Origin: an uncultured Muribaculaceae bacterium | Lineage (GTDB): Bacteria; Bacillota_I; Bacilli_A; RF39; UBA660 | Assembly: GCA_964518415.1 (NCBI GenBank) | Contig: CAZFGE010000001.1 | Span: 1-42,914, forward strand | Direction of reading: 5' to 3' | DNA: 42,914 nucleotides | Shown here: positions 1-42,914 of the stretch, in pieces | How positions within the stretch are numbered: position 1 is the stretch's first letter | Layout of the letters: the number at the start of each line of letters is the position of its first letter | Translations under genes and position numbers: made by a program | Notes under the pieces: model-generated | Databases searched by the model: none | What the model was told of the DNA's origin: nothing | The model's input: the letters and a program-made list of their open reading frames with translations, nothing else

Positions 1-37
1 GAAAATAGGAAGTTGCCAATTCTTTTTTTTGTTTATT

Positions 38-67
38 AAAAGCACTTATTTTTTAAGTGCTTTTTTT
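38..67 (+). terminator. Rho-independent terminator of an off-window upstream gene
   Basis: Stem agcactta (41-48) / taagtgct (54-61), 5-nt loop, T-run 62-67. Confidence 0.6.
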
Positions 68-142
68 ATATATTACCTACAAATACTAATTTACATATTA
101 ATGTTTAAATTATCATATAAGGAACCTTTTTAGGCTATTATA

Positions 143-172
143 TTGAATTTATAAGGTGTTTTTTGTTATAAT
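143..172 (+). promoter_or_regulatory. Sigma-A-type promoter of the tsaE operon
   Basis: TTGAAT (143-148), 18-nt spacer, TG-extended TATAAT (TG 164-165, hexamer 167-172). Confidence 0.5.
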
Positions 173-188
173 TAATTAGGTGATTAAA

Positions 189-638
189 ATGGAATATAAA
201 ATAATTACAAAAGACGAATTTGAGACACTTGAACTTGCTCAAAACTTTGAAGCTGAAAAATTTCCAAATATGATACTATGCTTAGATGGTGAACTTGGAA
301 GTGGAAAAACTATGTTTACAAAAGGTATTGCGAATGCACTTGGTATAACTGAGCCAATTACATCTCCAACATTTACTATCATTAAGGAATATGAAGGTGA
401 ACTTCCTTTATATCATATGGATGTATATCGCCTAGATGGTATGATTGATGGAGTTGGAATTGAGGATTATTTCACTAAAGGTGGAGTCGTAGTTATTGAA
501 TGGGCTAGTACTATTGAAGATATTTTACCAGAGGAGAGACTTGATATTAAATTTAAAGTAGTTGATGAAAATAAACGTTCAATTACATTTATTCCACATG
601 GTAAAAAATATGAAGATTTATGTGAGGCAGTATTATGA
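189..638 (+). CDS. tsaE: tRNA t6A37 biosynthesis ATPase TsaE (YjeE)
   Basis: P-loop GELGSGKT and TsaE-typical size. First gene of the conserved tsaE-tsaB-rimI-tsaD block. The AGGTGA RBS at 177-182 favours ATG 189 over the GTG 180 of the ORF track. Confidence 0.85.
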   Translation: MEYKIITKDEFETLELAQNFEAEKFPNMILCLDGELGSGKTMFTKGIANALGITEPITSPTFTIIKEYEGELPLYHMDVYRLDGMIDGVGIEDYFTKGGVVVIEWASTIEDILPEERLDIKFKVVDENKRSITFIPHGKKYEDLCEAVL

Positions 639-1264
639 TTTCATTATTTTTAGATACAACTACATCTAGACTAATTGTAGGTATTTATAAAGATAAACAA
701 GAATTATATTTTGATGATAGTGAAGCTCATAATGACTTATCTAGCAGGGTATTACCTAAAATAAAAGAAGCTCTTGATTCTGTTTCCTTAACTGTTAATG
801 ACATTGATGATATATATGTAGTAAATGGTCCAGGATCATTCACTGGTATTAGAGTAGGTGTGACAATAGCTAAAACTCTTGCATGGTCAATAAATAAGCC
901 TATTTATACTGTATCTGAACTTGCAGTAATAGCTAGTGGTTCTAAAACGCGCTATACTATTCCTTTAATCGACGCAAGAAGAGGATATGTATATGCTGGA
1001 ATATATAACAAGAACTTAAAATCCCAAATAGATGATCAATATATTCTTTTAGATGATTTAAAAAAACTTGTTAAGAAAGAATACAAAAAAGAAGATATAT
1101 CATTTGTATCATATGACAAATTAGAAGGTGTTGAAAAACCTGTAATTGATGTAGAAAAAATACTAAATAAATGTAAATTTGAAGAGATTAATCCACATTT
1201 AGTTAATCCAAATTATTTAAAGAAAACAGAAGCGGAAGAAAAGTTAAATGATAAGAAAGCCTAA
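635..1264 (+). CDS. tsaB: tRNA t6A37 biosynthesis protein TsaB (YeaZ)
   Basis: GPGSFTGIRVG motif. 4-nt overlap with tsaE. Conserved operon context. Confidence 0.85.
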   Translation: MISLFLDTTTSRLIVGIYKDKQELYFDDSEAHNDLSSRVLPKIKEALDSVSLTVNDIDDIYVVNGPGSFTGIRVGVTIAKTLAWSINKPIYTVSELAVIASGSKTRYTIPLIDARRGYVYAGIYNKNLKSQIDDQYILLDDLKKLVKKEYKKEDISFVSYDKLEGVEKPVIDVEKILNKCKFEEINPHLVNPNYLKKTEAEEKLNDKKA

Positions 1265-1649
1265 TAGTGATGAATTAAAGTATCTTTATGAATTAGTTGA
1301 AAGTGAATTTAGTGTTAAATATAGCGATAATGTTTATACAAATTGGCTTATTTATGAGACTGATGATAAAATAGTTGGTTTTTTGAATTATGATTCCATT
1401 TATGATAAAGCTGAGATTGAATATATTTATGTAGATCCTTTATATAGAAATAAAAATATAGCAACTAATCTTTTAAATGAAATGATTAGATTGTTAAATG
1501 AATCTAATATAAACAGTATTACACTTGAAGTTAGAAGTGATAATACATCAGCAATTAAATTTTATGAAAAAAATAATTTTAAAAATGCTGCAATCCGTAA
1601 AAATTATTATGGTGCAGTAGATGCAATATTGATGATTAGAAGTTGGTGA
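1248..1649 (+). CDS. rimI: Ribosomal-protein-alanine N-acetyltransferase (GNAT)
   Basis: GNAT-type core ([18 protein letters not shown]...[21 protein letters not shown]). Canonical position between tsaB and tsaD. Confidence 0.75.
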
Positions 1650-1653
1650 TAAA

Positions 1654-2658
1654 ATGAAAGATACTTATATACTTGCGATTGAATCTAGTTGTGATGAGAC
1701 TAGTGTTGCAATTATTAAAAATGGTCATGAAAAATTATCATGTGTTGTATCAACTCAAATAGATACACATAAATTATATGGAGGAGTTGTTCCTGAAATA
1801 GCAAGCCGTCAACACGTTGAAAATATAACTATTGTAATTGAACAAGCATTAGATGAAGCACATATGAAAATGGAAGATGTAGATGCTATTGCTGTTACTT
1901 ATGGACCAGGTTTAATAGGATCACTACTTGTTGGAGTAGAAGCTGCTAAAACACTTTCTTTCGTATATAATAAACCACTTATTCCAGTTCATCATATAGC
2001 AGGACATATATATGCTAATAACTTAGAACGTTCAATGGAATTTCCTTTAATGGCACTTGTTGTAAGTGGTGGACATACTGAACTTGTTTATATGAAGGAA
2101 GATTATAGTTTTGAGAAGATTGGTGGAACTCTTGATGATGCTGTAGGAGAGGCATATGATAAAGTAGCTCGTGTACTTAAATTAGAGTATCCAGGAGGAC
2201 CTAAGGTTGATAAACTTGCTCATGAGGGTAATGATACATATGATCTACCTCTACCACTTGATGATGATACTTATAACTTCTCATTTAGTGGACTTAAAAG
2301 TGCAGTAATAAATTTAAATCATAATGAAAAACAAAAGAAACATGAAATAAGAAAAGAAGATTTAGCTTGTTCTTATCAAAATAGAGTAGTTAAAATATTA
2401 ACTAAAAAAACTCTAAGAGCTATGAAGGAGTATGGTGTTAATAACTTAATTATTGCAGGTGGCGTATCTGCTAATAAAGGAATAAGAGATGAATTTACTA
2501 GGTTAGCTAGTGAAAAGGGATTTAACTTAACTATTCCTAAAATGGAATTTTGTACAGATAATGCTGCAATGATAGGAGCTGCTGGATATTATGCATATAA
2601 ATTAGGTAGAAGAGCTGACTTAGATTTAAATGCAAAAGCAACAGATAAATTAAACTAA
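1654..2658 (+). CDS. tsaD: tRNA N6-adenosine threonylcarbamoyltransferase TsaD (Gcp/Kae1)
   Basis: HHIAGHI metal-binding motif, SCDETS N-terminus, GGVSAN and DNAAMIG motifs, 334 aa. Confidence 0.95.
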
Positions 2659-2663
2659 AAAAA

Positions 2664-2690
2664 CTAACTATGTTCTAGTTAGTTTTTTTT
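2664..2690. terminator. Hairpin between convergent tsaD and the ABC permease (bidirectional terminator candidate)
   Basis: Stem ctaacta (2664-2670) / tagttag (2676-2682), followed by a T-run. Overlaps the stop codon of the minus-strand permease. Confidence 0.5.
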
Positions 2691-3462
2691 CTATATAAAG
2701 AACTATATAATACATTATAGCTGCAACAATAGATAATACAATAATACCAGTCATGACTAAATTTAAATTAAAGATTTGAGAGCCATATAAAATTAAATAT
2801 CCAATTCCTTTTTTAGAAACTAAGAATTCACCCATAATAACTCCTATTAATGACATGCTTATATTTATTTTTAAACTACTTATTATACTCTTAAGTGAAT
2901 CAGGTAATATTAGTTTAAAGAATAATTGTCTTTTAGATGCCTTTAAAGATTTAAATAGTTTTATCTTATTTGAGTCTACTTCTTTGAATGCTGATGTAAT
3001 ATTTATAATTGTTATAATTACAGAGATAAGTAAAGCCATTAAAATAATAGATTTCATTCCAGAACCACACCATATTATAATAATAGGTCCAAGGGCAACT
3101 TTAGGAAGACTATTTAAAATAGTTAAATATGGATCAAATATTTTATATAAGTAAGTATTCCACCATAGAATTGCAGCTATAAAAAGACCAATTATAGTAC
3201 CTAGAGAAAAGCTAAATAAAGTTTCATAAACAGTTATAAATATATGTTCAAATAAATCCTCATGACTTAAAGTTATAAGTGTATTTATAATGTTTTTAGG
3301 ACTTGATGTTATAAAAGTATTAATAAGTCTTAAATCAGCAGATAACTGCCATATAAAGATAAATAAAAGAATAATAATAATTTGAAAAAATCTAATTGTT
3401 AAATTCTTTTTTCTTTCTTTTTTTAAGTAGTTAATATGTTCTTTACTATACATTTTGATCAA
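2668..3462 (-). CDS. ABC transporter permease, NitT/TauT (SsuC/TauC-like) family
   Basis: 264 aa with about 6 predicted TM helices and a BPD-type permease layout. Overlaps the upstream ATPase fragment by 17 nt. Confidence 0.8.
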   Translation of the reverse strand: MIKMYSKEHINYLKKERKKNLTIRFFQIIIILLFIFIWQLSADLRLINTFITSSPKNIINTLITLSHEDLFEHIFITVYETLFSFSLGTIIGLFIAAILWWNTYLYKIFDPYLTILNSLPKVALGPIIIIWCGSGMKSIILMALLISVIITIINITSAFKEVDSNKIKLFKSLKASKRQLFFKLILPDSLKSIISSLKINISMSLIGVIMGEFLVSKKGIGYLILYGSQIFNLNLVMTGIIVLSIVAAIMYYIVLYIEKKLTRT

Positions 3463-3781
3463 TATCCTTCCATATCATGTCATAGTACTCTAAAAACTCT
3501 TTTGTTTTTCTATTATTAATTGGAGTTGACTTACCAGTTAGTTTTATATCATATATTTTTTTAATTTTACTTGGTCTATTAGACATAACAATTACTCTAT
3601 CTGACATACTAATTGCCTCAGCTAAATCATGAGTAACCATAATCGCACTTTTTTTCTCGCGTTTAAGTATTTTATAAACATCATCAGAAACTTTAAGCCT
3701 TGTTTGATAATCAAGAGCGCTAAAAGGTTCATCTAAAAGCAAAATATCAGGCTTTATTGCGAGTGTCCTAATTAAAGCAAC
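3446..3781 (-). pseudogene. ABC transporter ATP-binding protein, C-terminal fragment (gene split by the inserted element)
   Basis: The minus frame reads VALIRTLAIKPDILLLDEPFSALD (Walker B) ... VTHDLAEA (H-loop). Walker A, Q-loop and signature motif are absent here and lie at 10747-11163. The M at 3742 in the ORF track is an internal TTG Leu codon. Confidence 0.9.
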
Positions 3782-3784
3782 TGT

Positions 3785-3806
3785 TTGAATAATTTATAGA
3801 CATTTT
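3785..3806. repeat. Left terminal inverted repeat (attP-derived arm in attL)
   Basis: ttgaataatttatagacatttt is the exact reverse complement of 10729-10750. Confidence 0.9.
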
Positions 3807-3858
3807 TTGCGTAAAGCAAATAAAAAATATTATTTTGTTAACTCAAAGTAAAAAATAG

Positions 3859-3867
3859 TGATATAAT
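3859..3867 (+). promoter_or_regulatory. Extended -10 promoter element for the element cargo operon
   Basis: TGaTATAAT at 3859-3867. The only TTG-type -35 candidate (TTGTTA, 3835-3840) is 21 nt away, so the promoter would rely on the extended -10. Confidence 0.35.
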
Positions 3868-3921
3868 GTAATTGTAGTATAGTCTAGACAGAATAGAATG
3901 GATTATTTAAACTACAATTAC
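3868..3921 (+). promoter_or_regulatory. Leader stem-loop upstream of the first cargo gene
   Basis: gtaattgtagt (3868-3878) pairs perfectly with actacaattac (3911-3921), an 11-bp stem with a 32-nt loop. It lies just upstream of the GGGAGG RBS. Confidence 0.3.
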
Positions 3922-3942
3922 AATATGTAGGGAGGTGAAGAC

Positions 3943-4599
3943 ATGAACAGAGGTAGAGGAAGAAGTAAAAGAGATGTCTTAACAATCATAGCTATTGTAG
4001 TTGGCTTTGTTGTTGTTGCACTTTCATATGCAACATTATCTAATACTCTTTCAATTTCATTTTCATCTGCAGTAAAACCTGATAGTTCTTCATTTAGTGT
4101 AGTACTATCTTCTAGCTCAACTTCAGTTGTAAATAATCCTGTTGTACCAGAATTAAATAAAACTGTAGCTGATTTTACTGCAACAGATGGAACTATTGAC
4201 AATAGTACTGATGCACCAAAACTTGAAAATATGCATGTTACTTTTACTGAACCTGGTCAATCAGTAACATACAAAGTATATGCACATAATACTGGAAAAT
4301 ATTTAGCTTATTTAAATAGTATTAATTTTTCTGGAAGTAAAACTTGTACTGCAAAAACTGGTACAAGTGAAACAATGGTAGCAGCTGCTTGTGATGGAAT
4401 TACTTATAGCGTTAAAGTAGGTGATGAAACAGCCACTAATACTTCAGTAACTGATATATCAGGACATGAACTTGGTAAAGAAGCTAATGAAGAAATTACT
4501 ATTGTAATTACTTATGAAACCGGTAGTGAACTTGCTGATGGTGACTTTGATGTAACATTACCAAGCGTAACACTAAATTATGATTCAGTTGATTTATAA
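3943..4599 (+). CDS. Secreted or surface protein with a basic N-terminus and single hydrophobic anchor (candidate SipW-type substrate, TasA/camelysin-like architecture)
   Basis: N-terminus MNRGRGRSKRD followed by TM helix and SYATLS motif, then a Ser/Thr-rich beta-rich domain. Strong RBS GGGAGGTGA. Immediately upstream of a SipW-like peptidase gene. Confidence 0.5.
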   Translation: MNRGRGRSKRDVLTIIAIVVGFVVVALSYATLSNTLSISFSSAVKPDSSSFSVVLSSSSTSVVNNPVVPELNKTVADFTATDGTIDNSTDAPKLENMHVTFTEPGQSVTYKVYAHNTGKYLAYLNSINFSGSKTCTAKTGTSETMVAAACDGITYSVKVGDETATNTSVTDISGHELGKEANEEITIVITYETGSELADGDFDVTLPSVTLNYDSVDL

Positions 4600-4617
4600 G
4601 ATTTAGGAGGATAAAAA

Positions 4618-5736
4618 ATGAAAATAAAAAATAAAGAATTTATTATTTTTACAATATTTTTGATAATTATTTTATCTATAAATATGATGATGACTCATTT
4701 TTTCTCCACCCATCTTATTGCTACTTTTTTAATTTTAACAATTATATTTTTTAAATATTATTTTATATTTGAAAAAAACTATGTTAAATATGAAGGAAAT
4801 GTAATCTTTGAAACAATTGTCTTTGTATCATCATTTTTTATTGTATATTATTTATTAGGATTAATAGTAGGTTTAACTAAAACAGGAAATTATTTTAACT
4901 TTTATAATTTAACATTTAGAATTGTTCCGGCTATTATTTATATAATACTAAGAGAAATTTTAAGATATAATATGATGAGAAAATGTGGTAAAAGTAAATT
5001 GTGTATGTTTTTGACTGTATTTTTATTTGTATTAATGGATTTATCATTCTATATTGCAAATATAGGTTTATATTCAAAACAGGATGTAATTAGATATTTA
5101 ACATTTACACTTATTCCAATTATATCTAAGAATTTAGCATTTTCATTTGTTATAAGGGATTGTGGTTATAAGCCAATTATTATATTTGATTTAATATTTA
5201 AACTATATCCATATATAATTCCTTATGTTCCAAATCCAAATGAATTTATGTCATCAATGATAAATATGATTACACCTATACTTTTTGCATTTAGAATTGA
5301 AAACTTTTATGTAATGAAAAATGAATATATTGAACATGGAGTTTATTTTAAAAGAAAAATAAATGATTATTTTGTTCCTGTTACATTAACAATAGTACTT
5401 GCCTATTTATTTAGTGGCTACTTTAGATATTATGCAGTTGTAGTTGCTAGTGAAAGCATGTTACCTTCACTTGAAGTTGGAGATTTAGTTGTACTTGATC
5501 AAAATAGTAGTACATATAAACGAGGTGACATAATTGCCTATAAAAAAAATAATAAAATAATTATTCATAGAATAAATAAAATTGTTGATATAGATGGTGA
5601 TGAGTACTATTATACAAAAGGTGATAGTAATAAAAGTATTGATGAATTCGTTGTTGAAAATGAAATGATTATAGGAAAAGTAAAATTTAAACTATCACAT
5701 ATTGGTTATCCTGCTGTATGGTTAAGTAGGAAGTAA
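4618..5736 (+). CDS. Signal peptidase I, SipW/archaeal-eukaryotic (S26B) type, fused to an N-terminal polytopic membrane domain of about 270 aa
   Basis: The C-terminal 100 aa carry SESMLPSL (Ser nucleophile box), GDIIAY, IIHRI (His box) and YTKGDSN. The N-terminal part has about 7-8 hydrophobic helices. AGGAGG RBS. Confidence 0.7.
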   Translation: MKIKNKEFIIFTIFLIIILSINMMMTHFFSTHLIATFLILTIIFFKYYFIFEKNYVKYEGNVIFETIVFVSSFFIVYYLLGLIVGLTKTGNYFNFYNLTFRIVPAIIYIILREILRYNMMRKCGKSKLCMFLTVFLFVLMDLSFYIANIGLYSKQDVIRYLTFTLIPIISKNLAFSFVIRDCGYKPIIIFDLIFKLYPYIIPYVPNPNEFMSSMINMITPILFAFRIENFYVMKNEYIEHGVYFKRKINDYFVPVTLTIVLAYLFSGYFRYYAVVVASESMLPSLEVGDLVVLDQNSSTYKRGDIIAYKKNNKIIIHRINKIVDIDGDEYYYTKGDSNKSIDEFVVENEMIIGKVKFKLSHIGYPAVWLSRK

Positions 5737-5751
5737 AGGAGTATGAATTGT

Positions 5752-6852
5752 ATGGATATAAAAGGATTTACACATAACTTGAATAATAAAATAAATAAAA
5801 AGAAAAATTTTGGATATTATGCTAAAATAGTTTCATTTTTATTAATTATAGTTATATTGATTATTGGTTTAAGTATTTTTCTTTCAATGTCATTTGCTGT
5901 TACAAAGAAAGATACAATTAAATATAGTGAAAAAGGTACAGTAGACTATAAAGTTTACTTAAAAGATAATACTTTTTATGAAACAAGCTATTTGGAAAAA
6001 GGAATGGCATATGTTGCTAGCTTAGTTGATAAAATAAGTATTGATTATCACTACTTATTTAATATTAGTAGAAAAGAAGATTTAAATTTTAATTATAAAA
6101 TTATTGGTAAACTGGTAATAAAAAGTCAAAATGACGAAACATCTTTTTATGAGAAAGAATATGATTTAACTGACTCAATTGAAAGAGATGTAGAAAAAGC
6201 CAAAAAATATGCAATAGATGAAAATATTATAATTGATTATAATTATTATAATGATTTATCAAGTAAGTTTAGAGCTAACTATGCAATAAACACAATAAGT
6301 TATTTGGAAGTTTATTTAGAGGTTAATGCTAAAACAAATAAAAGTTTAGGATATAAAGTTGATCACAAAAGTAAATCAATTGTTACAATTCCTCTTTCTA
6401 AACAAGAAGTAAATGTTACAGTAGACAATAAAGAAGCAAATAGTCAAAAAGAAATTAATATTGAGTCAAGATTAATACTTAAAAATAAATATTTCTTATT
6501 AGAGAGTTTTATCTTATTTGTATTTTTATGTTTTACATTATTTGAGTTATATAAAACATTACTAGGACATAATAAACGTAATAATACATATAATAAATAC
6601 ATAAGCAAAATATTAAGAGCATATGATAGAATAATTGTTGATGTTAAAGAACTTCCTGATTTAGAAAAATATGATATTATTGAAGTTAAGAATTTTGATG
6701 AGTTATTAGATTTAAGTGACAATCTTAAAAAACCAATTAGTTATTTAGAAGAAAAAGATATATGTAGTAAGTTCTTTGTAATTGATGGTAATGTTTTCTA
6801 TATTTGTGTAATAAGAGAATCTGAATTGGATGGTTCTAATAATGAAATTTAA
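5752..6852 (+). CDS. Bitopic membrane protein of unknown function (architecture resembles DUF5305-type partners of SipW loci)
   Basis: TM helix near residue 30, an extracytoplasmic domain of about 200 aa, a second TM (YFLLESFILFVFLCFTLF), then a cytoplasmic tail. ATG 5752 has better RBS spacing (AAGGAG 5736-5741) than ATG 5743 of the ORF track. Confidence 0.4.
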   Translation: MDIKGFTHNLNNKINKKKNFGYYAKIVSFLLIIVILIIGLSIFLSMSFAVTKKDTIKYSEKGTVDYKVYLKDNTFYETSYLEKGMAYVASLVDKISIDYHYLFNISRKEDLNFNYKIIGKLVIKSQNDETSFYEKEYDLTDSIERDVEKAKKYAIDENIIIDYNYYNDLSSKFRANYAINTISYLEVYLEVNAKTNKSLGYKVDHKSKSIVTIPLSKQEVNVTVDNKEANSQKEINIESRLILKNKYFLLESFILFVFLCFTLFELYKTLLGHNKRNNTYNKYISKILRAYDRIIVDVKELPDLEKYDIIEVKNFDELLDLSDNLKKPISYLEEKDICSKFFVIDGNVFYICVIRESELDGSNNEI

Positions 6853-9061
6853 AAAAAGAAAACAAAGAAAAAATATTACATATAATACAATTGTCATTGT
6901 ACTTACATTTATCATGTGTTTCTTATCAGTTGGTTATTGTGCTATGTCATCTGTTGATGTATTTGAAAGTCCTACAGTACTTGTATCTCCAAAAGCAGAT
7001 GTAAGAATTACTAATTTGGAATTATCAAGTACAAGTAATGGTGGAATAAGTAAGTCAGAAGATTACAACGTTGATAGAATAAATGGTTTAATTGATTTAC
7101 CTAATATAGATTCTACTGTTACATATAAAGTAGATATTACTGTATTTTTATCAAGTGAAATGCAACTTGATAATATTACAGGATTAAACCCTAATTTAAC
7201 ATATGAATTAGTTGATTATAATTTAGGTGAAGTACTTTGTAATACAAACAATGAATGTAATTTAGGGGCAGTTAAGGAGTTATATTTAGTTATTAAATAT
7301 AAAGATGGTTCATATGATAGTTCACATACTGAATATCCTTTTGAACTAAATTTTGAATTTAATCCAATAAATAAAGCTGCTAAAATAGATTATACATATT
7401 ATAATACTATTCAAGAAGCAATTGATAATGTTGAGGCTAATGGAGTTGAAAAAACAATATTTGTCTTACGTGAGAGACAAGAACTCTTAAAAATAAATTC
7501 TAATCAAAAAATTAAATTGAACTTTCAGGGTTATAAAGTAACTAATATTACAGAAAGACCAATAATAGAAAATTATGGTTTATTAACAATTCAAAATGCC
7601 AATTTATTATGCGATTCAACACAAGGTGCAATTAATAATTATAGTGGAGCAGAACTTAAAATATTTGATGGTAAAGTAATTGCAACAGGTGAGAAGCAAT
7701 CAATATATATAAAAGGTGGAAATGCAGAATTAGGTGGTAGTTTATATGTAAAAAACTCTAGTTCTATTAGAGCTTCTGTTCATAATGAAGGTGGATATTT
7801 AACAATATTAGGTGGAACATATATATCAGAGAACTATTCGGGTATATATAATAAAGGAACTTTAACAATTGGTACAAAAGATGGTAGTGTTAATATATCA
7901 AGTCCATTAATAATTGGTGATACATTTGGTTTAGAGACTACAAAAAATATTTCTTTTTATGATGGAGTTATAAAAGGAAAAACCGATTCAGTAAATGTTA
8001 AATCTAGACTATATAATTTGGAAGATGATTATAGTCCTTTATATGAGACAGAATTAATTGATGAGGTATTATATCATACTGTAATTCTTGATAAAGCAAA
8101 AATTGTTACATTTAATCCAAATGAAGGAACTGTTAATGAAACAACAAGACAGTATGAAAAAAATTCTTTACTTGGAGTTCTTCCTGTTCCGACAAAAGAT
8201 GATTATACATTTATTGGATGGTATACTCGCTTACATGGAGGAGAAAAAGTTGGTTTAGATACAGTTGTAACAGATAATATGGAATTATTTGCTCATTGGA
8301 AAAAGACAAGTACTATTAAAATTGCTCAAATTGAAGAAACAGGTAATAAGTATCATACATTACAAGATGCTATTGATGCAGCAAGTCCTTTTACAACAAC
8401 AGAAATAACCATTCTTCAAGATACATATGAAAATGTTATTGTAGATAGTAATAAAATTATAACATTTAAATTTGGTGATTATACATTATCAAGTATTGAT
8501 AATAGAGCTGTTATAACTAACTATGGAAAAGTAACTATGATAAGTGGTAGATTAACAACTCTATCTGAAAATAATGCTGCAGTAAATAATGAAGAAGGTG
8601 AATTTATAATATCTGGTGGATCTATTGTTGCAGCAGGTCAAAGACAAGCTATATATAATAATGGTGGTACGTTAACTATCACTGGAACAGCTTATTTAAA
8701 TAACTCTTCATCAGTAAGAGCTGCAGTACAAAATCAAAATACTAATAATAAAATAGGTAAAACATATATTACCGGTGGAACAATTGTATCTTTAAAACAA
8801 GAGGCAGTTAAAAATTTATCAGGAGAGTTATATATAGGTATTAAAAATGGAACAATTGACATAACAACTCCTATATTAAAAGGAGAAACATATGGTGTTA
8901 ATAATGCAAGTCAATTTAGTTTTTATGATGGTACAATAAAAGGTTTAATTCATACTGTAAATGGTAATGTAACATCAATAGAAGATAATGCAACTACTAT
9001 ATATACAACGGAAGTAATAAATAATAAAGAATATCGTGTAATATATTTAAAACAAGAGTAA
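6842..9061 (+). CDS. Large surface protein: N-terminal anchor, two beta-helix-like modules of about 220 aa, and one Listeria-Bacteroides (Flg_new) repeat
   Basis: Anchor KFKKRKQRK followed by TM and GYCAMS. Internal duplication between aa ~183-400 and ~497-715; both modules start with [TL]QEAID/QDAID and end with FYDGxIKG. FNPNEGTV...YTFIGWYT...FAHW matches the Flg_new repeat. The track start 6830 is an in-frame alternative. Confidence 0.6.
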   Translation: MKFKKRKQRKNITYNTIVIVLTFIMCFLSVGYCAMSSVDVFESPTVLVSPKADVRITNLELSSTSNGGISKSEDYNVDRINGLIDLPNIDSTVTYKVDITVFLSSEMQLDNITGLNPNLTYELVDYNLGEVLCNTNNECNLGAVKELYLVIKYKDGSYDSSHTEYPFELNFEFNPINKAAKIDYTYYNTIQEAIDNVEANGVEKTIFVLRERQELLKINSNQKIKLNFQGYKVTNITERPIIENYGLLTIQNANLLCDSTQGAINNYSGAELKIFDGKVIATGEKQSIYIKGGNAELGGSLYVKNSSSIRASVHNEGGYLTILGGTYISENYSGIYNKGTLTIGTKDGSVNISSPLIIGDTFGLETTKNISFYDGVIKGKTDSVNVKSRLYNLEDDYSPLYETELIDEVLYHTVILDKAKIVTFNPNEGTVNETTRQYEKNSLLGVLPVPTKDDYTFIGWYTRLHGGEKVGLDTVVTDNMELFAHWKKTSTIKIAQIEETGNKYHTLQDAIDAASPFTTTEITILQDTYENVIVDSNKIITFKFGDYTLSSIDNRAVITNYGKVTMISGRLTTLSENNAAVNNEEGEFIISGGSIVAAGQRQAIYNNGGTLTITGTAYLNNSSSVRAAVQNQNTNNKIGKTYITGGTIVSLKQEAVKNLSGELYIGIKNGTIDITTPILKGETYGVNNASQFSFYDGTIKGLIHTVNGNVTSIEDNATTIYTTEVINNKEYRVIYLKQE

Positions 9062-9078
9062 AAAAACTCTTGTTTTTT
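9051..9078 (+). terminator. Rho-independent terminator after the surface-protein gene
   Basis: Stem aacaagag (9051-9058) / ctcttgtt (9067-9074), then a T-run. Confidence 0.6.
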
Positions 9079-9208
9079 CATATTTTTAATTAGGGTGATT
9101 AAATGAAATATAATATTATAAATGTTATACCTGAAATATCTAATCAGGATATAAAAAAAATAGTAAATATAAAACTGATAAATTATATATTATTTATGGA
9201 GCAAAATA

Positions 9209-10741
9209 ATGAACAAGATATATAGAGTAGGAACATATTATAGATTATCTGATGAGGATAGAGAAAAAACGAGTGACTTTAGTGAGAGCATTAAAAATCA
9301 AAGAAACTTATTAATTGATTATATAAACATACATAATAATTTTATCTTAGTTGATGAGTATTGTGATGAAGATTTATCTGGAGCTGGAACATATAGACCC
9401 GAATTTGAAAGACTAATTAATGATTGTAAAAATGGCAAAATAGATATAGTATTATGTAAGAGTCAATCAAGATTTTCAAGAGATATGGAAATAATAGAAA
9501 AATATCTTCATAACTATTTTTTAGAATGGAATGTTCGATTCATAAGTATTGCTGATAATGCTGATACATCCAATCCCGGTAATAAGAAATCAAGACAAAT
9601 AAATGGACTTGTAAATGAGTGGTATTTAGAGGATGTATCAAATAATATAAGAAGTGCTTTTAAATCAAAAATGCAACAAGGCGAGTATATTTCTCCTTTT
9701 GCGCCATATGGATACTTAGTATCTAAAACAAATAATAACAAAATAGAAATTGATTATGATGCAAGTTTAATTGTAAAAGATATATTTAATTTGTATTTAA
9801 AAGGATATGGATATAAAAAAATTGCAGATATATTAAATTATAAAAATATTCCAAGTCCTTCTTATTATAAATATAAAAAAGGCGTAAAACTAAATGTTGT
9901 AAGTAATAAGAATAGATGTGATATAAAGTGGTCTAGTAATGCAATAAAAACAATTTTAACAAATGAGGTATATATTGGAAACTTAGTTCAAGGAAAGAGA
10001 ACTACAATTAGTTATAAAAATCATAAAATAATTAATAAAGATAAAAGTATGTGGATTAAAAGATGCAATACGCATGATGCTATTATAGATTCAAAAACAT
10101 TTTATAAAGTAAAAGAAGAAATAAAAAAAAGATCAAAGATATCAACAAAAACAAATATGGTACATATATTTTCAGGTAAAGTTTTTTGTGAAACCTGTAA
10201 TAAAAAATTAAGAAAGAAAAATTCTAAAAATCATAGTTACTTAGTATGTGAAAATTGTATAAATAAAAAATCAATTAGATATGATTGTTTAGAGAAAATA
10301 ATATTAGAATGTATTAATAACATTCTTATGAAAAACTTTGATATATCACTATTAAAATGTGAATTAAAAAAAAGATATAAGTCTAACACATTAGAATTAT
10401 TAAAAAAAACAAAAGAAAAAATAACAAAACAAAAAATGAATAATAAAGAGTATTTAAAAAATATTTATATAGATAAAGTAAAGGGGATTATAAATAATAA
10501 CCAGTTTAAAGAATTACTTAAAACATTTAATCAAGAATTATATAAAATCAATAATCAAATAAATGAATTAGAGTTAAAAATAAAAAAATATTCTGAAAAA
10601 ATTGATTTAAATAAATATCATAAAATAAAAACATTAAATAGATATATTGTAGATGAATTCATTGAAAAGATATATATTGGTCCAATTAATAGTTTAAATA
10701 CACGAGATATAAAGATTATTTGGAACATAAAATGTCTATAA
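9209..10741 (+). CDS. Large serine recombinase (SpoIVCA/TnpX/CcrB class)
   Basis: 510 aa. N-terminal resolvase domain with YYRLSDED (Ser nucleophile candidate) and SRFSRD. Central recombinase domain. Zinc ribbon CETCNKKL...CENC. Lys/Glu-rich coiled-coil tail. The stop codon lies inside the right terminal repeat. Confidence 0.9.
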   Translation: MNKIYRVGTYYRLSDEDREKTSDFSESIKNQRNLLIDYINIHNNFILVDEYCDEDLSGAGTYRPEFERLINDCKNGKIDIVLCKSQSRFSRDMEIIEKYLHNYFLEWNVRFISIADNADTSNPGNKKSRQINGLVNEWYLEDVSNNIRSAFKSKMQQGEYISPFAPYGYLVSKTNNNKIEIDYDASLIVKDIFNLYLKGYGYKKIADILNYKNIPSPSYYKYKKGVKLNVVSNKNRCDIKWSSNAIKTILTNEVYIGNLVQGKRTTISYKNHKIINKDKSMWIKRCNTHDAIIDSKTFYKVKEEIKKRSKISTKTNMVHIFSGKVFCETCNKKLRKKNSKNHSYLVCENCINKKSIRYDCLEKIILECINNILMKNFDISLLKCELKKRYKSNTLELLKKTKEKITKQKMNNKEYLKNIYIDKVKGIINNNQFKELLKTFNQELYKINNQINELELKIKKYSEKIDLNKYHKIKTLNRYIVDEFIEKIYIGPINSLNTRDIKIIWNIKCL

Positions 10742-10750
10742 ATTATTCAA
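10729..10750. repeat. Right terminal inverted repeat (attP-derived arm in attR)
   Basis: aaaatgtctataaattattcaa is the exact reverse complement of 3785-3806. It contains the recombinase stop codon (10739-10741). Confidence 0.9.
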
Positions 10751-11163
10751 GCAACTCTTTGTCTCATACCTCCTGATAGACTACTTGGATAACTATTAAT
10801 AAAATCTTTAAGTCCATATGTTTTAAGTAAATTCATTACATATTCTTTATTTGAACTTGTTAATTCACCCTTTATCTCAAGTCCAAGTAGACAGTTTTTA
10901 TAAATGGTTCTAAAGTCAAGTAGACTATCATCTTGTAACATATATCCAATATTATTATCTTTGCTATATTCAATACTACCTTCTGATTTATCAAGTAATC
11001 CACATAGTATAGATAAAATTGTTGACTTCCCACATCCACTAGGCCCTACAATAGATACAAATTCTCCTTCTTTTAAATTAAAAGAGAAATCTTTAACAGC
11101 TTCTATCTCAGCATCTTTAGTATGGTATATTTTTTTTAAGTTTTTAATTTTTAAAATATCCAC
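10747..11163 (-). pseudogene. ABC transporter ATP-binding protein, N-terminal fragment (gene split by the inserted element)
   Basis: Walker A GPSGCGKST, Q-loop region MLQDD, signature LSGGMRQRVA. A TGA supplied by element DNA follows immediately. Confidence 0.9.
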
Positions 11164-11223
11164 TATATACCTCCTAGCTAATTTATAATATGTTTTATAT
11201 AATTATTTGAATATGTGAATAAA

Positions 11224-11257
11224 CTAAAAAAAGGAAATAAATTATTTGTTTATTTCC
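11224..11257 (-). terminator. Rho-independent terminator of the glycosyltransferase gene
   Basis: Stem aggaaataaa (11231-11240) / tttatttcct (11248-11257), with a T-run on the minus strand (complement of 11224-11230). Confidence 0.6.
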
Positions 11258-12330
11258 TTTAATATTATTTTTTTATTATCCTTTAGTCTTTTAATATTTG
11301 GACTTATTTTAATTGCTTTATCAATACATTCTAAAGCCTCTTTATAATTGTTTTCATAAAAGTAAGCAACTGATAATAAATCATAAATAGTATGATCCCA
11401 GCTAAATACTTCATTTATATATGATTTATAATGTGTTTTAATTTTTAAAGCTTCATTACAGTAAAATATTACATCTTTATAATTACCTAACTTATATTCT
11501 AAAAGAGCACGTTCTACAAAACTATCACGTAGATATGGAGCTTCTTTTATTGCTTTATCTAGCCACATTCTTGCCTCATCATATCTTTTTAATGCTTTAT
11601 ATGAACGAGCTATAAATCTCATTGATGCACATCGCTCATCTTTCCATGTCGCGCTTTTTAAATTTAAATGTTTAATTAGCGTATCTATTGCTTTATTCCA
11701 TTTTCTATAATACATATATTCTCTTCCTAAATAATGCATATTTCTATCATCTTCAGGATCTTCTTTTACTGATAGTTCTAATAAGGGTAAATAATTAGAT
11801 CTAGATTTTGTTTTATCTGGATAATGATTAACTGTAATATTGTCAGTATATACTTTTATTTCTTTTTTATTACCAATATATTTTAATGTTTCATGTACAG
11901 GATGAATCCAAATATAATCGTCTCGACTATGTATTTTTTCAATGTAAAAATTAACTTTTGGCGTGTTATTTTCATCTAATATCCAATTATAGTTATAAGC
12001 TAATCTAGTTGTATAAGTATTCCATGTTTTCTCAAGTTCATCTCTCCATCCTGGATTAAATACTTCATCTAAATCAGTACATACGCATATATCAGCATCC
12101 ATTGGTACCATAGAAAGTGACTCACATCTTGCTTTATCAAATCTCCAAGGTGTAATAATGTGCTCTTTAACATGAATGTTATGTTCTTTTAATTTTTTAA
12201 CAGTATTATCTGTTGAGCCTGTATCTAGGACATATATTTCATCTGCTTCTTTCATTGATTCATACCATTTATCTACATGTTTTTCTTCATTTTTACTTAT
12301 GGCATATACACAAACTTTGTATTTTTTCAT
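11242..12330 (-). CDS. Family-2 glycosyltransferase with C-terminal TPR repeats
   Basis: N-terminal GT-A signature (VCVYAISKNEEKHV...LDTGSTDNT...CTDLDE). The C-terminal half has TPR-like Y/A/L periodicity. Directly downstream of, and co-oriented with, the collagen-like gene. Confidence 0.7.
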   Translation of the reverse strand: MKKYKVCVYAISKNEEKHVDKWYESMKEADEIYVLDTGSTDNTVKKLKEHNIHVKEHIITPWRFDKARCESLSMVPMDADICVCTDLDEVFNPGWRDELEKTWNTYTTRLAYNYNWILDENNTPKVNFYIEKIHSRDDYIWIHPVHETLKYIGNKKEIKVYTDNITVNHYPDKTKSRSNYLPLLELSVKEDPEDDRNMHYLGREYMYYRKWNKAIDTLIKHLNLKSATWKDERCASMRFIARSYKALKRYDEARMWLDKAIKEAPYLRDSFVERALLEYKLGNYKDVIFYCNEALKIKTHYKSYINEVFSWDHTIYDLLSVAYFYENNYKEALECIDKAIKISPNIKRLKDNKKIILKEINK

Positions 12331-12332
12331 AT

Positions 12333-12935
12333 TTATGGAGTAGGACCAGTTGGACCTTGTGGAATTGTTAGATTTAGGACAAAGTTAGGCGCAGTTCCTG
12401 TAATAGTTGCTGCAGCATCAGTACCAGGATCCCCAGTTGTAACTGTACCAATTGTAAGTGTTGGTGTTTCACCATCAATACCAGCGGGACCAGTAGGACC
12501 GATTTCTCCAGCAGGACCAGTAGGACCGGTAGGACCAGTAGGACCAGTAGCTCCGTCAACACCATCAATACCAGCAGGACCAGTAGGACCAATTTCTCCA
12601 GCAGGACCAGCAGGTCCAGTAGGGCCAGTAGCTCCGTCAACACCATCAATGCCAGCAGGACCAGTAGGTCCAATTTCACCTTCAGGTATAGTAAAGTCTA
12701 AAATAACATCTTCATCAGTACCAACATTTGTAACAAGTGCATCAGTACCAGCTGCTCCAGTTGTTGTTGTACCAATAGTGATAGTAGCAGGTCCTGCAGG
12801 ACCAGTAGGTCCAGTAGGTCCTATAATTACTTGACTCATACCGTTTAGACATTTTCTATCTCTTTTAATTTTTTCATATACACGTTCTAAATTTCTACCA
12901 CATCTATCATCACAACAATTTAAATTATCATTCAT
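12333..12935 (-). CDS. Collagen triple-helix repeat protein (BclA-like exosporium/surface glycoprotein candidate)
   Basis: Runs of [14 protein letters not shown] triplets interrupted by two paralogous Thr-rich beta segments ([28 protein letters not shown] and [28 protein letters not shown]). Cys-rich N-terminal region. Confidence 0.85.
12472..12680 (-). repeat. Tandem DNA repeat inside the collagen-like gene (90-bp unit, 81-bp unit, partial third unit)
   Basis: Units start with ccatcaata/ccatcaatg at 12472, 12562 and 12643. They encode [23 protein letters not shown]... and differ by three GXY triplets. Confidence 0.85.
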
Positions 12936-13036
12936 AAAATATCTCCTTTCTAACTTATTTTATGAATCATTATTACCACTGATAATTAATATAGTCTAAA
13001 TTAAAGTAAGATGAATAAAATTAAATAGGTGATTAT

Positions 13037-13849
13037 ATGTCAAAGATAGGTGTAATATCTGATGTACATGCAAATATAGATGCTCTAGAGTTAGTACTTA
13101 AAGATATGGAGATAAATGGTGTTGATGAAATTATTTGTTTAGGTGATTTAGTAACTAAGTATTTTTATCCAAAAGAGAGTGTAGATGCTATTAAAGAGAA
13201 TTGTTCTATTGTAGTAAAAGGTAATTGTGATGATTTAGTAGCTAATGATGAGAGATATAAATATGCAAGAGGAAAACTAGGACTTAGTAGAATTGAATAT
13301 TTAGATAATCTACCACTTAGTTATAATATGAAACTAAATAATGTAAATTTTAACATGTTTCATGCAACACCAAACTCATTAGATAAAATATTTAATCCAT
13401 TATTTTTAAAAAATGAATTGACGCCTTATAAAGACAAAATAATAACTGATCCAAATGAAATGTTTAAGAGTGATAATGAGGTAGTATTGTGTGCTCATAC
13501 ACATCAAAGCTATGTTGGAAGAGTTAAAGATAATGAGTTTAAACTACTTATGAACAATGTCATTTTAGAAGGTGATGAAAAAGTAATTATAAATGTTGGT
13601 AGTGCGGGTGAACATAGTCACATGACATGTTTTAATGATAAGGTAGAAACTATAATAGATCCTATTTTAACGTATCTAACTATTGAAAATATGAATGACT
13701 TTTTATATGCAAGAATTAAGTATGTTCCATATAAAGAAACGTTAAAAAAGGTCTATTTAGATATTTTAAAAAAAGAGCGTGAATCACTTATACCATATTC
13801 TCCAAGAGATAAAGAGAAAATAGAGAAGTCTCTTAAATTAATGAGGTAA
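13037..13849 (+). CDS. Metallophosphoesterase (YfcE/MJ0936-like calcineurin-fold phosphoesterase)
   Basis: Motifs GVISDVHAN, CLGDLV, GNCD, CAHTH, GSAG in canonical order. Confidence 0.75.
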   Translation: MSKIGVISDVHANIDALELVLKDMEINGVDEIICLGDLVTKYFYPKESVDAIKENCSIVVKGNCDDLVANDERYKYARGKLGLSRIEYLDNLPLSYNMKLNNVNFNMFHATPNSLDKIFNPLFLKNELTPYKDKIITDPNEMFKSDNEVVLCAHTHQSYVGRVKDNEFKLLMNNVILEGDEKVIINVGSAGEHSHMTCFNDKVETIIDPILTYLTIENMNDFLYARIKYVPYKETLKKVYLDILKKERESLIPYSPRDKEKIEKSLKLMR

Positions 13850-13852
13850 TTT

Positions 13853-14887
13853 ATGAATATATTTAAAATTATAAAAACAAAAATATTATATAAAAAATCA
13901 TTTAAAGATGAAGTGATTAATCCTTTAAATGTAAGCTTTTTAAATTTAATAAAAAAAACAGATAAATATAGAAGTATAGGAGTTGAATTTGTTAAAAGTA
14001 GAAAGTATGCAGTAGTTATTATGGCAGGTGGAATGGGTAGTAGACTAGGATTTGATATTCCAAAAGGTTGCATTAAAATAAATGATAAATCTTTATTTGA
14101 AATATATGTTGATAATTTAAAAAAAATTAATAATGAATTAAATATAGAAATTCCTATATATATCATGACATCAAAAAATAACAACAATTCCACACAAAAC
14201 TTTTTTAAAAGTAATAATTTCTTTAGTTATCCACAAGATAAAGTTAAATTTTTTATTCAAGATGAACTTCCTATTTTAAATAAAAGTGGAAAAGTAATAA
14301 AAGAGAGAAAATCTATATTAATGGGACCAAATGGTAATGGAGATGTATTTAAGTCTTTAAAAAGAAATAATTTAATAAATGATATGAAATTAAATAATAT
14401 TGAATATGTTTTATTTGTTAATATAGATAATCCTCTAAATAATTTAATTGATTTTGACTTTATAGGAGCAACTATAGCTAAAAAATATAAATTATCATCT
14501 AAAACTATTAAGCTAGATAAACCAAATGAATGGATATTTATAAAATATAATAAAAGACCTTATATGTTACCTTTGGGTTATATAGGTAAGTTTTTTAATA
14601 AATTAGTAAATGGTGAATACTTATATAGATATAAAAACATTTCATATCATTTAATACATATAGATTTAATTGAAAAGTTTTCTAAAATTAATCTTAAATA
14701 TCATAGAGCATATAAGCTAACTAAAATAGATAAAGATAAAGAAATTGAATCATTTAAATTTGAAAAGTTTATATTTGATGCATTTTACTATGCAGATGAT
14801 ATGTTATTATATGAGACAGATAATAAAGAATTTTATCCAATAAAAACAAATAAAGATTTAAATCAATTAAAAAAAAATAACCTTTAA
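13853..14887 (+). CDS. UDP-sugar / UDP-N-acetylhexosamine pyrophosphorylase (UDPGP family, eukaryotic-type UAP-like)
   Basis: MAGGMGSRLG...PKG nucleotide-binding loop. MTS...FF..Q..LP and GPNGNGDVFKSL motifs parallel UAP1/UDPGP enzymes. Confidence 0.7.
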   Translation: MNIFKIIKTKILYKKSFKDEVINPLNVSFLNLIKKTDKYRSIGVEFVKSRKYAVVIMAGGMGSRLGFDIPKGCIKINDKSLFEIYVDNLKKINNELNIEIPIYIMTSKNNNNSTQNFFKSNNFFSYPQDKVKFFIQDELPILNKSGKVIKERKSILMGPNGNGDVFKSLKRNNLINDMKLNNIEYVLFVNIDNPLNNLIDFDFIGATIAKKYKLSSKTIKLDKPNEWIFIKYNKRPYMLPLGYIGKFFNKLVNGEYLYRYKNISYHLIHIDLIEKFSKINLKYHRAYKLTKIDKDKEIESFKFEKFIFDAFYYADDMLLYETDNKEFYPIKTNKDLNQLKKNNL

Positions 14888-14889
14888 GG

Positions 14890-15708
14890 TTATTTTATTG
14901 TTTCTAATATTTTATTATTATTTATTTCTTTTAGACTTTTTTTAGGTGTTGGTAATTCCTCAGGCATAGTACCACCATTTTTCTTTATAACATCACGAAC
15001 ATTTTTACCAACTTCATAGTGGGCTTTATTTGCATTTATCTGACCATTTATTTTTTCATTTTTAATTTTAGATTCAGTTTGTACTATTCTAAATAGATTA
15101 TCAGCAAGTTCTTCACTTCCCATGTTATCTAGTATATCTTCTCTATAGCGAAGATTTTTTCTTTTAGCTATATCATTTGCAGTCTCACCATTATAAAGTC
15201 CTTTATATCCAGCATTATGAAATTTATCAAAATTCTTAACTCCTGCTTTTAAAGCGGCTTGATTTAATTCATAGTTTCCCAATTTGGTTAAACTTCTTAT
15301 GTATAATCTTTTTTCATCTTCTGATAATTTATTATACGCACTTTCTAATATTTCTTGACGTCTAGTTTGTATAGCAAAATAGGTTTGAGCAAGTGCTACT
15401 ACTTCTTTCCTAGAATCAGCATTTTGAGCAATTAGGTAACATGCATAACGAGATAATTTATAGTCATTTACTTTTCTTTTTGCACTCTTAGCTATATTTA
15501 TCATTCCGCTCATATGGACGAAATGATCTGTTATTTTTTGATTACTTTTTATGCATGCATCAATAGCTTTTTTTATAACAGGTAAAAATTTTCTATACTC
15601 AGTATATTCTAATACTTTTTGAAGTTCTCTTGCACTCCAGTATTCATTATCATCTTCATCAATATGTTTAATATTATCAAATAATATTTTATTTTCAAGT
15701 TTAGTCAT
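14890..15708 (-). CDS. dinD: DNA-damage-inducible protein D
   Basis: Collinear similarity to E. coli DinD: YWSARELQKVLEY, DHFV, KLSRYACYLIAQNADSRKEVVALAQTYFAIQTRRQE. Confidence 0.8.
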   Translation of the reverse strand: MTKLENKILFDNIKHIDEDDNEYWSARELQKVLEYTEYRKFLPVIKKAIDACIKSNQKITDHFVHMSGMINIAKSAKRKVNDYKLSRYACYLIAQNADSRKEVVALAQTYFAIQTRRQEILESAYNKLSEDEKRLYIRSLTKLGNYELNQAALKAGVKNFDKFHNAGYKGLYNGETANDIAKRKNLRYREDILDNMGSEELADNLFRIVQTESKIKNEKINGQINANKAHYEVGKNVRDVIKKNGGTMPEELPTPKKSLKEINNNKILETIK

Positions 15709-15791
15709 ATAAACCCTCCTTTGTGATTGCTTATTATATATAATTGTTATGTTGATATTTGTTGAATAGTGTTAATAATTTATTTTTATTT

Positions 15792-15819
15792 AAAAAAAAC
15801 ACTTACATTTGTAAGTGTT
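15792..15819 (-). terminator. Rho-independent terminator of the substrate-binding-protein gene
   Basis: Stem aacacttac (15798-15806) / gtaagtgtt (15811-15819), with a minus-strand T-run (complement of 15792-15797). Confidence 0.7.
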
Positions 15820-15823
15820 TAGT

Positions 15824-16798
15824 TTATATGTTTTTAACTAATTTATTATAGTCAACAAATTTATCTAATTCTTTTGCATTTTTAATAATCTCTTCTATGT
15901 GTTCAAAATCTTTTTTATCAATATAAGTAGTATCATACCAAGCATCTATATCCATATAGTTTTGAACCATTTTCTCTAAATCATTTATAGATGAATCAGG
16001 AAAATAACTACTAATTTTTAAAGCAACATCATGAGCACTATTTTTATGAATATAATTTAAGGCTTTATTAATAGCTGTTTTAAATCCTTTTAATTCTTTT
16101 AAATGTTTATCAATATAACTTTTCTTAGCGTTATAAGCTGTATATGGAACATCTCCTCCAAGTTTTCCAACAGAAGCTACAATATAACCATATCCTTGAT
16201 TAACAAGGCTAGTTGCAGTTGGTTCAAATAAAGCAACAAAGTCTCCATTACCACCTATAAAAGCACCAGTTGTTGCGCTAAAGTCATAACTAGTATCAAA
16301 ATTCATATCAGTAGTTTTAAGTCCATTTTTATTAATTGCATATTCAAGCGTCATAGCAGGCATTCCAGCTTTCCTTCCAGCTATTATGTGTTTTCCCTTT
16401 AAGTCACTTACCTTAAAGTTTTTAATTTTTTCTCTTGAAACTAAGAAACTACCATCTCTTTTAGTTAAGCCTGCAAAGTTAACTAAATAGTCTTTCTCAC
16501 CATTCTTATATACATATATAGTTGCTTCACTACCACAAAATCCAATATCTACATCACCTGATAATACACTAGCTGTTACTTTATCCGCACCAGGTGTTAG
16601 AATAAATTCAACATCCAATCCTTCATCTTTAAAGTAACCTAATGAATCAGCTAAATATTGTGGTGCATAAAAAATAGAGTGAGTAACTTCAGCTACCTTA
16701 ATCTTTTTAAGTGAATTATTTTCATCTTTTCTTTTAATTAAAATAGCTGTTGATATAATTACTAAAATAAGAACAATAGGTATAAATATTTTCTTCAT
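15824..16798 (-). CDS. ABC transporter substrate-binding protein, NMT1/THI5-like (SsuA/TauA/ThiY-type)
   Basis: N-terminal signal anchor and a periplasmic-binding fold of about 300 aa. Same transporter family as the permease and ATPase at 2668-3781 and 10747-11163. Confidence 0.75.
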   Translation of the reverse strand: MKKIFIPIVLILVIISTAILIKRKDENNSLKKIKVAEVTHSIFYAPQYLADSLGYFKDEGLDVEFILTPGADKVTASVLSGDVDIGFCGSEATIYVYKNGEKDYLVNFAGLTKRDGSFLVSREKIKNFKVSDLKGKHIIAGRKAGMPAMTLEYAINKNGLKTTDMNFDTSYDFSATTGAFIGGNGDFVALFEPTATSLVNQGYGYIVASVGKLGGDVPYTAYNAKKSYIDKHLKELKGFKTAINKALNYIHKNSAHDVALKISSYFPDSSINDLEKMVQNYMDIDAWYDTTYIDKKDFEHIEEIIKNAKELDKFVDYNKLVKNI

Positions 16799-16837
16799 AA
16801 CATCCTCCCATATGTATTATATTCAAGAGTTTTATAA

Positions 16838-16866
16838 TTGACATTAAATAAATAGTTTGATATAAT
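16838..16866 (+). promoter_or_regulatory. Consensus sigma-A promoter of the marR-ABC exporter operon
   Basis: TTGACA (16838-16843), 17-nt spacer, TATAAT (16861-16866). Confidence 0.7.
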
Positions 16867-16867
16867 C

Positions 16868-16881
16868 GTTAGGTGCCTAAC
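16868..16881. promoter_or_regulatory. Candidate MarR operator
   Basis: Inverted repeat GTTAGG-TG-CCTAAC, starting 2 nt after the -10 hexamer. Confidence 0.45.
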
Positions 16882-16896
16882 AAAAAGAGGTGAAGT

Positions 16897-17334
16897 ATGA
16901 AGAGTATAGGATTTGAAATAAAAGAAATTAATGATTTAATTATAAAAAAGATGATGAGGTCTGCAGTATGTGAAAAAAGATGCATGATATCTCCAACACA
17001 AGTAAAAATAATAGAGTATTTGTGTAAATCCAAAGATGAAACAGTTTATCAAAAAGATATTGAAAAAACACTTAATTTAAAAAGATCAACTGTATCAGGT
17101 ATTTTAGATACAATGGAGAAAAATAATTTAATATCAAGAAAAAGCGTTAAAGAAGATTTAAGGTTAAAAGAAATTATTTTAACTGATTATGCTATTGATA
17201 AGTTAAATTTAATTAAAAGAAAAATAAAAGAAATTAATAATGCACTTGGAAAAAACATAAGTGAAGATGATTTAAAAGTTTTTTATAGAGTAACAAAGCA
17301 GATAAAACAAAATATTATAAATGAGGAGGTTTAA
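16897..17334 (+). CDS. MarR-family transcriptional regulator
   Basis: 145 aa with a winged-helix core (QVKIIEYL...YQKDIEKTLNLKRSTVSGILDTMEKNNLISR). Precedes the exporter genes. Confidence 0.85.
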   Translation: MKSIGFEIKEINDLIIKKMMRSAVCEKRCMISPTQVKIIEYLCKSKDETVYQKDIEKTLNLKRSTVSGILDTMEKNNLISRKSVKEDLRLKEIILTDYAIDKLNLIKRKIKEINNALGKNISEDDLKVFYRVTKQIKQNIINEEV

Positions 17335-17336
17335 TT

Positions 17337-19045
17337 ATGTTTAAATTAATAAAATCACTTAATAAAAAAGATTTTTTTCTTGTATTTATTAGTGTTTTAC
17401 TAATAGTTTTACAAGTATGGTTAGATTTAAAGTTACCTGATTATATGTCTAAGATTACAAGACTTGTACAAAGTGACAATAGCACAATTAATGAAATACT
17501 TGAACAAGGATTTTTTATGCTTGGTTGTGCATTTGGAAGCTTAATATCAGCTATAATAGTTGGATATTTAACTAGCAAGTTATCAGCAACCCTTTCATAT
17601 AAAATTAGAGAAAGACTATTTAATAAAGTAGAAGACTTTAATATGGAAGAGATTAAAAACTTTAAGACAAGTAGTTTAATTACTCGAACAACAAATGATA
17701 TAACAAATATTCAAATGTTTATATCTATGGGACTTCAAATGCTAATCAAAGCTCCTATTACAGCAATATGGGCAATTTTAAAAATACTTAATAAAAGTTT
17801 TGAGTGGAGCATTATTACAGCAATTGCCGTATTTATATTAATCTTAATGGTAATAGTTTTAATGATTACAGTTTTACCTAAATTTAAAGTAGTTCAAAAG
17901 TTAATAGATAATATTAATAATATTGCTCGCGAAAACTTAACAGGTATTAGAGTAATACGTGCATTTAATGCTGAGAAATTCCAAACAGATAAATTTAAAA
18001 GTGCAAATAGTGAACTTACAAATGTTCAACTATTCACCCAAAAGATGATGTCTATAATATCTCCGGTTATGTATTTAGTTATGAATATGCTTACAATTAG
18101 TATTTATTTTGTAGGTGCATATTTAATAGAAAATGCTTTAATGGCTGATAAGATAAATCTATTTAGTGATATGGTTGTATTTTCAAGCTATGCTATGCAA
18201 GTTATAATGTCTTTCTTAATGCTTGCTATTATATTTATAATGTATCCTAGAGCTAGTGTATCAGCTAATCGTATTAATGAAGTTTTAGATACAACTATTA
18301 GTATAAAAGATGGAAAAATAGATACAGAAAATAATATAAAAGGAGAAGTTGAATTTAAAGGTGTTTCATTTAAATACCCTGATAGTGAAGAATATGTATT
18401 GCATTTATAGGATCAACTGGATCAGGTAAATCAACTTTAATAAATTTAATTCCAAGATTCTATGATGCAACAGAAGGTGAAATACTAATAGATAAAGTTA
18501 ATATTAAAGATTATAAGTTAAGTACTCTTCATAAAAAAATAGGATATGTATCTCAAAAAGCAGTTTTATTTAAAGGTTCTGTAAACTATAATGTTGGATA
18601 TGGAGAGGATACTTGTAAAGAAAATATAAAGGAAGCTATTAGAGTTGCTCAAGCAAGTGAATTTGTTGAAAAAATGAGTGATAAATATGAATCAGTTATA
18701 TCACAAGGTGGTACTAATATATCTGGTGGTCAAAAACAAAGAATATCTATTGCTCGTGCGATTGCTAAAAATCCTGAGATTTATATATTTGATGATTCTT
18801 TTAGTGCACTAGATTATAAAACTGATTATTTACTTAGAAAAGAGTTAAGTAAGTATACAAAAGATTCAACAATATTTATAGTAGCCCAAAGAATTGGTAC
18901 AATTATGAATGCTGATAAGATAATTGTTTTAGATAGTGGTAATGTAGTTGGAATGGGAAAACATAAAGAATTATTAAAAAATTGTGATGTTTACAAGGAA
19001 ATTGCATACTCACAATTATCAAAGGAGGAGTTAGAAAATGCCTAG
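17337..19045 (+). pseudogene. ABC exporter (fused permease/ATPase, BmrC/YheI-like), disrupted by a frameshifting deletion near 18395-18410
   Basis: The TMD frame ends EEYVLHL* at 18410. The NBD continues in another frame from about 18395 (CIAFIGSTGSGKSTLINLIPRFYD ... GGQKQRISIARA ... IYIFDDSFSALD). About 11-12 residues normally found before Walker A are missing. Confidence 0.8.
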
Positions 19046-21161
19046 AGGAAATAGAGGTCCAAAAGAAAAGCCTAAAAATTTAAAAAGTGCTATTAAAAAA
19101 CTTTTTACTTATTTAAAAAGCTTTAGAGTTCTAATTTTTATATCAATCATTCTAGCTACTCTTGGAGCAATCCTATCTATAATAGGTCCAAATAAATTAT
19201 CTGATTTAACTGATGAGATAAGTAGTGGACTTGTTATAAATCAAAAAAACATGGAAGAAATATCAAAGAAAGTTACTTCTAATTTAACTGAAGATAAAAT
19301 GCCTATCATAATATCTTCTATTATGATGGATCAAAATATATCAGATACTGATAAATTATCTTTATCAAAATTTGATTTTAAAAATGGTGATATCAAAACA
19401 CTTCCTTTAAGTATTCAAAATAAATTATTCAATGAATTTACTTTTAATAAAGAAGTGATAAGTGTTAGTGATCAAGTTGAATTTGTATCTATTATGAGTT
19501 CTATAAAAATGAGTAAAGATTCTAATTTAATATATTCTAAATTAGATAAATTACCAGATAGTATTAAAAATCAAATCAAACCAAAAATGAATTTAAAAAG
19601 TATAAAAAATATAGGATTATTCTTAATTACTTTATATTTATTAAGTGCATTATTTAATTTAATTCAAGGCTTTATTATGTCAGTTGTTTCTAATAGATTT
19701 GCTGAGGAGTTAAGAGATAAAATATCTGTTAAGATAAATAAACTTCCTCTTAAATATTATGATTCAAAACAAATAGGTGATATATTATCACGTATTACTA
19801 ATGATGTAGATACAATATCTCAATCAATGAATCAAAGCTTATCTTCTCTAGTAGGTGCGATTACATTATTTATAGGTTCAATTATAATGATGTTTGTAAC
19901 TAATGGAATTATGGCTATAGCTGCAATAGTATCGTCTTTAATTGGTTTTGTATTTATGTTTGTAGTATTATCTAAATCTCAAAAGTATTTTTCTAAAAGA
20001 CAAGTAGAGTTAGGTAAACTTAATAGTCATATTGAAGAGGTGTATTCAGCTCATAATATAGTTAAAGTGTATAATGGTAAGAAAGACGCTAAAGAAAAAT
20101 TTGATAAGTTAAATAAGTCAGTTTATGACTGTAATAGAAAGAGTCAATTCTTATCAGGACTTATGCCTCCTATGATGGGATTTATTGGAAACTTAAGTTA
20201 TGTTGTTGTATGTGTTGTTGGAGCATCACTTGTTATAAATGGTAATATTACATTTGGTGTAATTGTAGCGTTTATTCTTTATGCAAGATTATTTACATCT
20301 CCACTTTCTCAAATCGCACAAGGCTTAACTTCTCTTCAATCAACTGCTGCAGCAAGTGAGAGAGTATTTGAATTCTTAGAAGAAGAAGAGATGATGGATG
20401 AATCTAGCTTAACTAATAAAATAGATGTAAGTAAAGTTAGTGGTAGTGTAGAATTTGATCATGTTAAATTTGGATATAATCCTGATAAATTAATCATAAA
20501 AGACTTTAATGCTAAAATTAAACCAGGAAGCAATATCGCAATAGTAGGTCCAACAGGAGCAGGTAAGACAACACTAGTTAACTTACTTATGAAATTTTAT
20601 AATATTACAAGTGGTGATATTAAAATAGATGGTATATCTATTAATTCACTTACACGTGAAAATATTCATGATTTATTTATAATGGTTTTACAAGATACTT
20701 GGGTATTTAATGGAACTATTAGAGATAATGTAAAATATAATAGTAATGCTACTGATGAAGAGATTTGGGAAGCTTTAAAAACAGTTGGGGTAAGTCACTT
20801 TGTTAAATCACTTCCAGGTGGACTTGACTTTGTAATTAAAGATAATGATTCTATCTCTCAAGGACAAAAGCAACTATTAACTATTGCTCGTGGTATGATT
20901 AAAGCATCTCCACTTCTAATTTTAGATGAAGCAACATCTTCAGTAGATACTAGAACAGAAGAATTAGTAAGTAGAGCAATGGATAATTTAACACATGGTA
21001 GAACTTCATTTATAATTGCTCATAGATTATCAACTATTAAGAATGCTGATGTTATCTTTGTTATGAAAGATGGAGATATTATAGAGTCAGGTTCTCATGA
21101 TGAGTTGATGAGTAAAAATGGATTTTATAGTGAACTTTATAATTCACAATTTGAAAACTGA
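19038..21161 (+). CDS. ABC exporter (fused permease/ATPase, BmrD/YheH-like partner)
   Basis: 707 aa. Six-TM exporter domain with an insertion of about 130 aa between TM1 and TM2. Walker A GPTGAGKTT, signature SQGQKQ, Walker B LLILDEATS, H-loop IAHRL. Confidence 0.85.
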   Translation: MPRGNRGPKEKPKNLKSAIKKLFTYLKSFRVLIFISIILATLGAILSIIGPNKLSDLTDEISSGLVINQKNMEEISKKVTSNLTEDKMPIIISSIMMDQNISDTDKLSLSKFDFKNGDIKTLPLSIQNKLFNEFTFNKEVISVSDQVEFVSIMSSIKMSKDSNLIYSKLDKLPDSIKNQIKPKMNLKSIKNIGLFLITLYLLSALFNLIQGFIMSVVSNRFAEELRDKISVKINKLPLKYYDSKQIGDILSRITNDVDTISQSMNQSLSSLVGAITLFIGSIIMMFVTNGIMAIAAIVSSLIGFVFMFVVLSKSQKYFSKRQVELGKLNSHIEEVYSAHNIVKVYNGKKDAKEKFDKLNKSVYDCNRKSQFLSGLMPPMMGFIGNLSYVVVCVVGASLVINGNITFGVIVAFILYARLFTSPLSQIAQGLTSLQSTAAASERVFEFLEEEEMMDESSLTNKIDVSKVSGSVEFDHVKFGYNPDKLIIKDFNAKIKPGSNIAIVGPTGAGKTTLVNLLMKFYNITSGDIKIDGISINSLTRENIHDLFIMVLQDTWVFNGTIRDNVKYNSNATDEEIWEALKTVGVSHFVKSLPGGLDFVIKDNDSISQGQKQLLTIARGMIKASPLLILDEATSSVDTRTEELVSRAMDNLTHGRTSFIIAHRLSTIKNADVIFVMKDGDIIESGSHDELMSKNGFYSELYNSQFEN

Positions 21162-21178
21162 TTTTTATCAGTTTTTTT
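21155..21178 (+). terminator. Weak terminator after the exporter operon
   Basis: Stem aaactga (21155-21161) / tcagttt (21168-21174), then a T-run. Confidence 0.4.
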
Positions 21179-21221
21179 GTATAAATATTTAGTTTTTGTC
21201 ATAGATTTTTATAGGTGAGTT

Positions 21222-22292
21222 ATGAAAAAGATACTACTATTATTAATTTTAATTATTCCTTTTAATATACGTGCTGTTGATACATCTGCAGAATCAGCTA
21301 TTTTAATGGATATGGATTCAAATAGAATTTTGTATGCAAAAAATATAAATAAGCAAAGAAGTGTCGCTAGTATATCTAAGATAATGACTGCTTATCTTGC
21401 AGTGGAATCAGAAAAACTAGATAAAAAAGTAACAGTAGGTAGTGAGATAGATAAATCCTATGGATCTGGTATATATATTAAAAAAGGAGAAATATTAACT
21501 ATTCGTGATTTACTTTATGGACTAATGCTTAGAAGTGGTAATGATGCATCTTATGCAATTGCTAAAAACATATCAGGAAGTGTTGATAATTTTGTATCAG
21601 AGATGAATAAAAAAGCAAGTGAATTAAATTTAAAAAATACAATATTTAATAATCCTAATGGACTAGATGAAGATAAAGGAAACTATTCAACAGCTTATGA
21701 TATGGCAATTATCATGAGTAATGCTATGAAGAATAAAGATTTTAGAGAAATAGTTAAATCTAAAAAATATAGTTTAAAGACAAACATGAATACCTATATA
21801 TGGCATAATAAAAACAAACTTTTAAATATGTATAAATATGCAACAGGAGGAAAAACTGGATATACAAAAATAGCTAAAAGAACACTTGTAAATACGGCAA
21901 GTAAAAATAACTTAAATTTAGTTGCCGTAACGCTTAATGATGGAAATGACTTTAAAGATCATATGGAGTTATTTGAATATGGGTTTAATAATTATAAAAA
22001 CTATAAAATATTAAATAGTGGAGTGATTGATATATTAAGTGATAAATATTATAAAAAATATGACTTTTATATAAAAAATGATTTTACTTATCCTTTATCA
22101 AATGATGAGTTAGATTTAATACTTATTAAGTTTAATTTAGAAAAAAACAGAAAACCAAAAGAAAATATGAAAGTCGGATATGTTAGTGTTTACTTAGGTG
22201 ATTTATTAATTCATAAAGAAGACTTATATATTGTAAAAAAAATAAATAAAAAGTTTAATTTAAAAAAATTTATAAAGGATACATTTAAATGA
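21222..22292 (+). CDS. dacB: D-alanyl-D-alanine carboxypeptidase (S11; sporulation DacB-like)
   Basis: SISK (SxxK), SGN and KTG boxes, plus a signal peptide. Followed by spmA-spmB, as in the B. subtilis dacB operon. Confidence 0.8.
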   Translation: MKKILLLLILIIPFNIRAVDTSAESAILMDMDSNRILYAKNINKQRSVASISKIMTAYLAVESEKLDKKVTVGSEIDKSYGSGIYIKKGEILTIRDLLYGLMLRSGNDASYAIAKNISGSVDNFVSEMNKKASELNLKNTIFNNPNGLDEDKGNYSTAYDMAIIMSNAMKNKDFREIVKSKKYSLKTNMNTYIWHNKNKLLNMYKYATGGKTGYTKIAKRTLVNTASKNNLNLVAVTLNDGNDFKDHMELFEYGFNNYKNYKILNSGVIDILSDKYYKKYDFYIKNDFTYPLSNDELDLILIKFNLEKNRKPKENMKVGYVSVYLGDLLIHKEDLYIVKKINKKFNLKKFIKDTFK

Positions 22293-22873
22293 TAAATATA
22301 ATATGGGGATTTTTTATAATTACTGGAATTATATATAGTTTGTTTACAGGTAATATAGAAGTTATAAATAATGAAATACTTTTATCGTGTAAGACAAGCT
22401 TAAATTTAATCATGGAGATTTTTCCTGTTATAGCTTTATGGCTTGGTATAATGAAAATAGCAGAAAACTCTGGACTTCTAAACAAAATGTCTCAAGCTTT
22501 ATCTCCTATATTAGGTAAATTATTTCCAGATATTCCAAAAAATCATGAGTCTATTTCTTTAATGGCATCAAATATTATATCTAATATGGCAGGATTAGGT
22601 AGTGCCGCTACTCCATTTGGACTAAAAGCAATGAAATCACTTCAATCTTTAAACAATAAGAAAGATACTGCAACTCGTTCTATGATTACCTTCTTAGTTC
22701 TTAATACAAGTGGTGTTACTATTATTCCAACAACAATTATTTCGTTAAGATTAATGTATGGTAGCATTAGTCCAACTGAGATAGTTTTACCTTGTATAAT
22801 AGCAACTTTCTTCTCAAGTTTATTTGGACTTTTATTTGATAGATATTTGGGTGGTAAATATGCAAATCACTAA
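22289..22873 (+). CDS. spmA: Spore maturation protein A (nucleoside-recognition/Gate domain)
   Basis: Polytopic membrane protein of 194 aa. 4-nt overlap with dacB. Conserved dacB-spmA-spmB order. Confidence 0.8.
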   Translation: MINIIWGFFIITGIIYSLFTGNIEVINNEILLSCKTSLNLIMEIFPVIALWLGIMKIAENSGLLNKMSQALSPILGKLFPDIPKNHESISLMASNIISNMAGLGSAATPFGLKAMKSLQSLNNKKDTATRSMITFLVLNTSGVTIIPTTIISLRLMYGSISPTEIVLPCIIATFFSSLFGLLFDRYLGGKYANH

Positions 22874-23378
22874 TATGATAATACCTATAATGGTTTTATT
22901 AATAATAGTTTATGGTATTTTTAAAAAAGTAAATATATATGACTCATTTATTGAAGGGTCTTGTGAATCATTTGGTATGATTAAACATATTTTTCCATGC
23001 CTGCTTGCTATGATATTGGGAGTTAATATATTTATTAAAAGTGGTCTTATAGATTTAATATATAATTTTATAAAACCATTATTTATTATTTTAAAAATTC
23101 CTATAGAAGTGTTTCCTATGATTATAATGAGACCAATTTCTGGAACTAGTACACTAGCTATTTTAAATAATATATTTGACGCACTTGGACCAGACTCTTA
23201 TAGTGGAAGACTTGGAAGTGTTATACAAGGAGCAACTGATACGACATTTTATGTTATAACACTTTATTTTGGTAGTATTGGAGTAAAAAAAATAAGATAT
23301 GCAATGTGGGCTGGGTTGTTTGCTGATTTAGCCGGAATAATAGCTGCTATAATAGTAACTAAGCTCTTCTTTTGCTAA
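22860..23378 (+). CDS. spmB: Spore maturation protein B
   Basis: Membrane protein of about 172 aa. ATG 22860 (MQITNMIIP...) is preceded by GGGTGG. The track start 22824 would add an implausible extension overlapping spmA. Confidence 0.8.
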   Translation: MQITNMIIPIMVLLIIVYGIFKKVNIYDSFIEGSCESFGMIKHIFPCLLAMILGVNIFIKSGLIDLIYNFIKPLFIILKIPIEVFPMIIMRPISGTSTLAILNNIFDALGPDSYSGRLGSVIQGATDTTFYVITLYFGSIGVKKIRYAMWAGLFADLAGIIAAIIVTKLFFC

Positions 23379-23466
23379 TAGCAAATTGTAAAATAATGTA
23401 TACTAAAAAAAAACACTTTGCATTTATTTTTTTATGTGATATACTTAATTTCGGAGGGTAAGATAT

Positions 23467-23910
23467 ATGAAGAAGTTAGTTTTAACAAGTATCGCAGCAC
23501 TTTCATTATTAGCATTTACAGGATGTGAAAAAACTAAGACATTAGAATGTTCATTAACTAAAGATACATCAATTTATTCAATGAAACAAGATATTAATGC
23601 TACTTTCAAAGGAAAAAAATTAAGCACTATTGATCAAACAATTAAAATGACTATTGCTGATAAATATACTGCTTATATGGATCAAATGGTAGAAAGTACA
23701 AAAAAACAATATGAATCATATGAAGGTAAAGAAGGTATTTCTATTGATGTTAAACAAGATGGATCTGATATCGTATTAACTATGAATATGGAACCATCTA
23801 AAATGGATAGTGAAACTCTTAAAAAAATTGCAGGTTCTGATAACTATGCAACTGAAACATATGAAAATGCTAAATCAAGCTTAGAAAAACGTGGATATAC
23901 TTGTAAATAA
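23467..23910 (+). CDS. Lipoprotein of unknown function
   Basis: Lipobox LAFTGC after a signal peptide, 147 aa, RBS GGAGGG. Confidence 0.6.
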   Translation: MKKLVLTSIAALSLLAFTGCEKTKTLECSLTKDTSIYSMKQDINATFKGKKLSTIDQTIKMTIADKYTAYMDQMVESTKKQYESYEGKEGISIDVKQDGSDIVLTMNMEPSKMDSETLKKIAGSDNYATETYENAKSSLEKRGYTCK

Positions 23911-23937
23911 GAATTCTAATACTGAATTCTTTTTTTT
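23909..23937 (+). terminator. Rho-independent terminator
   Basis: Stem aagaattc (23909-23916) / gaattctt (23924-23931), then a T-run. Confidence 0.65.
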
Positions 23938-23975
23938 ATTATTAAAATATGATAAAATATAGTAGGTGATTTTAA

Positions 23976-24698
23976 ATGGAGAGATTGAATAAGTTTATTG
24001 CTTCATCTGGTTATACTTCAAGAAGAAAAGCAGATGATTTAATTATAAATGGTAAAGTAAAAATAAATGGTAAAGTTGTTAGAGAATTAGGTGTTAAAGT
24101 TGACTCTAATGATTTAGTTACTGTTGAAGGTAATGTTCTTAAAAAAGAAGAGAATAAAGAATATTTTTTACTTAATAAACCAAGAGGTGTTATTACAGCC
24201 GTAACAGATGATTTAAATAGAAAGACAGTAGTTGATTTAATTGATACTGATAAAAGAATTTATCCTGTTGGTAGGTTAGACTATGATACAACTGGAGCTT
24301 TAATTCTAACTAATGATGGAGAGCTTGCTAATTTACTAATGCATCCTAAAAACAATATTGATAAAGTATACATTGCTAAAGTAAAAGGTTTAATTGGTAA
24401 AGTAGAAATTAATAAATTAGAACGTGGAGTTTATATTGATGGAGTTAAAACTTCAAAAGCAAAAGCAAGAATTAGAAAGTATGATAAAAAGTCAGATTCA
24501 TCAATTGTTGAGTTAACTATTCATGAAGGACGTAATCATCAAGTTAAAAAGATGTTTGAAGCAATTGGATATGAAGTTGTTAAATTAAAAAGAGAAAAAA
24601 TATCTTTCTTAGATGTTAAAGATTTAAAATCAGGTGAATATAGATTGCTTAATATTAAAGAGGTTAAAAAACTATATAATGACGCACTAAATAGATAA
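23976..24698 (+). CDS. rluB: 23S rRNA pseudouridine synthase, RsuA/RluB family
   Basis: N-terminal S4 domain (RLNKFIASSGYTSRRKADDLI), catalytic GRLDYDTTGAL, and NHQVKKMF motif. Confidence 0.85.
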   Translation: MERLNKFIASSGYTSRRKADDLIINGKVKINGKVVRELGVKVDSNDLVTVEGNVLKKEENKEYFLLNKPRGVITAVTDDLNRKTVVDLIDTDKRIYPVGRLDYDTTGALILTNDGELANLLMHPKNNIDKVYIAKVKGLIGKVEINKLERGVYIDGVKTSKAKARIRKYDKKSDSSIVELTIHEGRNHQVKKMFEAIGYEVVKLKREKISFLDVKDLKSGEYRLLNIKEVKKLYNDALNR

Positions 24699-24717
24699 TT
24701 AATTATCTATTTTTTTT
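24691..24717 (+). terminator. Rho-independent terminator after rluB
   Basis: 20-nt perfect palindrome atagataatt/aattatctat (24691-24710), then T7. Confidence 0.6.
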
Positions 24718-24819
24718 GAATATATAATTGAATATTCAAGTGATTCTAGAATTATATTAAGAACATTTGAACTTGTATAAATAATAAAATATTTAACATA
24801 ATATTTATAGGAGGCAATT

Positions 24820-25359
24820 ATGAAAAAAGTAATAATATCTTTATTGTTTGTTATTTTACTTACTGGATGCAGTAGCAATTTACTTAATACACCTACTAAA
24901 AAGGTTGAAATGTTTTTTAATAAGTATCAATCCCTTGATGATGATGTATTAAGCCAGTTAAAAAGTGTTGTTGATAATGAAATAAGTTTTACAAAAGAAC
25001 AAGGATTAAACTATATAGAGATTATGAAAAAGCATTACCAAACTCTTAAATATAGAATTAAAGACGAAGTTATAGATGGCGATACTGCAGTTGTAACTGT
25101 TGAAATAGAGGTTAATGATTATTCTAAAATATTAAAAGAAGCTGATCTATATTTAGAAAATCATAAAGAAGAATTTATGAAAAATAATAAGGTAGATGAA
25201 ACCCTCTTTAATGAATATAGAATTAATAAATTAAAAGATTCAAAGGATAGAGTTAAATATACAATTGATATGACTTTATCTAAAATAGATGATAAGTGGG
25301 AACTTGATGAAGTTAGTCGTGATACAAAAGATAAAATACAAGGTGTTTATTATAAATAA
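24820..25359 (+). CDS. Lipoprotein of unknown function
   Basis: Lipobox LLTGCSS, 179 aa, RBS AGGAGG. Confidence 0.6.
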   Translation: MKKVIISLLFVILLTGCSSNLLNTPTKKVEMFFNKYQSLDDDVLSQLKSVVDNEISFTKEQGLNYIEIMKKHYQTLKYRIKDEVIDGDTAVVTVEIEVNDYSKILKEADLYLENHKEEFMKNNKVDETLFNEYRINKLKDSKDRVKYTIDMTLSKIDDKWELDEVSRDTKDKIQGVYYK

Positions 25360-25394
25360 AAAGTCTAAAACTATTAGACTTTTTATTTTTTTTT
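25359..25394 (+). terminator. Rho-independent terminator
   Basis: Stem aaaagtcta (25359-25367) / tagactttt (25375-25383), then a long T-run. Confidence 0.65.
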
Positions 25395-25437
25395 AAGGAA
25401 AAATAGTGTATACTAGTATATAGAATAGAGGGATAGT

Positions 25438-27000
25438 ATGATACTTAGAAAACCTTATGCAATATTAATTAAAAATTTTAAACTTATACATTTAATTTTA
25501 TCAGGTTTAATGTTATATTTACTTTTTAAGACATATAATATTTATGTTTTTTTAGGAGAATATTTAAAGACTATAGCTACAACTATAAGTAGTGATGTTA
25601 CTAAATCATTATTTGGATTTTTACCTGTAATTGTAAGTGCTTTTATAATTATATTTTGTTTAATTATATTTGCCTTGATGAAATTCAAAGATAAGCCTGT
25701 AAAATCATATTTTTATAGTATTATTGCTTATATAGCTTTTATAGTTTATTATTTAATAACTTTTTCAACTGTTAAGTCACTTGAGATAAATTTAGTTGAT
25801 GTTAGAACTTTAAAAATTCTTAGAGATTTAACTACAGTTGCTTTAATAGTTGAGTCAATTGGGTTTGTAATTGTATTAATTAGATCTACTGGATTTGATG
25901 TTAAAAGCTTTAACTTTAAAAAAGATTTAGAAGATTTAAATATTGAAACAGAAGACTCAGAAGAGTTTGAAGTTAATACTGAGATTGATACATCAAAACT
26001 TAAAAGATATGTTAAGAAAAAAATTAGACATTTTAAATATGCATATTTTGAAAATAAATTATTAATAAATATTTTAATGGTTATTGTTATTTTATTAGTT
26101 GGTGGCTTAGTTTATTATAACAAGGCAGTTGTTCATAAAAGATATAATATGAATGAAGCGTTATCTACATCAAGATTTAATTTTGTGTTTGAAGATTCAT
26201 ATGTTACTAAGTATGATTACAAACATAATTTAATTAGTGATGAAGAAGAAATACTTGTTGTAAGATTTAAAGTTAAAACATTATTTGGATATGCAAATAT
26301 AGGACTTGGTCATTTCCAACTTCTAATAGATGGTTTTAAATATCATAATCAATTAAATTTAAAAGATGATGTTTTAGATTTTGGCGAAGTATTTAATGAT
26401 CAAAGAATTAAAAAAGATTATCAAGAGTTCATATTAGTATTTAAGATCCCTACTGAATTTGAAAATAAAAAAATGAAATTAAAATATTTTGATACATTTA
26501 AAACTTATACAGTTAATATTAATCCGAAACCATTAAATAATACAGTTGATACTAAAACATATAATCTTGGAGAGACAATTGATTTTAAAGATTCTATATT
26601 AAAAAATACAAGCATTACATTAAAGAGTGTGAATATAGATAGTAGTTTTAAATCAGAATATAAGTCTTGCTATAATACATGTGCTACATATTATGAGTAT
26701 ATTGTTCCAAGTACAAATAATGGAGCTTCTAAAATTTTAAAATTAGATGGTTCTCTTAATTACACAGATTTAAATGATAAAATTAATACCTTATTTAAGT
26801 TTTTAAAAACATTCGCAACTATTAAATATTCAAATGGTTCTGAAATAAGTACTATGAATATAGGTATTAATCAAGTTAAACCTAAGAAGGGGAATGATTC
26901 ATCTTTATATATTGAGTTAACTGAAGAAGCGGCAAGCGCTGAACATTTGTCGATTGAGTTTAATATTAGAGGAAAAATGTATGCTTATAGTGTAAAATAA
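25438..27000 (+). CDS. Polytopic membrane protein with a C-terminal extracytoplasmic beta-rich domain (unknown function; first gene of the long co-directional block)
   Basis: 520 aa: about 5 N-terminal TM helices, an acidic linker, one more TM, then a hydrophilic domain of about 300 aa. Confidence 0.5.
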   Translation: MILRKPYAILIKNFKLIHLILSGLMLYLLFKTYNIYVFLGEYLKTIATTISSDVTKSLFGFLPVIVSAFIIIFCLIIFALMKFKDKPVKSYFYSIIAYIAFIVYYLITFSTVKSLEINLVDVRTLKILRDLTTVALIVESIGFVIVLIRSTGFDVKSFNFKKDLEDLNIETEDSEEFEVNTEIDTSKLKRYVKKKIRHFKYAYFENKLLINILMVIVILLVGGLVYYNKAVVHKRYNMNEALSTSRFNFVFEDSYVTKYDYKHNLISDEEEILVVRFKVKTLFGYANIGLGHFQLLIDGFKYHNQLNLKDDVLDFGEVFNDQRIKKDYQEFILVFKIPTEFENKKMKLKYFDTFKTYTVNINPKPLNNTVDTKTYNLGETIDFKDSILKNTSITLKSVNIDSSFKSEYKSCYNTCATYYEYIVPSTNNGASKILKLDGSLNYTDLNDKINTLFKFLKTFATIKYSNGSEISTMNIGINQVKPKKGNDSSLYIELTEEAASAEHLSIEFNIRGKMYAYSVK

Positions 27001-27051
27001 TATTGTTTAAAAAATAATATGTGTTATAATTAAATATGAGAGGATGATAAA

Positions 27052-27705
27052 ATGGGGAAGGTAAAATGTACACTTTTTTCTCTGTTTCTATTCTTAGGTA
27101 TGTCAAGAGTTGGCGCAGTAGCATGTGATAACTCAATGAAAGTTGACTATCAAAATAGAGCAAAGAATATTTCATATTCATATACTTATAACGATTCAAA
27201 TAATACTTTTAACATATTATTTACAAATGTAACAGATAGTTTATATTTGATTGACATGGATACTATGCAAGAGTATAGAAATAATCCTGAGATAACTATT
27301 TCAAATGTTAATCCTGGTAATAGTTATAGATATGGTGTATTTACAAGCGATTTAAATCCATGTAGTAATTCTAGCATTTATAATATTTATGTTACACTTC
27401 CATTTTATAATCCATATTATAGTGATCCTTTATGCGCAGGAATCAATACTTATAAATATTGCAAAAAATTTATTAACAAATCAGTTAGTTATGAAGAGTT
27501 TAAAGAAAATGTTACTAACTATAAAAATAGCTTTATAAATAATGATAGTAAAGAAGATAACAATAATGATAAAACAATTGTTGAAAAAATATTTAATAAA
27601 TTATTTGAATTTTATTTAGATTATTATTTTGTAATTCTTCCTTTAATTATAGTTATAACATTGATTGCTATTTATAAAGAAAATAAAAAGGATAGCTTGT
27701 TTTAG
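27052..27705 (+). CDS. Secreted Cys-containing protein with a C-terminal TM anchor (unknown function)
   Basis: Signal peptide ...SRVGAVA|CDN, 5 Cys in the ectodomain, hydrophobic tail YYFVILPLIIVITLIAIY followed by KENKKD. Confidence 0.5.
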   Translation: MGKVKCTLFSLFLFLGMSRVGAVACDNSMKVDYQNRAKNISYSYTYNDSNNTFNILFTNVTDSLYLIDMDTMQEYRNNPEITISNVNPGNSYRYGVFTSDLNPCSNSSIYNIYVTLPFYNPYYSDPLCAGINTYKYCKKFINKSVSYEEFKENVTNYKNSFINNDSKEDNNNDKTIVEKIFNKLFEFYLDYYFVILPLIIVITLIAIYKENKKDSLF

Positions 27706-27717
27706 GAGGTGTGAGTT

Positions 27718-30528
27718 TTGAGGAAAAAAATTAGTTTATTATTATTTATAATTCCTTTATTGGTTATTCCTTTTGTGAAGGTTGGAGCTGATAATAAATC
27801 GGGATATAAATATATAACTTCGGTTGAACGTACAAATTATAGAATTGATGTTTCCCAATATGGAATAAATAATGCAGCATTGCATAGAGGTAATTTTTAT
27901 AAAATAGAACTTGATGGAATGGTTGCTTTATGTTTAAAAGCTAACCATCCTATAATTCAAGGACATAAGTATGTATTTGACCATAAAATAAATACCAGTT
28001 CATTTGGTGGTAAGCTTTTAGTTAAGGCATTTGTATATGCATCTTCTAATAAATGTTCAAGTAATGAATGTACAATTGCCCGTGCTGCTGCTCAAATAGT
28101 TGCATGGAAGTATGACTGGGGATTTACATCATATCAACTAGTATCTGATTCGGATTATATTACAGGATATGCAATTGATTATTCTGAACGTATTTTGGGA
28201 GACCCTGCCCTATATAAAGCACTTTCTGCAGGATTAAAAAATTTCCCACATAAAAGTAGAACTATTGATGAAGAAGCATATAAACAATTCGTAAATATAC
28301 TTAATACTGAAATACCTGAAGGTGTTGAATTTGGTGTTTGGAGAGATGCTGAAAACTCTAATAACCAAGATGTTATTTCTTATGCATTAACTGAAGAAAC
28401 AAAACCAGTTGTAAATGAAACTTGTAAGTCAAAAATTTACAATAGATTATCAAGTTGTTATGGTAGTTATGGTACATTTGGTTATGCTTACGAAACTACT
28501 GAGGGTAATTGTTTAGATGGATATGATAAGAAAAAAAATAATGTCTATTCACGATTAGGTAAAAAAGAGGTAGATGTTGGCTCATATTGTAGAATGTATT
28601 GTAATAAACGTTTTTATGAAACATTACCAGGCAATATTGGAACTGCTGTCAATGTTGGAAGATATATTGTATGGCCAAATAATAATATTAATAATAATAG
28701 ATATAAAGTAAATGCTAATTTAGCTGAATATCCAATGGCACTTGCAATTGAAAAAGAATGTTATTTATCAGTTGATGCAAAAGTACTTGGAACTGATTAT
28801 ACAACAACTCTTAATAGTTATAATAATTATATAAATAGTATCAGAGGAATTTATAATACTTATGTTAAAGATAGTCGTACGTGCAAAACATATCAAAATA
28901 CTTATAACGAAAAAAAGAAAGAAGCTGATGATTATTGCAAAAATGTTGGTCCTGAGTATAAACCAAAAGAAACATGTGGAGAACCTTATTGGCATTGTAC
29001 TGAGTCTAATCCTAAAACAAAAGAATGCATACATGGCTCAACTTTTGCAGACTGTGAAGAAACTCAAGGACATAAAGATTGGGCAGCAAAAAATGAACAT
29101 TGTAATACTCTTCGAGGATATGAAAATGATGCTAAATCAACATTAGATAAATGTAATAATATACAAAACTATGTTGATGCTGTTGCAAATATTGTAAATG
29201 ATTTTAATAGTTGTATTAATTATAAAGCATCATTTAATATGAATTTTACTGCTCCTGGAGCTAGTGCATCATATAATGATGATGAATATGGTATGACAAT
29301 GATGTTAAAAGAGTCTAAAAAAGTTATAACATGTGATGGTTGTACATCTGGTATTGGTGGTATTAGTGTTAATAAAAATAATGTTGAGAAGAATTTAATA
29401 AGTAACAAAACAATACCAAATAAAATAACTGCAATAAATAATAGACAAATAATTGGAACAACACTTAAGTATTATGATTTAACTGATGGACATTATTATT
29501 TTGTTAATAAAGATACTAATAAATCAGTTAATTCAAATAGTGGACTTAAAAATTATTCTATAATTGGATTTACAAATATGCCTATTTCTTATAGTGCAAA
29601 TCCTAAAAAGAATTATGATTTGAGTATAACTATTCCAACTCTTACTGGTATGGCTAGTGATTTTGCTTCACTTGCAGCATCTAATAATTATGTATGTCAT
29701 TATAAGGTTACTAAAACAACACCTGGCACATGTGTATGTCCAGAAGGTACAAAACATGCAGGTGAGTCATTAGACTGTTTATCAAAAAATAATGATGGAA
29801 CATGTCTTGATAATCAAGAAGAATACTGTAATAGTGATGTTAATATACCACATGATTGTACTAATACCGATTTAACTTGTCCAAATGATCCAACTATGGA
29901 TTTATCAAGTTGTGTTAATGCCGGTAAGACATATAATTGGTGCGTAAATAATTTCTGTAGTGGTAATAAAAAATGGGTTTGTCCAGCTGGTACTAATGAA
30001 GGTATGGACTTAACAAGTTGTGTTATACCAATGATTATTAAAGGTTATAGTGAAAAAGATGCATATGAATATTGCAAAGATGTAACATGCCCTTACAAAG
30101 GAATAAAGATTATATATCGTGTTATCGATTTAACAAATCCATTCCCAAGTAAGGATGCAGATAGTATTGTTACTCAAAGAGATTTAAGAACTGGTATGTT
30201 TAATGATACTTTAAAAGGTAGATATCCTGGTTCTAACTGGAATAGTACTAAGGTTGTTAAGAGTAGAATCTTAAATAACAGAAATGTAGATGGTGATAAA
30301 GTATATGACAAAAAGCCATTATACGAGTTTACGCTTAATACTGAACGTATAAAAGCAATTAGAAATTATAATAGAAGTCAAAAAGATAGCTATGCTGATT
30401 TTAAACTTGATTGTTTAAGTGATAACTCAGCATGTATTAGTAGTTTTGTTCATAGTGAATTATCAGGATTAACTGGTGGAACATGTAGAAATATTACAAA
30501 GAATAGTTTCTATTCATGTCAAAATTAA
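27718..30528 (+). CDS. Large secreted Cys-rich protein (936 aa, unknown function; adhesin or tip-protein candidate)
   Basis: TTG start 6 nt after AGGAGGTG. Signal peptide. More than 40 Cys, including a thrice-repeated CPxGTxxGxDLxSC-like motif (CPEGTKHAGESLDC, CPNDPTMDLSSC, CPAGTNEGMDLTSC). Confidence 0.55.
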   Translation: MRKKISLLLFIIPLLVIPFVKVGADNKSGYKYITSVERTNYRIDVSQYGINNAALHRGNFYKIELDGMVALCLKANHPIIQGHKYVFDHKINTSSFGGKLLVKAFVYASSNKCSSNECTIARAAAQIVAWKYDWGFTSYQLVSDSDYITGYAIDYSERILGDPALYKALSAGLKNFPHKSRTIDEEAYKQFVNILNTEIPEGVEFGVWRDAENSNNQDVISYALTEETKPVVNETCKSKIYNRLSSCYGSYGTFGYAYETTEGNCLDGYDKKKNNVYSRLGKKEVDVGSYCRMYCNKRFYETLPGNIGTAVNVGRYIVWPNNNINNNRYKVNANLAEYPMALAIEKECYLSVDAKVLGTDYTTTLNSYNNYINSIRGIYNTYVKDSRTCKTYQNTYNEKKKEADDYCKNVGPEYKPKETCGEPYWHCTESNPKTKECIHGSTFADCEETQGHKDWAAKNEHCNTLRGYENDAKSTLDKCNNIQNYVDAVANIVNDFNSCINYKASFNMNFTAPGASASYNDDEYGMTMMLKESKKVITCDGCTSGIGGISVNKNNVEKNLISNKTIPNKITAINNRQIIGTTLKYYDLTDGHYYFVNKDTNKSVNSNSGLKNYSIIGFTNMPISYSANPKKNYDLSITIPTLTGMASDFASLAASNNYVCHYKVTKTTPGTCVCPEGTKHAGESLDCLSKNNDGTCLDNQEEYCNSDVNIPHDCTNTDLTCPNDPTMDLSSCVNAGKTYNWCVNNFCSGNKKWVCPAGTNEGMDLTSCVIPMIIKGYSEKDAYEYCKDVTCPYKGIKIIYRVIDLTNPFPSKDADSIVTQRDLRTGMFNDTLKGRYPGSNWNSTKVVKSRILNNRNVDGDKVYDKKPLYEFTLNTERIKAIRNYNRSQKDSYADFKLDCLSDNSACISSFVHSELSGLTGGTCRNITKNSFYSCQN

Positions 30529-30537
30529 GGAGGTAGT

Positions 30538-30939
30538 ATGAAAGAGTCATTTTGGAGTGTATTAATAGTAATGCTTGGAGTATTATCTATTGCATTTATT
30601 TACTTTTTTCAAACTATAACATCAACTGATGAACAAAACTATACTATCTTAAAAGAAGTAACAGAAGCCGCTATGTGGGATTCTGTTGACTGGGCTGAAT
30701 ATAGAGCAACAGGAAACACAAGAATACATAGAGAAAAGTTTGTTGAAAACTTTCAAAGAAGATTTGCTGAAAGCGTTTCTTTAGGAAATGTTTATAATAT
30801 AAAAATTTACGATGTAAGTGAATATCCACCTAAAGTAAGCTTGAAGGTTTCATCGAAATTAAAATCAAATGTGACCGATGAAATGGTTGAGTTCGATATT
30901 GTAAATAAAATTGATGCAATATTAGAAACTCCATATTAA
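30538..30939 (+). CDS. Small N-terminally anchored protein (pseudopilin-like architecture, unknown family)
   Basis: 133 aa: MKES followed by a single TM helix and a globular domain of about 100 aa. RBS GGAGG. Confidence 0.4.
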   Translation: MKESFWSVLIVMLGVLSIAFIYFFQTITSTDEQNYTILKEVTEAAMWDSVDWAEYRATGNTRIHREKFVENFQRRFAESVSLGNVYNIKIYDVSEYPPKVSLKVSSKLKSNVTDEMVEFDIVNKIDAILETPY

Positions 30940-30959
30940 AGAAAGGAAAGGGAGAAAAA

Positions 30960-31814
30960 ATGAATAATTTCGTAATAGCAATTAGAAGATTTTTCCAAAA
31001 CAAAAATACAGTAACAGTTATAGGAGTAATTCTTATATTAGTTGTATTATTTGTTGGATACAAAATTCAAATCAACAAAGCAGTAGAACCAGTATCAGGT
31101 ATACCAGTTGCTACTCAAACAATTCAACCAAGAACATTGATTGAAAATGATATGGTATCAACTATTCAAGTTGCACCTATCGTATTATCTGATAATGTAA
31201 TCAGATCAAAAGCCGCAGTAGTTGGAAAATATACAGCTGTAAATACAGTAGTTCCAGAAGGAAGTATGTTTTATAAAAATACAGTTGTAACAAAAGATGA
31301 ACTTCCAGATGCTGCATTTGTAGATATCGAAAAAGGACAAATACCATATAACTTCCCAGTTACTATGGCATCAACTTATGGTAACTCAATTTATCCAGGA
31401 AATTACATTGATATTTATATGAAATCAATGAATGAAAATGGAGAGTTAATGGTTGGTAGATTAATCGAAAATGTTAAAGTATTAGCAGTTAAAGATTCTC
31501 AAGGAAAGAATGTATTTGAAAATTCTGAAGAAACAAGAGTTCCTGCATATATAATCTTTGGATTAGATTATGAATTAAATATTTTACTTAGAAAAGCAAG
31601 TTACATGGATGAATTCCAAGTAGAATTATTCCCAGTGCCACATGGTACACAAGTTAAAACTGGCGATGGTGAGACTATCGTAAGTAGTCAAACATTAAAA
31701 GATTTCATAAATGCTAATACAGTACCTAACGATGAAATAACTGCTCAACAAGAAACTGATGCAGCAAAAGAAACTGTAACAGATACTACTAAAAACACTA
31801 AAAAAGAAAGCTAG
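30960..31814 (+). CDS. CpaB/RcpC-like Flp pilus assembly protein
   Basis: N-terminal TM. SAF-like segment (IQPRTLIENDMV...VVGKYTAVNTVVPEGSMF). PGNYIDIY and ENVKVLAV segments typical of CpaB. Immediately upstream of the secretion ATPase. Confidence 0.55.
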   Translation: MNNFVIAIRRFFQNKNTVTVIGVILILVVLFVGYKIQINKAVEPVSGIPVATQTIQPRTLIENDMVSTIQVAPIVLSDNVIRSKAAVVGKYTAVNTVVPEGSMFYKNTVVTKDELPDAAFVDIEKGQIPYNFPVTMASTYGNSIYPGNYIDIYMKSMNENGELMVGRLIENVKVLAVKDSQGKNVFENSEETRVPAYIIFGLDYELNILLRKASYMDEFQVELFPVPHGTQVKTGDGETIVSSQTLKDFINANTVPNDEITAQQETDAAKETVTDTTKNTKKES

Positions 31815-31820
31815 GTCTAA

Positions 31821-32963
31821 ATGGAAGACAGTATGTTTTCCCAAATTGATTTTGGGGATTTACAACAATACTTAGACAATGACGATATAACAGATATTTC
31901 ATATGATAATGGTGGACAAATTCACTTAAAAACATTATCAAGAGGTATTTTTAGGATAGAAAATCCTAACATAAATAATGCATTTATGGAAAAATTAGCG
32001 TTCCAATGCTCAAACGTAATGGGTAAGACATTTAATATGGCTCATCCATTCCTTGATGCAGAAGGTTCTGAACTTCGTTTAAACTTTGTTCATGAATCTA
32101 TTGCTAAAAATGGTATAGCTTGTGTTATTCGTAAAACACCAGCTAAAATCAGACTAGAAAAAGAAAAATTACTAAAAGAAAAATATATTGATTTAGATAT
32201 ACATGATTTTTTAATACAATGTGTACAAGGACATTGTAATATAATTGCTTGTGGTGAAACTGGTTCTGGTAAAACTGAGTTTATTAAATACTTAGCTTCT
32301 AAAACTAAACCAGATGAAAAGTTAATAACTATAGAGGATACTTTAGAGTTACACTTAGATAAAATATTCCCACATAGAGATATTGTTACAATGAAGACTA
32401 ATAACATAGCATCTTATTCAGATGTACTTGTTACTTGTATGAGACAGAATCCAAAGTGGATTTTGTTATCAGAGGTACGTAGTGCTGAGGCAGTAATGGC
32501 GGTAAGAAACTCTATTTCATCAGGTCACTATATCTTATCAACAATACATGCTGATAGAGCATCTTCTATACCTAACCGTATGTACAGTTTGCTTGAATCA
32601 AATCAAGATATGGATCAATATATGAAATCAGTTTATAGATATATACAAATTGGTGTATATATTAGAGGTTATCAAGATAAAGCTACTAAACGATTTGTTC
32701 GTGAGATAGCTGAAGTAACAGAATTTTATGTTACAGAAGATAACGAACCAAAATACAATGAAATTTATAAAAAGACAACAAGTGGTCATGTTGTTAGACA
32801 TAAACCTTCAAAATATTTAATTGACTATCTTGATAGACAAGGTGTTACATTAGATGAAAACCTTATTAAAGAAGGTGAAAGTGGAACACCACTTACTAAT
32901 AATGTAAGTAGTCAACCTAGTGTTGAACAAACTCAAGAAGTCATTGAAACAATTGGTGAATAA
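31821..32963 (+). CDS. Type II/IV secretion ATPase, CpaF/TadA/VirB11 family
   Basis: Walker A GETGSGKT (32253-32276), Asp box ITIEDTLEL, Walker B-like KWILLSEVR, His box STIHAD, 380 aa. Confidence 0.8.
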   Translation: MEDSMFSQIDFGDLQQYLDNDDITDISYDNGGQIHLKTLSRGIFRIENPNINNAFMEKLAFQCSNVMGKTFNMAHPFLDAEGSELRLNFVHESIAKNGIACVIRKTPAKIRLEKEKLLKEKYIDLDIHDFLIQCVQGHCNIIACGETGSGKTEFIKYLASKTKPDEKLITIEDTLELHLDKIFPHRDIVTMKTNNIASYSDVLVTCMRQNPKWILLSEVRSAEAVMAVRNSISSGHYILSTIHADRASSIPNRMYSLLESNQDMDQYMKSVYRYIQIGVYIRGYQDKATKRFVREIAEVTEFYVTEDNEPKYNEIYKKTTSGHVVRHKPSKYLIDYLDRQGVTLDENLIKEGESGTPLTNNVSSQPSVEQTQEVIETIGE

Positions 32964-32975
32964 GGAGGATAAAAT

Positions 32976-33884
32976 ATGATTTCAGTAATTACATTTTTAA
33001 TCATAGCTTTTATACTTGTCTTTGTAATGGCCTATAGATATAATTCAGGAGATAATTTTTATAAATATATATCAAAACAATCTAACTTTTTATATGATAA
33101 GTTTGCTCCTTATTCATTTAAAGAAATTAGAAAAAAAGTTAAGGATTTAGGACAAGAATATACTAAGAAACAATACATGATTCAAATATCTGTATTCTCT
33201 ATAGCAGCTGCTATTATATCTTACCTATATTTTTATAACTTATTAATTTCATTAATTTATATTATTGCAGCAAACGCTGTAATTCCAGTACTTACATATT
33301 ATAGATGTAAACGTATTTATTCAGAATTCATTTTTGAACAAATACAAGTTTATACGACAAATGTTATTATGGAATTCGCAACTACTCAATCATTTGTTAA
33401 AGCACTTGAAGGTGTATATGATTCAGGTGTCTTAGAAGATCCTGTTAAAAGTGATGTTAAAACAATGATTGATATGTCATATGAAAATGGTACAATTGAT
33501 GCTGCTGTTGAATTTATGAATGAAAAATATGATTATTATATTGTAAGAAATATGCATCAATTATTCATTCAAATTACAAATGAAGGTTCTAAAAACTCAA
33601 GTGATGCATTAGAAAACATGTCACTTGATATCGATATGCTTGTTGAAAATGTATATCGTGATAGAATGGACAGAGCTCAATTCCATAAGAAATTTTTACA
33701 ATTTGGTATAGTTTTATATTTAATGGTAATGTTAGTACAATTCTTACTTGGAACAGAATCTTATATTAAATTACTTGATACTAATTTCTTAGTTCAAGTA
33801 CTATTACATTTAATAATTATAATTAACTCTTATTTCTTACTTAACGGTGAGAAATACTATAATGAGAATGTGGGGGCTGAATAA
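32976..33884 (+). CDS. TadB-like platform protein (T2SS-F domain family)
   Basis: 302 aa with TadB-like topology: N-terminal TM, a TM pair near aa 65-110, a cytoplasmic helical domain of about 120 aa, and two C-terminal TMs. Follows the ATPase. Confidence 0.5.
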   Translation: MISVITFLIIAFILVFVMAYRYNSGDNFYKYISKQSNFLYDKFAPYSFKEIRKKVKDLGQEYTKKQYMIQISVFSIAAAIISYLYFYNLLISLIYIIAANAVIPVLTYYRCKRIYSEFIFEQIQVYTTNVIMEFATTQSFVKALEGVYDSGVLEDPVKSDVKTMIDMSYENGTIDAAVEFMNEKYDYYIVRNMHQLFIQITNEGSKNSSDALENMSLDIDMLVENVYRDRMDRAQFHKKFLQFGIVLYLMVMLVQFLLGTESYIKLLDTNFLVQVLLHLIIIINSYFLLNGEKYYNENVGAE

Positions 33885-34669
33885 TGGAATTTTTAATTAT
33901 TGGCGTTATATTATTTTTCATTCTTACATATAGTAATAGAGTAAATTTAAGAAAATTTGTTGGAGATACAGAACCATACTTTAGAGCTTTAATGGAAGAT
34001 GATTATGAATTCTTACTTAAAGTTAAATATGGAAATGATATAGATGTAAATGAACTATTTGGACAAAGAGTTAGAAATGGTTTAGTTACAATTGTAGTAT
34101 TAATATTTATATTTGTAATGAATAAACCAAGCTTTATAAGTGTATTACTTGCATTTATATTGGGTTATTTGGTATTTAAAAGCCAATATTCATCTTTACA
34201 AAAATATTATAAAAATAACTTACATCATATAGATCAAATGCTTCCATATTATCTAAAGAGTTTGGAAATCTTAATTCAACACTATACTGTACCGGTTGCA
34301 CTTAGAAGAAGTATTTCAACTGCTCCTGATATATTTGTTCCAGGATTACAAAGATTAGTTGATAGAATTGAACAAGGTGATTCTTCAGTTGATCCATATA
34401 TGGATTTTGCTAAAGAATATCCGGTAAGAGATTCAATGCGTATGATGCGTTTGCTATATCGTTTAGGTTTAGGTTCACAAGAAAATAAACAAGAACAATT
34501 AGTAATGTTCTCACGTACTGTATCAACACTTCAAAATAAAGCTCGTGAACAAAAATATAAAGAACGTTTAGAGAAGATGGAAAACAAAACTATGCAAATG
34601 TTATTTGCAACAGGTGGAGGTATATTATTACTACTTCTATTCTCAATGTTACAAATGATGAATTTATAA
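33884..34669 (+). CDS. TadC-like platform protein (T2SS-F domain family)
   Basis: 261 aa with the same topology class as the preceding gene. Its start overlaps the previous stop (ATAATG). Confidence 0.5.
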   Translation: MEFLIIGVILFFILTYSNRVNLRKFVGDTEPYFRALMEDDYEFLLKVKYGNDIDVNELFGQRVRNGLVTIVVLIFIFVMNKPSFISVLLAFILGYLVFKSQYSSLQKYYKNNLHHIDQMLPYYLKSLEILIQHYTVPVALRRSISTAPDIFVPGLQRLVDRIEQGDSSVDPYMDFAKEYPVRDSMRMMRLLYRLGLGSQENKQEQLVMFSRTVSTLQNKAREQKYKERLEKMENKTMQMLFATGGGILLLLLFSMLQMMNL

Positions 34670-34670
34670 A

Positions 34671-34698
34671 TTAGAACATATAATGTTCTAATTTTTTT
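34671..34698 (+). terminator. Rho-independent terminator after the TadC-like gene
   Basis: Stem ttagaacat (34671-34679) / atgttctaa (34683-34691), then T7. Confidence 0.7.
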
Positions 34699-34836
34699 GT
34701 CTTCTTTTATTTTGTCGAATTGCTTAATTATATATTTTTTGATTTTAAAATTATTACAAGATGCTTTTGATAAATTAGAAGATAAAAAAAGTTAATAATA
34801 TAATTTGTCAATAATTGTAAAGAATATAAATTATAT

Positions 34837-34865
34837 TTGATAATTATTAAATATAGTGTTATACT
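34837..34865 (+). promoter_or_regulatory. Sigma-A-type promoter of the pilin-like gene set
   Basis: TTGATA (34837-34842), 17-nt spacer, TATACT (34860-34865). RBS GGGTGGTGA precedes ATG 34900. Confidence 0.55.
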
Positions 34866-34899
34866 ATTATTGTAAAAATATAATAAGGGTGGTGAGATA

Positions 34900-35085
34900 A
34901 TGAAAGAAGCATCTGGAGAAGCAAATATGACTGTAGTTACAATCATTTTAATAGGTATTATAGTTGCTGTAGCAACACCATTAATTACTAATATGATGAA
35001 AACTTCAAAAGAAAGATCATGTTGTTATAATAATGGTGGTACTTGGGTTAATGGTGACTGTGACGGAGCATCTAAAGAGTGCTAA
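34900..35085 (+). CDS. Flp-type pilin candidate (61 aa)
   Basis: Leader MKEASG, then a 25-aa hydrophobic helix, then a short tail with 4 Cys (SCCYNNGGTWVNGDCDGASKEC). Shares leader and RBS with the next two genes. Confidence 0.5.
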   Translation: MKEASGEANMTVVTIILIGIIVAVATPLITNMMKTSKERSCCYNNGGTWVNGDCDGASKEC

Positions 35086-35099
35086 TAATTGGTGATTAA

Positions 35100-35525
35100 A
35101 TGAAAGAAGCAATTGGTCATATACCATTATACAATTTTTTAATTGTATTTATTGTTATTACATTTGGCTTTTTATCTGCAACGCTTACTTACTATAAAGC
35201 TTTTAAAGTTAATAGTAAAATAGCTTATGCTTTAGAAGAGTTTGAGGGCTATAATAGTGAGTCTATTAAAGAGATAAATAGAGTATTAGGTACACTTGGA
35301 TATAGAAACGGAAGAGTTTCTAAATGTCCAAATAAGAAAATTGGACAAGCACTTAATGTTAAAGGAATTAATCATCAAGTGTGTATTTATGAATCAAAAC
35401 CTAAAAATGGATACTTTAATTATGGTATAGTAACCTATATTTATATGGATGTTCCTGTACTTGGAGGAACATTCAAAATACCTGTATATACAGAATCTGA
35501 AAGGATATTTAAATTTTCAAGTTAG
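35100..35525 (+). CDS. TadE/pseudopilin-like protein
   Basis: Leader MKEAIG followed by a hydrophobic helix. Globular domain with a Cys pair. Paralog of 35538-35981. Confidence 0.45.
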   Translation: MKEAIGHIPLYNFLIVFIVITFGFLSATLTYYKAFKVNSKIAYALEEFEGYNSESIKEINRVLGTLGYRNGRVSKCPNKKIGQALNVKGINHQVCIYESKPKNGYFNYGIVTYIYMDVPVLGGTFKIPVYTESERIFKFSS

Positions 35526-35537
35526 AGTGGTGATAAA

Positions 35538-35981
35538 GTGAGAGAGGCAATTGGTAATAGTTATGTGCTTAATTTTATCATCACTTTTATTATCCTTTTT
35601 ATGCTTATATTTGTTGGTATGTCAACATTTACAAAAGCATTTAAAGTAAAAAATAAAATTGTTGATACAATTGAAAATTATGATGGTAAGGTTGATAATA
35701 GTAATCGCTTAAATAGTGATATTCAAGCAGAAATAAATGAAAAGTTAGGTAGTATAGGTTATAAGATAGATAAAACTAGTGAATGTAAAACAGATGGTAG
35801 ATTTTCAAATGGAAAATTACTTTCCAAAGATAGTAACTATAGATATTGTGTTTACAAATTTACTACGTCAAAAGGTGACTATTATGGAGTTACTGCATAT
35901 GCATACTTAGAAATACCTTTAATAGGCGCTAAATTAGAATTCCCAGTATATGGTGAGACAAAAATATTCTATGATTTATAG
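35538..35981 (+). CDS. TadE/pseudopilin-like protein
   Basis: GTG start. Leader (M)REAIG followed by a hydrophobic helix. Collinear with the previous protein (LG.[IL]GY...C...C[IV]Y...Y[IL].[DI]P..G....[IF]PVY.E[ST]). Confidence 0.45.
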   Translation: MREAIGNSYVLNFIITFIILFMLIFVGMSTFTKAFKVKNKIVDTIENYDGKVDNSNRLNSDIQAEINEKLGSIGYKIDKTSECKTDGRFSNGKLLSKDSNYRYCVYKFTTSKGDYYGVTAYAYLEIPLIGAKLEFPVYGETKIFYDL

Positions 35982-35995
35982 AAAGGAAGATATAA

Positions 35996-37006
35996 ATGAA
36001 TGTAATTATTTCAAATAAACATCAATCAACTTTAGAAATGCTAGATATAGATATAATTAAATCTTTAAATGGTGAATTTGATGTTGATGATATTATTAGT
36101 CAATTTCAAAATTTCTTTTTTCAAAGAATGATTATTGATATAACTGCTTTAAAGAATTATAAAGATGTTAAAACACTTCAAAAATTGTCTATATCTTTAG
36201 ATATGGATAAAATAATTCTTTTACTTGATGATTCTGTAGATGATGGAACTGGTGAGTTTTTATCTAAACTTGTTTCAATGGGAATTTACAACTTTACACG
36301 AACTGTTGATGGCATAATGTATTTATATAACAATCCAAATAGTTATAGAGATGTTGCGCATATTCAACAACTTGATGTGGCAAGTTCAAATGAGTCAACT
36401 CCTGTAAGTACTACAGTAGTTGAGAATATTTATACTGGTACACGTGTTATTGGTATAAAAAATGTTACAAAGCAAACAGGAGCAACTACACTTTCATATA
36501 TGATGAAAAAACAATTAGAGAAACATTATAGTGTTGTAGCACTTGAAGTTAATAAAGATGAATTCAGATATTTTAGAGATAAAAATATGTATTCAGTTAA
36601 AGATGTTGAACTTGGTAATGCTATAGCAAAATATAATGATCGTGATGTTATTATTGTAGATGTTAATGATTCTGCTCAAGCTGAAAGTGTTTGTGATGAT
36701 ATAATTTATTTAGTTGAACCATCTATTATAAAACTTAATAAATTAATGAATGTTAACCCTAATGTATTTAAAAAGATTAAAGGTAAGAAGATAATTCTAA
36801 ATCAAAGTATTTTATCTCAAAAGGATGTACTTGATTTTGAATATGAATCTGGTGTTAAAATTTACTTTAATATGCCACCTTTAGATGAAAGAGAAAGAAG
36901 TATTCATATATTAAACAAATTTTTATATATGTTAGGTTTTTCTAAACAACAAAGTTTAGAAGAAGAAAATAAAAAATTTAGTATTTTAGGTTTATTTAAA
37001 AAGTAA
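35996..37006 (+). CDS. TadZ/CpaE-like protein (receiver-like N-domain plus MinD/ParA fold with degenerate P-loop)
   Basis: The C-terminal half reads VIGIKNVTKQTGATTLS where KGGxGKT[ST] is expected. VIIVDVND has a Walker-B-like position. Its location in a Tad-like cluster matches TadZ. Confidence 0.35.
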   Translation: MNVIISNKHQSTLEMLDIDIIKSLNGEFDVDDIISQFQNFFFQRMIIDITALKNYKDVKTLQKLSISLDMDKIILLLDDSVDDGTGEFLSKLVSMGIYNFTRTVDGIMYLYNNPNSYRDVAHIQQLDVASSNESTPVSTTVVENIYTGTRVIGIKNVTKQTGATTLSYMMKKQLEKHYSVVALEVNKDEFRYFRDKNMYSVKDVELGNAIAKYNDRDVIIVDVNDSAQAESVCDDIIYLVEPSIIKLNKLMNVNPNVFKKIKGKKIILNQSILSQKDVLDFEYESGVKIYFNMPPLDERERSIHILNKFLYMLGFSKQQSLEEENKKFSILGLFKK

Positions 37007-37011
37007 AAATG

Positions 37012-37040
37012 TTGACAAAAACCTTAAAATAATATAATAT
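37012..37040 (+). promoter_or_regulatory. Candidate promoter of the VirB2-like gene
   Basis: Perfect TTGACA (37012-37017). TATAAT at 37033-37038 has only a 15-nt spacer; TAATAT at 37035-37040 has 17 nt. Confidence 0.35.
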
Positions 37041-37082
37041 TGTAAATGAAGAGTGAAAACTCACATATAGGAGGTTTAGATT

Positions 37083-37430
37083 ATGATTAATGCTTTAGTT
37101 TACTGTGGTGGAGTTGATATTCCAGACGTTATTCCTAACATGGTACATTTATTAATTTTAGGTATCCAAATCTTTATTCCAATCGTTTTAATCGTACTTG
37201 GTATGTTAGATATGGGTAAAGCTGTTATGAGTAATGATGAAAAAGTAATGAAAGAAAACCAAAATAAATTAATTAAAAGAATTATTTATGCAGTATTAGT
37301 TTTCTTAGTTGTTGCTATTGTTCGTACAGTAGTAGGCATGGTTACTAGTGTTGGTGGAGAAGATACTTTAGTTGATGACGGATCTATCAAAAACTGTATT
37401 CATGTATTTGTATCTGGAACAGGTAAATAA
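37083..37430 (+). CDS. VirB2/TrbC-like (pilin-like) small membrane protein
   Basis: 115 aa. Two hydrophobic helices flank a charged loop (IPIVLIVLGMLDMGKAVMSNDEK...LIKRIIYAVLVFLV). Strong RBS AGGAGG, its own terminator, and a position upstream of VirB6/B3/B4-like genes. Confidence 0.45.
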   Translation: MINALVYCGGVDIPDVIPNMVHLLILGIQIFIPIVLIVLGMLDMGKAVMSNDEKVMKENQNKLIKRIIYAVLVFLVVAIVRTVVGMVTSVGGEDTLVDDGSIKNCIHVFVSGTGK

Positions 37431-37450
37431 TTAATTATTAATATTTAAAA

Positions 37451-37485
37451 AACAATAATAATTATATTTATTATTGTTTTTTTTT
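37451..37485 (+). terminator. Rho-independent terminator after the VirB2-like gene
   Basis: Stem aacaataataa (37451-37461) / ttattattgtt (37468-37478), 6-nt loop, T-run 37479-37485. Confidence 0.75.
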
Positions 37486-37486
37486 A

Positions 37487-37495
37487 TGCTATAAT
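37487..37495 (+). promoter_or_regulatory. Extended -10 element immediately after the terminator
   Basis: TGcTATAAT at 37487-37495, 32 nt upstream of ATG 37527. Confidence 0.4.
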
Positions 37496-37526
37496 ATATG
37501 TGTGATAATGTAGATGGAGTGAGACT

Positions 37527-38504
37527 ATGAAAAAAACACTAAAATATATATTAATTACATCTATAATGATGTTTATTGGAATGAATAATGGATTGGCAGC
37601 TGATGTAGCTCATATGTGTAGATATTATCAATCAAACAATAAAGAATTGTTGGTTCTTACATATACAGAAGGCAATGCAGCTGATTCAACTTCTCAATTA
37701 AAAGATGTTCGTATTAACAAGGATAATAAATATACCGGTGAAAAGTGTCCTGAATTTTTAATGTTACAAACAAATGGTGTAAATACGATGTATGCATCAA
37801 CTAGTAAAGATAAATTAGAAAATCTTGCAAGTAAGTATAAGATTTCTAAAAATGATTATGAGATAATGAGTTTATATAGTATTGATGGTGTTGATGTATC
37901 TGTAAAAAAAATAGGCGATAAAGGTGGAAGCTTTGTACAAGTGTGTAAATATAATGATTTTACATTTTATGTGGATCATAACAGTAAACATGCTTGGGTC
38001 GAAAGTAAAAACTGTTATGGATATGCAGCAGAGTATAAGGCAAAATATGATTGGTTTTCAGATGGCTGTCCTGTAAATATATATAATGGATACACAGGAG
38101 GAAGTGAATGTATGTTTTCACTTTCATCAAGCTTTTGGACTACTTCTGAAAAGCAAATTCTATTAGAAGATAGTTATAAAAAACATAGTCCATCTGGTGA
38201 TTCAAATAATGATATCAATCTTTGTGATGATATATCTAATACAACTTCTCTTATAAAAAGTGCTTATAAAACTTTAAAATATTTAATTCCTGTTTTGATA
38301 ATAGTATTAAGTATTGTAGATTTTATAAAAGTTGTTGCAAATGGTGAAGACAAAGAATATAAAAATGCATGGAATAAATTTATTAAAAGAATTATTATTG
38401 GAATTGTTATTATATTAGTTCCAGTAATAATTGAAATGTTAATTGGACTTACAGGCTTATTTAATAATGGTGAGATTAACGAAATATTTTGTATTTTTAA
38501 ATAG
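37527..38504 (+). CDS. Secreted Cys-rich domain fused to a C-terminal VirB2-like two-helix module
   Basis: Signal peptide ...GLAADVA. An ectodomain of about 200 aa with about 8 Cys. The C-terminus LIPVLIIVLSIVDFIKVVANGEDKEYKNAWNKFIKRIIIGIVIILV aligns with the whole 115-aa protein. Confidence 0.5.
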   Translation: MKKTLKYILITSIMMFIGMNNGLAADVAHMCRYYQSNNKELLVLTYTEGNAADSTSQLKDVRINKDNKYTGEKCPEFLMLQTNGVNTMYASTSKDKLENLASKYKISKNDYEIMSLYSIDGVDVSVKKIGDKGGSFVQVCKYNDFTFYVDHNSKHAWVESKNCYGYAAEYKAKYDWFSDGCPVNIYNGYTGGSECMFSLSSSFWTTSEKQILLEDSYKKHSPSGDSNNDINLCDDISNTTSLIKSAYKTLKYLIPVLIIVLSIVDFIKVVANGEDKEYKNAWNKFIKRIIIGIVIILVPVIIEMLIGLTGLFNNGEINEIFCIFK

Positions 38505-38522
38505 AAAGGGGAGAATAAATAT

Positions 38523-40508
38523 ATGAAAACAAGCGTTGGTATTAATTTAGCTCGTTCTATATTTTCGGTTATTGATAAAGCAATATATTCACTTATTGCA
38601 GCTATATATAATATAATTGAAGAATTAGCTTCTAATGTATCTGTTTTTAATGAATCAACAATTGATGATTTTGCTAAAAGAATATATGTTTTTATCGGAA
38701 TTGTAATGGTTTTTAAAGTAACATTCTCTCTTATAAATTATTTGGTTAATCCAGATTCAATGAATGATAAAAATTCTGGAGTTGGAAATGTTGCTAAAAA
38801 TATTGTGATTACATTAGTACTATTAATAATTACTCCTTATGCATTTGACTTTTTATACAGAGCTCAAAATGCAATATTAAGTGATAATATTTTACCTCAA
38901 GTTATTCTTGGAACAAGTGATACTAAATCAGTTGGTCAAAAGTTTCAAATGGCTGAAGACTGTGAAGTCGTTGAGATAGATGATCCAGGACAATTTATGG
39001 CTCTAGTTGCACTTAGACCTTTTTATGGGGTTAATAAAGGTGCATCTATTGAGTCAATAAAGGATGAATATTGTAATGCTAATTATACTGCAAGTGATAT
39101 GTTAACAGAAAGTATTTATAATGCTGAGGATAATGACATGTATATTATTGATTATTCATTCTTTATGTCAACAGTGTCTGGTGTAATTGTACTTGTTTTA
39201 ATGTTAACAATAGGAATGGATATTGCACTTAGAATTATTAAACTAGGTTTCTTAGAAATAATTGCTCCAGTTCCTATAATTTCATACGTTGATCCTAAAT
39301 CTGGAAAAGATGGTATATTTAAAAAATGGTTAAAAGAAGTTATTAGAACATGGATAAGTTTATTCTTAAAACTTGCTGTATTATATTTTGCAATTTATAT
39401 AATAAAAGTTTTAGATGATGCTCTTGTTAATGTAAGTAATCATAATTATGATATGTGGATTTCATTATTCCTACTTATTGGAGCATTAATGTTCGCTAAA
39501 CAATTTACTAAATTAATTGAAGATATATTTGGAGTAAAATTAGATGGTATGGGCTTACATCCAATTAAGAAAATACAAGAACAAGCAATGTTTGGAAAAC
39601 AATTAACAAGTGCACCTGGTAAAATTGGAGCTGCTGCTATAGGTGGAACAGTTGCTGCAGCAGGTTTTGCAATTGGTAGAGGTTTAAAAATAAAAGATAT
39701 AAGACAAAATCAAAGACAATTTAATGATGAAACTAGAAGACTACAACAACTTAGAGGTAAAATGCTTGATACAAGATCAGTTATTAGCAATTTAACACAT
39801 TCAGGTGCTTCAGAGGAAACTATTCAAGGCTATAAAAATATTCTAAATAATCAAAAAAATGAATTTGCAGAATTAAACAAAACAAGACATGAAACTGCTG
39901 CTAATTTAGCTAAGGCTAAAGAAAAATATGAAAAATCAACTACTGATGAGGATGGAAATAAATATTTCAGTGCTTCTTTCCCTGGGTTAGCAGGAACAAT
40001 GCAAACTTTACGTGGAGTTAAGGAGGGTTTTTCAGCAAAAGATATTAAAGGCTTAAGCGGTGTAATAACTGCTGGAATTAACGCAGCTAAGGTAGCTACT
40101 AAACGTACAAATGATTTTGATAAATTTGGATATTTAGATAGACTAAAAGATTTAGGTACAGATATAACTGGTGTTAAAAATGAATCTGGTACTACAAGTA
40201 TTGTAAAAGAACATTTAAAACAACAAAAAGAAAGCTTAAGAGATATTGAAAGTGCTTTACGTGCTCAAGAAGTAAGATTTGGTAATCTTCCTGCTGGAAT
40301 GATTAAAATGGAGTCTGATGATAAAGGTAAACATAAATATGTAGTTGCTTCAAGTAATTCTGATGTTTGGAATAATAACCCTACAATTAGTAGAGACTCT
40401 ATTGTTTCTGAAGTAGAAAATTGGGAATCAATGCGTGAAGCTCAACGTAAGATTGAAAAATCTAACAAAGAATATGAAGATGTACTTGCAATAAATAAAG
40501 CAAAATAG
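38523..40508 (+). CDS. VirB6/TrbL-like polytopic membrane protein with a long C-terminal coiled-coil region
   Basis: 661 aa: about 6-7 TM helices in the first 340 aa, then a Gly/Ala-rich segment and a charged helical tail. Positioned between the VirB2-like and VirB3/VirB4-like genes. Confidence 0.45.
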   Translation: MKTSVGINLARSIFSVIDKAIYSLIAAIYNIIEELASNVSVFNESTIDDFAKRIYVFIGIVMVFKVTFSLINYLVNPDSMNDKNSGVGNVAKNIVITLVLLIITPYAFDFLYRAQNAILSDNILPQVILGTSDTKSVGQKFQMAEDCEVVEIDDPGQFMALVALRPFYGVNKGASIESIKDEYCNANYTASDMLTESIYNAEDNDMYIIDYSFFMSTVSGVIVLVLMLTIGMDIALRIIKLGFLEIIAPVPIISYVDPKSGKDGIFKKWLKEVIRTWISLFLKLAVLYFAIYIIKVLDDALVNVSNHNYDMWISLFLLIGALMFAKQFTKLIEDIFGVKLDGMGLHPIKKIQEQAMFGKQLTSAPGKIGAAAIGGTVAAAGFAIGRGLKIKDIRQNQRQFNDETRRLQQLRGKMLDTRSVISNLTHSGASEETIQGYKNILNNQKNEFAELNKTRHETAANLAKAKEKYEKSTTDEDGNKYFSASFPGLAGTMQTLRGVKEGFSAKDIKGLSGVITAGINAAKVATKRTNDFDKFGYLDRLKDLGTDITGVKNESGTTSIVKEHLKQQKESLRDIESALRAQEVRFGNLPAGMIKMESDDKGKHKYVVASSNSDVWNNNPTISRDSIVSEVENWESMREAQRKIEKSNKEYEDVLAINKAK

Positions 40509-40528
40509 AATAAAAAGAGGGTGAAAAT

Positions 40529-40855
40529 ATGAATAATAATATGTATTTGATACCGGCTAATAGTAAAAAATCAATGATGATATTTGGAATGTTTTATCCT
40601 TTTGATTTAATCCTATTTGGAACAGGATTATCAATATCTCTTCTTTTATTGATGATTCTTCCACTTGATAGCTTAGTAGTTAGTCTACTAGCTATCTCAC
40701 CAGGATTAATCACGGGACTTCTAGTATTCCCTTTACCAAATTATCACAATACTTTAACAGTATTAATTGATATATTTGATTTCTTTACTACTAGACAAAG
40801 ATATGTATGGAAAGGTTGGTGTGTGATGGATGAGCTCAAAAAAGATAAAGAGTAA
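40529..40855 (+). CDS. PrgI-family (VirB3-like) small membrane protein
   Basis: 108 aa with two TM helices. N-terminal IPANSKKSMMIFGMF...DL pattern. Immediately upstream of, and overlapping, the VirB4-like ORFs. Confidence 0.5.
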   Translation: MNNNMYLIPANSKKSMMIFGMFYPFDLILFGTGLSISLLLLMILPLDSLVVSLLAISPGLITGLLVFPLPNYHNTLTVLIDIFDFFTTRQRYVWKGWCVMDELKKDKE

Positions 40856-41381
40856 ATATACAAATGATGAGTTCGTTCCAGTAAAAAGTATTACAAATGG
40901 AATGATTATCTTAGATAATAATGACAAAGTAAGTGGAATTAAAATTATGCCAAGAAATATATTTATAGCTGATCAAGATACTCAAAATGCTATAATTGCT
41001 AATTTAAGAAATGTTTATAACATGATAGATTACGAATTTTGGATTATAGCAGCTGATAGACCAGTTGATATAAATGTATTCTTATCTCAATTACAACTTT
41101 TATATAATTCAGTGCAAGATCAAGCTAGAAAGAAACTAATTATGGAAGATATTAATAAAGCAAATATGTTTATGGATAATAATATTGTTGATACAGAATA
41201 TTTCTTATTATTTAAAGAAAGAAACAATGATGTAGTAATGAAAAGAATTAGAAATTTAATTAATTCATTTGCTAGCGCAGGTTTAAATTCACATCAAGTT
41301 ACAAATGATGATTTAAGAATCATCTTAGATAACTTCTTAAATGGTGGACAAACTACTACATTTGGTACGGTGATTGGCTAA
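40830..41381 (+). CDS. VirB4-like ATPase, detached N-terminal segment
   Basis: 183 aa. Resembles the first ~180 aa of Firmicute VirB4/PrgJ/CD1110-type ATPases (VPVKSITNGMIILDNNDKVSGIKIMP.N..). Joined to the next ORF by a TAATG overlap. Confidence 0.45.
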   Translation: MSSKKIKSKYTNDEFVPVKSITNGMIILDNNDKVSGIKIMPRNIFIADQDTQNAIIANLRNVYNMIDYEFWIIAADRPVDINVFLSQLQLLYNSVQDQARKKLIMEDINKANMFMDNNIVDTEYFLLFKERNNDVVMKRIRNLINSFASAGLNSHQVTNDDLRIILDNFLNGGQTTTFGTVIG

Positions 41382-42700
41382 TGGATATTAAATCACAAAT
41401 AGCTCCTAAGGGACTTGAATTTAAAGCTTCTCACTTTGTAATAAGTGATAAATATGCATGTATATTAACAGCAATAACTTATCCAAGATATATAGCTCCA
41501 GGATACTTATCTAGTTTAACTAGTATGTCTGGAATTAAAGTTGTAATTAAACATATTCCACTACCTTTTAGTGCAATTTCTAAAATGCTTAATAAAGAGA
41601 TAGCTGATTTAAAACAACGTTATCAAGAAGAACATGATAGAACTGCACAAGAACGTATTAGACAAAATTATGAATCACTAGAACAATTCATATCACAACT
41701 TGCTGCATCACAATCTAAAATATATGATTTTCAAATGCATATCATGATAACTGCTAATACAGAAGAAGAATTAAATCAAAAGAAATTCCAAGTTAAAAAC
41801 TATTTGGATGCTATGGAAATAAGAGCAATTCCACTTAGATTTGAACAAGAAAAAGTATTAAAATCTATTTTACCAATTTATGGTAAACAAGATATAGAAG
41901 ATAGAATAGGTACACCAATTCCTGCACCTACAATTGCAGCTATGTATCCATTTATATTTGATAGTATAAAAGATCCAGGATTATCTACACTTCTTGGTGT
42001 TGATTTCTCTGGTGGTGTTATTCTATTTAATCAATTCTTATATCAAATCAAAAAAGAACATAATAGAAATAATGCTAACTTAATTATTCTAGGTACATCT
42101 GGTAGTGGTAAATCTACTGCAGCTAAGATTTTACTTAGAACTCATATTAGAAATAATTGTCAACTTGTTCTAATTGATCCAGAAGGTGAGTTAGAAGAAA
42201 TGACAAATAGATACGGTGGAGATTTCATCGACCTTGGTAAAGGTGGAGAATTCGGTATGGTTAACCCATTAGAGGTTATAATAGATGCTGATGAAGATGA
42301 AATTGCTAATGGTTTAGGTTACACTGTATTAACACGTACTTTACAAAGCGTTAAAGCATTTATGAAATATTATGATCCTTCAATTGAAGAAGATGTTCTT
42401 AATATGTTTAGTGAAGTACTACAAGAAACATATAGAAGATTTGGTATTGACTTTAACACTGACTTTACAAAATTTACATCTAAAGATTATCCAACTTTCA
42501 AGGATGTTTATGCAACTATAAGAGGTCGTTTAACATCTATGACTGAGAAAACTCAAGAGAGAGATGTAATGGAGAGACTTGAATTAAAAGTTAGACCAAT
42601 TGTTAAAGAATTAAAATATTACTTTGATGGACATACAACAATATCTACATCAAGTAACTTTATAACAAAAAAAAAAAGAGAAATAATCAATTCTGAATAA
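41381..42700 (+). CDS. VirB4-like conjugation/T4SS ATPase, truncated after the Walker A region (likely non-functional)
   Basis: IAPKGLEF....ISDKYACILTAITYPRYIAPGYL entry motif, Walker A GTSGSGKST (42092-42118), LIDPEGE motif. The ORF stops at aa 439, before any Walker B (DEAW-type) or C-terminal domain. Confidence 0.65.
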   Translation: MDIKSQIAPKGLEFKASHFVISDKYACILTAITYPRYIAPGYLSSLTSMSGIKVVIKHIPLPFSAISKMLNKEIADLKQRYQEEHDRTAQERIRQNYESLEQFISQLAASQSKIYDFQMHIMITANTEEELNQKKFQVKNYLDAMEIRAIPLRFEQEKVLKSILPIYGKQDIEDRIGTPIPAPTIAAMYPFIFDSIKDPGLSTLLGVDFSGGVILFNQFLYQIKKEHNRNNANLIILGTSGSGKSTAAKILLRTHIRNNCQLVLIDPEGELEEMTNRYGGDFIDLGKGGEFGMVNPLEVIIDADEDEIANGLGYTVLTRTLQSVKAFMKYYDPSIEEDVLNMFSEVLQETYRRFGIDFNTDFTKFTSKDYPTFKDVYATIRGRLTSMTEKTQERDVMERLELKVRPIVKELKYYFDGHTTISTSSNFITKKKREIINSE

Positions 42701-42914
42701 AATAAGAATTCTGAATAAATAAACTATTTGTACTGTAAATCACACCACCATCACTTAAAGCATAATTTGATTTGAAAGTAGAATTGTCAATGTTTTGTTT
42801 GAAGTTGGAATAAATTACCCCACCATATGTTGCAGAATTATTTTCAAATATACAATTTTTCATTGAACCTTCAGCATTAAAATAAATTACTCCACCATGT
42901 TTTGCAGTATTATT
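42687..42914 (-). CDS. C-terminal end of a beta-helix (GGxIY / Pmp-like) repeat protein; the gene continues beyond the window
   Basis: My own reverse-strand translation is open from the window edge: NNTAKHGGVIYFNAEGSMKNCIFENNSATYGGVIYSNFKQNIDNSTFKSNYALSDGGVIYSTNSLFIQNSYFIQN*. The stop is at 42687-42689. Not in the ORF track because no start codon lies in the window. Confidence 0.6.
   Translation of the reverse strand, partial: NNTAKHGGVIYFNAEGSMKNCIFENNSATYGGVIYSNFKQNIDNSTFKSNYALSDGGVIYSTNSLFIQNSYFIQN

Follow-up and report, generated by a model that had tools for sequence, protein, structure and literature searches.

The window, the whole 42,914-nt stretch of DNA analysed here, contains a minus-strand gene for a NitT/TauT-type ABC-transporter ATPase that lies in two parts, one on either side of an element encoding a large serine recombinase (LSR) (Table 1). 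As the earlier note had proposed, the minus-strand open reading frame at 10747-11163 holds the motifs from Walker A through LSGGMRQRVA, and the region 3446-3781 holds LIRTLAIKPDILLLDEPFSALD and the H-loop. The first of these frames (138 aa) ends at a TGA contributed by an arm of the element, and the stop codon of the C-terminal fragment overlaps the start of the permease gene. The partners of the split ATPase are this permease and an NMT1-type binding protein. The GC content of the element is 24.1%, as compared to 26.8% in its flanks.

Table 1. Features of the split ATPase locus, in window coordinates
Feature	Position	Strand	Remarks
ABC permease gene (BPD_transp_1), intact	2668..3462	-	Host DNA outside the element; downstream partner of the split ATPase gene
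ATPase C-terminal fragment	3446..3779	-	Codons 138-247: ALIRTLAIKPDILLLDEPFSALD (Walker B/D-loop), H-loop
Left crossover copy, putative, 2 bp	3780..3781	.	Inside 8-mer 3775-3782
Integrated element	3782..10755	+	6,974 bp with one dinucleotide copy counted
Left terminal inverted repeat, one attP arm (TTGAATAATTTATAGACATTTT)	3785..3806	.	Matches family motif TGAAT-N4-TA-N-AGACA
Sigma-70-like promoter, best match ahead of cargo operon	3838..3867	+	TTAACT-18-TATAAT with TG; consensus match only
Cargo operon, four genes	3943..9061	+	
Terminator-like hairpin	9049..9076	+	11 pairs, then a T run; between cargo operon and small-ORF/LSR module
Conserved 40-aa ORF	9103..9225	+	Overlaps LSR start by 17 nt; HMM E = 9e-10
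LSR, 510 aa	9209..10741	+	Resolvase, Recombinase and Zn ribbon; weak DUF4368 match
Right terminal inverted repeat, other attP arm	10729..10750	.	Contains LSR stop codon
Right crossover copy, putative	10754..10755	.	Inside 8-mer 10749-10756
ATPase N-terminal fragment (NitT/TauT-type)	10756..11163	-	Codons 1-137: Walker A, Q-loop, LSGGMRQRV

Joining the two flanks at their common 8-mer yields an in-frame 744-nt ORF of 247 aa, the excision product that had been predicted. The rejoined ATPase matches the Pfam ABC_tran profile in a single stretch (profile positions 1-136 of 137), aligns with CmpD (9u9z_D) with no gap across the junction, and matches a natural, uninterrupted protein (P0125) at 97% identity with 0 gaps over its 247 aa. 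The insertion lies where it had been placed, past the ABC signature motif and ahead of Walker B, at the codons for GGMRQRVALIRTLA.

The ends of the element have the layout of a serine-integrase attP. The 22-bp arms are perfect reverse complements, as claimed; a repeat finder lengthens them to 28 nt at 93% complementarity (3782-3809 / 10726-10753), and at up to 3 mismatches the 22-mer has only its two matches in the window, where shuffled sequences give an expectation of 0.03. The suggestion that the repeats are the P and P' arms is backed by an arm motif conserved in 27 related elements, with the family consensus GTGTCTttAt.atATTCAaagA-GT-TGctTGAATataaTaaaGACAc (27 loci); the arms of the window attP match at 26 of 30 positions. 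The LSR stop codon does fall within the right repeat, as had been noted.

The shared 8-mer, AAGCAACT, is present at 3775-3782 and 10749-10756, but it does not stand as the crossover, since across the family only the GT inside it is common to attL and attR. This dinucleotide reads AC on the plus strand and GT in the sense of the gene, where it forms the first two bases of the Val137 codon. In 26 of 27 loci GT comprises the only bases that attL and attR share; the exception, L061, has AC instead, and its host codon differs as well. GT sits at the centre of the attP dyad symmetry. Together, the dyad-symmetric arms, the non-palindromic central dinucleotide and the sharing of that dinucleotide alone by attL and attR correspond to a serine-integrase attP. 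Cleavage would thus fall at GT, and the other bases of the 8-mer reflect ordinary similarity between attP and attB.

The recombinase contains the domains expected of an integration module: a resolvase catalytic domain with the Ser nucleophile and Arg residues, followed by the Recombinase domain and a zinc ribbon. The proposed Pfam assignments hold for Resolvase (79 bits, cut-off 23.3), Recombinase (PF07508, 82.6 bits) and Zn_ribbon_recom (PF13408, 27.2 bits against a cut-off of 25.3), and LSR homologues have a DUF4368 C-terminal domain. In an alignment of 24 sequences, Arg12, Ser14, Arg68, Arg88 and Arg91 are invariant, as are the cysteines C327, C330, C347 and C350. Alignment places Ser14 opposite the Ser of YCRVS, a motif of 3g13. 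Matches to known structures are the TnpX catalytic domain (phmmer E = 4e-11), a C. difficile conjugative-transposon recombinase and SprA, the last a distant similarity (phmmer E = 1e-11). The top NCBIfam match is CcrB, at 95 bits far under the family cut-off of 900. The LSR of the window is presumably active. In one of the other samples (L090) gene calling divides the LSR into a 302-aa and a 137-aa piece, and some copies may therefore be decaying, unless this reflects an assembly error.

Directly upstream of the LSR, the 40-aa ORF belongs to a family of small proteins found in this position in at least 47 of 83 loci. Its HMM gives E = 0.035 for the next best segment of the window, and it matches no Pfam or PHROG family. 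It is the sole candidate for a co-factor of the LSR and may be a directionality factor or regulator. The cargo operon encodes a 218-aa protein with an N-terminal hydrophobic segment (by eye a signal anchor) and no family match, a membrane protein of 372 aa with a SipW/archaeal-type signal peptidase I domain at its end, a DUF5305 protein of 369 aa and a Listeria-Bacteroides-repeat protein of 743 aa. This SipW-type cluster is unique to the window element among the 27 family members compared. A sigma-70-type scan of the window finds no evident promoter between the cargo terminator and the small-ORF/LSR module; the promoter scans covered sigma-70-type motifs only, and the AT-rich sequence makes motif calls unreliable.

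A search with PHROGs finds no phage structural, packaging, lysis or replication genes in the element; the matches are to integrase and, weakly, between the signal-peptidase protein and a CI-like repressor family (E 1.8e-5). Among IMG/VR viral contigs, no LSR is closer than 44% identity. With no phage genes and so distant a viral LSR, an origin as a prophage or phage-derived element was rejected.

The element is one of many at the same site. Among 64 GTDB species loci whose LSR is at least 54% identical, 57 have the orthologous ATPase split at residue 137/138, and in six of the seven without a visible split the sequence stops less than 110 bp past the LSR. Where both junctions are present, at 27 loci, rejoining gives an intact ORF of 244-250 aa every time. 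The LSR is the only gene common to all 27 elements compared, the 40-aa upstream ORF is the only other part that recurs, and the cargo varies: relatives carry a P-type ATPase with ArsR, Alr with Ddl, RhuM, Bro-N or a YhcG nuclease. One relative (L016) encodes a Mob_Pre relaxase (63 bits), of which three loci have homologues or fragments; the window element contains no relaxase gene by profile-family matches or in the 27-element comparison. These islands are apparently a large, undescribed family in uncultured gut Bacilli, directed at one codon of one ABC-ATPase gene.

The site also exists in other states. Uninterrupted, collinear and ungapped attB sites, which the earlier note had suggested looking for in related genomes, occur in four syntenic contigs (L001, L002, L091, L092), and full-length members of 247-248 aa fall together with truncated ones of 139-142 aa in the 90%-identity protein cluster of the ATPase. 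The window element was recovered independently at this position from four other samples (L007, L008, L089, L090), and on one host allele the site is filled by the window-type element in L007 and by another family member in L003-L006. The contigs of L007 and L008 break off close to the element: from each common 8-mer outward, host flank extends 141 and 144 bp in L007 (contig name k141_...) and 55 and 58 bp in L008, about one assembly k-mer per side. These breaks appear to fit branching of the assembly graph where occupied and other alleles coexist, and they could come from mixed strains rather than active excision. With these empty sites, the junction alignment and the catalytic residues, the central claim, that an LSR element splits the ATPase gene and that precise excision would rebuild it, came through all three checks set for it beforehand.

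Divergence of the element is uncoupled from that of its hosts. The element of the window shares 98.2% identity with that of L007, and the flanks of the two share 91% and 76%; L044 and L046 are 98.8% identical in the element, 95.7% in the ATPase gene and 96.6% in the flank. Pairwise identities of LSR and ATPase are uncorrelated (Spearman 0.02). An element more conserved than its flanks, with LSR and host diverging independently, bears the signature of horizontal transfer at the level of these comparisons.

Taken in aggregate, the data favour, at a probability of about 0.82, a horizontally mobile, site-specific integrative element that is a member of a large family in uncultured gut Bacilli. The locus has the anatomy of such an element, is precisely restorable, exists in empty and alternatively occupied forms, and shares its target with the family. 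The reaction would likely involve: binding of the LSR to both inverted-repeat arms of a circular attP (...AAAATGTCTATAAATTATTCAA GCA-AC-TGT TTGAATAATTTATAGACATTTT...) and to an attB of ~40 bp at the ATPase codons for GGMRQRVALIRTLA; strand exchange at a 2-bp staggered cut on the GT of the Val137 codon; and integration, which would split the gene and place a TGA from the attP arm immediately after codon 138. Run backwards, as attL x attR, recombination would give back the exact 247-aa ORF. The element has accessory cargo, in the window the SipW-type signal peptidase cluster. As the window element lacks a relaxase gene, its transfer probably depends on other elements.

The element is of a known kind, TndX/TnpX-like and IME-like. 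Tn4451/Tn4453 (TnpX) and Tn5397 (TndX) of clostridia are likewise small non-phage elements with a single LSR, excision as a circle and a 2-bp crossover. Tn4451 is ~6 kb long and its reported crossover is GA, in contrast to the GT found here. The recombinase here is only distantly related to TndX, the nearest characterised recombinase found, at ~31% identity over 95% of the length. Tn4451 has cargo and a MobV-type relaxase (PMC5704250), to which the relaxase of at least one family member (L016) corresponds, whereas the window element has none. Tn4451 also integrates with low specificity (PMC5704250), whereas the islands here keep strictly to a single codon of a single orthologous gene in 57 species loci; and TnpX reportedly works without any further transposon-encoded protein (PMC5704250), whereas here a conserved 40-aa ORF precedes the LSR. 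The weak TnpX match, GT crossover, strict target and missing relaxase place the element outside the Tn4451/Tn4453 family.

Two further groups share parts of this design. SCCmec cassettes (CcrAB/CcrC, in rlmH/orfX) are likewise LSR-moved cargo that alternates at one conserved gene site. Unlike SCCmec, the islands have one recombinase and no CcrA/CcrB pair; and SCC goes into the 3' end of rlmH and spares the gene, whereas the ATPase gene is cut mid-ORF. Streptococcal serine-recombinase IMEs (for example in rumA) have a single serine integrase, very short direct repeats and variable adaptive cargo, and their attB lies inside a protein-coding gene that integration disrupts (PMC5704250). The islands resemble them in all of these respects and differ in their hosts (uncultured gut Bacilli), in their NitT/TauT-type ABC ATPase target, in being known from sequence alone, and in that only some family members have a mobilisation module. 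Of the features of an IME, the window element has its own integration/excision module and defined ends; of a relaxase/oriT of its own, it lacks the relaxase.

A distinctly unlikely alternative is a reversible switch, comparable to active lysogeny, in which regulated excision and re-integration toggle the ABC importer in a subpopulation and the element is kept partly for regulation of the host gene. Consistent with this idea, neither gene half is damaged in any of the 27 species examined, nor is the permease; close species pairs in which both partners have elements show dN/dS of 0.04-0.10 for the split gene; and the LSR is intact with a conserved partner ORF. A recent insertion explains the intact halves and low dN/dS equally well; because the elements are younger than the divergence of their hosts, these features do not demonstrate selection after insertion. 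The breaks of the L007 and L008 contigs one k-mer outside both junctions would fit a population that contains both occupied and empty alleles. An attP-specific 26-mer marking the excised form is absent from IMG/VR and JGI contigs, from which the element itself is also absent, and apart from the small ORF no regulatory gene is common to all elements. A broader version, in which LSR and 40-aa ORF form a regulated reversible module, the islands switch one ABC importer on and off in dozens of gut Bacilli species, perhaps in a way linked to sporulation or nutrient state, and a sister LSR clade acts likewise on an Amidase_3-LysM cell-wall hydrolase gene, is also rather unlikely.

Developmental programming, of the skin, SPbeta, vfbin or gin type, would confine excision to the terminally differentiating mother cell during sporulation, where the ATPase gene would be rebuilt, and leave the insertion in the germ line. 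Like skin (SpoIVCA/sigK), SPbeta (SprA-SprB/spsM) and gin (GirC-GirX/gerE), the window element bears an LSR and splits a gene, inverted repeats flank the central dinucleotide of its attP, a short sequence is common to both junctions, and its precise excision, here in silico, restores the ORF. A dacB-like gene and two Gate-domain (spmA/B-like) genes nearby, together with a collagen-like gene of the host lineage, are consistent with a spore-forming host, and the small ORF beside the LSR might serve as a directionality factor. A non-phage precedent is gin, in gerE, whose copies are identical in two strains and so point to recent transfer (PMC5595907). The targets of skin, SPbeta and gin act in the mother cell, and their excision is tied to sporulation sigma factors via the LSR or directionality factor. 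The target here is instead a nutrient-importer ATPase with permease and NMT1-type partners, no known sporulation gene, and empty, occupied and alternatively occupied alleles exist in one species. In several relatives a TGnTATAAT extended -10 precedes the LSR, which would be typical of housekeeping-sigma promoters. Of the analogies drawn earlier, that to a Tn4451/TnpX-type mobile element fits; that to skin/SpoIVCA finds no support, given the polymorphic and alternatively occupied site, the Mob relaxase and resistance-type cargo of relatives, an element more conserved than its flanks, and the uncoupled divergence of element and host, which together make a developmental element very unlikely.

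A dead insertion, with an element that can no longer move and an ATPase gene that is a permanent pseudogene, is extremely improbable: the missing relaxase, the split LSR of L090 and the lack of an excision product in IMG/VR and JGI contigs (where the element is likewise absent) would agree with it, but the 22-bp arms are perfect, the LSR is full-length with invariant catalytic residues, 98%-identical copies occur in host lineages whose flanks differ by 9-24%, and the gene halves are free of frameshifts and stops beside an intact partner permease.

The mobile, site-specific element is mechanistically a textbook serine-integrase island, so the understanding of such elements is unchanged: family and target are new, while the kind of element is ordinary and works in a well-known way. 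Its value is descriptive and practical. The 27 natural, diverged attP/attB/LSR triplets, with a mapped GT core and a conserved candidate co-factor, are useful material for building sets of orthogonal integrase tools and for work on site recognition by LSRs. MAG annotation currently lists the gene halves as truncated 'ATP-binding cassette domain-containing protein', and recognition of the element accounts for such ATPase pseudo-truncations in MAGs. In gut Bacilli, members of the family compete for the same docking codon of an ABC-ATPase gene, and with cargo that includes metal-resistance and Alr and Ddl genes they constitute a route of gene flow in the gut microbiome.

The minus-strand ATPase gene of the window is split by a serine-recombinase element, the excision of which would rebuild an intact reading frame. 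This was the main interpretation of the earlier note, and it is right: the finding is real, and every feature described there was recovered at the position it had given, including the two gene pieces and the 8-mer repeated at the junctions (table). The inverted repeats reported as 22 bp and perfect (3785-3806 and 10729-10750) are exact reverse complements, and a repeat finder lengthens these arms to 28 nt at 93% complementarity. Within the 42.9-kb window, the 22-mer arm occurs at two sites only when up to 3 mismatches are allowed; shuffles give an expectation of 0.03. Joining the flanks in silico yields the predicted product, an in-frame 744-nt ORF of 247 aa, which matches Pfam ABC_tran in a single stretch (profile positions 1-136 of 137). 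The anticipated gap-free alignment across the junction was obtained both with the solved transporter subunit CmpD and with P0125, a natural uninterrupted 247-aa ATPase to which the rejoined protein is 97% identical with zero gaps. NCBIfam classes the rejoined protein with the NitT/TauT-type importer ATPases. Its top match there, SaoA, scores 186 bits, well under the cut-off of 360, and the ATPase is therefore given no orthologue name.

The attP arm (TTGAAT...; window 10747-10752) places an in-frame TGA right after codon 138, as does the attL of most family members. As a result, the N-terminal fragment is cleanly ended in most species as products of 138-139 aa, which accounts for the many 139-aa 'ATP-binding cassette domain' proteins in MAG annotations.

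Features of the split ATPase gene and of the element in the window
Feature	Position	Strand	Remarks
8-mer AAGCAACT	3775-3782 and 10749-10756		both junctions
ATPase, C-terminal part	3446-3781	-	LIRTLAIKPDILLLDEPFSALD and H-loop
ATPase, N-terminal part	10747-11163	-	ORF; Walker A through LSGGMRQRVA
Terminator-like hairpin	9049-9076		small ORF begins almost directly after
Large serine recombinase (LSR)	9209-10741	+	Resolvase, Recombinase and Zn_ribbon_recom matched; DUF4368 match sub-threshold
Cargo: 218-aa protein			N-terminal hydrophobic segment; no family match
Cargo: membrane protein			C-terminal SipW/archaeal-type signal peptidase domain
Cargo: DUF5305 protein
Cargo: 743-aa protein			Listeria-Bacteroides repeat

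Pfam bears out the assignment of the recombinase gene (table), and its catalytic residues are intact. In an alignment with 23 homologues, Ser14, R12, R68, R88 and R91 are invariant, as are the four zinc-ribbon cysteines. Of the characterised relatives found, TndX of Tn5397 is the closest (~31% identity over 95% of the length); solved-structure matches also include the TnpX catalytic domain, the recombinase of a C. difficile conjugative transposon, and SprA of SPbeta. A prophage origin of the element was rejected: PHROGs matches consist of an integrase and a weak match of the signal-peptidase protein to a CI-like repressor family, no phage structural, packaging, lysis or replication genes were detected in the element with PHROGs, and the closest LSR on IMG/VR viral contigs is only 44% identical.

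The element belongs to a family with a single target. An LSR profile scan, using one genome per GTDB species, returned 80 loci, nearly all in MAGs of uncultured gut 'Bacilli bacterium' from humans, rabbits, chickens and ruminants. Among loci with an LSR at least 54% identical, orthologous ATPase fragments adjoin the element and break at residue 137/138 in 57 of 64; six of the other seven have less than 110 bp past the LSR, making L025 the sole real exception. Both junctions are present in 27 loci (26 species plus the window), and in every one rejoining gives an intact ORF of 244-250 aa with LSGGM(R/K)QRVALIRTLA. In the aligned attL/attR pairs, no bases but GT are consistently common to both sites (26 of the 27 loci); L061 has AC at this position, and its host codon differs too. 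The reconstructed attP sites have a common motif, GTGTCTttAt.atATTCAaagA-GT-TGctTGAATataaTaaaGACAc, with the GT at the symmetry centre, in agreement with the earlier proposal that the inverted repeats are P and P' arms. Such a pattern is characteristic of a serine integrase, whose 2-bp crossover is here predicted to fall on bases 1 and 2 of the Val137 codon. The 8-mer noted previously is indeed present at both junctions, but only its GT corresponds to this crossover, the rest being ordinary attP/attB similarity. In 24 of the 27 loci, the LSR gene lies next to the C-terminal ATPase fragment and points the same way as the ATPase gene; the orientation is reversed in the window, L031 and L070. Such mixed orientation is expected if the asymmetric core alone sets polarity.

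A sister LSR clade (~45% identical; L074-L088) lacks ATPase fragments. In 11 of its 16 loci, a gene fragment that starts at an HGG(S)DPGA motif adjoins the LSR (L074, ~11644; L081, ~11656); in L074 this fragment encodes Amidase_3 (profile positions 7-173 of 174) and two LysM domains. The gene split by this clade thus appears to be one for a cell-wall amidase, interrupted close to the 5' end.

Related genomes contain the empty attB that the earlier note had suggested searching for. The 90%-identity cluster of the ATPase mixes full-length proteins of 247-248 aa with truncated ones of 139-142 aa. Four contigs with a full-length ATPase (L001, L002, L091 and L092) share the gene order of the window (TsaE-TsaB-RimI-TsaD, permease, ATPase), and the synteny of L001 and L002 runs further (Metallophos, UDPGP, NMT1 binding protein, MarR); the contigs of P0127 and P0125 supplied DNA for the analysis. 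All four sites are uninterrupted and collinear with the predicted attB, differing from it by 7-8 substitutions per 80 nt, with no indel and with the same encoded peptide. In L091 (~740-819) and L001 (~10375-10454), synonymous changes cluster beside the GT (AGAGTAGCACTAATT; GACAGCGAGTTGC). Some uninterrupted orthologues (P0007, P0010-P0012, P0015, P0021 and P0024) read MRQRCAL, with Cys for Val137, and thus have lost the crossover-bearing GTT codon. In this small sample, both kinds of allele may reflect escape of the att site from integration.

The same site is occupied elsewhere by more than one element. The 7-kb element of the window (LSR 97% identical) is also found there in four further samples (L007, L008, L089 and L090). 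Two of these, the short contigs L089 and L090, were considered as circle junctions and rejected, both being integrated attR ends. In L090 (446-1978) the LSR is annotated as two ORFs, one of 302 and one of 137 aa; either this copy is decaying or the assembly or sequencing is at fault. In L003-L006, a different element lies at exactly the same position, departing from attB and from the window element after ...AGAGTTG; its first gene is 88% identical to a gene of family member L016. The host allele of L003-L006 is the one that flanks the window-type element in L007, so one host lineage carries two different occupants of one site. Other genes nearby also vary: the window and L003/L004 have GT2-TPR, collagen-like (Gly-X-Y repeat) and DinD/Bro-N-type genes (window 11242-12935 and 14890-15708; the last matching at 337 bits, over its cut-off) that are missing from the syntenic empty-site contigs L001/L002, indicating more strain-variable insertions around attB.

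Counted outward from each 8-mer, host flank extends for 141 and 144 bp in L007 (contig k141_...) and for 55 and 58 bp in L008, and six GTDB contigs end less than 110 bp past the LSR. Contig ends about one k-mer beyond a junction are the product expected of a branching assembly graph. They suggest that several sampled populations were heterogeneous at the site, whether by strain mixture or by active excision. The attP-specific 26-mer of the circular junction is absent from IMG/VR and JGI metagenome contigs, as is an element-end 26-mer; the element is therefore not in those collections, and absence of the attP 26-mer is uninformative on circles.

Element size ranges from 3.5 to 12 kb across the family, and among genes of at least 60 aa the LSR alone is common to all; no shared directionality-factor gene of that size was found among the 27 elements compared. 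Smaller ORFs include one for a conserved 36-48-aa protein (consensus M.YN[VI]IDI.D..[LI]TDTKLKEIINKKLYKIIEL.EFN; no Pfam or PHROG family), which in at least 47 of 83 loci immediately precedes the LSR in the same orientation. With an HMM derived from 39 other loci, the window copy (9103-9222) stands out from 926 six-frame segments at E = 9e-10 (runner-up, 0.035). As a conjecture, this ORF is the only candidate directionality factor or regulator. In several relatives, the LSR is preceded by a TGnTATAAT extended -10 sequence. In L016, L028, L031, L035, L038 and L043, a non-coding spacer of ~95 nt between the small ORF and the LSR is conserved (..TGnTATAAT..TATCGGTTATAAGTTTAACTT...AATTATTGCCTTA..GGAGGTAAT..ATG) and might serve as a promoter together with a leader or operator. 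The window has no such spacer: its small ORF extends 17 nt past the LSR start. No promoter match was found between the hairpin and the small ORF of the window, and expression of its LSR may depend on read-through.

Cargo is variable, and that of the window (table) is unlike any other of the 27 elements. Pfam-confirmed cargo of relatives includes a Mob_Pre relaxase (L016), P-type ATPases with an ArsR regulator, alanine racemase with D-Ala-D-Ala ligase (L070), RhuM, Bro-N and YhcG nuclease. The 4.1-kb L070 element carries, besides the LSR, only the racemase and the D-Ala-D-Ala-ligase-family gene, a pair reminiscent of glycopeptide-resistance modules. Toward the 3' end of the window, a VirB4-like conjugal-transfer ATPase (41381-42700) has its best match in the Mbov_0397 ICE family, at 224 bits against a cut-off of 590, and 30960-31814 gives a weak CpaB-like match (Flp pilus assembly) that falls below threshold. 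This region may be a conjugative element of the same genome and might then mobilise small islands.

Ancient vertical inheritance, tested as co-divergence of LSR and host ATPase, was not found: their pairwise identities give a Spearman coefficient of 0.02, and three close pairs account for the weak Mantel r of 0.25. The elements of the window and L007 are 98.2% identical and the adjacent host flanks 91% and 76%; for L044 and L046, identity is 98.8% in the element, 95.7% in the ATPase gene and 96.6% over 3 kb of flank. Being more alike than their host flanks, the elements postdate host divergence. Taken in aggregate, these comparisons point to horizontal movement. The low dN/dS of the split gene (0.04-0.10) was rejected as a sign of post-insertion selection, since with elements this young intact gene halves are no proof of it. 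A role of the element as a reversible switch is unlikely. Less probable still is a skin-like developmental element, one of the analogies of the earlier note: the element has its formal logic in common with skin, SPbeta and gin, a non-phage gene-intervening element (PMC5595907), but unlike in that class, which is also defined by sporulation-timed expression, its target is not a sporulation gene. This reading is unsupported.

The other analogy, with TnpX-type elements, holds for the mode of action. In how it works, the element resembles the clostridial LSR elements Tn4451/Tn4453 (TnpX) and Tn5397 (TndX), as well as the site-specific serine-recombinase IMEs of streptococci, which are described as inserting into particular genes and disrupting them (PMC5704250). 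Membership in the Tn4451 family was rejected: the related TndX is only ~31% identical, and the match to TnpX is confined to the catalytic domain; the GT core, the strict specificity and a window copy without relaxase also set the element apart. A literature search of incomplete coverage returned general classes only (an IME review, gin, SPbeta, skin) and no description of this attB or family. The window contains a new member of an apparently new family of a well-known kind of mobile element. Its value lies in a codon-precise target held family-wide, in natural attP/attB/LSR triplets and in a conserved small partner ORF, and the element explains the recurrent 'truncated' ABC ATPase calls of gut MAGs.

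Follow-up and report, generated by a model that had tools for sequence, protein, structure and literature searches.

The four-gene operon at positions 3943-9061 probably is an extracellular fibre locus of the TasA superfamily that is closest to the AbpX type, would assemble its subunits by donor-strand exchange, and travels as cargo of a mobile element. Fibre kits of this type are widespread and have recently been described, whereas a mobile element as their carrier seems to be a new context. The window, i.e., the whole stretch of DNA that was analyzed, comprises 42,914 nt (GCA_964518415.1, contig CAZFGE010000001.1, positions 1-42,914, forward strand) and stems from an uncultured Muribaculaceae bacterium (GTDB Bacteria; Bacillota_I; Bacilli_A; RF39; UBA660) of the gut or rumen.

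It had been predicted that the four cargo genes form one operon, and the gene arrangement is in agreement with this prediction. The ORFs have the same orientation and are tightly packed (18-bp gap, 6-bp gap, and 23-bp overlap, in this order), a promoter-like site is found upstream, and a terminator-like hairpin is found downstream (Table 1).

Table 1. Features of the operon and of the element that carries it (positions in the window).
Feature	Position	Strand	Remarks
ABC ATPase gene, C-terminal half	3446..3782	-	Walker B and H-loop; ...A|LIRTLAIKPDILLLDEPF... from the junction
8-bp core AAGCAACT, left junction	3775..3782		Identical 8 bp at right junction
Left terminal inverted repeat, 20 bp, GAATAATTTATAGACATTTT	3787..3806		
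Sigma-70-like promoter, best match upstream of operon	3838..3867	+	TTAACT, 18 nt, TG-n-TATAAT (extended -10); consensus match only
Putative major fibre subunit, 218 aa	3943..4599	+	Basic N-terminus, one hydrophobic helix, SYA|TLSNTLSIS, then beta-sandwich
Signal peptidase I, 372 aa	4618..5736	+	aa 1-262 polytopic, eight helices plus anchor helix; aa 266-372 catalytic, ER/SEC11 type
DUF5305 protein, 369 aa, putative peptidase partner	5743..6852	+	Outer domain about aa 56-248; cytoplasmic C-terminal domain
Large subunit, putative tip adhesin, 743 aa	6830..9061	+	Signal motif VGYC|AMSS; N-terminal beta-rich domain
Intrinsic-terminator-like hairpin, operon end	9049..9076	+	11-bp stem, then T run; at stop codon of last gene
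Large serine recombinase, 510 aa	9209..10741	+	Resolvase, Recombinase, Zn ribbon, and DUF4368 domains
Right terminal inverted repeat, 20 bp, AAAATGTCTATAAATTATTC	10729..10748		Perfect reverse complement of left repeat
8-bp core AAGCAACT, right junction	10749..10756		Matches left-junction core
ABC ATPase gene, N-terminal half	10747..11163	-	Walker A to LSGGMRQRVA; junction creates stop codon

The signal peptidase and its candidate substrates

The assignment of the second gene product to the SipW/ER-type signal peptidases I, originally based on SESMLP, IIHRI, and YTKGDSN, was confirmed. Residues 253-369 match Peptidase_S24/S26 and TIGR02228 (84 bits versus a cut-off of 51.85), and the motifs SESM, IIHRI, and TKGDSN are all found. 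None of 101 homologues deviates at Ser280, Met281, His317, Arg318, Gly335, Asp336, or Asp342, and the family profile aligns with human SEC11A (E 5e-17) in the Ser, His, and Asp motifs; thus, the catalytic residues Ser280 and His317 have not been lost. SEC11C/A was also the best Foldseek match. In the AlphaFold model (mean pLDDT 83.5) a beta domain comes after nine helices, and there is no membrane helix at the C-terminus. The loop charges are consistent with an N-in topology and a catalytic domain on the outside, and, according to the prediction, the two most conserved loops of the N-domain face outward, next to the catalytic domain.

A fused polytopic domain of about 270 aa had been proposed. 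The polytopic fusion was verified, but the domain has a size of 262 aa and consists of eight helices in addition to the normal anchor. Nearly all of 184 homologues have lengths of 370-385 aa, and a profile search with the N-domain retrieved at least 1,434 protein clusters, the full-length matches of which are nearly all 365-390 aa long and fused to a peptidase. This fixed length argues against two genes that were merged by a sequencing error; the combination of both domains is a true fusion, and it is how the members of this very large family normally look. Relatives are encoded in 370 matched stretches of species-representative genomes, and the N-domain occurs in about 370 species genomes of uncultured Bacilli and Clostridia from gut and rumen, in which the fusion recurs next to motif-bearing neighbours (see below). 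In one relative, P0330, the polytopic domain is joined to Metallophos and 5'-nucleotidase domains. The fusion can be called unusual in comparison to Bacillus SipW, but the architecture is common; many-helix signal peptidases together with DUF5305 partners have already been reported at TasA-superfamily loci in a preprint of January 2026 (10.64898/2026.01.04.697558), and therefore the fusion is not new.

HMM searches recognized DUF5305 in the third gene product and one Flg_new domain in the fourth. The DUF5305 protein, which had been described as the bitopic product of the fourth gene, has two hydrophobic spans (aa 22-55 and 249-275) and is therefore not bitopic. Its gene lies directly downstream of the peptidase gene in 84 of 87 loci, and it is lacking in the closest relatives, L013 and L169. 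In the 743-aa protein the Flg_new domain (aa 426-489) is situated between two repeats of about 240 aa, which are 34% identical.

Both candidate substrates start with a basic stretch, a hydrophobic helix, and a small-residue motif, as had been predicted, and the N-terminal signal motifs are conserved within each of the two families. The motif G-[FYW]-[AS]-x-[FYLM]-[STN] is present in 86 of 750 co-oriented ORFs near the peptidase genes versus 4 of 907 ORFs elsewhere, which represents an about 26-fold enrichment. The strand that follows the putative cleavage motif is TLSNTLSIS in the 218-aa protein, while most relatives have AFSxTLTIS. An aromatic residue occupies position 2 of the mature strand in 102 of 106 family members, and position 4 is S or N, in contrast to the acidic residue in the AbpX donor strand. 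An xSVTYKV motif had been thought to be shared by both substrates. The respective strand is conserved within each family, but profile comparison of the 218-aa protein with the N-terminal domain of the large protein revealed no significant homology.

The 218-aa protein is not recognized by any curated Pfam/NCBIfam model, Peptidase_M73 and TasA included, or by any PDB sequence. Its predicted model is a beta-sandwich (pLDDT 90.5) with two invariant cysteines, and the mature protein has a pI of 4.2. Foldseek retrieved the TasA fibre (8aur, probability 0.95) and AbpA (7ueg, probability 0.92) among the top matches; however, the similarity in fold is weak (E about 0.02, TM about 0.33), and numerous generic beta-sandwiches, e.g., CBMs and domains of glycosidases, were retrieved as well. 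Comparison of the family with the AbpX alignment by hhalign yielded an E-value of 1.7e-4 over 173 collinear columns, at a probability of only 49%.

Comparison with known systems

The precedent of SipW and TasA had been invoked in the original prediction, and this analogy could be sharpened to the AbpX-type branch, which is characterized by a many-helix peptidase and a DUF5305 partner. Like the present small protein, the AbpX subunit comprises about 215 aa and has a long signal peptide that ends in ...YA and is followed by an amphipathic strand (QWSETLSLS, compared to AFSSTLTIS/TLSNTLSIS in the present family); position 2 is aromatic and the pI is about 4 in both cases. AbpX loci also encode a DUF5305 partner, a large "tip" protein, and a dedicated peptidase of about 375-380 aa, in which a polytopic N-domain precedes the catalytic domain. 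The peptidase of the Pyrodictium abyssi AbpX locus has 380 aa and a layout like the present enzyme, its catalytic domain was matched to the present one with a probability of 99.4%, and GxxxG, RExxR, and PxxP motifs occur in the same order and at almost the same distances in both enzymes. The homology of the N-domains is not significant (hhalign E 0.22; HMM 7.2 bits), though the P. abyssi enzyme ranked first of 2,670. Further differences to AbpX are the borderline similarity of the subunits, the non-acidic position 4, the different positions of the two cysteines, the hosts, in this case uncultured Bacilli of gut and rumen, and the localization on a recombinase element.

The tapA-sipW-tasA operon of B. 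subtilis likewise encodes an ER-type Ser-His peptidase beside two substrates, namely a fibre subunit that undergoes donor-strand exchange and a larger accessory protein. The cleavage motif of TasA, TWA|AFND, resembles that of the present subunits. However, SipW is shorter, with about 190 aa, and the eight extra helices are not part of it. The SipW model NF046067 yielded 54.5 bits with the present peptidase, below the cut-off of 190, and the enzyme is therefore not a SipW orthologue. In addition, the present operon contains a DUF5305 gene and no detectable TapA homologue, and its small subunit matches neither the Peptidase_M73 nor the TasA model.

The haloarchaeal taf cluster encodes the subunits TafA/C/E, the peptidase TafD, and the DUF5305 protein TafG; processing of the subunit by TafD has been shown genetically, and assembly of the Tat-fimbriae by donor-strand exchange has been proposed (PMC11821415). 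A dedicated signal peptidase I and a DUF5305 protein are thus encoded at this fibre locus, too. In contrast to the present subunits, the signals of which look Sec-type, the Tafi subunits are Tat-exported. TafD has four helices, an N-terminal catalytic domain, and an additional C-terminal domain, whereas the extra domain of the present enzyme is N-terminal and has eight helices. The top match to the catalytic domain, in sequence and in structure, is SEC11A/C, the catalytic subunit of the eukaryotic signal peptidase complex (PDB 7P2P, 7P2Q), with identical Ser-His-Asp residues. SEC11 also acts together with further membrane-spanning subunits, but its extra helices reside on separate proteins, while the present enzyme has eight fused helices and the DUF5305 protein as a separate candidate partner.

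Proposed assembly and alternative readings

In the proposed mechanism, the 218-aa major subunit and the 743-aa subunit, a large terminal subunit or adhesin, would enter the membrane via Sec, and each would be held there by its long N-terminal hydrophobic helix. The peptidase, a Ser-His enzyme of the ER/SEC11/SipW type with an outward-facing catalytic domain anchored by nine membrane helices, would cut both subunits just past the conserved G-[YFW]-[A/S/C], and it probably has the two-pass DUF5305 protein as a partner. Its extra helices may have a role in substrate recognition or assembly. The cut would free the N-terminal strand, TLSNTLSIS in the case of the small subunit, which could then complete the beta-sandwich of the neighbouring subunit as a donor strand (donor-strand complementation), and the fibre would grow. 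The large protein, which bears a strand of a similar kind, would be joined to one end of the fibre. We infer both the cleavage position and the formation of a fibre.

Alternatively, the kit might process ordinary surface or secreted proteins and form no fibre at all, the small beta-sandwich protein and the Flg_new adhesin being monomeric or cell-attached. This would fit to the lack of a sequence model that places the 218-aa protein in the TasA/camelysin family, to its weak fold matches, to the missing calcium-binding acidic residue of AbpX, and to an operon in which no anchor or nucleator (TapA, sortase, LPXTG protein) was found. However, an amphipathic strand after the cleavage motif is common to the small and large proteins at hundreds of loci, the alignment of the 218-aa protein with AbpX is collinear over the full length, and the pairing of a dedicated peptidase with DUF5305 has otherwise been reported solely at TasA-superfamily fibre loci, so that we regard this alternative as unlikely. 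Another question is whether the polytopic domain has a separate activity, e.g., as a transporter, a lipid or glycan handler, or an intramembrane protease, and is fused for co-expression only. Invariant polar residues within the helices (E113, R116, D141, N172), a conserved PxxPNP loop, the lack of a match to any known family or solved structure, and the domain combination in P0330 could be taken as hints in this direction. Yet full-length matches are nearly always peptidase-fused and of fixed length, the domain takes the place of the usual membrane anchoring and a C-terminal helix is lacking, the 101 homologues share neither a His/Glu metalloprotease motif nor another catalytic signature in this domain, and both most conserved loops are predicted to lie beside the catalytic domain. 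A separate activity thus seems quite improbable.

It would also be conceivable that the kit serves conjugative or other mobile DNA as an accessory, such as a mating adhesin or a surface exclusion structure, and is not a fibre for biofilm formation or adhesion of the host. At L001-L003 genes for type IV secretion and conjugation are found just upstream of the kit, several loci with the kit are flanked by serine recombinases of two or three types, and Tad/T4SS-like genes are present at about 31-43 kb of the window. Nevertheless, we give this reading hardly any weight, as most loci have ordinary chromosomal neighbours and lack transfer genes within 10 kb, the 7-kb element itself contains no transfer genes, and the kit was not found in PLSDB plasmids or IMG/VR viral contigs.

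A serine-recombinase element in a split ABC ATPase gene

The fibre operon is the sole cargo of an element of 6.97 kb (about 3783-10756), which interrupts the gene for the ATPase of an ABC importer of the NMT1 type and would be driven by the large serine recombinase. That the kit is cargo of a site-specific recombinase element had been predicted, and perfect inverted ends, the 8-bp core, a recurring target codon, and an intact gene in relatives bear this out. The core is present at both junctions and is therefore presumed to be the crossover region, and the stop codon of the recombinase gene falls within the right inverted repeat. Because the operon is the sole cargo inside the importer gene, a single integration or excision event would be expected to gain or lose the fibre trait and to break or restore the importer at the same time; the element may still be active today.

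Large serine recombinases are known from gene-splitting elements, i.e., skin/SpoIVCA, SPbeta, and the fdxN element/XisF, and from the small transposons Tn5397 (TndX) and Tn4451 (TnpX). The present element resembles them in having one large serine recombinase gene at its end, inverted repeats around a short core, and an insertion site within a coding sequence, the precise restoration of which upon excision is predicted. It differs in its target, an ABC ATPase gene, and in its cargo, a fibre operon instead of phage or resistance genes. The XisF and CcrB models yielded 95 bits with the present recombinase, compared to cut-offs of 375 and 900, and nothing in the window indicates a connection with sporulation. 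Most homologous kits are not carried by such an element, as a recombinase is absent from the vicinity of the operon in about 80 of 87 loci. The ABC ATPase gene is intact in closer relatives, and related elements occupy the identical codon of this gene in three further loci, L020 and L046 being near-identical.

The operon and its polytopic signal peptidase

The four cargo genes of the element had been proposed to form one operon. This is in agreement with their arrangement, four genuine ORFs that follow each other with spacings of 18 bp and 6 bp and a final overlap of 23 bp (see the table). Promoter-like matches are no more common in the AT-rich DNA of the region than in shuffled sequence, and therefore the best match is only consistent with a promoter. 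The GC content is about 25% across the window, and the element shows no contrast to its surroundings.

Coordinates of the element, its junctions and its cargo (window positions; aa, residues of the protein)
Feature	Position	Strand	Remarks
8-bp core AAGCAACT	3775-3782 and 10749-10756		both junctions
Perfect 20-bp inverted repeats	3787-3806 and 10729-10748		just inside the cores
Promoter-like match, extended -10	3838-3867	+	best such match in the region
Small protein, 218 aa	3943-4599	+	ORF
Signal peptidase, 372 aa	4618-5736	+	ORF; TIGR02228, Peptidase_S24/S26
Peptidase helices (AlphaFold model)	aa 3-26, 31-49, 59-84, 95-123, 127-145, 154-182, 185-200, 209-235, 243-265
DUF5305 protein, 369 aa	5743-6852	+	ORF; Pfam
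Large protein, 743 aa	6830-9061	+	ORF; one Flg_new domain, aa 426-489
Terminator-like hairpin, 11-bp stem	9049-9076	+	at the stop codon of the last gene
ABC ATPase, N-half	11163-10747	-	ends ...LSGGMRQRVA, then stop
ABC ATPase, C-half	resumes at left junction	-	resumes as LIRTLAIKPDILLLDEPF...

The model TIGR02228 for the ER/archaeal-type signal peptidase I (S26B) matches residues 255-369 of the peptidase with 84.2 bits (cut-off 51.85), and Pfam S24 and S26 also score above their own cut-offs, the Pfam/NCBIfam catalytic region spanning residues 253-369. A search of 5.8 billion proteins yielded 184 homologues, nearly all of 370-385 aa, with identities down to 26%. The catalytic motifs named in the original prediction hold throughout a 101-sequence alignment, in which S280 and M281 (SESM), H317 and R318 (IIHRI), G335 and D336 (KGD), and D342 are invariant. 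The family profile matches human SEC11A and SEC11C (E ~1e-16), the motifs aligning to SGSMEP, VHR and KGDNN, and the same chains are the top Foldseek structural matches of the peptidase model. The invariant Ser, His and Asp and the SEC11 alignment point to a Ser-His chemistry like that of SipW and SEC11. Judged by its sequence, the peptidase is an ER/SipW-type Ser-His enzyme, not a Ser-Lys enzyme, and the signal peptides of the neighbouring proteins are its predicted substrates. The SipW equivalog NF046067 gives only 54.5 bits (cut-off 190), and the enzyme is therefore no orthologue of SipW; with 372 aa and nine helices it also differs from SipW, which has about 190 aa.

In the AlphaFold model (mean pLDDT 83.5), nine helices are followed by a beta domain at residues 266-372, and no C-terminal helix is present. 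The basic residues are clustered in alternate loops, and these loop charges fit a topology with the N-terminus inside and the catalytic domain outside, in which the loops 85-94 and 201-208 would also lie on the outer side. The polytopic N-terminal part (N-domain) contains the invariant residues G81, E113 and R116 (in REILRYN), P202 and P205 (in PxxPNP), and P220. Residues 1-250 have no match in Pfam or NCBIfam, in the case of Pfam not even at E 10, and Foldseek found no solved fold. RExxR superficially resembles CPBP/CAAX-type enzymes, but conserved His motifs are absent, and together with the missing Pfam and PDB fold matches this led to the rejection of these and other known membrane enzymes.

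An exhaustive profile search with the N-domain alone retrieved at least 1,434 clusters (50% identity) at E <= 1e-3, and 947 at E <= 1e-10. Full-length matches nearly all have 365-390 aa, and thus fusion to the peptidase is the rule. The original prediction had described an unusual peptidase fusion; the fusion is real and conserved, but a very large family has it as its usual architecture, and a sequencing error is ruled out by hundreds of homologues that share its length and layout. When one genome per species was scanned, 370 stretches matched the peptidase. The best 80 of these 370 loci stem from uncultured MAGs, for the most part with the labels Bacilli, Erysipelotrichaceae, Tenericutes/Mollicutes or Clostridia, and rumen or gut sources are named in many of their record titles. 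For the extra helices we favour a role in substrate docking, or one like that of the accessory subunits in the eukaryotic complex but built into the enzyme. In one relative, an 812-aa protein (P0330), the N-domain (aa 1-259) is combined with Metallophos and 5'-nucleotidase C-terminal domains. Genes for Metallophos proteins are also found directly downstream of the kit, i.e., the four-gene operon, in L004/L005, and near the element in the window (13037-13849).

Putative substrates and the likeness to TasA-superfamily fibre systems

Whether the fusion recurs beside similar substrates was analyzed in 87 homologous loci, and in part of them homologues of the small or the large protein were detected. 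The DUF5305 gene directly follows the peptidase gene in 84 of them, while single-sequence searches detected small-protein homologues in 39 and large-protein homologues in 32. The DUF5305 protein (PF17231, 49.7 bits, gathering cut-off 29) had been regarded as bitopic; it has two hydrophobic spans, at residues 22-55 and 249-275. Two loci, L013 (1-3048) and L169 (338-4379), have the order small protein, peptidase, large protein with no DUF5305 gene in between, showing that DUF5305 is not always encoded in the operon; their peptidases are the nearest to that of the window (51-52% identity).

The small-protein family (about 213 aa) is better conserved than the peptidase and has two invariant cysteines. 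Its basic N-terminus is followed by a helix, the sequence LGYA|AFSxTLTISSSAEV, and then PGQS-TY-F-A-NAG. The large proteins have in common, in this order, L-S-[IV]-G-[FYW]-[SA]-[AS]-F, DIRIT, and LPNxDSxVTYKVxVTNxGNxEM, and in the large protein of the window the Flg_new domain is flanked by two 34% identical repeats, each of about 240 aa. The N-terminal and strand motifs that had been noticed in the two window proteins are therefore family-wide, although a profile comparison of the small family with the N-terminus of the large protein revealed no significant homology. The cognate motif, G-[FYW]-[AS]-x-[FYLM]-[STN] preceded by a hydrophobic stretch, was found in 86 of the 750 ORFs that lie in the same orientation as the peptidase and no more than 6 kb from it, compared to 4 of 907 other ORFs of the same loci. 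This enrichment of about 26-fold is a lower bound, because variants such as GYALTT escaped the motif search. A type IV pilin-like signal can be ruled out, since the charge precedes the hydrophobic helix and the conserved motif follows it, which is the layout of signal peptidase I substrates.

Among the domain families named in the original prediction, S24/S26, DUF5305 and Flg_new were recovered. The small protein did not match TasA/camelysin Peptidase_M73 or any other Pfam or NCBIfam model, and neither did 30 relatives and 10 distant relatives; the small-protein profile also had no match among PDB sequences.

The idea of a SipW/TasA-like processing-plus-substrate kit is nevertheless supported by the close fit of two published descriptions. 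AbpX represents a branch of the TasA superfamily and its fibres are assembled by donor-strand exchange. In bacteria and archaea alike, the signal peptidase I linked to AbpX is stated to have ten membrane helices, and AbpX loci commonly contain minor subunits, tip proteins and DUF5305, which has been proposed to be an accessory subunit of the peptidase (10.64898/2026.01.04.697558). In the haloarchaeal tafi cluster the locus-encoded peptidase TafD processes the fibre subunit, as was found by genetics, and the DUF5305 protein TafG is also present (PMC11821415). The DUF5305 protein of the window has the architecture described in the preprint, i.e., two spans flanking an outer domain and a cytoplasmic C-domain.

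The Pyrodictium abyssi peptidase encoded beside abpX (380 aa) has the same layout as that of the window (about 375-380 aa), in which a polytopic N-domain precedes the catalytic domain and no further helix follows at the C-terminus. The catalytic domains of this enzyme and the window family align with 99.4% probability at the same C-terminal position. In contrast, the likeness of the N-domains is not significant (hhalign E 0.22; 7.2 bits in an HMM search, rank 1 of 2,670 sequences), yet GxxxG, RExxR and PxxP follow each other in the same order in both enzymes and are almost equally spaced (32/32 and 89/88 residues). The helix counts differ, nine being modelled for the window peptidase versus the "ten" of the preprint.

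For the subunit itself, the AbpX search returned only five close Pyrodictium-type sequences, so that the comparison set did not include bacterial AbpX proteins. AbpX matures after ...LTYA and then starts with QWSETLSLSATIS, compared to SYA|TLSNTLSIS in the small protein of the window and YA|AFSSTLTISSSAE in most relatives. Profile-profile comparison of the small family with AbpX (hhalign) gave 49% probability and an E-value of 1.7e-4 over 173 collinear columns. The monomer model of the small protein is a beta-sandwich (pLDDT 90.5), and its top Foldseek matches include, weakly, the TasA fibre 8aur (E 0.016, prob 0.95, TM 0.33) and AbpA 7ueg (E 0.037, prob 0.92). The small family shares with AbpX a low pI (4.24 for the mature window protein, family median 4.06) and an aromatic residue at strand position 2 in 102 of 106 members, the window protein having Leu. 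However, most of the family lacks the AbpX-specific acidic residue (calcium site) at strand position 4: of the 106 members, 55 have S, 45 have N and 3 have D.

On these sequence comparisons, the kit is likely to be a TasA-superfamily, AbpX-like fibre operon, whose subunit is a putative member of that fold. The 218-aa protein would be the major subunit and the large protein a terminal adhesin. The dedicated polytopic peptidase and its DUF5305 partner would process the subunits at the predicted cleavage site, so that the mature proteins would begin with TLSNTL... (small protein, from T31) and AMSS... (large protein), and the fibre would presumably assemble via a donor-strand mechanism.

The architecture has been in print since January 2026, and therefore the locus type is already known. 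What seems to be new is that a gene-splitting serine-recombinase element has a complete fibre kit as its sole cargo, and that uncultured gut and rumen Firmicutes have this large, uncurated branch. TasA-like donor-strand fibres are emerging as a biofilm scaffold common to bacteria and archaea, and the locus points to a very large branch for which curation is lagging behind, as neither the subunit family nor the eight-helix domain of the peptidase has a Pfam or NCBIfam model. The peptidase is present in about 370 species genomes, the hosts being uncultured Bacilli and Clostridia of the gut and rumen. In addition, the compact four-gene operons and the natural DUF5305-less variants offer a way to test why some fibre-dedicated peptidases carry a large membrane domain and have a DUF5305 partner.

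The serine-recombinase element in the importer ATPase gene

The junction cores and inverted repeats delimit an element of about 6.97 kb, which contains only the four-gene operon and a gene for a 510-aa large serine recombinase (Resolvase, Recombinase, Zn ribbon and DUF4368 domains). The latter lies at the element end, with its stop codon inside the right repeat. The rejoined ATPase gene reads QRVA-LIRTLAIKPDILLLDEPF, as in intact orthologues, and the reconstructed junctions are ...GAGACAAAGAGTTGCTTTAATTAGGACAC... for attB and ...TAAATTATTCAAACAGTTGCTTGAATAATTTA... for attP. Together with the patchy presence of the element at the same site, these defined ends and the restored ATPase reading support the proposal that the kit travels as cargo of a site-specific recombinase element.

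Neither XisF nor CcrB is an orthologue of the recombinase, and an exact look-up of its sequence gave no match. An origin from a prophage or plasmid was rejected, because the recombinase shares no more than 33% identity with phage integrases, IMG/VR contains no relatives of the peptidase or the recombinase, and the peptidase is absent from PLSDB. A 39-codon ORF (9104-9223) between the operon terminator and the recombinase, which overlaps the recombinase start in another frame, is the sole candidate for a small directionality factor on the element, but may equally be a chance ORF in AT-rich DNA.

The orthologous ATPase gene is also occupied in the near-identical loci L020 and L046 and in L035, at the same codon as in the window, the break lying in the conserved stretch ...QRV[GA]. 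The recombinases of these relatives are 58-69% identical to that of the window, and the inverted ends are similar, but the gene order is different. The L046 element has an extra RhuM + Fic/DOC gene (3658-4623, reverse strand) between the junction at the ATPase C-half and the fibre genes. The L035 recombinase (7792-8991) lies at the opposite element end and is inverted relative to the cargo; its frame crosses the junction near 7798 and ends in host sequence (...ITFKELL*), the called ORF having only 399 aa.

In the metagenomic relatives L089-L092, the operons for binding protein, ATPase and permease are intact and their site is nearly the same as the reconstructed attB. A neighbour-joining tree of the permease, based on this single gene and without support values, pairs occupied with unoccupied lineages (window with L090, L035 with L089, L046 with L091). 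Thus, occupancy is patchy, which implies repeated gain or loss. The arrangement within an ATPase gene was found in only about 4 of the 87 loci; elsewhere the surroundings of the kit are those of a normal chromosome, or its neighbours are other recombinases (L021, L083) or conjugation genes (L001-L003). The cargo of the window shows no greater likeness to the other element-borne kits (34-44% peptidase identity) than to kits not on elements (45-52%). In L021 (201-1505) and L083 (6654-8258), different, distantly related large serine recombinases are encoded directly upstream of the kits, while the close relative L081 has other genes at this position. This suggests a repeated association of the kit with recombinase-bearing DNA.

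Since a small site-specific element carries the complete kit and no other cargo, a single recombination event could confer or remove the capacity for adhesion or biofilm formation, the cost or benefit being an ABC importer that is switched in the opposite direction. In all occupied lineages, which are at least three and about 40% diverged, both ATPase halves have kept open frames and all catalytic motifs, and the recombinases have diverged about as far as the host genes. The kept motifs fit a regular reconstitution of the gene, but they fit recent independent insertions as well. That the element is a conserved reversible switch rather than a mere passenger, its excision rebuilding the ATPase gene and re-insertion being possible, is in our view unlikely. 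If it were true, cells would switch between a state with the fibre on and the importer off and the reverse state, and bacteria for which the window shows no sporulation genes would use a skin-like gene-splitting element for the phase variation of their surface.

Other genes in the window

The ABC importer operon is broken a second time, as the gene for the NMT1-type binding protein (15824-16798) lies about 4.6 kb from the ATPase N-half. In four relatives (L089, L090, L092, L122) it directly abuts the ATPase gene. The intervening genes (11242-16798) encode GT2-TPR, collagen-like, Metallophos, UDPGP-family and Bro-N proteins. Among them, a protein with collagen repeats (GPT) adjoins the glycosyltransferase-TPR protein (11242-12935), and the same pair is found in L046 (688-2155; glycosyltransferase-TPR proteins 68% identical) on the other side of the ABC operon. 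We take this pair to resemble exosporium BclA-type gene pairs.

Further along the window, two large ORFs (25438-27000 and 27718-30528) have no Pfam match. They are followed by a cluster (30960-42700) that encodes an RcpC/CpaB-like protein, a CpaF-type secretion ATPase, and TrbL_4-like and VirB4/TraG-like P-loop proteins, and that may be a Tad-pilus or a conjugative-transfer region.

Follow-up and report, generated by a model that had tools for sequence, protein, structure and literature searches.

The analysed window, a 42,914-nt stretch of DNA from an uncultured low-GC gut bacterium, contains a chromosomal cluster of 18 ORFs (positions 25438-42700), all encoded on the + strand, in which a Tad-like unit is followed by a T4SS unit. 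Neighbouring ORFs are separated or overlapped by a few bases, and the co-directional Tad-like and T4SS-like block proposed in a preliminary description was confirmed for every ORF, in both strand and coordinates. The former unit encompasses a DUF5411 protein, a CpaB-like protein, an ATPase of the CpaF/VirB11 superfamily, a paralogous pair of T2SS-F-like membrane proteins and three pilin-like proteins, and the latter two VirB2-like proteins, a VirB6-like protein, a VirB3-like protein and a VirB4 encoded by two ORFs. Tad-like (type IV filament) genes and a Gram-positive T4SS module are combined in one locus, whose features are as follows.

A: 25438-27000, +, 520 aa; N-terminal part hydrophobic with several spans (by inspection), C-terminal part large
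B: 27052-27705, +, 217 aa; signal-peptide-like N-terminus, several Cys and C-terminal hydrophobic anchor (by inspection)
C: 27718-30528, +, 936 aa; Cys-rich, signal-peptide-like N-terminus
D: 30538-30939, +; DUF5411 protein (Pfam DUF5411, E 1.8e-50) with N-terminal membrane helix
E: 30960-31814, +; CpaB/RcpC-like protein with N-terminal anchor
F: 31821-32963, +; secretion ATPase of the CpaF/VirB11/FlaI superfamily (T2SSE, E 1e-24)
G: 32976-33884, +; polytopic membrane protein, TadB/TadC-type (T2SS-F-like) platform
H: 33884-34669, +; second platform protein, paralogue of G
Intrinsic-terminator-like element: 34670-34698, +; 10-bp A/U-rich hairpin (34670-34692) and U run
Promoter-like site: 34837-34865, +; TTGATA, 17 nt, TATACT, with a preceding TG, 5′ of I
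I: 34900-35085, +, 61 aa; pilin-like, conserved N-terminus MKEAxGEAN(L/M)TVV, hydrophobic helix, small Cys-containing head
J: 35100-35525, +, 141 aa; pilin-like, hydrophobic helix after M[KR]E[AS]IG
K: 35538-35981, +, 147 aa; paralogue of J
L: 35996-37006, +, 336 aa; soluble, degenerate P-loop/MinD-like pattern (by eye only)
M: 37083-37430, +, 115 aa; VirB2-like (T4SS_pilin type) two-helix membrane protein
N: 37527-38504, +, 325 aa; fusion of a Cys-rich extracellular N-terminal part with a C-terminal VirB2-like module
O: 38523-40508, +; extended VirB6-like channel protein with long C-terminal tail, pLS20_p028/Mbov_0396/MMCAP2_0566 type
P: 40529-40855, +, 108 aa; two helices, in the VirB3/PrgI position
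Q: 40830-41381, +, 183 aa; VirB4 N-terminal domain as a separate ORF
R: 41381-42700, +, 439 aa (594 in relatives); VirB4 ATPase part
Breakpoint and tail: 42667-42914, no strand assigned; A11 run, then unrelated sequence (reverse-strand ORF, GGVIY repeats) to the window end

Within the Tad-like unit, the GETGSGKT, ITIEDTLEL and STIHAD motifs from which a CpaF/TadA-type ATPase had been proposed were all found in F. Its top NCBIfam matches were VirB11 (3e-30) and TadA-type (2e-24) ATPases, all below the respective cut-offs, and comparison with PDB returned CpaF (5e-16), archaeal GspE (9e-16) and VirB11 (2e-14). In a neighbour-joining (NJ) tree, which does not place F with CpaF over VirB11, F was shown to group with the ATPases of pXO2 and B. 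velezensis (100% bootstrap) and with VirB11 at only 36%; it belongs to the clade of pLS20 gene 37, with phmmer values of 2e-42 to 6.5e-48 against pXO2/pLS20-family ATPases. Membrane protein G lacks a direct Pfam match, T2SSF being matched by two of its 17 remote homologues (2e-5), and comparison with six TadB/TadC proteins produced a moderate direct T2SS-F signal (hhalign 59%, E 9e-5). It was, furthermore, shown to be the counterpart of pLS20 gene 38 (hhalign 96.5%, E 1e-9, against gene 38 of pXO2/B. velezensis) and to match the ORF after CpaF on plasmid zrk4 (95.7%), which itself matches T2SS-F (93%), thereby tying G to T2SS-F via this intermediate. A grouping of the ATPase with VirB11 and a lack of T2SS-F domains in the membrane proteins had been named beforehand as arguments against a Tad-type assignment; in the tree, F does not group with VirB11, and G is linked to T2SS-F through the intermediate. 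Protein H is paralogous to G (hhalign 90%, E 1.6e-6) and the counterpart of pLS20 gene 39 (91%, E 1e-6, against gene 39 of pXO2/B. velezensis), with no direct T2SSF match in Pfam or hhalign.

The CpaB-like protein E matched Pfam RcpC (5.7e-6; 26.7 bits, below the cut-off of 28.8) and TIGR03177 pilus_cpaB (3.3e-9, under the curated cut-off), and aligned with three CpaB proteins over 192 columns (hhalign 84%, E 7e-6). Protein D is the counterpart of pLS20 gene 36 (hhalign 21%) and of a 119-aa ORF upstream of the ATPase in pXO2 (weak DUF5411 match, 0.0016); its N-terminus, MKESFW, is similar to that of I, J and K (MKEAxG), and D is possibly a minor pilin-like subunit. Genes A, B and C occupy the same positions in 68, 69 and 54 related loci, respectively, with median identities of 33, 34 and 35%. 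No match to A was obtained in Pfam and NCBIfam searches, and C is, from its position, presumed to be a surface protein or adhesin; a possible thioester domain in C was tested and found no support. These fast-evolving surface proteins probably act as adhesins or anchors.

Directly 3′ of the H stop codon, the hairpin and U run of the terminator described previously were confirmed (RNA fold of 34660-34905, z-score -3.1), having been missed by a consensus terminator scan that demands three G-C pairs. The promoter described alongside it fared less well, as promoter-like sites in this region are no more frequent than in shuffled sequence, and 34837-34865 represents a consensus match only. In relatives, a YfhO gene was found inserted exactly at the H/I junction. 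The three pilin-like genes are located on the VirB side of the terminator. Their label derives from sequence inspection and family consensus, Flp and TadE profiles both being without a match to I-K: I, for which no Pfam family rose above noise, is a candidate major fibre subunit, and J is a candidate minor pilin. J and K align at 100% (hhalign, E 3e-51), and K has a weak link to pXO2 gene 40 (8%). A search of 1.5 Mb of related loci taken from genomes revealed no prepilin peptidase, and the profiled ORFs of the window likewise yielded none. The TadZ-like label previously given to L likewise stems from inspection: Pfam, NCBIfam and PDB-profile searches returned no match, hhalign against TadZ gave 0.4%, and an AF2 single-sequence model was unusable (pLDDT 39). 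Protein L is 58-88% identical among aligned relatives.

On the T4SS side, M and the C-terminus of N align at 99.4% (hhalign, E 3e-21), with T4SS_pilin (PF18895) matched by 10 of the ~25 members of the M/N family and by residues 241-303 of N (E 4e-5). Protein O matched NCBIfam pLS20_p028 (4.5e-13) and others (6e-10 and 9e-9), all below cut-offs, as well as TrbL_4 (1e-4), which is also annotated in relatives. The family of P, 103-115 aa in length across 39 loci, contains one member matching PrgI (0.001) and one matching TcpE (0.0024), and P aligns with the zrk4 ORF before VirB4 (hhalign 91%, E 9e-7). The VirB4-like ATPase was correctly recognized in the preliminary description, though as a single gene rather than two ORFs: Q matched NCBIfam VirB4_plasma (positions 96-276, E 1e-15; PF26593 TraC-like annotated in relatives), R matched DUF87, TraG P-loop and AAA_10, and a full-length relative matched VirB4_plasma (1.5e-102). 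The Q/R split is retained in relatives. Over its 439 aa, R is 95% identical to P0121, which is 594 aa long, as are 115 of 119 other VirB4 homologues among the matches listed. DNA homology to two related loci (L087 and L088) stops at the A11 run, ~660 nt from the end of the ~43.4 kb source contig, and the tail beyond is unmatched in all loci retrieved, a pattern of an assembly misjoin or strain-specific lesion.

Gene order was found to be kept in most of ~160 related loci from uncultured gut Bacilli/Mycoplasmatota, and is therefore far beyond chance. The ATPase is encoded in at least 578 species-representative genomes (73-85% identity in the best 80 species genomes); in L077, the one relative sharing the upstream genes, it is 76% identical, as against 50-64% for dacF, spmA, spmB and rluB. 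The proposed co-occurrence of the two halves with conserved synteny was corroborated in both directions: of 50 loci anchored on the ATPase and extending at least 9 kb downstream, 45 carry VirB-side genes, and of 37 anchored on VirB4, 28 carry the pilin/L genes upstream. Orthologous loci also revealed what lies beyond VirB4, which is intact (594 aa) and followed by cell-wall hydrolases, a VirD4 coupling protein (T4CP; 33 of 34 loci having enough downstream sequence) and then housekeeping genes; a ~200-250-aa protein is also encoded in this unit. The hydrolase and coupling protein reported as missing are thus absent from the window, because the contig ends before them, but not from the system.

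Comparison with known systems revised the premise that conjugation systems of Firmicutes lack a Tad machine. The composite is present gene for gene in pXO2, which is syntenic with the locus (DUF5411-like protein, ATPase of the same clade, both membrane proteins, p028-type VirB6) and in which VirB4 is divided at the point that separates Q from R (N-terminal ORF of 222 aa, positions 95-279). The published operon of the pLS20 family has the same order (36-37-38-39-40-41 ... 45-46 ... 49-50-51-52-54), and the Mycoplasmatota plasmid zrk4 carries a VirB4 of this split type together with a canonical Tad/Flp set (Flp/CpaB/CpaF/T2SS-F). The architecture, earlier suggested to be a new composite apparatus, is consequently not new, being already present in known Bacillus conjugative plasmids; what is new is a version that is chromosomal, relaxase-less in the flanks examined, lineage-wide and strongly conserved, in which respects it resembles the T4SS of Patescibacteria. 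We consider it probable (approximately 0.7) that the locus encodes a single machine, located on the chromosome and belonging to a class of Gram-positive T4SS (pLS20/pXO2) that has a Tad-like fibre-assembly unit built in.

It is unlikely that the locus instead consists of two independent neighbours, i.e. a stand-alone Tad-like adhesion pilus (A-K) beside an unrelated, functionally uncoupled T4SS (M to T4CP). Such an arrangement would account for the terminator separating H from I, for the unrelated genes that relatives accommodate between H and I and between M and N, for four loci (L005, L026, L075 and L077) in which the Tad side is followed by housekeeping genes rather than the VirB side, and for a sub-lineage (L122-type loci) with M to T4CP and no Tad side within 10 kb. 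Tad-like units (DUF5411/CpaF/platform) without a reported T4SS are also described in Clostridia (PMC9523054), and the stretch read of a B. velezensis plasmid carries DUF5411/CpaF/platform genes and no VirB4. However, the two sides are found paired in three settings distant from one another, namely this lineage, pXO2 with the pLS20 family, and zrk4, and in pLS20 the counterparts of the Tad-like and T4SS genes all lie within a single conjugation operon. The terminator position, moreover, implies transcription of the pilin genes with the VirB side rather than with the ATPase, adjacency is retained in ~75-90% of loci, and pairwise divergence is as correlated between the two sides (r 0.47) as within the Tad side (r 0.43).

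Even less probable is that the window represents the interior of a conventional ICE that has its relaxase, oriT and integrase beyond the window limits. The core parts are all of conjugative type, with plasmid and ICE systems as closest relatives; the window stops inside VirB4, leaving its own downstream end unseen, and upstream flanks differ between lineages. The locus does continue, as the proposal of a larger conjugative element requires, but in five distinct full-length relatives T4CP is followed by the conserved genes for a VTT-domain protein, RmuC and Lon (L089-L092) or by an N_methyl pilin-like ORF (L087), never by a relaxase or integrase, and searches with two relaxase query families, MobP2 and MobQ, across 2.65 Mb of related loci and their flanks returned nothing. 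In addition, housekeeping genes directly adjoin gene A, the GC content of the locus equals that of its surroundings, a DNA-level search found no plasmid or phage matches, and VirB4 is only ~28% identical to that of any plasmid, compared with ~75-95% within the lineage (63-86% for T4CP). Decay of a conjugation system into a non-functional remnant, as previously considered in view of the truncated VirB4 (439 of 594 aa), is very improbable: the other 17 of the 18 ORFs are intact and of family-typical length, the sole truncation falls at a homopolymer near the contig end with unrelated sequence beyond, and relatives are under strong purifying selection.

In the single machine favoured here, genes A-H and, after the internal terminator, I-K would constitute the first unit, with hexameric ATPase F seated on a paired T2SS-F-like platform (G/H) and extruding short pilin-like subunits from the membrane to form a thin fibre, of which I would be the major and J, K and perhaps D minor subunits, and CpaB-like E would serve its passage through the wall. 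The second unit would comprise M-R together with, in relatives, the wall hydrolases, the ~200-250-aa protein and the VirD4 coupling protein. VirB6-like O, VirB3-like P and split VirB4 (Q/R) would form a translocation channel with VirB2-like M and N at its outer face, and cytoplasmic substrates would be chosen by the coupling protein. The two units may act jointly, the fibre establishing or stabilizing cell-cell contact, across which the channel moves a macromolecule. Plasmids of the pLS20 type transfer relaxase-bound plasmid DNA as their substrate; unlike these plasmids and pXO2, the present locus is chromosomal, with no mobile-element genes in the flanks examined. It may represent a domesticated system that moves proteins or relaxase-independent DNA between cells, as suggested by the analogies of chromosomal transfer in mycoplasmas and of the T4SS of Patescibacteria.

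The 18 ORFs (A through to R) listed in the preliminary description between 25438 and 42700, all on the + strand and separated by tiny gaps or overlaps, were confirmed. The best-supported reading is that they encode a chromosomally fixed Gram-positive type IV secretion system (T4SS) of the pLS20/pXO2 class into which a Tad-like unit for fibre assembly is integrated. The hybrid Tad/T4SS locus proposed in that description was upheld as an observation and partly supported as an interpretation, the architecture itself not being unique, as pXO2, the pLS20 family and the plasmid of Mycoplasmatota bacterium zrk4 (CP074574.1) share the pairing. GC content is 22-31% throughout the window, with the composition of the locus being the same as that of its flanks, and megablast of the locus DNA against plasmid and phage collections returned no match. 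The features of the window are as follows.

Upstream chromosomal genes: tsaE-tsaB-rimI-tsaD, ABC transporters, a MarR regulator, a D-Ala-D-Ala carboxypeptidase and two Gate-domain (SpmA/B-like) proteins
3742-11163: insert of ~7 kb, apparently inside an ABC-transporter operon (permease 2668-3462, - strand; truncated ATPase ORF 10747-11163, - strand), with a cargo of an S24/S26 signal-peptidase-like protein, a DUF5305 protein and a 743-aa protein with Listeria-Bacteroides repeats, ending in a large serine recombinase (9209-10741)
11242-12935, - strand: GT2 plus TPR protein and collagen-triple-helix-repeat protein, with a GC content of 0.31 vs 0.22-0.27 around
14890-15708, - strand: Bro-N domain protein (a phage-associated domain) amid metabolic genes
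17337-19045: first gene of an ABC exporter pair, of disrupted appearance (357-aa ABC_membrane ORF, gap, orphan C-terminal ABC_tran fragment at 18674-19045), which suggests a frameshift, pseudogene or sequencing error
Ending at 24698: pseudouridine synthase, the last ordinary gene upstream of the locus
25438-42700, + strand: the locus, with surface proteins A-C, D (DUF5411), E (CpaB-like), ATPase F, platform-like G and H, pilin-like I-K, protein L (336 aa, 35996-37006), VirB2-like M and N, VirB6-like O, P in the VirB3/PrgI position, and split VirB4 Q and R
34670-34698: 10-bp hairpin and U run, directly after the stop codon of H
34837-34865: promoter-like site upstream of gene I
34900-35085: member of a ~60-aa pilin-like family
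42701-42914, reverse strand: ORF with GGVIY repeats, right after an A11 run and reaching the window end

Within the Tad-like half, D was assigned to DUF5411 (Pfam, E=2e-50), and the CpaB/RcpC protein that is a feature of Tad systems was found to be represented by E, with Pfam (5.7e-6) and TIGR03177 (3e-9) matches both just under the curated cut-offs and an hhalign value of 84% over 192 columns against three annotated CpaB proteins. F was shown to be a T2SSE-domain ATPase (E=1e-24) that scores nearly equally against CpaF, archaeal GspE/FlaI and VirB11. In a small neighbour-joining tree, F formed a clade with ATPases of pXO2 and a B. velezensis plasmid (100% bootstrap), apart from the CpaF clade and joined to VirB11 at only 36% support. 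Grouping with VirB11, which according to the preliminary description would have spoken against the Tad assignment, was thus not observed at meaningful support, yet the Tad assignment of F is not a clean one either.

G and H, which are paralogues (hhalign 90%), showed no direct match to a Pfam family. Direct comparison of G with TadB/TadC yielded 59% (hhalign, E=9e-5), and two of the 17 remote G homologues matched T2SS-F (PF00482). The strongest link was provided by the ORF located after CpaF on the zrk4 plasmid, which aligned with G at 95.7% and with TadB/TadC (T2SS-F) at 93% (hhalign); the two T2SS-F platform proteins that follow the ATPase in Tad systems are represented by G and H through remote homology only. 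A structure model of G based on a 26-row alignment (pLDDT 51) was too poor for a fold search, and PDB profile searches that started from the families of G, H and L or from the remote-G alignment produced nothing usable. L, listed as TadZ-like in the preliminary description, could be placed in no family: it matched no Pfam, NCBIfam or PDB-profile entry, scored 0.4% (hhalign) against TadZ, which combines a receiver-like domain with an atypical MinD-like ATPase, gave a single-sequence AF2 model with a pLDDT of 39, likewise too poor for a fold search, and had no match among plasmids by tblastn; a degenerate P-loop-like pattern was discerned by eye only. The 936-aa protein C was considered as a thioester adhesin and rejected, as the match was non-significant and spanned only 11 residues, and the Cys is not retained across family members.

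The pilin-like proteins I, J and K, of which J and K are paralogues, all begin with the strongly conserved motif M[KR]E[AS]xG, which leads into a hydrophobic helix. Profile comparisons (hhalign) of I with Flp and of J/K with TadE gave no signal, and the three proteins are devoid of the G/XXXXEY processing motif of Flp; the combination of Flp and TadE/F that marks a Tad system was accordingly not found. The short head of the ~60-aa family carries a conserved Cys pattern (CC...C...C), which implies that the protein forms disulfides or binds metal, in an organism that is presumably anaerobic. No prepilin peptidase was found among the profiled window ORFs, nor by phmmer with two TadV-type peptidases against the + strand ORFs of 1.5 Mb of related loci; a TadV/CpaA-type peptidase could be encoded elsewhere in the genome. 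In the related locus L087, the ORF directly after the coupling-protein gene (18206-18324) bears an N_methyl (type IV pilin/ComG-type) motif, so these genomes may encode a prepilin peptidase at another site. In the related locus of Acholeplasma sp. CAG:878 (L075, 13283-16123), the small pilin gene precedes one for a 947-aa protein that has a Big_3 domain and, at its N-terminus, a methylation (prepilin) motif, and the VirB-side genes are absent.

Gene I is preceded by a Shine-Dalgarno-like sequence, AAGGGUGGUGAG. Since promoter-like matches occur at chance frequency in this AT-rich DNA, only the hairpin between H and I carries weight, and its position places the pilin genes with the VirB genes rather than with the presumed assembly ATPase. 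A YfhO-family gene was located exactly at the junction of H and the first pilin gene in four relatives (L089-L092), and in L092 a Fic/RhuM gene (5094-5936) lies between the two VirB2-like genes, indicating that the locus tolerates insertions at operon joints.

In the T4SS half, a VirB2-like module was identified in M and in the C-terminus of N (hhalign 99.4% between the two), with Pfam T4SS_pilin (PF18895) matching N and ten of ~25 members of the M/N family. O represents an extended VirB6-like protein (pLS20_p028, 4.5e-13, below cut-off; MMCAP2_0566, 6e-10; Mbov_0396, 9e-9; TrbL_4, 1e-4), and P, a two-helix protein of 108 aa in the VirB3/PrgI position, displayed weak PrgI and TcpE matches, each by a single family member. 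VirB4 is encoded by two ORFs, with Q (183 aa) covering positions 96-276 of the VirB4_plasma model and the R-type protein positions 295-891 (E=1.5e-102 for the full-length relative P0121).

R is identical to P0121 at 95% of positions over 439 aa and then reaches a stop codon, and 117 of the best 120 VirB4 homologues listed are exactly 594 aa long. DNA homology to the closest relatives stops at the A11 run (~42667-42700), the GGVIY-repeat ORF beyond it is without a counterpart in the loci fetched, and the identical truncated product is absent from database records. As the source contig is ~43.4 kb long, the break lies ~660 nt from the contig end and probably stems from a misjoin during assembly or from a lesion specific to this strain. 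Downstream of VirB4, five distinct full-length relatives encode one or two wall hydrolases (NlpC/P60, SpoIID, glucosaminidase/CHAP), then one to three ORFs without an assignment and then a VirD4-type coupling protein of 674-703 aa, with housekeeping genes thereafter in four of the five (VTT/DedA-type, RmuC and Lon; rhodanese in three). The coupling protein was present in 33 of 34 VirB4-anchored metagenome loci with at least 7 kb downstream. The absence of a hydrolase and a coupling protein, to which the preliminary description had drawn attention, is consequently an effect of the window end, because relatives carry both past VirB4.

Relatives of the ATPase were detected in at least 578 species-representative genomes, the best 80 at 73-85% identity. 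Their record titles name uncultured Tenericutes, Bacilli, Mollicutes and Mycoplasmatota (e.g. Acholeplasma sp. CAG:878 and Ca. Fimihabitans), the few with other names probably being mislabelled bins, and we take their GTDB order to be RF39. Among ATPase-anchored loci that reach 9 kb or more downstream, 45 of 50 had VirB-side genes in the same order; in L047, one of the other five, an insertion pushes the remaining genes out of range. Conversely, pilin/L genes were present in 28, and F, G or H in 23, of the 37 VirB4-anchored loci that reach 9 kb or more upstream. The halves are nevertheless separable, as the Tad side gives way to housekeeping genes in four loci (L005, L026, L075 and L077), and one sub-lineage carries M through to the coupling protein and no Tad side within 10 kb. 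Conservation was uneven, with F, G, H, L, Q and R at ~60-90% identity across the lineage and A, B, C, N and O at ~30-40%, which fits conserved cytoplasmic and membrane motors combined with fast-evolving surface parts. The upstream flank was shared by L077 only, where the ATPase is 76% identical vs 50-64% for dacF, spmA, spmB and rluB.

The best plasmid matches to F were Bacillus plasmids, and conjugation systems of the pLS20/pXO2/pAW63 type (MPF-FATA-related) carry homologous genes in the same order as the window. In pXO2, the transfer region follows the gene order of the locus, with a 119-aa ORF (weak DUF5411 match), the ATPase and two membrane proteins aligning with G (gene 38, hhalign 96.5%) and H (gene 39, 91%), and onward small hydrophobic proteins, a TrbC/VirB2 protein, a large protein, a p028-type VirB6 and a 104-aa protein. 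Its VirB4 is split where that of the window is (model positions 95-279 and 303-887), a lysozyme/C40 hydrolase follows and a MobP2 relaxase lies further on; the likeness of P to its pXO2 counterpart is one of position and size only. The annotated TrbC/VirB2-family ORF (8472-8750 of the fetched pXO2 sequence) is at variance with claims that VirB2 homologues are missing from Gram-positive T4SSs other than those of Patescibacteria.

In the pLS20 family, the gene order is 36-41, 45-46, 48 (VirD4), 49 (extended VirB6), 50, 51, 52 (VirB4), 54 (VirB1) and 58 (relaxase), with gene 37 described as a 'putative VirB11', genes 38-41 unassigned and pilus components stated to be absent (PMC8557374). The locus shares with this family the gene-37-type ATPase with gene 38/39 proteins, the extended VirB6 and the split VirB4, and with the plasmid class as a whole a large protein anchored at its C-terminus, a two-helix protein of ~100 aa, the division of VirB4 into ~190-220 and ~630 aa, a wall hydrolase and VirD4, the latter two being found in relatives directly downstream, beyond the contig end of the window. 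However, it is chromosomal rather than plasmid-borne, has no auxiliary relaxosome, exclusion or quorum-sensing genes nearby, and no relaxase was found by tblastn with MobP2 and MobQ against 2.65 Mb of related loci. It furthermore adds the CpaB-like E, protein L and surface proteins A-C, shows no detectable thioester adhesin, has VirD4 at the end of the locus (in relatives) instead of before VirB6, and exhibits low identity to its plasmid counterparts (ATPase 33%, VirB4 ~27%). A Tad-like reading of these plasmid genes seemingly has not appeared in the literature, as far as searchable.

Other known systems account for parts of the locus. As in Tad/Flp (type IVc) systems, the ATPase is followed by two paralogous T2SS-F-like proteins, a CpaB/RcpC-like protein lies upstream, and several small proteins combine a short charged leader ending in Gly with a hydrophobic helix; unlike in those systems, the ATPase falls outside the CpaF clade and the locus lacks a prepilin peptidase. 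To our knowledge, no secretin is expected of a Tad system in a monoderm. The zrk4 plasmid likewise combines, on one strand of one replicon, a VirB3-like protein, a split VirB4 (phmmer, 7e-86) and a Tad set. That set is canonical (SAF/CpaB, large AAA ATPase, CpaF-family ATPase, T2SS-F proteins and Flp pilins with a G/SPSLEY motif), is located two ORFs after VirB4 instead of before it, and has an ATPase that, unlike F, groups with CpaF (77%); its platform protein forms the bridge between G and T2SS-F. DUF5411/CpaF/platform clusters have moreover been described as predicted secretion-related operons in Clostridia (PMC9523054). The view that Firmicute conjugation systems do not include a Tad-type machine fails in view of the collinearity of pXO2, the equal gene order of the pLS20 family, and the Tad set and split VirB4 of zrk4.

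The T4SS of Patescibacteria is chromosomal, mostly without a relaxase, equipped with PF18895 pilins and essential for epibiotic growth (PMC12102498, PMC12857230). The window locus corresponds to it as a chromosomal, relaxase-less and lineage-wide arrangement with PF18895 pilins in a monoderm, MPF-FATA-related and ubiquitous in a reduced-genome lineage, which is a likeness in kind of arrangement. Patescibacteria are a different phylum, an ATPase/platform Tad-like unit is not described in their T4SS locus (PMC12102498, PMC12857230), and essentiality has been shown for their system. Models of mycoplasma ICE families (Mbov_0397, Mbov_0396, MMCAP2_0566) gave the top NCBIfam match for VirB4 (343.9 bits) and some of the top ones for O, but all matches were below equivalog cut-offs and VirB4 is unsplit in the mycoplasma model. 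Mycoplasma ICEs carry a DDE transposase, and we know of no Tad-like unit in them. Archaeal Ced/Ted DNA-import systems also combine a VirB2-like pilin with VirB6-like and VirB4/HerA-like parts, but the CedD model matched the window VirB4 (3.7e-10) far more weakly than bacterial VirB4 models, and the VirD4 coupling protein would point to export rather than import, unlike Ced/Ted.

The reading as a chromosomally fixed pLS20/pXO2-class system is accompanied by signs of domestication rather than mobile-element spread, suggested by lineage-wide conservation and by the lack of a relaxase or integrase nearby, no integrase having been found flanking the locus in the relatives read; such domestication would match what has been described for Patescibacteria. 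That a fibre is made, and what is transported, are inferred for this locus. A more far-reaching proposal, tentative and given roughly one chance in four, is that the locus represents a second, independent domesticated T4SS, after that of Patescibacteria, serving as a core organelle of a reduced-genome lineage (uncultured gut Bacilli/Mycoplasmatota). Incorporating a Tad-like fibre, it would let cells in contact with their neighbours exchange or acquire DNA, nucleotides or proteins, instead of helping a mobile element to spread. A literature search returned no paper tying RF39 to T4SSs, conjugation or pili.

VirB2-like pilins and the potential for a conjugative pilus are said to be unique to Patescibacteria among monoderms (PMC12857230). 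Against this, and against the published view that pLS20-family plasmids encode no pilus components, the locus and its plasmid relatives suggest that one entire class of T4SSs in Gram-positives carries VirB2-like genes together with a type-IV-filament assembly unit, thereby placing a probable pilus unit inside a known conjugation class. As a corollary of the tentative proposal above, the pLS20/pXO2 class would make a Tad-type conjugative pilus that has so far gone unrecognised. Mating of pLS20 is efficient in liquid, which a conjugative fibre would explain. The analysis also reveals a conserved chromosomal version of this class in a large uncultured gut lineage, and this highly conserved, relaxase-less version provides a defined gene set in hundreds of uncultured gut species, an occurrence suggesting that contact-dependent exchange is central to their biology.

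Follow-up and report, generated by a model that had tools for sequence, protein, structure and literature searches.

A stretch of 42,914 nucleotides from an uncultured gut or rumen member of the Bacilli (called the window below) contains three consecutive small genes, p61, p141 and p147, whose products start with almost the same six residues and continue into a hydrophobic helix. From the letters of the DNA, they had been taken for class III prepilins of the Flp/TadE/TadF kind (this earlier assessment is called the sequence-only reading). The question is whether the trio forms a type IV filament, which enzyme would cut the leaders and which process the filament would serve. With moderate confidence, the three proteins are regarded here as the subunits (one major, two minor) of a type IV filament system that is of the Tad type (type IVc-like) but very diverged. 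The features of the locus are listed in Table 1.

Table 1. Features of the motor block, the pilin-like genes and the T4SS segment in the window.
Feature	Position	Strand	Description
DUF5411 protein	30538..30939	+	133 aa; N-terminal anchor from MKESFW; PF17424 E 1.8e-50; first motor-block gene
CpaB/RcpC-like protein	30960..31814	+	284 aa; RcpC 5.7e-6, TIGR03177 CpaB 3.3e-9, both under curated cut-offs
CpaF/TadA/VirB11-type secretion ATPase	31821..32963	+	380 aa; Pfam T2SSE 9.6e-25
TadB-like polytopic membrane protein	32976..33884	+	302 aa; assigned by position only
TadC-like platform protein	33884..34669	+	261 aa; GspF/T2SSF-type cytoplasmic helical bundle (fold search)
Terminator-like hairpin	34668..34698	+	perfect 12 bp, A+T-rich, then U-run; just 3' of the TadC-like gene
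Promoter-like site	34837..34865	+	TTGATA-17 nt-TATACT, extended -10 TG; 10/12 plus TG, best in region
p61	34900..35085	+	61 aa, ATG start; putative leader MKEASG, then EANMTVV and hydrophobic helix; variable Cys-containing tail
p141	35100..35525	+	141 aa, ATG start; putative leader MKEAIG
p147	35538..35981	+	147 aa, GTG start (V to M); putative leader (M)REAIG
p336	35996..37006	+	degenerate P-loop; always directly after the pilin-like genes
Gram-positive-type T4SS genes	37083..42700	+	same transcription direction as the trio; Pfam T4SS_pilin, TrbL_4, P-loop_TraG/DUF87

Leaders and relatives of the three proteins

The three open reading frames with their starts MKEASG, MKEAIG and (GTG)REAIG were found in ORF coordinates and sequence as the sequence-only reading had described them. 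The same applies to the common GGTGA-type ribosome binding site, located 4-5 nt 5' of each start codon, and to the hydrophobic helix behind each leader (about 20-25 hydrophobic residues, mean Kyte-Doolittle value 1.9-2.3 over 20 aa). The motif M[KR][EQD][AGS]xG was searched in 803 crude proteins of the window's genome, whereby p61 was under the size cut-off and was added separately; p61, p141 and p147 are its sole carriers in the genome. An MK start occurs in 30% and an MKE start in 1.9% of these 803 proteins. A mere effect of A+T-rich genome composition was rejected as the explanation of the MKE start, since the trio alone has the full motif.

In length and shape, the six-residue leader equals the canonical prepilin leaders of the same genome (MKNNKG/FTLIE, MKKSSG/FMLFE, MKNKG/FMLIE and MKKG/FTLIELL, the slash giving the cut), and about 40 other ORFs of this genome carry the canonical MKKG/FTLIELL. 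The mature N-termini would begin with E, H/S or N if cut after Gly6. When examined for the canonical G/FTLxE pattern, p61, p141 and p147 had neither Phe/Met at +1 nor Glu at +5; Glu at +3 is absent from them as well, and Pfam N_methyl matched none of the three. The leader is net-neutral (K2, E3), and several Lys residues follow behind the helix (KAFKVK). Judged by its sequence, the common start M-K/R-E-A-x-G looks like a minimal pilin signal.

A short, Gly-ended leader ahead of the helix is conserved in many genera, which belong to at least three families of small-genome Bacilli, and starts of the types MK[EA]A[ST]GE and M[RK][ED][AS]xG recur in 20 further genera and another family. The Gly itself, however, is not universal. 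It is kept in 23 of 26 close orthologues of p61 (88%; S or E in the other three), in 25 of 27 of p141 (93%) and in 17 of 28 of p147 (61%; A in six, N in three and S in two). Nearly all distant-genus relatives of p147 have Gly6 despite its loss in 11 of the 28 close orthologues, and G6 is invariant across 32 aligned p141/p147 homologues. N, S or E at position -1 should block cleavage by an A24 peptidase, and such replacements are unexpected in its substrates.

The smallest protein, p61, consists of one conserved hydrophobic helix and a short variable tail, and its gene is placed after the TadC-like gene, which corresponds to a Flp-like architecture. In 26 close orthologues, M1, K2, E7, A8, N9, T11 and V12 are invariant, whereas the tail is hypervariable and the total length ranges from 47 to 90 aa across the family. 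The gene is tandemly duplicated in several genera. This combination of an invariant N-terminus, a hypervariable C-terminus and tandem duplications suggests a pilin-like evolution typical of exposed filament subunits; exposure to the outside is suggested because the tail is hypervariable. Missing from p61 is the Flp motif G/xxxxEY: the sequence G6/EANMTVV has T at +5 and V at +6, invariant in the 26 orthologues. Flp (PF04964) did not match p61 at E ≤ 1 in Pfam, nor was there a match in NCBIfam. The absence of the motif had been noted correctly by the sequence-only reading. Pfam and NCBIfam gave no match for any of the three proteins. An hhalign comparison of p61 with Flp-like prepilins from Tad loci on plasmids and chromosomes reached a probability of 19%, which is not significant; the start of p61 was aligned at their cleavage region. 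The tail with four Cys is real in the window, but it is no family trait, since close relatives have just a two-Cys core and Cys is missing altogether from several distant genera. A tail rich in Cys is specific to the lineage. By its sequence features, p61 is a candidate for a Flp-sized major subunit.

For the two larger proteins, the proposed relationship as paralogues with a conserved Cys pair was confirmed. They share 34% identity and align in hhalign with a probability of 100%, and C76 and C95 (p141 numbering) are invariant in 120 sequences, as are the p147 equivalents. For p141, 126 unnamed homologues were found. Its AlphaFold model (pLDDT 88.6) has a single helix, residues 2-47, which enters a small alpha/beta domain without a linker; the globular part is a small domain of a helix and three strands. 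As modelled, this is the "lollipop" layout of a pilin. Foldseek with the p141 model gave no match to a pilin or any other protein at E below 0.3. VirB8/NTF2-like entries appeared only at a Foldseek probability of 0.04-0.05, and a VirB8-like reading of p141 was dropped. A PDB sequence-profile search with the p141-family alignment gave no meaningful match. Pfam TadE (PF07811) matched neither p141 nor p147 at E ≤ 1, and a motif of the G/xxxxEF type is absent, there being no Glu in the six residues after Gly6 of either protein.

A connection was found to DUF4320 (PF14208), an uncharacterised family which occurs in Firmicute Tad loci. The Pfam profile itself did not match p141 or p147 at E ≤ 1, and a six-frame search of the window's own genome found no member either. 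When 83 sequences of the p141/p147 family were compared in hhalign with four DUF4320 proteins, three above the Pfam cut-off and one just under it, the probability was 91.6% (E 8e-7), and with the gene-40 proteins of pLS20 added to the DUF4320 side it was 94.6% (E 7e-8). These alignments, like those behind the Flp, T2SSF and TadZ comparisons, were small and made by hand. They span just 66 N-terminal columns, and the scores are inflated because about one-third of the columns are membrane helix. At a profile-profile probability of 92-95%, p141 and p147 are distant relatives of DUF4320. Both groups have a Gly-ended leader and a hydrophobic helix, followed by a helix ending in E-x-x-G-G/E-G-Y; both have a size of 120-150 aa and a gene placed after a TadC-like gene. 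In a sample of DUF4320 leaders, 25 of 27 end in Gly, one ends in Ala and one sequence has no leader; six-residue leaders also occur there (MGNKIG/F and MKGTIG/T). In one case, the DUF4320 gene is part of a Tad locus that also encodes a Peptidase_A24 of its own, together with RcpC, a ParA-like protein and a T2SSE ATPase. The clostridial members differ in having basic leaders of 8-18 residues and G/FSEL (Glu at +3), both of which are missing in p141 and p147, and the resemblance is restricted to the N-terminal half. The two proteins are candidates for an old duplicated minor-pilin (pseudopilin) pair that may derive from the DUF4320 family.

Prepilin peptidase and motor genes

No prepilin peptidase is encoded near the trio, as had been stated before: the only A24 peptidase of the assembly is located on contig 11, away from the locus. 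The suggested search of the genome for an A24/TadV-type peptidase was extended to 26 genomes carrying the locus. Each of the 26 has exactly one A24 peptidase above the Pfam cut-off, with an intact open frame, but by its domains (A24_N_bact plus Peptidase_A24) the enzyme is PilD-type and not TadV-type. In the peptidase of the window's genome, read as a single sequence, a GGGD motif was seen. A peptidase gene linked to the cluster was found in none of the 26 genomes. In monoderms with a Tad locus, it is common for the peptidase gene to lie apart from the pilus genes, e.g. tadV of Bifidobacterium breve. The 520-aa polytopic and the 217-aa proteins of the cluster were considered as a hidden peptidase and rejected: they have no GxGD and no Pfam match, and inspection by eye found no conserved Asp within their hydrophobic stretches.

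Upstream of the trio lies a motor block of five genes. The first, encoding the DUF5411 protein, is collinear with gene 36 of pLS20-type plasmids and with the DUF5411 genes of plasmid Tad loci. The best NCBIfam matches of the ATPase are VirB11, conjugal TadA, TrbB and FlaI, all under the cut-off, and it has 33% identity to the "CpaF/VirB11 family protein" of a pLS20-family plasmid (phmmer 3.4e-47). The TadB-like protein has no Pfam match and no meaningful match in a PDB sequence-profile search. Among its at least 8000 close unnamed homologue clusters, no Pfam-annotated bridge was found; its best match is the collinear gene 38 of a pLS20-type plasmid, which is weak at E 0.005 in a small database. 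The TadC-like protein was likewise not matched by the Pfam T2SSF profile and had no meaningful match in the PDB sequence-profile search; it matches the collinear gene 39 of the pLS20-type plasmid (phmmer 2.6e-5). The alignments of both proteins against the genome's own PilC by hhalign were shallow and not significant. Of the TadC-like protein, an AlphaFold model of medium confidence (pLDDT 70.8) was compared to the PDB with Foldseek: seven of the nine top matches are SpoIIIAB (6bs9), EpsF (2vmb, 2vma and 3c1q) and OutF (5nbg), with probabilities of 0.89-1.0, TM-scores to the target of 0.57-0.69 and weak E-values of 0.17-1.4. At the level of the predicted model, a GspF-like fold of the platform is shown. 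A T2SSE ATPase and a GspF-fold platform, two components of a type IV filament assembly system, are encoded beside the pilin-like genes. This pair of platform and CpaF-type ATPase has no known role beyond moving pilin-like subunits.

The motor block was present in all nine genomes checked in which it is not beside the pilin block (with a full 10 kb upstream in three of the nine and less in the rest). For the region between the two blocks, a strong terminator and a dedicated promoter had been claimed. The hairpin and its U-run are real (RNA fold dG -10.4 kcal/mol and z -3.8, a value reached by none of 200 shuffles), but a consensus scanner passed over the hairpin on account of its fewer than three G-C pairs. 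In relatives, this junction is the point of inserts and splits between the motor and pilin blocks. The promoter-like site is the best of its region; promoter-like sites near the trio, however, are no commoner than in shuffled sequence.

Directly behind the trio, p336 is 63-91% identical across relatives. It has no Pfam match and no PDB sequence match, and its C-terminal half aligns with ParA-like genes from the Tad loci of plasmids and of chromosomes at an hhalign probability of 58% (E 1e-4), which makes it a candidate TadZ/ParA-like organiser. The proposal of class III prepilins is partly supported: the Gly-ended leader, the A24 peptidase in each genome, the motor and the tie to Tad loci by DUF4320 speak for it, but membership in Flp or TadE and a TadV-type peptidase are not supported.

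T4SS context and alternative readings

The T4SS segment encodes a VirB2-like protein of 115 aa, a 325-aa protein with a T4SS_pilin C-terminus, a TrbL/VirB6-like and a VirB3-like protein and a split VirB4, which consists of a 183-aa ORF and a 439-aa piece ending near the contig end. Orthologues of the 183-aa ORF in relatives carry a TraC-like Pfam match, and the cluster of relatives goes on with a 594-aa VirB4, NlpC/P60, a glucosaminidase and a VirD4-type coupling protein. A separate Cys-rich surface protein of 936 aa is also encoded in the window. Within the order, 124 of 151 genomes and 71 of 86 genera carry the pilin-like family, and the cluster is found on contigs of up to 470 kb, where it is flanked by housekeeping genes. 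On these grounds, an origin as a mobile element (ICE or plasmid) was rejected for the lineage. No relaxase was seen in the 10 kb covered of one relative's cluster. In this order of small-genome Bacilli, the cluster with its two blocks belongs to the chromosome and is inherited vertically.

As filament subunits, the three proteins would be held N-in in the membrane by a six-residue class III signal, M-K/R-E-A-x-G. The leader would probably be cut after Gly6 by the only A24 aspartyl peptidase of the cell, the PilD-type enzyme encoded elsewhere, which would also serve the many canonical MKKG/FTLIE prepilins of the genome; both the cleavage and the enzyme we infer from sequence. The motor upstream (CpaF/VirB11-type ATPase, two polytopic platform proteins, CpaB-like protein) would extract the subunits from the membrane, which would polymerise through their N-terminal helices with TadZ-like p336 as probable organiser. 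The pilin genes appear to head an operon running on into the Gram-positive-type T4SS, and the filament would most likely serve T4SS secretion or transfer, either by cell contact or as a wall-spanning pseudopilus. Polymerisation and the link of the trio to T4SS function are our interpretation of this gene arrangement.

That the subunits form a short, non-adhesive pseudopilus or piston across the wall for the T4SS, as in type II secretion or Com, and not a long Tad fibre, is a tentative alternative which differs in function only and includes the same processing. It would agree with the pilin genes being the first of the T4SS operon, with the wall hydrolases and VirD4 coupling protein of the cluster itself, and with an ATPase scoring highest against VirB11 models. 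Collinear genes are located inside the pLS20-family conjugation operon between an adhesin gene and the T4SS core (PMC8557374), and adhesion could be provided by the 936-aa surface protein. Motor-plus-DUF4320 modules, however, exist in another family and on plasmids; because they are found without any T4SS genes, such a module can work alone. The hypervariable p61 tail also speaks for a structure reaching the outside.

We consider it unlikely that the trio are uncleaved bitopic signal-anchor proteins, which would be a scaffold of the T4SS/ATPase complex with MKEAxG as a cytoplasmic tail for a partner (p336 or the ATPase) and without any filament. The replaced Gly6 in 11/28 p147 and 3/26 p61 orthologues would fit such an anchor, as would the net-neutral leader with Lys behind the helix, the missing structural match of p141 to pilins and the start MKESFW, without Gly, of DUF5411, the fourth N-anchored protein of the cluster. 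In addition, the pLS20-type counterparts have no basic leader and no conserved Gly, and the trio always accompanies p336 and the T4SS genes, also in cases where the motor block is found on a different contig. Set against this are the DUF4320 relatives, whose leaders are basic and Gly-ended in the classical way and which occur with an A24 peptidase in the locus, the modelled p141 helix entering its globular domain in pilin fashion, the evolution of p61 described above and the pairing of the GspF-fold platform with a CpaF-type ATPase. Removal of the leader by a non-A24 enzyme, either an unrecognised cluster protease or a general signal peptidase, is very improbable: the mature N-termini are unlike those of the genome's canonical PilD substrates (no F+1, no E+5) and no linked peptidase gene exists in the 26 genomes, but peptidase motifs were found in no cluster protein, Gly at -1 after a six-residue leader is an A24 signature, and signal peptidase I requires a hydrophobic core ahead of the cut, not behind it as in the trio.

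Returning to the trio as pilins processed by the A24 enzyme, working subunits of this kind would widen the rules for type IV filament subunits to a six-residue, net-neutral leader without Glu5 and Phe1, processed in trans by a PilD-type enzyme. They would also provide a function for the uncharacterised DUF4320 family and for very abundant unnamed proteins of gut metagenomes. For uncultured Bacilli with genomes of about 1 Mb, an organelle of filament plus T4SS, together with about 40 proteins headed by canonical prepilin leaders, would point to a lifestyle of cell-cell contact. A wider proposal, which we put forward as speculative and rather doubtful, is that the trio, DUF5411, p336 and the CpaF/VirB11-type motor are an undescribed branch of type IV filaments within a monoderm T4SS, with minimal or absent leaders and no conserved Glu, for seizing partner cells and transferring DNA or protein. 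In this order of gut and rumen Bacilli with reduced genomes, the organelle would be encoded on the chromosome and passed on vertically.

Comparison with known systems

Tad/Flp (type IVc) pili are encoded by flp-tadE-tadF with tadV, for instance in Aggregatibacter, Caulobacter and the tad locus of Bifidobacterium breve. Common to these and the window are the order of a small major pilin ahead of two larger pseudopilins and the partners CpaB, TadA-type ATPase, TadB/TadC and a TadZ-like protein. The window trio differs in lacking G/xxxxEY or G/xxxxEF and any Pfam Flp/TadE match; its leader has just six residues, the peptidase is PilD-type instead of TadV-type, and its genes are merged with a T4SS operon. 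The IncI1 plasmid R64 likewise has a type IV filament system next to its conjugative T4SS, a thin (type IVb) pilus that serves mating-pair formation in liquid. Unlike the window, R64 encodes a diderm type IVb pilus with canonical prepilins and a dedicated prepilin peptidase, PilU.

A DUF5411-CpaF-PilC operon was predicted in gut Clostridia (Roseburia, Ruminococcus and Eubacterium) and flagged as uncharacterised and pilus- or secretion-like (Miller et al. 2022, PMC9523054). By the published description, DUF5411, a CpaF-type ATPase, a PilC/GspF-like membrane protein and a large surface protein are shared with the window, whereas no T4SS link is reported and pilin-like subunits or a leader motif are not described.

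The nearest described relatives are genes 36-41 of the pLS20-family plasmids of Bacillus (Val-Calvo et al. 2021, PMC8557374), with a collinear gene order. In the pLS20-family conjugation operon, genes 36 and 38-41 are listed as "unknown" and gene 37 as "putative VirB11" (PMC8557374). As in the motor block of the window, an N-anchored protein of 126 aa, a CpaF/VirB11-like ATPase and two polytopic proteins are encoded. They are accompanied by an N-anchored protein of 119-120 aa, which groups with DUF4320 and p141, and by single-helix proteins of 47-65 aa, and the set lies inside a Gram-positive T4SS operon adjoining a large adhesin gene. The pLS20 set differs in being plasmid-borne, with a relaxase and without a CpaB-like gene, and its small genes are ordered 40 then 41, whereas the Flp-like gene is first in the window. 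The N-termini of pLS20-type gene-41 proteins (MEQNSG, MEPNTD and MLDQNTD) are acidic with an unconserved Gly, unlike the trio, and because of these starts their leaders have no positive charge. Gram-positive conjugation is still described as pilus-less (PMC8557374, PMC11730352), and cell contact in these systems is for this reason a long-standing gap. The same gene set is present, unannotated, within pLS20-family conjugation operons, and if the wider proposal holds for the "unknown" genes among 36-41, some Gram-positive conjugation systems would have a pilus after all. Since pLS20 runs in laboratory Bacillus subtilis, this idea is directly testable there.

Gene anatomy of the trio and its surroundings

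The window comprises the entire contig 1 of an assembly of 983 kb, which is 65% complete. Housekeeping genes (pseudouridine synthase, D-Ala-D-Ala carboxypeptidase, ABC transporters) fill it up to ~24.7 kb and are followed by two co-directional blocks. Block A encodes three unassigned secreted or membrane proteins, one of them Cys-rich with 936 aa, a DUF5411 protein (E 1.8e-50), a CpaB/RcpC-like protein, a T2SSE ATPase whose best scores, none of which reaches the cut-off, are to VirB11, conjugal TadA, TrbB and FlaI models, and two polytopic proteins without family match, termed TadB-like and TadC-like. Block B begins with three pilin-like ORFs, p61, p141 and p147, and continues with a 336-aa ORF (p336), a VirB2-like protein of 115 aa, a 325-aa protein with a T4SS_pilin module at its end, TrbL/VirB6-like and VirB3-like proteins, and a split VirB4.

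Starts, ribosome binding sites (GGTGA, 4-5 nt 5' of each start codon) and the ~20-25 hydrophobic residues after each leader agree exactly with the sequence-only reading. A search of the trio against Pfam and NCBIfam gave zero matches at E ≤ 1. The terminator postulated 5' of the trio corresponds to a terminator-like hairpin of 12 bp with U-run 3' of the upstream gene (dG -10.4 kcal/mol, z -3.8). The proposed dedicated promoter is the region's highest-scoring promoter-like site, but shuffled sequence contains such sites at least as often.

Coordinates of genes and loci (window positions, unless a locus is named)
Location	Positions	Feature
Window	27718-30528	936-aa Cys-rich secreted protein
Window	32976-33884	TadB-like protein
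Window	32976-34669	TadB/TadC-type platform genes
Window	34900-35085	p61, 61 aa, start MKEASG
Window	35100-35525	p141, 141 aa, start MKEAIG
Window	35538-35981	p147, 147 aa, GTG start then REAIG
Window	40830-42914	VirB4, two ORFs
L019	2814-3225	Partial tandem duplication
L048 (own genome, contig 11)	5542-8131	PilD (264 aa) paired with PilC (604 aa)
L070 (relative)	11804-17813	Genes downstream of VirB4
L071	6482-13263	Stand-alone motor module
L072	4963-11718	Stand-alone motor module
L083	8115-9890	TadB/TadC-type platform genes

The Cys-rich protein upstream of the motor genes evolves fast (30-65% identity, versus 80-94% for the ATPase) and takes the place that the thioester adhesin (Tie) has in pLS20-type operons. 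VirB4 consists in all relatives of a 183-aa ORF with a TraC-like Pfam match and a second ORF of 594 aa. The second ORF of the window ends at 439 aa, from where a convergent repeat-rich ORF extends to the contig end; an assembly join or local rearrangement is the probable cause. Downstream of VirB4, relatives encode an NlpC/P60 hydrolase, a glucosaminidase, a 239-aa protein and a VirD4-type coupling protein; no relaxase was seen within the 10 kb examined in one of them (L070). Housekeeping genes (RmuC, Lon) adjoin the end of block B in relatives. The family of the TadB-like protein is very abundant: in the metagenome protein set it makes up at least 8000 clusters (90% identity), and a Pfam domain is absent from all of them; the source name of one, 'amino acid transporter', is probably wrong.

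Conservation in relatives

The leader, M-K/R-E-A-x-G, was compared in 26-28 close orthologues per family. Its last residue, Gly6, is conserved in 23 of 26 p61 sequences (S 2, E 1), 25 of 27 p141 sequences (S 2) and 17 of 28 p147 sequences (A 6, N 3, S 2); M1, K2, E7, A8, N9, T11 and V12 are invariant in p61. Starts of the types MK[EA]A[ST]GE[LT] and M[RK][ED][AS]xG are kept in 20 more distant genera and a different family. Many of these genera have a single p141-type gene instead of two, and several have two tandem p61 genes.

Both cysteine features noted earlier are present. The pair in p141 and p147 (C76, C95) is real among close relatives, being invariant in 120 sequences, while the 4-Cys tail of p61 is a local trait, because p61 tails are hypervariable (total length 47-90 aa; 4, 2 or no cysteines).

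The same gene order was found in 26 genomes at species level, all from uncultured 'Bacilli' of gut and rumen, and the family profile in 124 of 151 sampled genomes (71 of 86 genera of the order), all of 0.6-1.6 Mb. The metagenome protein set added 126 unnamed p141 homologues, some on contigs of 130-470 kb. The variable point is the junction of the blocks, with inserts of 1-5 kb, e.g. a YfhO gene. The two blocks are separated in several genomes, and block A was still present elsewhere in 9/9. On this distribution, the cluster is inherited vertically as a core feature of the lineage and is no recent mobile element. L019 has, directly upstream of its intact p61 and p141 genes, a partial tandem copy made of a p61-like fragment and the 59 N-terminal aa of the p141 orthologue.

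Prepilin peptidase and canonical pilins

As noted from the sequence, no prepilin peptidase lies nearby: the only A24 gene of the assembly is on contig 11, adjoining a 604-aa PilC, and each of 25/25 related genomes has exactly one above-cut-off copy, never inside the cluster. The anticipated enzyme thus exists, but its domains (A24_N_bact, Peptidase_A24) make it PilD-type, not TadV-type. This PilC carries two T2SSF domains after a Lys/Glu-rich N-terminal extension of ~250 aa, and the pair is surrounded by housekeeping genes (RpoD, DnaG), well away from PilB and the pilins on contig 9.

The genome encodes a canonical PilB with pilins starting MKNNKG/FTLIE, MKNKG/FMLIE and MKKSSG/FMLFE (slash, end of leader), and ~40 ORFs, many of 300-980 aa, start with the canonical type IV prepilin signal MKKG/FTLIELL (e.g. 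contigs C4, C13, C19, C22, C24, C28, C32 and C42); therefore, PilD is busy. For a genome of ~1-1.5 Mb with a single PilD, this prepilin-headed surface protein family is very large. The trio leader has the same six-residue length as the organism's canonical leaders but lacks Phe at +1 and Glu at +5. Mutagenesis of Pseudomonas pilin reportedly identified Gly at -1 as the main cleavage requirement, whereas +1 and +5 are said to matter for methylation and assembly, not cleavage.

Related proteins and Tad-like loci

A profile of 83 p141/p147-family sequences matched DUF4320 proteins (hhalign probability 91.6%, E 8e-7), and DUF4320 plus pLS20 gene-40 proteins (94.6%, E 7e-8). The DUF4320 alignment spans 66 columns: leader, membrane helix, following helix with an E-x-x-E/G-G-Y/F motif, and next helix. 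The residue before the hydrophobic helix in DUF4320-family proteins is Gly in 25/27 and Ala in 1/27. Clostridia leaders have 8-18 basic residues (G/FSEL); the shortest have six and no Glu (MGNKIG/F, MKGTIG/T). The C-terminal half of p336 aligns with ParA/TadZ-like genes of Tad-like loci (58%, E 1e-4); p61 versus Flp-like proteins was not significant (19%), its start falling at their cleavage region.

The AlphaFold model of p141 (120-sequence alignment) is confident (pLDDT 88.6) and predicts one helix, residues 2-47, to which a short helix and a three-stranded sheet are joined without linker; pilins and pseudopilins share this gross architecture. Foldseek against PDB gave nothing below E 0.3. 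For the TadC-like protein (pLDDT 70.8, medium confidence), seven of the nine top-ranked PDB entries represent cytoplasmic domains of EpsF, OutF or SpoIIIAB (probability 0.89-1.0, TM-score to target 0.57-0.69, weak E-values of 0.17-1.4). The model thus shows a GspF-like fold and supports a GspF/PilC/TadC-type platform. The Pfam T2SSF profile matched neither this protein nor the TadB-like one, and it missed the platform genes of L083 despite clear A24 peptidase, RcpC and T2SSE in that locus. Automated detection of Tad systems thus has a blind spot in such Firmicute loci.

The cluster is collinear with genes 36-41 of the pLS20 conjugation operon, of which 37 is listed as 'putative VirB11' and 36 and 38-41 as 'unknown' (PMC8557374); Gram-positive conjugation continues to be regarded as pilus-less (PMC11730352). 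With the ATPase as query, genes of the 'CpaF/VirB11 family' were recovered from 1940 plasmids, the majority of them Bacillus plasmids. A B. velezensis plasmid of the pLS20 family encodes, after its thioester adhesin and in this order, a 126-aa N-anchored protein, the ATPase (33% identity, phmmer 3.4e-47), two polytopic proteins, a 119-aa N-anchored protein and single-helix proteins of 47 and 65 aa. In small-database searches, collinear plasmid ORFs were the best, weak matches of the TadC-like (E 2.6e-5), TadB-like (E 0.005), p61 (E 0.018) and DUF5411 (E 0.021) queries. Plasmid loci of Priestia, B. cytotoxicus and Exiguobacterium have a fuller Tad-like set than pLS20-family plasmids: DUF5411, SAF/CpaB protein, ParA-like ATPase, CpaF, a 'type II secretion system F family' protein, DUF4320 and Flp-like proteins of 84-88 aa with long leaders (...SEEG/TNTYG...). 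A chromosomal locus of another Bacilli genome combines two Flp-like genes, its own Peptidase_A24 (1.3e-11), RcpC, a ParA-like gene, a T2SSE ATPase, two polytopic proteins and a DUF4320 protein starting MRKILRNNNG/FSELV. In another family of the class, a motor module (DUF5411-like, CpaB, ATPase, two polytopic proteins) stands by itself, accompanied by an 855-aa secreted protein and a weakly DUF4320-like protein of 118-134 aa; the 118-aa form starts MKG/VIQIY (E 0.0011). T4SS genes, p61 and p336 are absent from this module.

In the best-supported reading, p61 would be the Flp-sized major subunit of a very diverged Tad-type filament system and p141 and p147 its DUF4320-derived minor subunits, with block A as candidate motor and p336 as putative TadZ-like organiser. 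MKEAxG may represent a minimal class III signal that the one PilD of the cell probably cleaves behind Gly6, and the polymerised filament may act together with the adjoining T4SS. That the trio are instead uncleaved bitopic scaffold proteins, the chief rival reading, is considered rather unlikely. The main weaknesses of the pilin reading are the replacement of Gly6 by Asn, Ser, Ala or Glu in a minority of orthologues, the missing Glu5, the net-neutral leader, the lack of a structural match to solved pilins and the small alignments behind the profile comparisons. A start motif arising from A+T-rich coding was ruled out: MK starts 30% of 803 crude proteins of the genome, but M[KR][EQD][AGS]xG only p141 and p147, plus the short p61.

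In the literature searched, no paper describing these subunits and none on DUF4320 was found; DUF5411 appeared in a prediction study only. Tad-type pilins processed in trans are already known, and a peptidase encoded outside the locus is nothing out of the ordinary. Unusual are the six-residue, Glu-less signal, the lack of any direct match to a known family, and the location of the trio as first genes of a monoderm T4SS operon that is conserved throughout an entire order.
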